This document shows, one piece after another, positions 1-40,555 of a DNA stretch of 40,555 nt (position 1 is the stretch's first letter; every line of letters starts with the position of its first letter). A model generated the notes under the pieces. It did not search any database. It was not told the DNA's origin and worked only from the letters and a program-made list of their open reading frames with translations. The position numbers were made by a program, and so were the translations under genes. The stretch is taken from assembly GCA_048213135.1 (NCBI GenBank), contig PS015218.1:13269-53823 (forward strand), given 5' to 3'. Origin of the DNA: Reclinomonas americana ATCC 50394 (taxonomy: Eukaryota).

Positions 1-3000
1 TGGCTCGCGCTCATCTACATTCATCATCAACGAGAGTTGCGTGAACTGCATTCAATGTTTCGTGGCTTGCAGGGTTCTCATTTGTGCTTCTTTGTCCACA
101 GGCAATGTGATACCGACTGCGCCAGTGCTGTCCACCAGCACGTACGTTCCCCCGTTGGCCCTAGGAGCCGCCATTGGCACACTCGCCGCCACCGATGTGA
201 ACACTGGGCAGACGCTGTCGTTCACCATCACCGGCGGTAGCGCGCAGGCCTCCTTCTCTCTGGTCGGCACCGATCTTGTCTCTGCTGTCGCGGGCCTCAC
301 CGGCAGCGGCCTGCAAGTCACGGTCACTGTCTCCGACGGCGCAGGAGGCAGCAACTCGAGCACTTTCCTCATCAACGAAGGTGATTCGCATTGCCATTGT
401 GTGTATCATGTTTGCCATACTCACGTGAATCGCAGCCAATGTGTCTCCAACTGCTCCCACCCTCTCGACCAACGCCTACATTCCTCCGCTGGCACTCAAC
501 GGTGTCATTGGCCTGCTCTCGTCAAGCGACGTGAACACGGGCCAAACGCTGACGTACGCCGTCACCGGAGGCGCCAATCAGTCCATATTCAATATCAGCG
601 GCAACAGTCTCCGTGCCAATGTGGCCAGTCTCACTGGCAACGGCCTGCAAGTAACAGTGACGGTCAGCGACGGCGCCGGTGGCTCAACCACAAGTTCATT
701 TGTCATCAGCGAAGGTGTGCATTCACACACACATACGCTCACACACTTGTCTTTCTTGAGTTACTCACGCCGTCTGTGTGCAGCCAATGTGTCGCCGTCG
801 TCGCCGGTGCTGTCGACCCTGGTGTACCAGCCACCTCTCGCTCTCCATGGAACTATTGGCACGCTGTCGGCGACCGACGTGAACACGGGCCAGACACTGT
901 CGTTCTCCATCACTGGCGGTGCCGATCAGGCGTCGTTTGAGATCAATGGAACCACTCTGCGCTCCAGTGTCGCGGGTCTGGTCGGTTCGAGTCTGCAAGT
1001 CGTCGTGACAGTAAGCGACGGTGCCGGTGGATCGTCACAGGCCACATTCATTGTCACATCAAGTGCGTTGTCTTTCTCCATGGTTTGAGCTTTTTCTTTG
1101 CTGATTTCTCACACTCCGCAGTTGGCCCCGTGGACATGGCTCTATCCTCGACCACCTACACGCCACCGACCTCGACCGCGAATACAGTGATTGGCACGCT
1201 CTCCACAACCGACACATCTGCCTCTTCACCCTACACCTACGCGGTCGTGGGCGGAGCCGATGCTGCTGTCTTCTCGGTCATTGGAGATCAGCTGGTTATC
1301 CGAGCTGCGGGCCAGCGAGGCACTGGCCTGCAAGTGCAGGTGCTGTCAACCAATGCCAGTGGACAAACGCTGGCCAAGTTCTTTACCATCAACGACGGTG
1401 ACTGACAGTGGTTGGTGAAATCAAAAGTGTGTCGATGCTCACTCCCTTCTGTCGCTTGCAGTACCCGTGGCCCCGACTGACGTACTTTTATCCTCGTCGG
1501 CCTACGCACCGCCCACACCCGCTGCCAATACGGTGGTGGGCACACTCACTGGAGTCGACGGCAATGCGAACGACGCACTGTCACTGTCGATCGTCGGTGG
1601 TGCGAATAGTGCTCTCTTCGACATTGTCGGCTCGCAGTTGGTACTCCGCAACGTAGGCCAGCAGGGCAGCAATTTGCAAGTCACCGTCCGAGTCAGTGAT
1701 CCGTCCGGCGCGCACGTTGACAAGACGTTTACCGTCAACGAAGGTGCGTGCATGTGCTTCTCTGCCTTCTTGTGTCTGTGTCGCTCATCGAGTCTGTCGC
1801 TAGCCAATGTGCCTCCGTCAGCACTGGCACTCTCTACCACCACGTACTCGCCGGTACCCGCACCCGTTGGCACCATCGTTGCCACGCTCTCAACCACGTG
1901 CGTTTGCACTTACGATTGTTCCTGGTCCATCTGGGGTTCGTGAAATCCTCACTCTGCACGTCACCACAGAGACGCGAACTGCTGTCAGAGCATGACGTAC
2001 TCGATTGTTGGTGGCGCTGCTGCGTCTCGATTCAGCATCTCCGGGAACCAACTGGTGGTCGACAGCAGTGGCGGTCCGCTCACCGGCAACAGCCTGAGCA
2101 TTGTGGTGCGTGTCGATGACGGTGCAGGCGGTGTTCGAGACCAGACATTTGTGCTGGACGAGGCCAATGTGGCACCGACGGCGGTGACCTTGTCGTCGAT
2201 GACATACACGCCGCCGTCACCGTTGGGCACGGTCGTTGGCACGCTGGCGGCTGTGGATGCCAATTGCTGTCAATCGTTCACCTATTCCATGTGCGTTCAC
2301 CGTTGAGCTGGGACATTCTGCTTTATCGTTCTCACGCAAGTCTTCTTTGTCAGTGTTGGTGGACCTGATGCCAGCAAGTTCTCCGTGTCGGGAGACCAGC
2401 TGGTGGTTGCAGCTGCCACTCTCAACACGTCGCCTCTCACCGTGATTGTGCACGCCGACGACGGCGCGGGCGGCTCTGTCGACCAGACACTGACCATCAC
2501 TGAAGGTTTGTGTGGCCGGCAGTGGGTTAGCACATCTGCTGCGCGTGTGGTTCACTTCTTGTTGCGCAGCTAATGTGCCGCCGAGTGATCTTCTGCTGTC
2601 GCCATCAACGTATGTGCCGCCAGCGGCACAGGGATCAGTTATTGGCTCTCTGTTTGTGATCGACGCCAACTGTTGTCAGTCACACACCTACTCCATGTTG
2701 CGCAACGACCAGCCGTGTTTTCTTTGCTGCTTACCTTCTCGTGTGCCTGCCAGCTGATCCCCTCTATCATGCAGTGTTGGAGGCGCAAACCAGGGTCTGT
2801 TTGCGGTCTCCGGCACCGACTTGCTTGCCAATGTTCCCGGTGGCTTGTCGGGCACTGGATTGCTGGTCACCATTCGTGTCTCTGATGGATTCTCCTCGTT
2901 GGACCGCACATTTACTGTCAACGAAGGTGTGTGTGTGTGTGTTGCGGAAATGACCGACGAGCTCGTACACCGCAAAGTGTGCCTTACTGACTGATGGGTG

Positions 3001-6000
3001 ACTTGTCGACTGCAGTCAACGTGGCACCAAGCGACATTATTTTGTGGGGGACAACGTACACTCCGCCGACCTCGAGCGCGAATGTCGTGGTGGGCTTCTT
3101 CACCTCGTTGGATGCCAACACGGGCGACACATTCACCTACTGTTGCGTCGTGCATGGATTGCAATTGTGTGGGGGTTACCATCTCTGATTGAGACTGACA
3201 TGATCGTGATCTCGTCAATGTCAATGCAGCAATCTCTGGCGGCCCGCACTCTGCCATGTTCAACATCAATGGCACGCAACTACGACTGAGCGCCGCAAAC
3301 TCTCGTGGCGATCCACTGCGGGTCGAAGTGCAGTCGACCGACGCGGCCGGTGCCTGGGTCCGCAAGCTGTTTATCATCACTGAAGGTCCCACATCTCTGT
3401 CGATCATGCCTGTTGTATGTCATCTCACTCGTCCGTACGCACAGTGAACGTGCCGCCATCGGCATTGGTGCTGAGCTCCAACACATATGTGCCGCCAACT
3501 CTCACCGCCGGAGTGGTGGTGGGTTCGCTCACCACCGTCGACGCCAACACGCTGGGCTCATACACGTACACGGTCGTCGCCGGCTTCAACGAATCGCTGT
3601 TTGTGCTCAGCGGGTCGACGCTATCGCTGGCACTGGCGGGGCAGACTGGCAACAACCTGCGTATCCGCATCGAAGTATCCGATGGTCGTGGTGGAACTAT
3701 GCAGACAACATTTACGTGAGTGTGCTGTCGCGGAGATTTGTGGTTCTCATTTTGATTCTCGCATCTAACTTTTTGTTTCTAACGTGCGCCTCCGTGTCTC
3801 TCTCTCTCCGCGCACAGCATCAACGAAGGTACCGTTAATTGCACATGATTCCACGCCTCTACTGTCCACTGATTGTATTTGTTTCGCGTTCTGCAGCCAA
3901 CGTGCCACCAGCAAACCTGGCGCTGTCGACAACGTTCTACGCTCCACGTAGTTTGCAGAATGCTTTGATTGGAGTGCTGTCGGCCACCGATGCTAACTGC
4001 TGTCAGAGTCTTTCGTACACTCTCATTGGCAATGACGACGACTCCAAGTTCTATGTTACGCACCGTCTGTCATTCGCTGTGTTGGTGTCGCGCGACTCTA
4101 GATCTGATTGTATGCTATGCGCAGATTGGTGGTGTTGCTGGTAACGAGCTGCATGTACAGACGCTGGTGCTGAGCGGCATGGTGTGTATTCACGCGGCTG
4201 CAAGAGAGTGTGTGACCCTTGCTCACGTGGAACGTTGCAGAACCTCGTCATCACTGTTCGCGTGAGTGACGGCAACGGCGGCTCACAAGACACCACTTTC
4301 TTCCTCAACGAAGGTGCGATGTGCTGCTGTCCGCCATCCTTGTGCACCTGTTGCTTACGTTGTTGTTTCAGTCAACGTTGCACCGTCGAGCATCTCGTTG
4401 TCACCGGCGACGTACGCGCCACCTTTGGCAGCTGCCAACACCGTGGTTGGCACACTGTCGGCTGTCGACGCCAACTGCTGTCAGACGGTGACGTACACGA
4501 TCCTGGCGGGTGGCTCCGGNNNNNNNNNNNNNNNNNNNNNNNNNNNNNNNNNNNNNNNNNNNNNNNNNNNNNNNNNNNNNNNNNNNNNNNNNNNNNNNNN
4601 NNNNNNNNNNNNNNNNNNNNNNNNNNNNNNNNNNNNNNNNNNNNNNNNNNNNNNNNNNNNNNNNNNNNNNNNNNNNNNNNNNNNNNNNNNNNNNNNNNNN
4701 NNNNNNNNNNNNNNNNNNNNNNNNNNNNNNNNNNNNNNNNNNNNNNNNNNNNNNNNNNNNNNNNNNNNNNNNNNNNNNNNNNNNNNNNNNNNNNNNNNNN
4801 NNNNNNNNNNNNNNNNNNNNNNNNNNNNNNNNNNNNNNNNNNNNNNNNNNNNNNNNNNNNNNNNNNNNNNNNNNNNNNNNNNNNNNNNNNNNNNNNNNNN
4901 NNNNNNNNNNNNNNNNNNNNNNNNNNNNNNNNNNNNNNNNNNNNNNNNNNNNNNNNNNNNNNNNNNNNNNNNNNNNNNNNNNNNNNNNNNNNNNNNNNNN
5001 NNNNNNNNNNNNNNNNNNNNNNNNNNNNNNNNNNNNNNNNNNNNNNNNNNNNNNNNNNNNNNNNNNNNNNNNNNNNNNNNNNNNNNNNNNNNNNNNNNNN
5101 NNNNNNNNNNNNNNNNCTGCTGCGACGTATTCACCTATTCCATGTTGCGACATTGTGCTCGACGACATTTCTCCGGTGCGTGCTCACATCACTCACTTGG
5201 TCGTGCCTACCCACAGAGTCGGTGGCGCCGATGCGGCCTTGTTCGCTGTCGTTGGATCGCAGATCCGCACCGCCGTGCCGAGCTTGAGTGGACGCAACCT
5301 TCAGGTGATTGTGCGAACAGATGATGGTCGTGGTGGAACGGTGGATACGACGCTGTCTCTCGGTGATGGTGCGCTGGAGTTGATCGTGTCCCTTGTACGG
5401 AGAGTGACGCGATACTGACACAGACAGAACCTTCGTTACCCGTTCGCAGCCAATGTTGCTCCGTCCGGCATCTCTCTCTCGTCGAACACATACACGCCGG
5501 CCACGTTGGCTGCGAATCAGCCAGTGGGCACGTTGAGCGCCACCGACCTCAATGCCTGGGACACGGCGACGTTCTCCATTGTTGGCGGTGCTAACCAGGC
5601 GCTGTTCACCATCATTGGAAATCAGCTGTGCTTGCGCAATGCTGGTCAGACGGGAACCAATCTGTCCGTGATTGTGCGAGCCACCGACACGGCCGGTGCC
5701 TCACTCGATGTGCCGTTCACTGTCAACGATGGTATGCCGATGATTGACTGACATGTGACGCAGCCTTCGGAGACTCACACTGCTCTCCCTCGCAGTACCG
5801 GTGGCACCCACGTCGGTGTCGCTCTCCTCCAGTACCTACGTGCCACCCACCGCCTCAGCCAATGGGGTGGTCGGCGTTCTGACGACTGCTGACTCCAACG
5901 CGACTGACTCGTTCACCTACTCGGTTGTTGGCGGCGCCGACGCTGCCCTCTTTGATGTTGTCAATGGCAATCTGGTGTTCAAGAACGCCGGGCAACGCGG

Positions 6001-9000
6001 TGACGGACTGCAGGTGGTGGTACGATCGACAGACTCCACCGGCAACTTTGTGGATCAGCCATTTGTGTTGAACGAGGGTGTGTCATTCTCGTTGATGCGT
6101 TTCCTCGATATCGATCGTTTCCAGTGCTGACATGTCGTGATGATTGATTCACGCAGCCAATGTGCCGCCTTCCAACCTCCTGCTGGACAGCACGTCATAT
6201 GTGCCACTGGATCCGACGCCGGGACAAGTGGTTGGCATCCTTCAAGGCGTGGATGCGAACACCGCCTCAACATTCACCTATTCGATTGTTGGCGGTGCCG
6301 ATGCTAGTCTGTTCTACATCTCCGGCAACCAGCTGCGCCTCGTCAACACCAACCAGTCCGGCAACAACCTGCAGGTGCTGATTCAAGTCAGCGACGGTCG
6401 CGGTGGCACCCTACAGCAATCGTTTTTGATCTCGGAGGAGAATGTCGTGCCCACCGACATCCATTTGAGTGGCACGACATATGTGCCTCCCACCAGCGGG
6501 CCATTCACGGTGGTCGGCACGCTGGCTACTGAGGACAGCAACGTCGGGCAGTCGCACACCTACACGCTGCAGCCGGTGGGCGACTTCGCGGTGTTCGACA
6601 TTGCAGCCGACGTGTTGCGCATTCGTGCCGCGGGCCAAGTGGGCCACTCGTTCAGCATTCAGATCCTGACTGACGATGGCGCTGGTGGCACGTTCTTGAA
6701 GTGGTTTACCATCACCGACGGTGAGTAGTACGCTTCGATGAGCATCGTAACCCCAAGTGTTCAAATTAACACACTAACACGCTGTTTCTCGTGCAGTGAA
6801 TGTCCCTCCCACGGACATTGGTCTGTCGCCCGCATCGTACCTGCCGCCGACATTGGCAGCCAATACGGTTGTGGGCACTCTCTCAGCCACTGATGCCAAT
6901 GGTTTTGTATTGCTTCTTAGCTGCACACAATTGTTTCTGTTACTCATCCTTCATCTTTTCCGTCTCTCTTCCGTCGCNNNNNNNNNNNNNNNNNNNNNNN
7001 NNNNNNNNNNNNNNNNNNNNNNNNNNNNNNNNNNNNNNNNNNNNNNNNNNNNNNNNNNNNNNNNNNNNNNNNNNNNNNNNNNNNNNNNNNNNNNNNNNNN
7101 NNNNNNNNNNNNNNNNNNNNNNNNNNNNNNNNNNNNNNNNNNNNNNNNNNNNNNNNNNNNNNNNNNNNNNNNNNNNNNNNNNNNNNNNNNNNNNNNNNNN
7201 NNNNNAGTTGCCGATGTGCACGCCTTCAGTATCGTCGGTGGCTCAAATGCAGCTGCATTCGACATTGTGAGTGGCAACCGTCTGGTGCTGCGCAACATTG
7301 GTCAGCGAGGCACCCTCGCAGTGGTCGTTCGAGCCACGGATGCCGCCGGGGCCAATTTCGACAAACTGTTGCGTTAATCATTTGTCTTGCTTCCGCATCA
7401 GTCGGTGTGCTCACGCTGCCTCCACTTTTCCAGATTTACCGTCGTCGATGGTTGCGTACCATTTTTGTCACTTGGCTGTCATCCTCAAAGTGTACCTCCT
7501 TTTCTAAGTTTTTTGTCTTTCCCTCACAGACCCGGTTTCACCGTCGGCTATCACCGTGTCGGCGACGACGTATTCCGCACCCACGCCGTCTGCAAATACG
7601 CCGGTCGCCACGTTGACAGCCGTTGACGGTAACATCAGCGACACGTTCACGTTCTCAATCGTGGGTGGCGCTTCGGCCGCCTTGTTTGATGTGCAAGGGA
7701 ACCAGCTGGTTCTCCGCTCTGCGGGCCAGACGGGCAACGGACTGCAGGTAGTTGTGCAGGTGAGTTCACAGGATTGTCCGTGTCCAAGTGCGCTGCCTTT
7801 GTGCTTGCTGACTGTTGTGTGCAGGTGACGGACAGCACTGGCCGGAGTGCGGTGCAGACGCTGACATTCAACGAAGGTCGGTCATCGCTTACTGCTACTT
7901 GTCGCTGGTTATTTCTCATCAAGATTTCTCGCACCATGGCCAGTCAATGTGCCACCAACGGCACTTGCACTCTCACCGCAACTGTACACGCCGCCGGGCG
8001 TGGTGGGTGCCACTGTTGGTCAGCTGACGACCACCGACAGCAATACCGGAGAGACATTTACGTACTCGATTGTCGGCGGTGCCAATCAGCTGGCCTTCAG
8101 CATCAGCAACGATCGCCTGTTGGTGGCCACCACGGGACTCTCCGGTAATGGCCTTTTGGTGCAAGTGCGTTCCACCGACTCGGGCGGTCTTTCCATTACA
8201 TCCACCTTCACAATCAACGAAGGTCTGTGAAGCCTCTCCGCCTGTCTCCTGAATCGATGATTGGCACACTCACGCTTCCTCCACCACCAGCCAACGTGCC
8301 ACCGACGTCCATCTCGCTCAGCAACAACACCTACACTCCACCAACCACCAGCGCCCTGCAGCCCATTGGCATTCTCAGTGCTGTGGATGTGAACACTGGC
8401 CAAACTGTGTCATTTACCGTCCGACCTGGCGGCTCCGGCGCCCTCTTCACCGTGTTGGCCACGATGCCACCCCAGTTGGCCTTCGTGGCGGCAGGTCAGC
8501 GTGGCACTGCCTTGACTGTCACGGTAATTTGACGAAGAAGTGCCAGAGTATGTGGTTGCAGCATTGCGTCTTTGTGACTGACATTTTTGTGGCGCTGCAC
8601 GCAGATTCGAGCGACGGACTCGGTTGGCGGCTTCTCCGACCGCAATTTTGTTATCAACGACTGTTGCGTTGTTACTCGCCAACAGTCGCAATCTTGCTCT
8701 CCCGCCCCCTCACTACAGCTACTTTTTGCGCAGTGCCCGTGCCACCCACCGCCATGGCGCTGTCTTCATTGACGTACACACCGCCGACTGCCGTCGCGAA
8801 CACTGTGGTCGGCATCCTCAGCGCGGTAGACGAGAACACGGCTGACACATTTACGTGGTCGATTGTGCCGGGTGGTCAGTCGAATCTCTTCGACGTGTCG
8901 CCGACAGGTGCTCTCATGCTGCGAAACGCCGGTCAAGGTGGCAATGGATTGCAGGTCACTGTCAAGGTTTGTGGAGCAGCCTCTTTCGTGGGGAGATTGG

Positions 9001-12000
9001 TGTTTCCTTGCTGACTGTCAAATTGCAGGTGACCGACAGCGCCGGTAACACGCTGACTCGCACATTCACTATCGACGAAGGTTTGACCTTATCTGCTTGC
9101 TTGATGTGCGACGCGCGATGATGTGCTAATTCGTATTCGTGTCGGCAGCCAATGTGCCACCGCAATCTACCACGTTGACGCCCAACACGTTTGTTCCTCC
9201 GACACTGGCGGTGAATACAGTGGTGGGCACGCTGTCGACAGTGGACGCCAACTGCTGTCAGTCGTGGACGTACACGATTCAGCCGGGCTTGCAGGGGGCT
9301 GTGTTCAACAGTTTCGTGCGCGAGTTTGTTAGTTTCCCAATCTTCTGCGCAGTAACACTTACCTATGTGGCCTTGTGTCGCAGTCTTTGGCAATCAGCTC
9401 CGCATCTCGTCAGCTGGTGTGAAAGGCTACGGAATGCAGTTGGTGGTGCGCACCACTGACAGCGCTGGTGGCATTCTGGACTCAACGCTGACGGTTACCG
9501 AACGTGCGTCTCTCGATCATGACGTGCTTATCGTGTTCTTGTGGCAGCGTCTCACATCTTGTGTATTCTATTCTCCATAGAAAATGTGCCACCCACCATT
9601 CTCTCTCTGTCGTCCTCCACGTACATACCGGCTACTGTGACGACGAACACCGTCATCGGTGCACTCTCTGTGTTTGATGCCAACTCTTCGCCTCCGGAGG
9701 CGCACGTATTTTCGATTGTGGGCGGGTCGTCGTCATCGCTGTTCAACGTTCTCGGTGCCAATCTGGTGCTGGTGAACGCCAGCCAGGTTGGCACCAACCT
9801 GCATGTCATTGTGGTGCGTTGGTTGTTTTTGAAGGGCAGTATGTGGTCGTGCTATGGACTGACTGCATGGAAACAGCGCGTCACGGATACACTCGGCCCG
9901 GCATCACTCGACAAGGAGTTTGTCGTCACTGATGGTGCGTAGCTCGGTCTTCATCCTCTGTTACATCTCCTTTATTCCTCACCGCATCATCCCTAGTTCC
10001 GGTGCCGCCACGGGCCGTTCTGATGTCGTCGTACTCCTACACACCTGCGTCTGCCACTCCCAACACACCCGTCGGCAATCTCACGGTGCTTGACGACAAC
10101 GTGACCGATATTGCCACATTCTCGCTGGTCGGTGGCGCCAATATGAATCTCTTCGCAATCGTCGGTTCCACGTTGGTAGTGCGCAACGCTGGTCAGGTGG
10201 GAAACAACTTGAGCGTGATTGTTCGCGCCACCGACAGCGCCGGCCTGTTCCGAGACGAAGTTTTCACCATCAGCGAAAGTTGCGTCTTTTCGTTTGTTCT
10301 TGCTTTGCAATCTTGTTGCTCTCCCCTCTCTCGTCACCTCTACCCCTTTCCTATTCTCTCTCATTCTTTGATGACTCTGGCTCGCAATCCTTATTTTTCG
10401 TCTTCCCTTACGCCCAATGCATGCAGGTAACTCGCCTCCCACAAATATTGGACTCAGCAAGCAGTATTATGTGGCGCCTACCTTGACCAACAATTTCGTG
10501 CTCGGTACACTCTCAGCAGTCGATGCCAACTCGCAAGATTCTTTCATGTACTCCATCGTGCCTGGCCAGGGCGATGCACTGCTCAACATCAACAACGCGG
10601 CCGTGCCACCTGAGCTGCGCATCACGGCAGCAGGACAGACAGCCTCCAATCTTGTCGTTACCATTCGTGTCACCGACAGCGGTGGCGCCTCATTCCAGAA
10701 GACGTTTGTGATTGCCGCCAGTTTCGTTCTCGTTCTCTTCTTCTCGTGCAAGTCGCCGTATGCCGTCATCGCTAACGACTGCCTTTGATTGCCTGCCACC
10801 TCCTCGCAGTCGCTGCAACTGGATTCTTACCAGCCACGGCGGCCACTGACACATTGTCGAGTGGCTTCACTGTTGTCGGCACGAACCTGGCAAGCACCCA
10901 GTTCTTCCAGCTGCAGTCTGCTAGCACGGCTCCCTGCAATGGCTCCGGCATTCCGCTCACATCGACCACCGTGGTCTCGCAGGCAGCATCGTTGCCGCTG
11001 GGTGTCACCCCCGGCCCCATTCCGACCGGCAGCTGTTACGTACACCTTCTATCAAGTGCTGTGTGGCGTGCGCGTGTCTCTCACGTCGAGTGCAGACATT
11101 GTGTGTTTCTCGGTGGACGGCGTCTCGCCGTACGTGCAAGTGGGCACGACCAGCTTGTCAATCGGTGTGTAGCAGTATGTGAGGCTTGTGTTGGTCTTGG
11201 CAGTCCTGTTGATTTCTTGCACAGTGCGCGCGGCTGCACTGATTCCCAATGCCGTTGTTGCTGACGAATCAGCGAAGCGCATCACCGTTCAAGGTAATGG
11301 GTTGAACAAGGCGCGCAATGTGTTCAAGTTAGTGCTGCGGTCGACGACATGTGCCAGCGGTGCTGCTGTTGGCACAATCACTGGTGAGGAAGAGACCTTA
11401 TTTTGCGTGTTTCTGCTGACGCGTTGCTCATTCGCGCTGTGCAGTGGATCCTGTTGGACCAACCGACACGTCCCTTGAGTTGCTGGTCGCCGTGCCTGTG
11501 CCAGCCGACCTGGTGAACGGCACATTCCTGCGCATGTGTATCCAGGTCAATGTCGGCACGCCATTTGTTGAGTTCACGCCAGTGGCGAGCAACGGCGATG
11601 TCACCGCAGGTACGACAAAAAGTCGATCCCTTCCTGACCGTGTTTGCGTGCTGAAATAACTGACGATCATTCTCGCAGTGGTGATCTCGTCAATCGTCCC
11701 CAATGTTCTTTCTGTCGGCACATCGCCACTCTCTGTGCAGCTGGTTGGCGCACACCTCGATGCCGCCGATCAGTACGTGGTGGCACTTCCGTCGACCACA
11801 TGCACCGTGCCTGCTGGTAGCAGCCCGGCTGGCGCAATCACTACCACGGTCGTCACTGCGCCACCCTCCTCAGCCACGCTCACGCTGGCACTCCCGCTGA
11901 CGGCCGGGGTGTATAAGTTGCGTTAAGAGGGGAGATGTACAAGGACAGGTCAATGTGCATAATCCACTCATGCACTGTCTTGGTGCGCGCAGGGTGTGCA

Positions 12001-15000
12001 TCAAACCGGGTGGAAGTGCCATGTCGCAGTTTGGCGATGCTGCACCTGGCCAGCAGCTGATCCTCGGTCTGCATTGTTGACATGTTATGCCGCCTTTTAT
12101 CACTCGTTTGCTGACTTTTTCTCCCTTTCCATTCCTCAGTGTCGACGGGTGCTGTGTCGCCAACACTGATGGTCACTGACAGTTTATCAAAGACACTCGT
12201 CGTCCCGGGTCTGTTCCTGAACGCCTCGCGCGATTCGTTTGCCTTGGTGGCAGCCGATGCGTCGTGCTCGAGCGCATCGACAGTCCCCGTCGGCTCTGTC
12301 ACAGTGGATGCGGCCACCAGTTCGTCCACCCAACTCGTGCTGCGGGCAGCTGTGTCCTCGTCGGCGACTCCATCTCCCGGTGCGCCAGCGGCATTGCAGC
12401 TGTGCATACGCAACTCGGCAGCTGCCAATCCCGCATTTGCGTGGACACCAGTCGGCGCGGCTGCTGGTGCTGGACTGAATGTCATTACTTTGGGTATGTC
12501 ACGTATTTGTCCCGTACGTCGAAGGCTGGATGAGGATGTCTGACTATTGCACTGTTCGCAGCTCGGCCGACGGCGCTGACTCCCGTGGCGATTCCTCGCC
12601 TGCTAACCGTTCCTGCCACGTTCTCGCTCTTGTCCGTCAGCGTCACCATCAGTGGCATCAACTTGACGGTGGGTACGGATGTGGCGGTGGTTCCGTGGAA
12701 CGTGGACTGCAGTCCGGCTGCCCCGCTGGTTCCATCCATGCTCAACGCTGTGGCCACGACACTGGATGCGAGCGGTGTGCCCTCGACATTGGTGGTGAAA
12801 GTCACGATTCCCGTAACTGCCACAGCGCAGTCGTACCACGTATGTATGCGACCGGCCAGCGCCGATCCCGCAGTGCAGTGGGGCGCAGTGGCGGACAACA
12901 CTGCGTTGCAGCTCGGTGAGGCGATTCATGCGGTAGTTGAGTATTGCGGAGTGTTGTGTTCTCACCACGTCCGTCGCTCACAGTGTCGGTGGATGACTTG
13001 GCATCGCACCGTGTCATCCGAGACAGCACGTCGTACACACTGACTGTCATTGGTGTCAACTTGAGTGCCGACCGAGAGCGCTTCCAAATCGTGGCCGCCA
13101 CTGACTCGTGTGTTGCTGGTGTGGCAGTGGGCACTGTTGGTGTGCCCAGTGGGGGTGGCAATCGACTGCTGGTTGCGTTCTTCGTGGATGGAAATTCGAT
13201 GTTGCACGTTGAAATTTATGTCGCATCTCGCAGGTGCCGTACACCCTCGGCGGCGCGCCTGCATCGGTGGCCCGTCGGCTGCAGCTGTGTGTGCGACACG
13301 CGTACACGTGGTATCCGTTCTCCACGATCAGCGGCAACCTGCTGTTCATGTCAACCATCCAGCTGCAGATGCTTGGCACAACGCGTCTGGCCTCGTCGGC
13401 AATGCCAGGTTCCTCACTTCTGTAGATTGACTTTTATGGCGATGTCGCACTCAACATGTGTGCTTTCATCGATACAGTGGCATACTACGGTCAGGAACCG
13501 CTCTCGCTGATGTGGTCGTGCGAGAATCCGACTGTGGCCACGGCCAATGTCGACCTGCTGTTCCAGCAGCGACCTTCTTCCAATAGCACGAGCACTACGG
13601 TGGCTGTCAGTGTGCACAGTGCCACCGTTTGTGACGGCACGTTTGGTAATGGCGTGGGGTGGAACGTCCCGTCGTCACCACCTGTCGGTCTTGTATCCAC
13701 GGCCATTATTCCGTCGCTGGCGGCCTCCGAGACGGTCGAGTTTACCATCGTTCTCGACGATGGTGTTGTTGGTATTTTCTCGGTGGTGCTTGTCGGTACG
13801 GCAAGAAATCGAGCCTGTGCTTTTCTTGAAGAGTGCTTGACTGACTTTCTCGGTGTGTGTGCCTCACAGAACGCGCCATTACCGTGGTGGAACCGATCCC
13901 GCACCTGGTGCTCACTCGCCTCGATGCATACCATCCGGTGTGGATGTGCAATTGGCCTGAGGTCACCACGGTCAATCTGCGGCTTGTGCGCGTTGGTGGC
14001 TCCTTCCATCAGTTCCCTGTGGCTGGTCAGTAGGTGTTGCTCGTTTGCAGCTTGAAGCGCTGCTCAAGATGTATTTATCATGCCTGGCAGACTATGTCCT
14101 GTCTGTTTGCGACGGAGCATTCCGCAACGTTCTGTCAAGCAATTTCACAGTCTCTGTCGACGCCGTGTCCGGTCAAGATACCTATGCTCTGATTGTGGAC
14201 GACGCGCCGAGTAAGCGAGTGACAGGCTGGGCCGTTTATGGAGTGGCAGGTGTGCTATGGTGCCTCCTCCTCATCTGCACCACTCTTCACTCTGACTTTT
14301 GCGTTTGCGCGCGTAGCTCCCCTCATTGCGGTGACGACGCCAGTGGAGGGAACAATCCTGTCTACCACATCTACAGTTCCCATCACATTTACGTGTAACC
14401 GTGCGGCGATGCGCGTAGGCACTGTGATTCTGCTGGGTGCGTCCCACCAGTAGCGATTGTCGTTGGAAGTCGCGTGCATGTGCTCATTTGCGTGACTGCC
14501 AATGCAGAACAACAATATGCGGTCGATACATTCGGCACAATCTTCGATCCGGCTGACAGCTCACTGCCGATTGCTGGAGGCAGTCGCAGTCTGAACTTGG
14601 CAGATCCGCGCATCCTACTTCGCTTCGAAGTTCCTGCCCTCTGTGGTGCCGGCGCATCGCTCAATGTTCTCAACTGGATTCCTGATTCGATGAGGCACGT
14701 CGTTGAAGTGATCAGCTCACGCGTGTGCTATCGTGGGCTCACTTGTGTTATGGTGCGCAGCAACTCAACGTCGGGATCTGCTGCCGCGGCTTCTTCCAGC
14801 TCGCTCTCACGCTCCGAAACCGACGTCGTCACTCCGCCACCGTCAGGGTGGGACGGTCCGCGTTTGTTGCGCGCGTGGGTGCTCGATGTGGCCAACACAC
14901 AAGCGCCGCTTGTCGGTGGCAGTGGCCGCTTCCGCCTGGTGCGCACGGTGATGACCAGCAACGGCGTGCAGGTCGGCGTCGGTGCCGACTCGGACGTGCA

Positions 15001-18000
15001 GATCACTGCCGATGGACAGGTGGTTGTCTCCCCGGCGACGACGCCTGCTGCTGGTGGCAGTGGCAGTGGAGGAGATGATGTGTCGGGCGGCGGCGGCGGA
15101 GCAGCCATGTGTGGCAGCTTGCGCTGCTGGCTGTGGGCCGTGATTGCAGTGTCGGCGGTGCTTCTTATTGGTCTCCACGTCATTTGGTTTATGTACTGCT
15201 GGCGCCACCGCCGCCATGCCGACGAGAAGGAACTGCAGGCCCAGTGTGCGTTGCTCTTCTCTCGTCTTTTGTTGTCTCTTCCGTTGCAGTCGTTTATAAG
15301 CATGTGTGTAGTGATGGCCTACGATGATGCTGCGGTGGACATGGACGCTGGAGTTGACGATGCCAATCGCCATGCGTACGTCGACGACTGGGATGCTGGT
15401 CGAGCGCTGGCCTGGGTGGATGCGAGACGCCGTAGTCCGCCGAGGGTGGCTATTGCTGTTGCTGGTGAGAGGGAAGGAGGGGGGAGGAGGGAGGAGGAGA
15501 AGGGGGGAGGAGAAGGGGGGGAGAAGGGGGGAGAAAGGGGGGAAAGGAGAAGGGAGGGGAAGAGGAGGAGAAGGGAGGAGAGAGGGAGGGGGGAATAGGA
15601 GAAGAGGAGGAGAGAGGGAGGGAGGGAGAGGAAGGGGAATGAGATGGAGGGAGGAAAGGAGGCAGGAGGGAAGGGGAAAGTGAGTGAGTGGATGAATGCG
15701 TGCAGTGGACAAATGAGTGCAGTGAGTGAGCGAGTGAGTAAGTGAGTAAGTGAGTGAGTGAGTGAGAGAGTGAGTAAGTGAGTGAGTGAGTGAGTGTGTG
15801 TGTGTGCTTGAGTGAGTGAGTGAGTGAGAGAGTGAGAGAATGAGTGTGTGTGAGAGTGAGTGAGTGAGTGAGAGTGAATGAGAGTGAGTGAGAGAGTGAG
15901 TGAGTGAGTGAGTGTGAGAGTGAGTGGAGTGAGTGAGTGAGTGAGTGAGAAGGAGTCAGTGTGTGTGTGTGTGAGTGAGTGCGTGAGTGCGTGAGTGAGT
16001 GAGTGAGAAGGAGTCAGTGTGTGTGTGAGTGAGTGCGTGAGTGAGTGAGTGAGTGAGCAGAGGAGTGAGTGAGTGAGTGAGTGAGTGAGTGAGTGACTGA
16101 GTGAGTGAGTGAGTGAGTGAGTGAAGGGGAAGAGTGAGGGAAGGGGGAGAAGGGAAGGGGAAGGGGAAGGAGAAGAGGAAGAGGAAGAAGGGAGGGAAGG
16201 GCGTGAGAGTGAGTGAGTGCGTGTGTGTGTGAGTGAGTGAGTGCGTGCGTGAGTGAGTGAGTGAGAGTGTGAGGGAGGGGAAGGGAGTGAAGGAAGGGAG
16301 GGAAGGGAGGGAAGGGAGGGAAGTGGTGAGCGAGTGAGTGAGTGAGTGAGTGAGGCAAGGGGAAGAGAGTGAGGGAAGGGAGGGACGAGAGGGAAATGAG
16401 TGAGTACGTAAGTGAGAGAGTGAGAGAAAGTGAGTTTGAGTGAGCATTGAGTGCGTTGGGTTGACGCTAGTGTGCGAGACTGCATGAGGAATGTGTGTGT
16501 GACCGAGGATGGGAAGCATGCTAGAGAAGAATGATTGCGTTGAGTTGATTCTCATATGTGTATGTATGTATGTATGTGTGTGTGCGTGTGTGCATGTCAC
16601 CGGCGTTTGTTGCCTGATCCTGCCGCGTTGTTAACAATGTCGTGTGTTGTGTGTGGTAGATGCTGAGCAATCGCCAAATCTCGATGTCCCGCAAGTGATG
16701 TACAACAGGGCTGTCAGTGTGATGTCGGTTAGTTTTGTTGTGGCGCGTGCATCACTGCTGCAATTCATCGATGGCCCACTCGCGTATGATTCCTCGCTGC
16801 CGCGCAGACACCACAGGTTGTGTCGTCGCTTACCGTGCCGGAATACAAAGCGCGCGCTTTCCAATGGTTTGCTCCGAGCACCACGCTGTTTAAGCCCCCT
16901 CCTGCGCCGCAGCGGATTACGCAAGCACCGCCGCCACCCGACACAGGTGCCACGATTTTTTTAGTCCACACCAAGTTTACTCTCACTGTCTCACGCTACA
17001 TTCGGAAACGTGTGTGCAGCAATCACGGACCCGGCGGCGTTGGCTGTATACAATGCGCGACAAGCAGCGTACCAGGTGCGAGCTCGCCTGGCGGCACTCG
17101 CGGCCATGATGTCAGCCGCTGAAAATGCGCGGCGGCGTGTTCGTGACAGTTGCGGCTCTGGCACTGATGTTCCCACAGTCTCGATGTGTAGAACTGAAGT
17201 AAGTGATGCGGGCACAGCATCGAACGCCGAGTTTGTTCTCGACATGTCTCGCGGCAATCTGCATCCGCCACCTGCTCAGGAGCGTCCGGTGCAGCCAGTA
17301 GGTGGAGTACATTTGCTTCCCTTGTGTGTTTTTATTGTCTTGCAGTCATTTCACGCTGTCTCGTCGCCGATGACAGTGCCACTTGGGCAAGCGCAAGCGT
17401 CATCATACTCGCCACCGCCCCGTCCGCCGCCACCACCTCCGCCTTCGCCCAACGAAAATGACTTTTTACTGCCACTTCGGCAGTTGCTGGAGCGAGCGCG
17501 CATGCGGGAAGCCCGAATGCGTTCTGCACACAGTCACAACGTGACCGTGCGGCCGATACCGGCACGCAGTCCCTCCTCCTCCAGCGAGAACAGTAATGAT
17601 GGAGAATCGCAGACGATGGTGGCCTCTGCGTGGCCGCAGGTCATTGATCAGCGATTCATGGCGACGGCACCAGCGGAGTCTGCATGGCCGATTTTTCATC
17701 GACGTACAGTACCGTCCGCATTGCAGTCTCCAACGTCACCTTCGGCGCACCCGCTGTTGCTCGGCGGCAGTGATGGCGTCGGCTCGCCCGTGGGGATCGC
17801 AAGAGTTGCTTGGCCACATGCCGCTCATGAGCACGCGCCAGTGGTGCAGTCTGCTCATCCACCGCAACATAGAGGCAGGAACGGGATGAATAGTTGCGTT
17901 GTTCATTCGTCCCACACAGCAACGCCTGCGTGCCTTATTATGTTCCTTTTCGTGCATACTGGTGCAGCGATGCAGCGACGGCATCGCGTCCGACCGCCTC

Positions 18001-18041
18001 GTCCGCAGCGGCAGCTGCAAAGTGAGGTGGAGCGCGAATAA
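1..18041 (+). CDS. Giant single-pass membrane protein (5'-incomplete, ~60 introns): >=26 cadherin-like repeats, ~6 IPT/TIG-like domains, further beta-rich domains, TM helix, Pro/Ser-rich cytoplasmic tail
   Basis: Frame-continuous exon chain, e.g. 1-35, 102-380, 436-714, 784-1062, 1122-1397, 1462-1743, 1804-1897, 1970-2290, 2354-2505, 2570-2696, 2775-2926 ... 10427-10720, 10810-11034 ... 14761-~15245, ~15312-15464, 16660-16727, 16808-16946, 17020-~17301, ~17377-17892, 17968-18041 (TAA). Repeat consensus NVxPTxxxLSxxTYxPPxxxxNTVVGTLSAxDxNxxxTFTYSIVGGAxxxLFxIxGNQLxxxxAGQxGxxLQVxVRxTDxxGxSxDxxFTINE. Exons after 15245 are less certain. Confidence 0.8.
102..10720 (+). repeat. Array of >=26 tandem ~93-aa cadherin-like domains, mostly delimited by phase-1 introns
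   Basis: The first three complete exons are each exactly 279 nt. The repeats show the PT..LS, GTLSAxDxN, YSI, LF.I.G..L, V.V..TD.G and F.I.E pattern typical of cadherin/cadherin-like folds. The array is interrupted by gaps 4520-5116 and 6978-7205. Confidence 0.85.
10810..13408 (+). other. About six IPT/TIG-like Ig-fold domains of the giant protein
   Basis: Repeated pattern (I/V)xxxxPxxxxxxxxxxxxTVxGxNL...C...Y/LxVC, e.g. VVISSIVPNVLSVGTSPLSVQLVGAHL and VRAAALIPNAVVADESAKRITVQGNGL. Phase-1 introns lie at most domain borders. The fold assignment is by eye. Confidence 0.5.
15128..15202 (+). other. Transmembrane helix of the giant repeat protein
   Basis: WLWAVIAVSAVLLIGLHVIWFMYCW, preceded by a Gly/Ser linker and followed by RHRRH (positive-inside rule). 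Confidence 0.8.
15465..16659 (+). repeat. Long intron filled with a purine-rich (GGA/GAGG) tract, (GAGT)n and (GT)n microsatellites
   Basis: Donor g|GTGAGA at 15465, TTAAC at 16631 and TAG acceptor at 16657-16659. The phase joins ...VA(G|AT)AEQSPNL. The interior is low complexity. Confidence 0.75.
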
Positions 18042-18311
18042 AGTCCATGGTAAAAGCGGGAAATGTGGGGGATAACGGAGAGAAACGGGAATGCACGCGA
18101 GTGGGAGAGTGCGAACTTGGGAATAATTAGCTAAGTATGGTATACTATGGTTTCTGAATGTGAAGAACGAGCAGTCGACATAGTATTTGTCTCCTACTCG
18201 TTCTTCTTTCATTTTGCTTATTTGAGTGATGACACGAAACATGGAGGGGCGTCGTCATACACGGTCACAATCGGCAACGCAACCACTATTGGTACTGTCA
18301 CCCAGCATGTC

Positions 18312-20422
18312 ATGCTCATATCCATCATCCTTCTCATTCTCCTGCATCTGTCCGTAGTCACTGGCGCAACAACATCGAGTACAATCGGTCTTCGCGTCGG
18401 TTTGTCCGGACAAGTGGTGGTGTTGACGGTGCCAGTGGCCTCGTTCCCCTTTGCCACGCCGTCATTTACACTGTTCAAGAACGCCGACTGCCGCGGAAAT
18501 GTGACCACCATTATTAGCGGCTTCAACATCGCGTCTGATGGCACGACCTTTACCATCACATGGACATTCGACACGACTGGGGTGCCGACGCCAGCGAAGC
18601 AGCAGTTGTGCCTGTCGTCTACTGACCTGTCAGGCTACTTTAGCATGGCGTCTGTATCCATTTGTTGCGTTCCTGCTGGAGATATTTTACTGTCAAGATT
18701 ACTTCCTTTTCTTCTAACGAGGTGAATATGCAGATCATGTCAAGAGCAACTTCCGCGCCTTCTGTAACGCAGGGTATCCAGTCGCAAACTGTTTTCTTGT
18801 CGGGTGGCGACTTCCCATTGCTGGCTACAAGTGCCGCCAATGGCAGTAATCCAGTCACACCTGGCGGCACGCCACTGGCATTCTTCCTCTCACTCGCCAC
18901 CGACTGTTCGTCGATGGACTTGCGGGCGGCTGCCTTTTTGGTCACTGCGGTGTCGCCGACGCGTATTACGGCCACGGTTTCCACCATTTCTGCGGTCTCT
19001 CTCGCCTCGTGCACGCTGGATCCGCCTGGCACGTATCAAATTTGTGGTCGGTGTGTTTCGAAGGGAAAGAGGGAGGGGAGGGGAGGGGAGGGGAGGGGGA
19101 GGGAGACAAAGACAGGGAGGAGGGAGGGGAAAGGGAGGAACGACGGTGAAGAAAGAGAGACAATGGGAGAGAGGGCATTACCCTTGAGAGAGAAATGGGC
19201 GAGGGGAAATGGTGAAAGAGAATTGGCGTGAGATTGGATGGTGTGAGGCAGAAAGAACAAAGCAGTGGGTGCCGGGAGGAGAGGTGAAGGAAAGCGGGAG
19301 AGGCAGGTGAGCCATGAAGTAGACCGTCTGTATGTGCGAGAGACATGGGAGGATGTGAATGAGAGGGTAGCTGTGAGAGGCAAGAGGGCTGAGGAACAGT
19401 AGGGAAAGTGAGTGAGAGGCTGCAGGTGAGCCACGTATGTGCGAGAGATATGCAAGGATGTGAATGAGAGGGCGGCTGCGAGAGGCAAGAGGGCAGAGGA
19501 GCAGTAGGAAAAGTGAGTGAGAGGCTGCAGGTGAGCCACGTATGTGCGAAAGATGCGCGAGGATGTGAATGAGAGGGCGGTTGTGAGAGGCAAGAGGGCT
19601 GAGGAACAGTTGGAAAAGTGAGTGAGAGGCCGCAGGTGAGCCACGTATGTGCGAGAGATATGCGAGGATGTGAATGAGAGGGCGGCTGCGAGAAGCAAGA
19701 GGGCTGAGGAACAGTAGGCCAATGAGAGTGAGAGACTGCATGCGCGAATGAGTGAGACTTTTTGTCATTCTCTTTCATGTTCAACGAGAAAAGTGGAAGG
19801 ATGAGAGAGAATGCGATTGATCTATCGACGTTTCACCACCGTCGACTATTCCACTGACGAAAATATCTGCGCACAGCTTCCAAGACGGCTCGTATGTGCC
19901 TCTCGGTGCGACATTGACCATCACGACCGTCACCGACCCCGATGTCGGCTTCATTTCTCCAAAGTCGTTGCCTCTCGGTGTGCCAACTACGTTGGTGTTG
20001 CATTCACCTTCGCGCACGCTGTCGAATTGTACTCGTTTCAAGGTGGTCGACGCTGGATCCGACTGCAATGGTCCGGCTTCGGGTGAGTGCTGAGAATGAG
20101 AAGATTGCGCGGGCGGTGGGTGGAGGAGATCTTTACTCACGGTTCATCCTCTTTGCATATCTCTCTCTCGTCAGCGGCCCTTGCGCTTACGGCCTTCCAA
20201 GACGGCGTGTTTGATGCGTCGTCATGCTTCTATGGATCTGTTGCTGGCGGCTGTGGACAGTTCAAGGTGCAGCTCACGAGTTCCAAGGCGGTGTATGCCA
20301 CATTCTGTGTGGCGACCACTCCAGGGGCGACATACAAGGCGGTGTCGAACAGCGACATTCATGTTACCTCGGGTATGCTGGTGCAGACGTCGTCGGTGGT
20401 GGCCAACCAGGCGGGGACAATC
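18312..20422 (+). CDS. Secreted/surface protein with signal peptide and IPT-like beta domains resembling those of the upstream gene (3'-incomplete)
   Basis: ATG at 18312 gives the hydrophobic leader MLISIILLILLHLSVVTGA. Exons are ~18312-18653/18663, ~18734/18747-19050, 19877-20082 and 20175-20422. The junction YQICG(R)FQDGSYVPLG spans intron 19051-19876. The last visible donor is GTTGCG at 20423, entering low-complexity DNA. Confidence 0.65.
19330..19735 (+). repeat. Intronic minisatellite, 105-bp unit x ~4
   Basis: gtatgtgcga recurs at 19330, 19435, 19540 and 19645, inside intron 19051-19876. Confidence 0.9.
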
Positions 20423-20430
20423 GTTGCGTG

Positions 20431-22482
20431 GTGAAGAGGGAAGGCGGGGTGAAGAGGGAAGGAAGGTGCAGAGGGAAGGGGGGTGAAGAGGGAAGGGGGA
20501 AAAGAGGGAATGGGGGTGATGAGGGAAGGGGGGAAAGAGGGAAGGAGGGTAGAGAGGGAAGGATGTAAAGAGGGAAGGGGGTGAAGAGGAAAGGGGGTAA
20601 AGAGGGAAGGAGGTAAAGAGGGTAGGAGGAAAAGAGGGAAGGGGAGGAGAGAGGGAATGGGAGGAGGGAGTTTCGACGAGGAGAAGGGAGGGAGATTATG
20701 GGTGATGTGGAAGGATGTGAGGCGAGGAGAAGAGAGGAAAAGAGGGAAGGGGGGGAGGGAAGTGAGTCAAGGAGAAGGGGGGTTTTGAAGGCATTTTGCA
20801 TGGAAGAGACAGAGGGTGGAAGTGTGTTGATGAGAAAGCAAGGGAGAGAGAAACAGACTGAAGAATGTCTGTTGAATTTGTGTGCGTGGCAAGAGAGGAA
20901 AAGGCAGAACAGAGAAAGGGAACAGATTGGCTTTGGAAGTGTGTGGATGGGAACGCGTTGGGGAGTGTGACATGGAGAAATGTGTCTGTGGAGTGTTTGT
21001 GGCGCAAGAGAGGACCGTCAGGGGATGAATAGGTTGTGGTAGTGTGTAGATGGGGATGCAAACGATTGAGAGAATGAGAGTGCCAAGAATGGAAAGGAGA
21101 AGGAGGAGGAAAGGAGACGGATTGGTTGTGGCAGTGAGTGTGTTGATGTGGATGTGAAGGAGAGAGAAACAGAGAGAAGTGTGTCGGTGGAGATTGGGTG
21201 GCAAGAGAGAATCGTTAAAGGGGGGATGTGACGGATTGGTTGTGGTTGAAAGTGCGTGGATGGATGCAAGGAAGAGAAAACCAAAGAAAAGTGAGTTCGA
21301 GGAGATTGCTTGTGGCATGCGAAGAAATACAGAGGGAGGAGGGAAAGGAGTTGTCGTGGTAGATATTGTGCGGATGGATGCAAGGGAGAGGAGTATGGGT
21401 GACAGAGAGAATCAACAGAGGGGGAAAGAAAATGATACGTTGTTAAAGTCTGTGTGGATGGATACAAGGGAGAGGAGAAGACTGTCTGTGGAAATATATG
21501 CGTGTGACATAGAGAATCGACAGAAGGGGGATGGAGCGGATTGATTGCGGTTGAGGGTGTACACATGGGAATGCATTGGAGAGAGAAACAAAGAGGTGTG
21601 TGTGTGGCAAGGGAGGATCATCAGACGTGGGAAGGGAAATGATACCTTCTTGTGGCAGTGTGGATGAGAATGCATTGGAGAGATAGTAAGAATGAGACGT
21701 GTGGCGTGGAGGCAGTGCGTGTGGTAAGAGGGGATCGTCAGAGGTGGGAAGGGAAATGATACTTTGTGGCAGTGTGGATGAGAATGCATTGGAGAGATAG
21801 TAACAAAAAGAAGTGTGCCGTGGAGGCTGTGTGTGTGGCAAGTCAGAGGGGGAAAGGGATAGCATACGTTGTGGTAGTGTGTGGATCGGATGCCATCGAG
21901 AGGGTTACAAAGCGAGCGCTGTCAATGGAGGTTGATTCTGTATGCGAGAGAAAAGTTGGAGGGAGAGGAGAGGAAGGACAGTTTGTCAATACTTGCGGTA
22001 TTGTGTGACGACGGTAAGAAGGAGAGAGTGAGATAGGAGGAGGGCGTCAGTGGAGATTGGTCTTGTCCTACGAGAGTGAGAGACCGATTGGGAGAAGAAA
22101 GGATTAGTTGTTCTCATGTGTGCTGTGAATGTACCCCGATGAGGGCACGGGTTGTGGGTGACAGGAGTGGAAGACTTGAGGAGGGGAATGGCTGAGACTT
22201 TTGGGAGTGTGTGCTTGGGGATTCAACAGATGAGTGACATAGAGGATTGAAAGTCAACTCTGCGTGCAAGGAGGAGGTGCACGTGGGGGACAGACGGGAA
22301 ATGTTGAGGTGCTGTTGATGAGAGAAACAACAACAAGTGAGTGAATCAGAGAGTTTATGTGTGAAACAGAGAGGAGTGACGGAGGAGCGGGTTGGATATC
22401 ATGGCATTTTCGATCACGTGGTGTCCACGCCGTACTTGCTGACGTTTGCTTCCTGGTGTTACGCACCCCACGCCCCCCCCCC
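20431..22482 (+). repeat. Purine-rich low-complexity DNA with degenerate ~100-115-bp tandem repeats (probably intronic)
   Basis: GAAGAGGGAAGG-type runs at 20431-20790; gaatgcattggagaga recurs near 21569, 21668 and 21782. Confidence 0.7.
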
Positions 22483-23000
22483 NNNNNNNNNNNNNNNNNN
22501 NNNNNNNNNNNNNNNNNNNNNNNNNNNNNNNNNNNNNNNNNNNNNNNNNNNNNNNNNNNNNNNNNNNNNNNNNNNNNNNNNNNNNNNNNNNNNNNNNNNN
22601 NNNNNNNNNNNNNNNNNNNNNNNNNNNNNNNNNNNNNNNNNNNNNNNNNNNNNNNNNNNNNNNNNNNNNNNNNNNNNNNNNNNNNNNNNNNNNNNNNNNN
22701 NNNNNNNNNNNNNNNNNNNNNNNNNNNNNNNNNNNNNNNNNNNNNNNNNNNNNNNNNNNNNNNNNNNNNNNNNNNNNNNNNNNNNNNNNNNNNNNNNNNN
22801 NNNNNNNNNNNNNNNNNNNNNNNNNNNNNNNNNCCACACCTCCCCCACTCCTCTCTCCCTTGCCCTCCCTCCCTCCCTCCCTTCCTCCTTGCCCTCCCTT
22901 CCCTCCACCCCCACTTGCCGCACAAGTTCTCTGTTTTCATTCCTTTCCTGTGTACTTCCCCTTCCTCCTTACCCTCCCGTCTCCTTTCTCGCCCCACTAC

Positions 23001-24064
23001 TCGCCGTCACCGTCAGCTGCCCGTACGCTCCACTCGACGCGCTGCCTTGCGACGGAACCACATCTGTCGGCAGAATCGACGGATTGACCTGCGTTGCACC
23101 AGTGCCGGTCGTCTTACATCCACGCAAGAACGCGGCGGTGTGGAAATCAGTCTGTTTCAATCCGCGGGTTGACTGACGGCTGATGAGAGTGACCATCACC
23201 GGTGTGTTGCCCACCAGCGTGCTCTCTGTGCAACACGTCGGTGATCCATGTCAGTAATCGTGCACAACTGCCGGCAAATCTTCGCAGACAAACTCACCTC
23301 CCGTCACCATCACGTAGCCACTGGAATTGTCACGCGGCACCAGCCGCGATCCCACCAGCATGGAGCGCAGCTCCAACGCCTGCACGCGACTATCGCCGCG
23401 CACCGTCATCAACACCTGCGAGGTGGCAGCGGCCGCCTCACCGACAGCCACCTCAAAGTTGTCGCTGCGCGCCGTGCCACTCGGATCGAGTCGAATGGAC
23501 CGCACACCCGTCAGCGCCAGCGCAATCGACGGAATCTCATCAAACCCGAACGCATGGGCATTCACGATCTCCTGCACACACAGTCGCGTGGTTGCGATGA
23601 ATGAGTCCAAGGACCATGGACAGGTCTGCATGCATCAACAAACCGTAGTGAAATTCTTGTCGGTGGCCAGGCTCAGCCACTCATTGGCAGCTTTCTGACG
23701 CGGCAGCTCGTTGTCGTGTGTGTACGTCGCGGCAGGGTCCGCGTACATGGCGATGAAATCTGCCACACAGGTCGTGAGTTTCATGCAAGTGTGCACGAAT
23801 ACGAAGTCGATCGCACGAAACTGGTAATGAGCGAGTCGAACTGCGCAGTGCCGAGTGCCGAGCACTGCACCGTCAGCATAAACTTGGTGACCGACGGCCT
23901 CGCGCAGCGAATGTCGGTGTCGCCCTCAATCGTATTGGAGAGAGCGGAGATGCCAAAGAGCACAGTGGGAATCGCCGGGAACGATTGCACAAAGCGGTGC
24001 GTGATCTCCACGGAGCGAGTGCCAGTGCCTGTGCTCATCTGTCGCACAACCAGTGTAACATTCG
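23001..24064 (-). CDS. Fragment of a protein with tandem H-type-lectin-like domains (both ends lost in gaps/repeats)
   Basis: Exons 24064-23822, 23759-23644, 23571-23298 and 23225-~23001 join in frame. RSVEITHRFVQSFPAIPTVLFGISALS...IRCARPSVTKFMLTV and HAFGFDEIPSIALALTGV resemble the F..F...P.V..G(L/I)..L pattern of H-type lectins (discoidin/HPA). Confidence 0.5.
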
Positions 24065-24118
24065 NNNNNNNNNNNNNNNNNNNNNNNNNNNNNNNNNNNN
24101 NNNNNNNNNNNNNNNNNN

Positions 24119-25003
24119 CGAACTGATAGGACGAGCCGAGGTGTGCAAGATGCACGATCGGAGAATGAGATGGGCGAGTGAGTGAGTGATTGGCGAGGAC
24201 GGTGAGCGAGTGAAGGGGACGAACTGATAAAAAAAGCCGAAGTGGGCGAGATGAACAATCGGAGAATGAGATGGGCGAGTGAGTGAGTGACTGGCGAGGA
24301 TGGTGAGCGAGTGAAGGAGACGAAATGAAAGAAAGAGCCGAGGTGGGCGAGATGAACAATCGGAGAATGAGATGGACGAGAGAGTGAGAGATTGGCGAAG
24401 ATGGTGAGCGAGTGAAGGGGACGAACTGATAGGACGAGCCGAGGTGGGCGAGATGAACAATCGGAGAATGACATGGACGAGAGAGTGAGTGATTGGCGAA
24501 GATGGTGAGTGAGTGAAGGGGACGAACTGATAGGACGAGCCGAGGTGTGCAAGATGCACGATCGGAGAATGACATGGGCGAGAGAGTGAGTGATTGGCGA
24601 AGATGGTGAGTGAGTGAAGGAGAAGAACTGATAGGACGAGCCGAGGTGTGCAAGATGCACAATCGGAGAATGACATGGACGAGAGAGTGAGAGATTGGCG
24701 AAGATGGTGAGCGAGTGAAGGAGAAGAACTGATAGGACGAGCCGAGGTGTGCAAGATGCACAATCGGAGAATGACATGGACGAGAGAGTGAGTGATTGGC
24801 GAAGATGGTGAGCGAGTGATAGGACGAGCCGAGCTCGAGGTGTGCAAGATGCACGATCGGAGAATGACATGGACGAGAGAGTGAGTGATTGGCGAAGATG
24901 GTGAGCGAGTGAAGGAGAAGAACTGATAGGACGAGCCGAGGTGTGCAAGATGCACGATCGGAGAATGACATGGACGAGAGAGTGAGTGATTGGCGAGGAT
25001 GGT
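24119..25003. repeat. Minisatellite, 101-bp unit x ~9
   Basis: aactgata recurs at 24121, 24222, 24424, 24525, 24626, 24727 and 24921, with a variant at ~24323 and an indel unit at ~24820. Confidence 0.9.
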
Positions 25004-26521
25004 GGACAACTGCATGCACATCAGAATCGTAGTGGAGTGGATACTCGTAGAGGGAGTGAGAGAAAAATATGAAGGGACATGGACTGTGAGGTGACATGCA
25101 TGGTGGGCGGAGTGAACATCGACAAGGGGGAGTGAATGAAGAGTGATTGGGTGGCAAAGTCGGACGAATGAGAGGAAAGCAGTGGAAATACAAGGTAGCG
25201 AAGACAGTGGTTGGGATGATTTGAGTGCGTGTGAGTGCTTCTGCGGGAGAGTCGAGGCAGGAGGAGGAGGAGGAAGAGAAGGGAGATGGAAGGACAAGGA
25301 AAGAAGAAGGAGAGATAAGACATGGCAGTCGAGGTGAAGGATTGGTGGAGACAGAGGGAAAGAGCGCAGAGAAGAGTGATGCAGGTTGATGAAGGGTGAT
25401 TTGAGGGGCATGGGAGGACAAGGGTGTGGAGCGATTGAGCACAAGAGAGAAGAGATGGCAGTCGAAGTGGAGGGTTGGAGAAGAGAGAGACGGAGGGAAA
25501 GAGAGAGCGCGCAGAGAAGTGCTGCAAGTTGATGTAGCGTGAGATGAGGGAGTGACGATGGTGGCAGAAAGCGCGTGAGGGGTGAAGGTAGGCAAGACGA
25601 ATGCATTTGTGCACGTGAGTGAGTGGATGGAGAAGGAGGCGATACGAGACGAGATGTGGTGATGCAGAAGCAGGGAATGTGTTTTGAGATGATTGAGTGG
25701 ATGTGTGAGTGGTGAGGACGGTGAAGCGATGCGTAATGGGGAGTGAGATTGGTGGGCGGAAGAGACTGGGAACGAGGAGTGGGATGGAGAAATGAGAGAG
25801 CGAGAGAGGAGAGGGAGAGACAGTGCGCGAAAGGGCGTTCCTTTACTTGTACCTCAGTCCTCCCTCGGAGAATGAGAAGTGGGTGAACATGAGTGAGTGA
25901 GGATATTTGATGGAGAGGGAGAGTGAGAAGGAGAGATGGAGAAGCGGAAGTGCGGTGCGGAGATGTTGGACGCGAATGAGCAAGAGAGTGGATGAGCATG
26001 AGAGTGCCAACTGTGAGTGAGGATATTGATGGAGGGAGAGAGAGTGAGAGAGATGGAGAAGCGGAAGTGGAGGTGTGATGCNNNNNNNNNNNNNNNNNNN
26101 NNNNNNNNNNNNNNNNNNNNNNNNNNNNNNNNNNNNNNNNNNNNNNNNNNNNNNNNNNNNNNNNNNNNNNNNNNNNNNNNNNNNNNNNNNNNNNNNNNNN
26201 NNNNNNNNNNNNNNNNNNNNNNNNNNNNNNGCAGTGCGACGGGCATATGGTCGCCGTCGCCACTGCCGGCAACACCACCACCGCAGCTGTCCATGTACGC
26301 ACCACTGGCTTCCGCCTCTCCCACCGGAGGAGGCGTCGGAGCACGATCGCCACGACGAGTGCGTCTCACCGAGCCCATCCCACCACCCTTTGCTGTGCAC
26401 AGATGAGCAGCCAGTGAAATATTACACGAATTTGTTTTTACCAACCAGCCGCAAACAAGGGACGGGAAAGGGGAGGGGAGGGAAGGAGAAGAGGATAAAT
26501 ACAACAGTCGGGGGCGATTGC

Positions 26522-27629
26522 TCATTCTGCATGAGGACGCGGTGTGGCTGTTGCTGCCACGCGCGGATGCCGGTAAGAGGCGCCCCACCGCACCCAGGCG
26601 AGTCCACGGACCACCAGATTCAGGAACCACGTGACAAACACCACAAAGAGCACAAAGAGCCAGAACTGCTTGTTGGACATGCGGTCGAGGAACGGGTACG
26701 GGAAGTGCACGTCCAAGTAATACCTGTGCGCGTGTCAGTTGCGAGACGGCGGCGGAGGGTGGAGAGTGTGCGGAAAAAACGACGCAACATGTACTGCAGC
26801 CACAGCGAGTAGATGAAGACGAACAGGGCGCCGACTCGGAGATCATCCCGAACGCGGTTCCACTTGTGTCGCACCAGCACTGTTTCACCAATGACGGCCA
26901 GCGCCACAAACGAGTGGATCATGTTGTTGAGGAGCCACGGTACTCGCTTGAACGCCTCCTCGGTCGGGTACAGCAGCGTAGGCGACACCAGCAGCATGCC
27001 TATATATCATGCATGAGTGTATGCTGCGAAGTGTACATCATGGGTGATCTCGGACACGCGCGCGACACACAGACCCCAGTACATGACAGCGACAAAGAAG
27101 CCGACGGGAGCGATCAGTGAGCGGAACAACACGTCCAGCCACCGCGCATGCGACAATGTCACGGCCTCGGCAGCAGCACTGCCCCGTCGCACTCGATACC
27201 ACAACTCACGCACGTTGGTCGCCGTGGCAATCACAAAGTACGCCGCCTCCATGTACTGTGCGTGCGTATGTGCGTGCATGTGAGTGGACAGCACACTCTC
27301 CTCTTGTGCGCTGTGCGTGTCATACCATGTTCCAGGTGGTGAGGAAGCGAGCGGAACCGTACGTGCCCCATCTGCCATAACGGACTTGAGATCAAGATTC
27401 GCACACACAGTCACGCACACACAGTCACGCACACTCGGAGACACACACACATGGAGACACACACTCTCCTGCGCCCACTGATATGGAGAGAGCGAGAGAA
27501 CAGGTGACTTGCTGATCATGAGGCACGCAACAGTGAACCTGGCAAGCGTGCCGCGTGCATGGAAACGAGGCCGACGATAAACGCTGCCGCCATGGCGGTG
27601 TGGTATGTGAGCGTGAGAAGCCAGTGCAT
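26522..27629 (-). CDS. FAR-17a/AIG1-like (AIG1/ADTRP family) multi-pass membrane Thr hydrolase
   Basis: Five exons from ATG 27629 to TGA 26522. Motifs GSARFLTTWN (family FLT with catalytic Thr), VMYWG, NNMIHS (catalytic His) and FPYPFL, plus several hydrophobic helices. Confidence 0.8.
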
Positions 27630-27897
27630 GGTTCCGATGCGCGGCACTTTGCCACTCTCTTCCTCACGCAGTGTTGTTATGCGAAGGCGATCGATTGACT
27701 GACTGACGGAAAAAATCGTTTTACGACTGCATGCCCCCCTCACTCTTGCAAGGAGAGGGATGCCTTCGCTTCTATAACACGTACATACACACACACATGC
27801 ACTTATACACGGACCGGAGAGAGGAAAGAATAGGAAGCCAACAACCAAAACAAAAACGACGAAATACAACATGGATGAATGAATGGTACAGACGATG

Positions 27898-30800
27898 CTA
27901 CCGCTGGTTGGCGTAGTACGACTCCTGGTTGTGCTGAATGATTTGCTGCAGCTTCCGTACGGCGCCGTCCTCCAGTCGGTACCGGATGCCGAAGCGCTGC
28001 GCCAGCGATCCGGCGGACGCACCCTCCCGCACGCGCAGCTTGGCGGTGCGTCCGTCGCCCACATCAATGTCCAGGAAGAATAGCGTCTTACCGCGCGCGC
28101 TGTTGGTGGCCGACGAGGCGCCGGAACGCGGCGACATGTTGGCCGACATTGGCATGCGTGGCGACGTGCCGGTGCTGTCGCCACCACCCGGACGCAATGC
28201 CGAGAGTCCGAGCAGTGGTACGCGCGGTGGCACCGGTGGCGGAGCAGAGGATGATGATGCTCCTCGCGAATCATTGGCGCTAATCGGCTCCACCGCATCG
28301 CCGTCGTCGTCCGCGTAGAATCCCCCAGCATCGTCATCGTCGTGGTCACCACTCGCCAGCCACGCATCGCCACCGTCCTCCGTGTCGGCAAACTCGTCTT
28401 GGTGCAGCAATCGTTGCCGACCTGTGGTCATAAGAGTGAGATGGTGGTGGTGCATCACATGCGTGCGGGAGTGTGGCAGGTGACCAACCTCGTTCCTTGG
28501 ACTCGCGAAGATAGTACGCCAGCAGCTGCTCCTTGATCTTGTGCACAATCTCGTCGACCTTGGACTTGCGCAGCGAGAACGTGTGAACAAAATTGCGCGC
28601 CAGTACTTGCGGATCGTCGCCCTTGCGCACGGCCAAAGTTCCAAACTGTCGCAAAGTGTGAGCCAGTGGTGATTTGCAGATGCCATGTACATGAAATCAC
28701 ACACCTTTCCGTGCCCAATGTCAATGTGCAGCTTGATCAGTGCGTCGTTGACGCGCACCGCCCGCAACTCGGTCTCGAACTTGAACGGTTTTGGATCACA
28801 CACTTTTCTGTAGCCATCATCGCGTCCATTGCCAATCGCCGGAGCAGAGTAGGCTGCAAATACAAGTCAGCACACATGATCATGCAATCCAAGCTTTCCA
28901 GGTTCACGGCAAGCACGCAACGTCGCTCTCGGCCAGCAGAAGAGTCGCGAGCACTGGTGGGCGGAGTCGCGGTGAAATCCTTGACTCGCGCCGCAATGAT
29001 TTGTGCCAGTCGACCCGTGTACGCCGAATCCAGTCGGAAAGCACGCACAAACATGGCCGCAAGCTCATTGGCATCGTCGCCATCGCGCACACCGATTTGA
29101 CCGACTCGACCGTCGCCCAACTCAATGTCAATGAGGATCTGTTGGCGTGCGTGTAATGTTACACACATGATCCACAGAAGGACAACCTTGAACGCAAGAA
29201 GAGCTCACCTGTGGTGGTCCGCGCTCCGTGGCCGACGAGGAGACCGTGCCTGATGGTGCCGTCGAGTGGTGATGCTGCTGTTGGTGCTGCTGATGGTGAT
29301 GCTGTTGCGAATGTGGCCGCTGATTATCGGTTGGCGGTGGAGAATTCGCTGGCAGCAGGTTCGACGGGGGCGACGGGACCGTGAGGAGTGTCTTGTGGAA
29401 GGGCCGTATGCGACCGGAGCGCGGATCCATTTCGGTGACCACTTTTGACGGTGGCGATGTGCCAGGTCTGCTCGCAGAAAGAGCGGTGAGCAGCAAGAAA
29501 AAAGGGCAGTGAATGTGAGAGAGGCGCACTTGTACAGGCGCGCCGAGGCCGTCTTGATGACGCTCGTCTCAATGACTGGCACCACGTCGCCGTCACGCGT
29601 GTGCTTGTATTCTTTTAGCCGCGGCGAAGAGAGTTGCAGGCTGCCGCTGTTGCCGTTGCTGGCCCGTAACCTCGGCGACAGAGAGGCTGTGTGAAAATGG
29701 TGAGCCATGCACGGGAAGAGGAACACAGGTGAGAGGAGGAGGAGAAAGGGACGCAACGATTCGATGATCGGAAGGCTCGTCGCGGAGAGACATTAGGAGA
29801 CGACAGAGTCTTGGGTGCAGGCGGGGGTGGAGGTGGCGCCAGCGAGTGTGACGTGGGCGGCGGCAGCGTGCTCTTCATGTACTCCAGCTGGCTCTTCAGC
29901 TGCGCGTACCGATCCGAGATGGTGCTGGCTGGCGACGGTGCTTGTGACGACAGGAGGGAGAACTGGTTGTTGCCAGCACGAACGTGAGCAACACAGTCGT
30001 AACACGGGGGGGAATGAGTAGCGACACGCAACTTGCCCTCCGTACTGCTGTGGAGGCGCCTGCAGAAGCGCACTCATGGCGTGCGACACACCGACTCCAG
30101 AGCTGCCGGCGCTGTGACCATTGGTCGCCCCCGACGAGTAGCCACCGCTGCTGCCTCCTCCATTCGGCACGGCCGCCATTGACGGCGCAGACGACGACGA
30201 CGACGACATTCCACCATTGACAGTACGCGGCTTGCCACCACGGCGCTTCAACAGATGCACAGCGCGAATGCGCAGAATACGCAGCGTCAGCGCAACGTTG
30301 GTGCCATCCTGGCACGACACCTCCATGAAAAAGAGGCCACGCGACGTCGCAAACTGCTCGGCCTCCTTGATGGTCACCGAACGCTCACTGCCCCGATCGC
30401 TGTGCGTGCCCACGAGAATCACCACCATCGAGTCGCCACACAATCGCCGAACCTCGCCCAACCATCTGCGCGCGGCGTGGGCAGAGTGAGCTCGTCAACA
30501 ACGACACATCTCTCTACATGTGTGCGTGCGCGCAACGTTGAGGTGGCCGAGTCAAACGACGAGTGCTTTGTCACATCATAGGCAATCATCACAAAGTCGG
30601 CGTCGCTGTACACGCTGCGACGGAGAAGAAGCGTGTCAACAACACAACACCCTCAACATCTTCTCCTTTTCCAAAACAACAACCAACCTCTGTCGTGTGG
30701 CCACCGACGAAGAGCCGCCCACATCCGTCACTCGCACAGTGATGAGAGGATCGTCGCCTTGCAAGGTGAACGAAGACAGCACAGGCTCGGTCGTGGCTGT

Positions 30801-31297
30801 TGTTGCACTCGACAATCAGAGAGATGTTGTTTGTCACAAAGAGAGAGTGAGTGAAAGAGAGACGCAACGCGTGTGCTGCGTTGGCACTGCGGACCCAGTG
30901 AAGCGAGCCACCAGTGCCGATTTCCCTGTGTGTGCGTGTGTGAGTAATGAGAGAGCGGTCCATGCGTGGGACCAGTTACAAGCATATCGGGTCCGGTTCA
31001 CACGCTCTCTCTTCGACGCACACACACTCATGCACGCGCGACGGAACACGTGCACACACGCGAGGAGAACAGGAGAGAGCGAGAGAAACGCGCGCGCGGG
31101 GTGGCGGGCGAGAGGGCCATGGCGAGACAGGGAGATTGCCTGACCCGCGCCCGTGACTCGCGCGACTCACACAAAGTCGCGTCCGCCTCTCCGCACTCGT
31201 GTCTGTGTGTCTATGTGCGTGCGTGCGTGCGTGTGTGCAACTCACCGACACCAGTGTCGCCAACCACGACGAGATTTACCCGCTCAGACCCGGTCAT
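27898..31297 (-). CDS. Atypical Rab-like small GTPase with a long C-terminal extension carrying three copies of a ~55-aa alpha/beta domain (~800 aa, ~12 exons)
   Basis: G1 VVVGDTGVGKS, G2-like HTPTT, G3-like TDVGG, IAYDVTKHSSFDSATSTWLGEVRR, G4-like ILVGTHSD and G5-like FMEVSCQ. Exons are frame-continuous through to the stop at 27898. Confidence 0.75.
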
Positions 31298-31387
31298 TCT
31301 TTTCTGTGTGGTTTGGTATTCACGTTGTTGATTGATCGGGAATCTGTCTTCAATCTTCTTAATCCTCCCGTCCCCTCCTCTTCTTGC

Positions 31388-33266
31388 TCATTCAACCTTG
31401 CTCTTGACGCCACCGTGCGCCTCTTCCCGCTCCTCGTCGTCGTCGACATCGTCGGCGGGCGATTTGCCACGGCGAGCAGCGATCTCTTCGGCTCGGCGAT
31501 TGCGCAGGGCATCGCTGCCACCGGCGCGGTGCTGCTGCTGCACGCGGTTCCAGTACTCTACAAACTCCCACTGTGTCGTTGTTTTTCGCACGCGCAGTGA
31601 GGAACTATTATACAAACAAAAAGGCGGATATTCTCTGTTGGTTATTATTACTGCGCACCTTGACATCGGCGCCGAGCGATAACTCGATCATGCCCGAGTG
31701 GTCGCAGATGCGCTTGCGCACGTCGCTCATCCACTGCCGCACCTGGTTGTCGACAAAGGCGCCGGCATCGGCGGAGCTGTCAGAGCCGGAGGGTGCCGAC
31801 GACGAGCTGCAATTGCACGAGTGAGAGAAAAGGTGGAAGTGAAAGCTGGCCGGCGCGACGCAACTCGCGCCACAAGACGTCGTTGGGGTGCTTCTTGCGT
31901 TGCGCGTCGCGGAACTCTTGGAACGATGGCAGATCGACCACGCGCAGCACGTTGAGCGAGTTGTGCAGCTGCGACGCCATGTTGAACACGTGCGCAAACG
32001 GCGAGCCGACGGTGAACGACGGGCTGAACTCGTCGTATGTGTACTGGAAGATGCAGACGTGCACCCGCGACACGTGCTCGAGAATGTGCTGGAACATGTC
32101 CCTGAACTGCAGCACGCCTTGCCCGTTGGTCGTCGTTCCCTGTGTGCGAACGTGAGTGCAGTGACACAAAGTACGAAGCTCGTGCCATCCGCCAGCACAC
32201 ACCTCGGGGAACACCACCACCGGACCGAGACCGCGTGTGCGGGCCATCTTGACGAGCTCACGAAGCGGCATGCACTGCATGCAATGGAAGAGTCAATTCC
32301 ACTCACTCTCTCTCTCCTCCACCGTCTCCCACTCTCAGCGACTCACATCAGCGGCCAGGTGCTGCTTGGGGAACATGCACTCTCGCACTGCACTGATCGT
32401 CTGGCACGGATACACCCATCCCTGGCAATCGCTGCCGCGGTGAGCGACAAACACCGCTTCGTGTCCACACGGCACTCACCTCCGTCAACCCCGGCGTGGG
32501 CGTCGGCACCATGGCAAACACGGGTGCGTAGCGGAAGCCCAGATAGAGAATGTCCACGTACGAGATGTGATTGCAGAGGAGAATGTCACCGTGCGCCAGG
32601 TCCAAGCCCGCGCGCTGGGAGAACGAGAAGGGCGGACTGCACACACACACACACACACACACACATGTCACTTCCGATTGAACAGCGACCCTTTCCTACG
32701 CGGGTGTGCACACGCAACGAGGTGTACAGCTCGTCGGAGCGCTGTCGCGAGTTGATCCAGAAGTAGCCGAGAAGGAAGAGAATGGCGCGGCAGTGCAACG
32801 TGTGCGCGTAGCGTTGCAGGAGTCGTCGGATCACAGACACAGGAACCTGCACAGCATCATCAGCTCTCTCTGCGTGCGTGCATGTGCGTGCATGTGCGTG
32901 TGCGTGTGCACAAGCACTCACCAGTGTGAACAGTGCGGTGCTGCCAATCAGGGAGAGGCAGACGGCGGCCAGCAGAATGCATCGCACCACGCCCAGCAGT
33001 CGACCAAGCACATGCCGCTTGAGGGCCAACACAATGCGCACTGGCACACCGTGTGGCTTGTTCTTGGCCTGAGAGAGAGAGAGAGAGAGCGAGTGAGCGC
33101 GTGTGTGTGAGTGTGTGGAGCAAGAAACAGGGACCTTTGGTGGCACGAATGGCATGATGCCTGTCCGCTTGTCTTCGAACTGCGTGTGTGCATGGTGAGT
33201 GAGGAGTGGTGCTGCAGAGGTGGGAGAGAACCCTGCTGGTTGGTGAACCTTGCGATACTTCTCCAT
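31388..33266 (-). CDS. LOA1: LOA1/VPS66-like lysophosphatidic acid acyltransferase (LPLAT/PlsC superfamily)
   Basis: The N-terminus MEKYRK|FEDKRTGIMPFVP matches the MEK(Y/F)..(W/F).D..TGI.PF motif of Loa1/Vps66. Catalytic NHISYVD (HxxxxD) and VVVFPE|GTTTNGQGVLQF are present. Ten exons, stop at 31388. Confidence 0.75.
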
Positions 33267-33339
33267 GTCGCAACCAAGTTGTCTATCACGGTTCATGGGA
33301 CGAGGACGGATGCGAGACAACAGACTTTTTTCACTGCTT

Positions 33340-36300
33340 TCAACTACGGTACAGGGATCCTACAAATGGTTGCTGTGGTACAATGGTCGGAGCCTGCACA
33401 TCAGATGTGAGTGACGGGAGAAGGAAGAGAAACAGCAAAGTGGGACGCACTAGTGGTGGGGGAGCGGCGGTGGGTTGTACAGGTGCGCCGACTGCCATGA
33501 GGCCTCGCTGCGGCAGGCGCGGGGTGGAGGTATTGGTGGATGATGGTGGTCTCCTCAATGCAGCAGCGCGGTTGCTCGCTTCCGCACTCTTCGTGCGGAC
33601 GTGCTGCACCGAGGCAGCGGCAGCGGCAGCACTTGGACCGGGCGGTGGGCCGGATGCTGCAAGCACTGGCAAGTCAGCCCACACCGCCAGCAACCACAGC
33701 AACACAACACACTCTCCACAAACCTAGAGCAGGGGAGCGATTGTACAATTTGGGTTGGCTTCTGCAGAACACAACGAAAACATCGACAAAGGGTGAGTTC
33801 GTCGACACTGCGAGTTGGCACGACGAGGAGGGGTTACTCACCCAGTGCCCTTGACCAGTGGTGGTTGTGCACCACCGGGTTGCGCGCGGACACCCACTGA
33901 CATTTGCGTGCCAGTGATGCCGTTGCCGATACCCAGACCGGGCGCCAGCAGATTCGAAGCGCCAGCCATGTCGGCTGCGACACTGTTGACACCGTTGGTC
34001 ACCTGCAGCTGCAAGGCCGAGTCGCCAATGCTGCCGGTGCTGGCGGAACGCGCGAGTGCAGTAGAGCTGTCCACACCCAGACCATTGCTGGTGCCCACCG
34101 ACGTCTTGTTGAGACCCGAGCCGTACGAGTTCTGTGCCACCAACTGAACGTGCATGGGCATGCCACTGGACGACTCGAGCGGCAAATGCTGCTGCTGTTG
34201 CTGCTGTTGTTGCATCTGCTGTTGTTGCTGCTGCTGTTGCATCATGATCTGCTGCTGCAATATTTGCTGCTGCTGCTGCTGCTGCATCTGCAACATCGCT
34301 AATTGCTGCTGCTGTTGTTGCTGCTGCTGTTGAATCAACTGCTGTTGCTGTTGCTGCAGAATGGACTGCGCCGTTGGCCCCTGCTGCATGCCATTGGGTT
34401 GTTGCGCGGCCAGGTACACCACCTGCTGCGCCACCATTTGCTGCTGCTGCTGAATGTACGCGTACTGCTGCGGGTCGGTAGGTTGTCCAGAGATGGTGCT
34501 CACGCCCACGTACTGGCCAGCACCGGCACGATCCGTGTACACGTTCGGGTGCATGTGCGTGTGTTCTTGCGAGAAGAACATGTCCACACGCATGCGCTCC
34601 TCCGGTGTCACCTCCTTGCCGTCAATGACTCGCACATTGGCCAGCCTGCACATGCAGTGAGCACAGAGATCGCACAACGAGCCCGCCAACAACAACAACA
34701 ATAGCGACTGGACCTTCTGATGAGGTGCGGTCGGTACATCGGTTTCCGACTGACAGGGTTGAAGGCCATGACAATCTCCAACACTTGCGTCAGCGGCATG
34801 AGTTTCTGTAGGCATGCACAGTGTGAGTCACCAGGTTCACGCTGTCGATGAGCACACATGCACGACACACCTCCAGTTCGCTGAGTTCCGAGATGCGATT
34901 GAATGCCAAGAACAGACTCCGCACGCTAATTAGGGGATTGAGGTGGTCGAGCGTGCGCAAGCTGTTCTCTCTGTTGTGCACGGGCAGGTGAGACACCGTG
35001 TAAGAAAGAGAGAGAGCGCGTTCATCAAGACACGCGGCAACACGCAACTCCAAGTGCAGCTCCTCCAGATTGACCAGCGATCGCAGCGAGGTCTCGTCGA
35101 GCTGCCGAATCTTGTTCTTATCAAGGGCGAGCTCGCGGAGGCCGACGAGGCCGTCCAACCCGTCGACCTTCACCAGGGCATTGCCCTGTAGTGAGAGCGA
35201 GCGCAGATTGCGGCAGTTCTGTAACCGGAAGGGCGACAACCCGCTGATCTGGTTGAAGCCGAGTTGCAGCACTTGCAGGTTCACGAGGCGCTCCAGTGAA
35301 AACTGGTCCTCCACCATTTGCGCGGTCAGCGACGGCGGCAACGCGATCTTGTTGTGGTTGGCGGAGAACAGGCACAGCGATGTGATGCGATTCACACCCC
35401 GCAGGTCCACCATCACGTTGTGGTCGAGGTTCAGCTCTCGCAAGTTGACAAACGACGACAGCAGCGAGGCATCGCGAACACCACAATGTGACAGATTGAG
35501 CTCGGTGATGCCTGTTCATACACACACACACATATCAGCAAAGTACTTCCCCTTCCCCAGACAGTGCAGTGCCCGCAACGTTCTGCCTCAAACCCAGGCC
35601 CCAGTCGCTCCGACAGCATCTCCGCGGTGATCTTCCCACTGAACTCCTCCTTGGCACGCGCCGTCTCTCGCGAGTCAATGCTGACGCCGTCGAGTACCTT
35701 TAGCCGCTTGAGGTGCCAGATGGCGAACAGACGGTACTCGGGATCCTGGGTCAGCGGATTGCCCCACAACTCCAGGATGATTAGCCGCGGCACCTCCTTC
35801 AGCAGCGCCAACTCGCGCACACTCTCGATGCGGTTGTTGCCCGCGTACAGCTCCATCAGCGAGACACAGTGTTGCACACCGTCGAGAGACCGCAGCTCAT
35901 TGTCCTCCATCGACAGCACCAGCAGCGACGTCAACGACTCGAGGTTCTCGATTTTGTGAATCTGTAGCAAGAGACAGGTAAGACACCTACTACTGTGTTC
36001 GGAGGCGGTAAGCAACACACCTTGTTCTTGCCCAGATCAAGACGGCGAAGCGAGGTGAGGCTCTGCAGCCCCTCAATGCGACAGATACGGTTGTCCTCCA
36101 GTGACAGCTCCTCCAGACGCGTGCACGAATCGAGACCCTCGATGCGACCAATCTCATTGTCAAACAAACTCAGCTTGCGCAGCGCAGTCAAACTGCACAC
36201 ACAGACAGAGAGAGAAGGCGATGAGGACTCACAAGAAGCAGATGAGTAAAAAACGAAGAAGGAGAGACGACACACCGCTCCAAATTCTGAATCTTGCGAA

Positions 36301-39300
36301 TGCGCATCCTCGACAACTCCAACTCCACCACACGCGAGAACCACGTCGAATCACGAATGCCTTCGGCAGGTGGCGGCTCCGTGTTGAAACCACGCAGCAT
36401 CGACAGCGGTGAGTTGAGCAAGTACGCGTGTGCCAGTGAGTCGCTCTCTCGCAGTGTGTGCCGTCCGTAGCGTGCCAGCAACTCGGGAGTGATGAGCGAC
36501 GTCTTTTCACCAGCAGACACCTGTGCACAGCAAAGCACACACTGCGCGTCAGCTCGTGCATCGTACTTGACGACCATGCACACAGACGTGCGCAACACCA
36601 ACCCGTTCATGCCGAGTGACCGGCTCGCCGTCGAGGTTGACCAGCACAGCGAGCCGGCGAACGAGCAGCTGTCGGTAGTTCTTGACGTCGCAAATTCCAT
36701 TGTTGCGCAGATTGAGGTGGACGAGATTCGGAGTGTGTCGCTTCAGCATATTGATGTCCTCCAACCGGTGAATGTGGTTGTTGTTGAGCAACAGCGTGTG
36801 CAGCTTGTTGAGGCCCTCCAGGCCGTCAATGCGTCGAATGGCGTTAAACGACAAATCCAAAAATCGTAATTGTACGCACGCCTGCCCCCCAAACCGCCAC
36901 GCGTGTCAGCATGTGCGCCAAGATGGCAAGTGCTTGGAGAAGACTACACACACACACAAACCTGCACGCCGTCCATGCTGCTCAGCATGTTGAAAGCCAG
37001 CGTGAGATGCCACAAATTGGCACCCACATTCTCGATGCGGGTGAGCGCCGACTCGAGCAAATACAGCGTAAAGGAATTCGACGAGTCGCTGTCATCCGCC
37101 GGTGCGTCGTCTCCATCGTCGTCGGCATCCCAGTGAGTTCCCAACATCTGCGCAGCAGGCTGTCAGCACCCCTGCTTCTCTCTGTTTTCCGCATGTCACG
37201 AGCGCGCACCTCCACCACACTGGGAGTGATGACACCGACTTCGGGCACGTTGGGAATGACTGGCGCCATCTCCACCAGTGCACGCACATCGGCATCATGT
37301 GGAGGCCGCACAGCACGCGGTCGCGCCGGCGATGTCAAGCCCCCATCAGCATCGCTGTCGGGCGACACGTCCACCTCGTCTCGTGCACTCGCATACTGCG
37401 CCTGTCGGTCCTCCTCAATCATGGACAGCGCCAGCTGGCGGAACTTGGCATACGCTGGTGCCAATGCTCGAATGTCCATGACGTCGCCCTCGCTCTGCGG
37501 CTCCAGGACACGCATCAACTCCTCAGTCGATGCGTCTTCCCAGGGCCCCTCGCGCTGTGTGGTGCGTGAGTATCGTGGATTCCCATCGAGAGAGAGAGAG
37601 GGACAAGGGGAGAGAGGGACGCACCGGCTCGCCATATTCGAACTCGATGAGGTATTCAGGCAGGCACAGCGCGTGATCAAACACGTGCCATGTGCGCTGC
37701 TTGCTGTCCTGCTTGTGACACCGGAACACGCTGGTGTAGTCGGGGAACTCGTCCTGCGAGATGCCAGAGGCCTCCGGAATGGGCTCGGGGTGCACCTTGC
37801 CGAGAAACACCTTGACAATGATCATGAAGCCGGAGGGGAACTCACGGCCGTCGATCGGCTGGCTCTTTGGCACACCCTCTGGGTGACGAAAAGAAGTGAG
37901 CAGCGCGATGCGGACGACAGGAGACATGGAGCTGGAGAGAACGAACCGCGCGTGGAGGCCCAGTGCTCCGCAAGAGCACGGAGACGAGGCATGTCACACA
38001 CGGAGACGCTGTTGGTCAGCGGAATGCCAGAGGTGCCTGTCGAATCCTATTTTTTTTTAATATTTTTGCATTATGTCAGCACAACATCAAGTGTGCGTGC
38101 GGGAAACGCAAGACGACGCAACTTGAGAGGACGAGAGATCCGGGAAGCCGGATTCAATGATGCGGAACAACTCGGAGGGGTCGTTGGGAGACTGCCCGTA
38201 AAACAAGTACTCCAGCGACCGCTTGTAACTCACGTCACTCACGTCGACCAGGCGTTCCAGTGATTGCTCAAAGCGATTGCGAAGGAAGCGGTTGTGGATG
38301 CGGATCACACGAGTCACACGCACAGACTCGGTGCGCACCGCCGGCAAATCAGGTGACGGGTACGTCAGCGACGATGCTGCCTCCAGCTGGGCCACACTGG
38401 TCAATGCTGCAACACGTGAAATGATGGTGGGAGTGAGTGAGTGAGTGAGCGTCATGTGTGCAAGTGCACGTAGACAAGGAGATGGAAACCGACCTGTGCT
38501 GGAGGACGGACTGGACGATGCTCCGGTGAAATAGCGATTGCGCACCAGATCGACGCAGGACGTGTACCACACATCACTCGGCTTGCCCTCTTCCATGCGA
38601 ATGTTGCCGCCAGTCTCCAACTCCACCACCAGGCGACTGTTCACGGGGGCAGCGATGATGAGGACGTGGATTGCGTGCTGGGTACGCCAACCATGCGACG
38701 CAAACCTAATATTCATCGACGAAATGTGCTCTGCGTGCTGTCGGAATGCCGTAAAATGCCGTTGTAGTGCCGAAAGCTGCGAGTAGCGGCGGGCGGTGGA
38801 ATCAATCACCAGCTTGCGCTTGCGTGTAATGGCATCCAAGTGCTCCTTCACGCTGTTGAAACCGGCGTACGTGGTGAGATAGTGGCCCTGGAAGTCTTGG
38901 TACTGCGGAGCGGACGATGAGAGGCGTGTGTGAGAGAGAGAAATGGCAGGGTAGAAGGGGAGGGTCGAGCCACACCATCGGTCCGCGTCCATCACGCAGT
39001 TGGGTCATTTCGCGATCCACCTGCTTGCTCAGTCGGAGAAGCGTGGAGAGATTGGAGTCCAGATGCGACAGCACACGCGACCGCAATGCGCGTCCGCGAC
39101 GAATGACATTCGACGTGTTCCGCTTGAGGGTCTTGATGCGCATATTGTAGTACATGCGCTTCTTGATCACAGTGGCGTCGGCAAGTCGACGCGCCTCGTC
39201 GGAGACTGCGAGCGTGTCCAGCGTCTGAATGCGAGGCAGCGCATACAAGGCGTAGGTCTGGTAGTTGCAGAGAAGGCACAGCGGATTGGCGCCAAAGTGC

Positions 39301-40548
39301 GGATCGGTGAGACTGACGCGAATCAGGCGCGGCATGCGACGCAGCACCGACAAGCAGCGAAAGGAGCCAATCAGGTTGCCGGCCAGATTGAGTTCCTGCA
39401 CACAGTACTCGTCAGCTTCGACGATTGCACTCTCTCTTTCCGCATGCATTGTGTGTGGGGCGCGCAACAGTGAGATTGGTATTGTGCAGCAGCGCCTCGT
39501 CAATGCGCTCGATCTTGTTCATGCCCAGCATCAACACCTGCAACTCCTGCAGCTGCTCGATACCCTCAATGTTCCTCAATCGGTTCTCCGACAACCACAA
39601 CGTGTGTAGATGCGTCAAGTGGTCGAGACCCGTGACGCGCTCAATTTGGTTGTCGTGACTGTGTCGGGCGCGCGTGAGAGACGTGTGGATTGCAAAAAAT
39701 CACCGCAAGTTNNNNNNNNNNNNNNNNNNNNNNNNNNNNNNNNNNNNNNNNNNNNNNNNNNNNNNNNNNNNNNNNNNNNNNNNNNNNNNNNNNNNNNNNN
39801 NNNNNNNNNNNNNNNNNNNNNNNNNNNNNNNNNNNNNNNNNNNNNNNNNNNNNNNNNNNNNNNNNNNNNNNNNNNNNNNNNNNNNNNNNNNNNNNNNNNN
39901 NNNNNNNNNNNNNNNNNNNNNNNNNNNNNNNNNNNNNNNNNNNNNNNNNNNNNNNNNNNNNNNNNNNNNNNNNNNNNNNNNNNNNNNNNNNNNNNNNNNN
40001 NNNNNNNNNNNNNNNNNNNNNNNNNNNNNNNNGGAGAGGCACGCAACAGGTACAACTCGCGCAGACGAGTGCACGACTCGAGTCCCGAGATCCGCGTAAT
40101 GCAATTCTCCATGAGCCACAGTCGCTCGAGGTGCACCAGCGTCTCCAGCCCAGTGATCTCGGCGATCTTCAGTCGCACCAACATCAGCGACTTGAGATTG
40201 GGAAAGTGATGCAGTGCGTTGACGGCGGCGTATTTCGAAAAGAACATCTCCAGCGTCTCCACATTCTGCCGCCGCTGCAGAAAGTCCTCGTAGGAGATAC
40301 CGTTCTCCGAGCACTGCAAACCGGCGGGCGTCAACAACACCAGCAGCGGGAGGAAGGCAAGGGAAGGGAAGGATCGAGCTCACCAGATACTGCACTTCGG
40401 GATCTTCAAAGAGCACCTTGCTGGTCTGCTCATCAAACGGCTGCCGCGTGGCCCGCACCTCCTCCTCCTCCTCGCCTCCATCATCGTAGCCGTAGCCGCC
40501 CATGGCACCGCGCACGGGCACCAACGCCGAGCGCGACGACGACGGCAT
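33340..40548 (-). CDS. LRRC9: Leucine-rich repeat-containing protein 9 (LRRC9) homolog with polyQ/Pro-rich C-terminal extension (~22 exons; start at 40548 or 40503, or beyond the window)
   Basis: SDS22-type LRRs at both ends. LRRC9-typical motifs NPLCLLCNYQTYALY, KKRMYYNMRIKTL, ELETGGNIRMEEG, RIHNRFLRNRFE, LEYLFYG and WHVFDHALCLPEYLIEFEY. Confidence 0.85.
34186..34452 (-). repeat. Coding (CAG/CAA)n polyglutamine tracts in the LRRC9 tail
   Basis: (ctg/ttg)n on the + strand translates to multiple Q5-Q10 runs in frame with the final LRR-cap exon. Confidence 0.9.
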
Positions 40549-40555
40549 CGACCCG

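Follow-up and report, generated by a model that had tools for sequence, protein, structure and literature searches.

Two discrete kinds of splice donor, coupled to the last exon base, in a 40-kb window of Reclinomonas americana

Introduction

Shifted-register 5′ splice sites were reportedly described by Roca and Krainer in NSMB in 2009 as a rare exception in human, and a bulge register at 5′ splice sites is said to have been described by Roca et al. in 2012. A bulge at +2/+3 has been demonstrated experimentally in human cells (PMC4856993, Tan et al. 2016); that paper gives 68 predicted sites of this type among 201,541 human donors (its Table 3), attributes 1.5% of human donors to validated non-canonical registers and includes a shifted-register example oligonucleotide with A before GU. 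Another relevant distinction is that between left- and right-handed 5′ splice sites, the LUC7 classes that lean on the exon side and the intron side, respectively, and intron-side donors prefer U at position -1 when that base is not G (Kenny et al. 2025, PMC11842720).

Here, we analyze splice donors in a stretch of 40,555 nucleotides of R. americana (hereafter, the window). A first-pass annotation, made from the letters of the sequence, had proposed that exons ending in a base other than G use the donor GTTGCG, and our analysis confirms that the last exon base and the donor class are coupled. Literature searches for GTTGCGT as a donor motif retrieved nothing relevant, the genome paper of the source organism lying outside those searches. 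Among metagenome contigs, relatives were found at 80 loci, none of them close (the best was ~60% identical, along only a portion of the query). GTTGCGT occurred at most twice per locus and was absent from 67 of the 80, counts that carry little information because most of these loci look intron-free.

Results

Gene models and intron set

The intron set comprises 103 introns from seven genes, all within this single 40-kb window; a tandem-repeat gene alone contributes 53 of them (Table 1). Gene models were rebuilt blind to the last exon base and curated by reading frames, with one gene compared with orthologues, and the self-trained gene model was given no exon positions of the donor. Early passes misplaced many donors until a second donor component was permitted; the model converged on two components with weights of 0.68 and 0.32, and the second, obtained under this -1-blind self-training, was GT followed by TGCGT with per-position maxima of 0.90, 0.75, 0.95, 0.95 and 0.74. 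We refer to introns starting with GTTNCG as class S (31 introns) and to all others as ordinary (72 introns).

In the reading-frame models, long open reading frames (ORFs) stayed open and stop-free across all 103 spliced junctions, and the resulting ORFs include the cadherin-like segments of the repeat gene (1091, 470 and 2026 amino acids) and the LRRC9, acyltransferase and Ras-like proteins (lengths in Table 1). In these predicted models, the frame retained GT at the cut in 31/31 class S introns, and 21 of the 31 donors had no alternative in-frame GT within 15 bases. Five class S donors of LRRC9 gave gap-free junctions against eight orthologues; at intron 39659..40047, the tblastn alignment runs continuously from residue 125 to residue 126. 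The region 15458-18240, where the gene model was unsure, and an incomplete intron from 6902 that adjoins an N gap were excluded, and donors 17893 and 20423 were not counted because they lacked a verifiable acceptor. A 36-base "intron" at 14725-14760, far shorter than the rest and in a frame that also reads through, was likewise excluded from the 103 and was retained only within the reading-frame model of segment C.

The giant repeat protein carries weak Big_9/cadherin-like repeats (Pfam Big_9 E = 3.8e-4, below cut-off) and a C-terminal membrane helix. The best homologues of LRRC9 are ~55% identical and taxonomically scattered. The gene at 31391..33266 presumably encodes an acyltransferase-like protein, a family name that we read from its translated sequence; one of its exons searched against Pfam matched no family. 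In the Ras-family gene, the Pfam Ras match (E = 4.5e-10) starts exactly where the exon that follows intron 30466-30536 does, at its first residue, and a homologue search with the Ras-domain exon among proteins of 79-252 residues found none at E <= 1e-5.

Table 1. Genes, class S introns and related donors in the window (a slash marks the cut between exon and intron)
Feature	Position	Strand	Remarks
Giant repeat protein gene	1..15457	+	3 segments between N gaps; 53 curated introns, 14 class S
S intron gaga/GTTGCGTG	36..101	+	repeat boundary
S intron ccat/GTTGCGCA	2697..2774	+	paralogue of ordinary intron 2291 (ccat/GTGCGTTC)
S intron tact/GTTGCGTC	3142..3229	+	reading frame
S intron, variant ctat/GTTACGCA	4055..4124	+	reading frame
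S intron ccat/GTTGCGAC	5144..5216	+	reading frame
S intron aact/GTTGCGTT	7368..7433	+	17-base exon next
S intron gatg/GTTGCGTA	7451..7529	+	-1 G, one of two
S intron gact/GTTGCGTT	8663..8733	+	repeat boundary
S intron, variant aaca/GTTTCGTG	9311..9383	+	reading frame
S intron gaaa/GTTGCGTC	10279..10426	+	repeat boundary
S intron, variant gcca/GTTTCGTT	10721..10809	+	reading frame
S intron, variant agct/GTTACGTA	11035..11095	+	reading frame
S intron ataa/GTTGCGTT	11917..11992	+	reading frame
S intron gctg/GTTGCGTT	13172..13233	+	-1 G, second of two
Likely S donor aata/GTTGCGTT	17893..17899	+	uncounted; gene model unsure
S intron attt/GTTGCGTT	18664..18733	+	further gene starting 18241; frame read from sequence
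Likely S donor aatc/GTTGCGTG	20423..20429	+	uncounted; ORF stop 9 bases on, acceptor lost in repeats/N gap
Partial gene after N gap	22971..24064	-	3 introns, 1 class S (23760-23821, cca/GTTTCGTG); ORF to stop
Small membrane protein gene	26524..27628	-	4 introns, 2 class S (27372-27531, 26724-26788); ORF to stop, frame from sequence
Ras-family GTPase, long tail	27900..31297	-	11 introns, 5 class S; 798-aa ORF to stop
Ras-family gene S introns	30797-30868, 30466-30536, 29963-30032, 29687-29757, 28854-28921	-	reading frame
Acyltransferase-like gene (presumed)	31391..33266	-	9 introns, 2 class S (32637-32718, 31807-31864); 415-aa ORF to stop
LRRC9 orthologue	33343..40555	-	21 introns, 6 class S; 1798-aa model to stop
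S intron tgga/GTTGCGTG	34971..35048	-	gap-free junction vs orthologues
S intron gaac/GTTGCGGG	35512..35579	-	gap-free junction vs orthologues
Ambiguous tandem donor	36521..36602	-	cgg/GTTGGTGT at 36602 or ggt/GTTGCGCA at 36596
S intron tcaa/GTTGCGTC	38047..38122	-	gap-free junction vs orthologues
S intron cact/GTTGCGCG	39396..39468	-	gap-free junction vs 8 orthologues
S intron acct/GTTGCGTG	39659..40047	-	internal N gap; gap-free junction vs 8 orthologues

Two kinds of donor

The window contains two discrete kinds of U2-type donor. Approximately 70% of the donors are ordinary and exon-assisted, with G before the cut (G/GT) and a loose GTNNGT after it, and approximately 30% consist of a fixed, intron-only heptamer, GTTGCGT, which differs from GTGCGT, the organism's best ordinary donor, by a single additional T following GT. 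Class S is made up of 26 GTTGCG, three GTTTCG and two GTTACG donors, and the base before the cut is T in 13, A in 10, C in six and G in two. The first-pass annotation had counted T 12, A 11, C 7 and G 2 with the same two G-ended donors, 7451 and 13172, and its exact counts are reproduced by adding 17893 (-1 A) and 20423 (-1 C) and dropping 36596 (-1 T). Before ordinary donors, the last exon base is G in 63 and A, C or T in three each; the nine without G use GTGCGT (six), GTGAGT (two) and GTGCGC (one), which agrees with the roughly nine strong-motif exceptions noted earlier, and the weak G-ended donors cited at that time (GTCCCA at 3386, GTTCCT at 13409 and GTAATT at 8524) are also present in our set.

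Position +5 is C in 31/31 class S donors by class definition (0.95 in the blind model) and G in 63/72 ordinary donors; class S is barred from the canonical register because its +5 base is C, not G. The 12 ordinary donors with both T at +3 and G at +5 all follow a -1 G. At -4 to -1, the information content is 0.74 bits in class S versus 1.84 bits in ordinary donors, and at +3 to +9 it is 8.27 versus 2.59 bits, three of the class S positions being fixed by the class definition; the intron-side consensus of class S thus exceeds its exon-side consensus. The organism is an intron-rich eukaryote with loose ordinary donors.

Both kinds share the remaining splicing features: 25/30 class S introns and 67/72 ordinary ones carry a branch-like motif, CTCAC or CTGAC, whose median distance from the 3′ end is 20 versus 18 bases, the acceptor has C at -3 in 28/30 versus 66/72, and median intron lengths are 71.5 versus 68. 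Given this common branch motif, acceptor and length, we take both classes to be processed by the same spliceosome. Minor-spliceosome introns are recognized through their own donor and branch consensus, and against these a U12-type identity was rejected: the GTTGCGT donor and the CTCAC/CTGAC motif both mismatch, and the branch is as in ordinary introns. An introner-like mobile family was likewise rejected, as all-against-all blastn of the 102 N-free introns returned only microsatellite matches of at most 16 bases. A class-specific pairing between donor and intron body found no footing either, duplex z-scores against shuffles being alike (-0.55 for class S and -0.44 for ordinary introns). The word GCAA, one of six words tried, occurs in 11/30 class S versus 7/72 ordinary introns (p = 0.003).

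Coupling of the last exon base to the donor class

Across all 103 introns, -1 G precedes 2/31 class S and 63/72 ordinary donors (Fisher p = 1.7e-15), and the direction is identical gene by gene. That misplaced donors or pseudo-replication within the tandem repeats produced this pattern is highly improbable. It is true that the gene models are predicted, that about half of the introns lie in one repeat gene and that at one class S site, 36596, the true donor is probably the ordinary one next to it at 36602, the choice of 36596 giving a two-residue insertion against 8/8 orthologues. However, the coupling is unchanged without 36596, the non-repeat genes by themselves yield 0/17 versus 30/33 (p = 1.2e-10) and the repeat gene alone 2/14 versus 33/39 (p = 4.7e-6), and the same table emerges from uncurated output of the -1-blind model (2/29 versus 54/68, p = 1.3e-11; 2/27 versus 53/69, p = 2.9e-10), in addition to the five class S junctions backed by orthologue alignment. 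Among paralogous introns of the repeat gene, moreover, a change of class goes hand in hand with a change of the -1 base: among 23 introns at repeat boundaries, the 18 with -1 G comprise 17 ordinary and one class S, and the five without it comprise three class S and two GTGCGT (p = 0.021).

Under a pure balance effect, the exon G would be lost by drift wherever the intron side matches well enough, the intron side would erode next to exons that end in G, and the coupling would follow from a strength threshold as a by-product. Several observations accord with such a balance: all 47 ordinary donors other than the three strong hexamers (GTGCGT, GTGAGT and GTGCGC) have -1 G; G+3, G+5 and T+6 occur together in 8/9 non-G-ended versus 22/63 G-ended ordinary donors (p = 0.003); and exon- and intron-side classes are established, the intron-side class favouring -1 U (PMC11842720), and T is the commonest -1 base of class S (13/31). 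The earlier proposal that non-G exon ends need strong motifs whereas G ends tolerate weak ones restates the exon/intron-side balance already known from that source. As the whole explanation, the balance effect nevertheless appears unlikely, since it leaves two facts unexplained. The three strong ordinary hexamers retain -1 G in 16/25 cases versus 2/31 for class S (p = 5.6e-6; with the repeat gene excluded, 9/12 versus 0/17, p = 2.2e-5), and 29/38 non-G exon ends are served by the displaced motif rather than by GTGCGT. These data support a coupling that goes beyond general strength compensation.

Whether G is actively depleted before class S donors depends on the background. Against a codon-position baseline of 0.30 (with 2/31 phases, in one small gene, mis-set), 9.3 G would be expected and P(<=2) = 0.0014, but the depletion claimed in the first-pass annotation vanishes against motif-matched backgrounds, G preceding 44/285 exonic GTT (P(<=2) = 0.12) and 5/27 non-donor GTTGCG (Fisher p = 0.23 against class S donors). 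The overall -1 composition of class S also showed no difference from that of the base preceding exonic GTT (p = 0.13). The absence of G enrichment before class S donors is firm; avoidance of G is not.

U1 pairing registers

Duplex energies were calculated by a nearest-neighbour model with a generic U1 5′ end, which may differ from the organism's own U1. With this generic U1, the mean duplex energy of class S is +0.96 kcal/mol in the canonical, +0.38 in the shifted and +0.16 in the bulged register, and ordinary G-ended donors average -6.75 kcal/mol. The shifted register is better than the bulged one in 10 of the 31 donors, worse in nine and tied in 12, and all means are at or above 0 kcal/mol. 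For the generic U1, the shift thus pairs no better than the bulge, an outcome that the first-pass annotation had named as refuting its reading.

In the alternative, bulged register, G+1 and U+2 would pair with C8 and A7 of U1 as usual and one of the two U would be extruded, leaving GCGU to pair just as it does in an ordinary GTGCGT donor; the strength of the heptamer would by itself free the exon end. A bulge at +2/+3 is proven experimentally in human cells (PMC4856993), and in our calculations it has marginally the best class S mean. Its advantage over the canonical register is ~0.8 kcal/mol with both unfavourable for the generic U1, set against a criterion of at least 1 kcal/mol in that source. 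We nonetheless consider this register rather doubtful for class S. With C9 free, a -1 G is modelled to stabilize the bulged duplex by ~3 kcal/mol (-2.9 versus +0.16) and should be enriched, but it is present in only 2/31 class S versus 16/25 strong ordinary donors; this preference is our own deduction and corresponds to no published criterion. In the shifted register, the modelled gain is ~0.6 kcal/mol (-0.2 versus +0.38), and by these modelled gains the missing enrichment fits the shift better than the bulge.

The shifted register itself is partly supported. It agrees with the lack of G enrichment and with the unusable canonical register, but its energies with the generic U1 are as negligible as those of the bulge, and the -1 base does not behave as it should: if it lay opposite U10, it should resemble the -2 base of ordinary donors, and the mismatch (A 10/31 versus 41/72, T 13/31 versus 12/72, p = 0.033) counts against the shift.

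The heptamer might instead be read by a non-standard factor, such as a U1 whose 5′ end has changed, an additional U1 variant complementary to GUUGCGU, a protein or another snRNA, which we regard as somewhat unlikely. To our knowledge, eukaryotes show hardly any variation in the 5′ end of U1, which counts against this possibility, and Rfam returned 0 matches over the window, which holds no U1 gene. In its favour, the affinity of class S for the generic U1 is ~0 in every register and yet seven positions are conserved; ordinary donors, too, are odd against the two pseudouridines, with A at +3 in 7/72 and G in 44/72, and with C or T at +4 in 50/72 and A in 18/72. Variant U1 genes are reported in humans (PMC3561869, PMC10870369). 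The more specific version, in which two U1 reading modes arise from an altered U1 5′ end or a second variant able to pair with the whole of GUUGCGU when shifted by one base, seems to us quite improbable.

Discussion

Our preferred reading, held tentatively at a probability of about 0.4, is that both donor kinds share a GCGT core and that U1 takes a one-base-shifted register on GTTGCGT, which frees the exon end. In either kind of donor, U1 would read this core with one and the same stretch of its 5′ end. Because the core of GTTGCGT is one base more distant from the cut, U1 would there have to leave the canonical register; between the two other registers already described, the one-base shift would be the better fit, as the first G of the intron would fill the slot of the last exon G. 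This would explain why the exon end of class S carries no signal, and the intron could thus adjoin codons whose last base is A, C or T. Cleavage would still occur before GT.

A single non-canonical motif in ~30% of introns would provide a natural, high-replicate system in comparison with the rare human cases, and such a system could reveal the register used, the handling of the displaced core at the U6 step and the co-evolution of U1. Any codon end could then precede an intron at no cost; if there are two U1 modes, approximately a third of the introns would be intron-defined and the coding sequence would be freed from the exon-end G rule. In practical terms, gene finders with a single donor model will misplace class S introns, and these introns offer a natural setting in which to examine how the spliceosome recognizes intron starts.

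Class S resembles several known systems without coinciding with any of them. Like human shifted-register sites, it has GU at the cut, a poor canonical register, a core that would pair one base further along U1 and a non-G exon end; unlike them, it accounts for ~30% of introns through one fixed heptamer, and its generic-U1 energies show no preference for the shift. With bulge +2/+3 sites, it shares two U after the first G, one of which could bulge while the rest pairs ordinarily, but it comprises 31/103 introns as opposed to 68/201,541 human donors and lacks enrichment of -1 G. U12-type introns also have a long conserved donor motif on the intron side and do not need the exon-end G, but they combine distinct donor and branch motifs, whereas the branch, its distance and the acceptor of class S are held in common with ordinary introns. 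With right-handed sites, class S shares the intron-side leaning, its standing as a stable class and T as the commonest -1 base; the known handed classes, however, have their register in common and grade into each other by consensus match, whereas class S stands apart as a separate motif into which a base has been inserted. Class S fits best among the known intron-side ("right-handed") donors, of which it would be a displaced and extreme form.

Results

Donor motif and last exon base are coupled in this intron-rich eukaryote. Introns starting with GTTNCG (N being G, A or T; class S) make up 31 of the 103 curated introns (GTTGCG 26, GTTACG 2, GTTTCG 3), and the last exon base (position -1) before them is T in 13, A in 10, C in 6 and G in two, at 7451 and 13172. 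The 72 ordinary introns, mostly GTGNGT-like, follow G in 63 cases and A, C or T in three each, the nine non-G donors being GTGCGT (six), GTGAGT (two) and GTGCGC (one). The claim of the first-pass annotation that non-G exon ends use GTTGCG donors thus holds, and its -1 counts were reproduced give or take three borderline donors. The direction of the coupling is identical in every gene; the class S share of introns across the seven genes is 2/9, 14/53, 6/21, 5/11, 2/4, 1/3 and 1/2.

Exons ending in G, by donor class
Intron set	Class S	Ordinary	Fisher p
All 103 introns	2/31	63/72	1.7e-15
Non-repeat genes	0/17	30/33	1.2e-10
Repeat gene	2/14	33/39	4.7e-6
Uncurated model output, first set	2/29	54/68	1.3e-11
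Uncurated model output, second set	2/27	53/69	2.9e-10

The introns were called with a Viterbi gene model. It scored codons by log-odds, introns by a Markov model and acceptors by a matrix, gave a bonus for a branch motif, and described donors by a two-component mixture that was limited to intron positions +3 to +9 and never used the exon end. The model converged on 108 introns and two donor components, GT+G[N]GT at a weight of 0.68 and GT+TGCGT at 0.32 (the latter with per-position maxima of 0.90, 0.75, 0.95, 0.95 and 0.74), and curation by reading frame yielded the 103. Left out were the region 15458-18240, whose gene model is unsure, an intron at 6902 that is incomplete and adjoins a gap, and the likely class S donors 17893 and 20423, which lack a verifiable acceptor. 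A 36-base "intron" called at 14725-14760 (+) was rejected as probably coding, since the frame reads through it and all other introns have at least 55 bases. Stop-free spliced products were obtained for the repeat gene (1091, 470 and 2026 aa in three segments), the LRRC9 orthologue (1798 aa), the acyltransferase-like gene (415 aa), the Ras-family gene (798 aa) and both small genes.

Features of the window
Feature	Position	Strand	Remark
Giant repeat protein gene	1 to ~15457	+	weak Big_9/cadherin-like repeats
Micro-exon of repeat gene, 11 bases	3818-3828	+	introns 3716-3817 and 3829-3896; just ahead of repeat boundary
Micro-exon of repeat gene, 17 bases	7434-7450	+	introns 7368-7433 and 7451-7529, both class S; just ahead of repeat boundary
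Further gene	from 18241	+	sequence reading and modelling
LRRC9 orthologue	40555-33343	-	homologues found by search
Long glutamine-rich tract and C-terminal extension of LRRC9	about 34180-34480	-	absent from 8 aligned orthologues
Acyltransferase-like gene		-	sequence reading and modelling
Ras-family GTPase with long tail		-	Pfam Ras E = 4.5e-10
Small membrane protein gene		-	sequence reading and modelling
Partial gene		-	sequence reading and modelling
Low-complexity G/A-rich DNA and tandem arrays	15491-16424, 19330-19740, 20430-20661, 21598-21842, 24119-25004		in long introns or intergenic

The 40,555 bases contain six N runs, and the genic parts have about 57% G+C. The strong GC skew is due to the G/A-rich low-complexity DNA and the tandem arrays, which comprise some 104 copies of (TGAG)n and arrays with units of 105 (x3.9), 16/33, 114 (x2.1) and 101 bases (x8.9).

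The best matches of the LRRC9 product reach about 55% identity at most and are scattered across taxa. In its alignment with 8 orthologues, the GTTGCG junctions at 40047, 39468, 38122, 35579 and 35048 are gap-free and lie within conserved blocks. The sixth class S donor of this gene, 36596 (-), entails a two-residue insertion that vanishes with an ordinary donor 6 bases upstream (cgg followed by GTTGGT, 36602); we treat it as ambiguous, and the alignment favours the upstream site. Positions 36596-36602 form a tandem donor, G followed by GTTGGT and then GTTGCGC, alternative use of which would add or drop two residues. For 21 of the 31 class S donors across the set, no alternative in-frame GT lies within 15 bases.

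Far from being a nuisance, the tandem repeats serve as a natural experiment. Of 23 paralogous introns at repeat boundaries, 18 follow an exon-end G, and these comprise 17 ordinary introns, mostly with weak motifs such as GTCCCA, GTACCG and GTGATT, and one of class S; the five that follow A, C or T comprise three of class S and two GTGCGT (p = 0.021). At one paralogous position, ccat precedes GTGCGT (2291) or GTTGCG (2697, 5144); the two motifs interconvert through gain or loss of a single T, the exon being untouched. Position +7 is T in 24/31 class S donors; GTTGCG occurs four times as a non-donor inside curated coding sequence (both strands), each time followed by C or G and never by T.

Whether G is avoided before class S donors depends on the baseline. 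Codon-position composition (0.30) makes two G among 31 donors fewer than expected (P = 0.0014, one small gene's frame being mis-set in that computation), but there is no significant deficit against exonic GTT, which G precedes in 44/285 (P = 0.12), or non-donor GTTGCG (5/27; Fisher p = 0.23), and no difference is seen between the overall -1 composition and the exonic NGTT background (p = 0.13). The exon end before class S donors is thus unconstrained, and active avoidance is not supported.

An established balance between the exon and intron sides of donors, with left- and right-handed donor classes that also differ at -1 (described most recently in PMC11842720), might be thought to account for the coupling, and it is sharp in the window: ordinary donors other than the strong hexamers GTGCGT, GTGAGT and GTGCGC have -1 G in 47/47, and G+3, G+5 and T+6 occur together in 8/9 non-G but 22/63 G-ended ordinary donors (p = 0.003). 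Balance alone is nevertheless insufficient for class S, because the strong ordinary hexamers follow G in 16/25 and class S in 2/31 (p = 5.6e-6; 9/12 versus 0/17 without the repeat gene). Non-G exon ends take the displaced motif rather than GTGCGT in 29/38. Nor is +3 T as such decisive, since ordinary donors with +3 T and +5 G follow G in 12/12.

A separate minor-type spliceosome is argued against by what the classes share: the branch-like motif CTCAC/CTGAC (25/30 class S versus 67/72 ordinary introns) at a median of 20 versus 18 bases from the 3' end, acceptor C at -3 (28/30 versus 66/72), body composition, and median length (71.5 versus 68 bases). An introner family was rejected, all-against-all blastn of the introns giving microsatellite matches only, as was donor pairing with the intron body, which in class S does not exceed that of ordinary introns. 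GCAA, complementary to donor +2 to +5 and one of six words tried, occurs in 11/30 class S and 7/72 ordinary introns (p = 0.003).

Class S is barred from canonical U1 pairing because its +5 is C. Nearest-neighbour energies were computed per donor in canonical, one-base-shifted and +3-bulged (one U out) registers, with pseudouridines treated as U and with the generic 11-base U1 5' end as printed in PMC4856993, which may not be this organism's own.

Mean U1 duplex energies (kcal/mol)
Donors	Canonical	Shifted	Bulged
Class S, non-G end (n=29)	+0.96	+0.38	+0.16
Class S, G end (n=2)	-2.6	-0.2	-2.9
Ordinary, G end (n=63)	-6.75		
Ordinary, non-G end (n=9)	-2.43		

The proposal that U1 pairs better in a shifted register, with the intron's +1 G replacing the exonic -1 G, is not borne out by these generic-U1 energies, which do not single out the shift (better than the bulge for 10 of the 31 class S donors, worse for 9, tied for 12); the GTTGCGT heptamer is predicted to be a very poor site whatever the register. 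A -1 G is predicted to stabilise the bulged register by about 3 kcal/mol and the shifted one by about 0.6, and since class S shows no -1 G enrichment, the shift, or any exon-independent mode, is favoured over the bulge. One prediction of the shift failed: class S -1 does not resemble ordinary -2, which lies opposite U10 (A 10/31 versus 41/72, T 13/31 versus 12/72; p = 0.033).

Discussion

The coupling of donor class to exon end is confirmed and the lack of -1 G enrichment fits a shifted register, although the energies and the -1/-2 comparison do not support it; the shift is our leading, unproven reading of class S. The ordinary donors are themselves odd partners for the two pseudouridines of U1: of the 72, only 7 have A and 44 have G at +3, and 50 have a pyrimidine at +4, unlike the expected purine/A preference. 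This oddity hints at an unusual U1 or another reader, and the U1 5' end here, or a variant copy, may possibly differ from the standard one. The organism's own U1 sequence would be decisive for the class S register; no Rfam family was found in the window, hence no U1 gene there.

Full-text literature searches for GTTGCG/GUUGCG as a splice donor, which did not cover the organism's genome paper, gave nothing relevant, the matches being primers and the like, and those for a shifted register or shifted base-pairing gave human work only. According to PMC4856993, human cells are proven to use both shifted and bulged U1 registers, though rarely: of 201,541 donors, 1.5% fall under validated non-canonical registers and 68 under the +2/+3 bulge (its Table 3). 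Class S, which serves about three in ten introns, is an intron-side donor class with its core displaced by one base, and as such a variant of known donor types.
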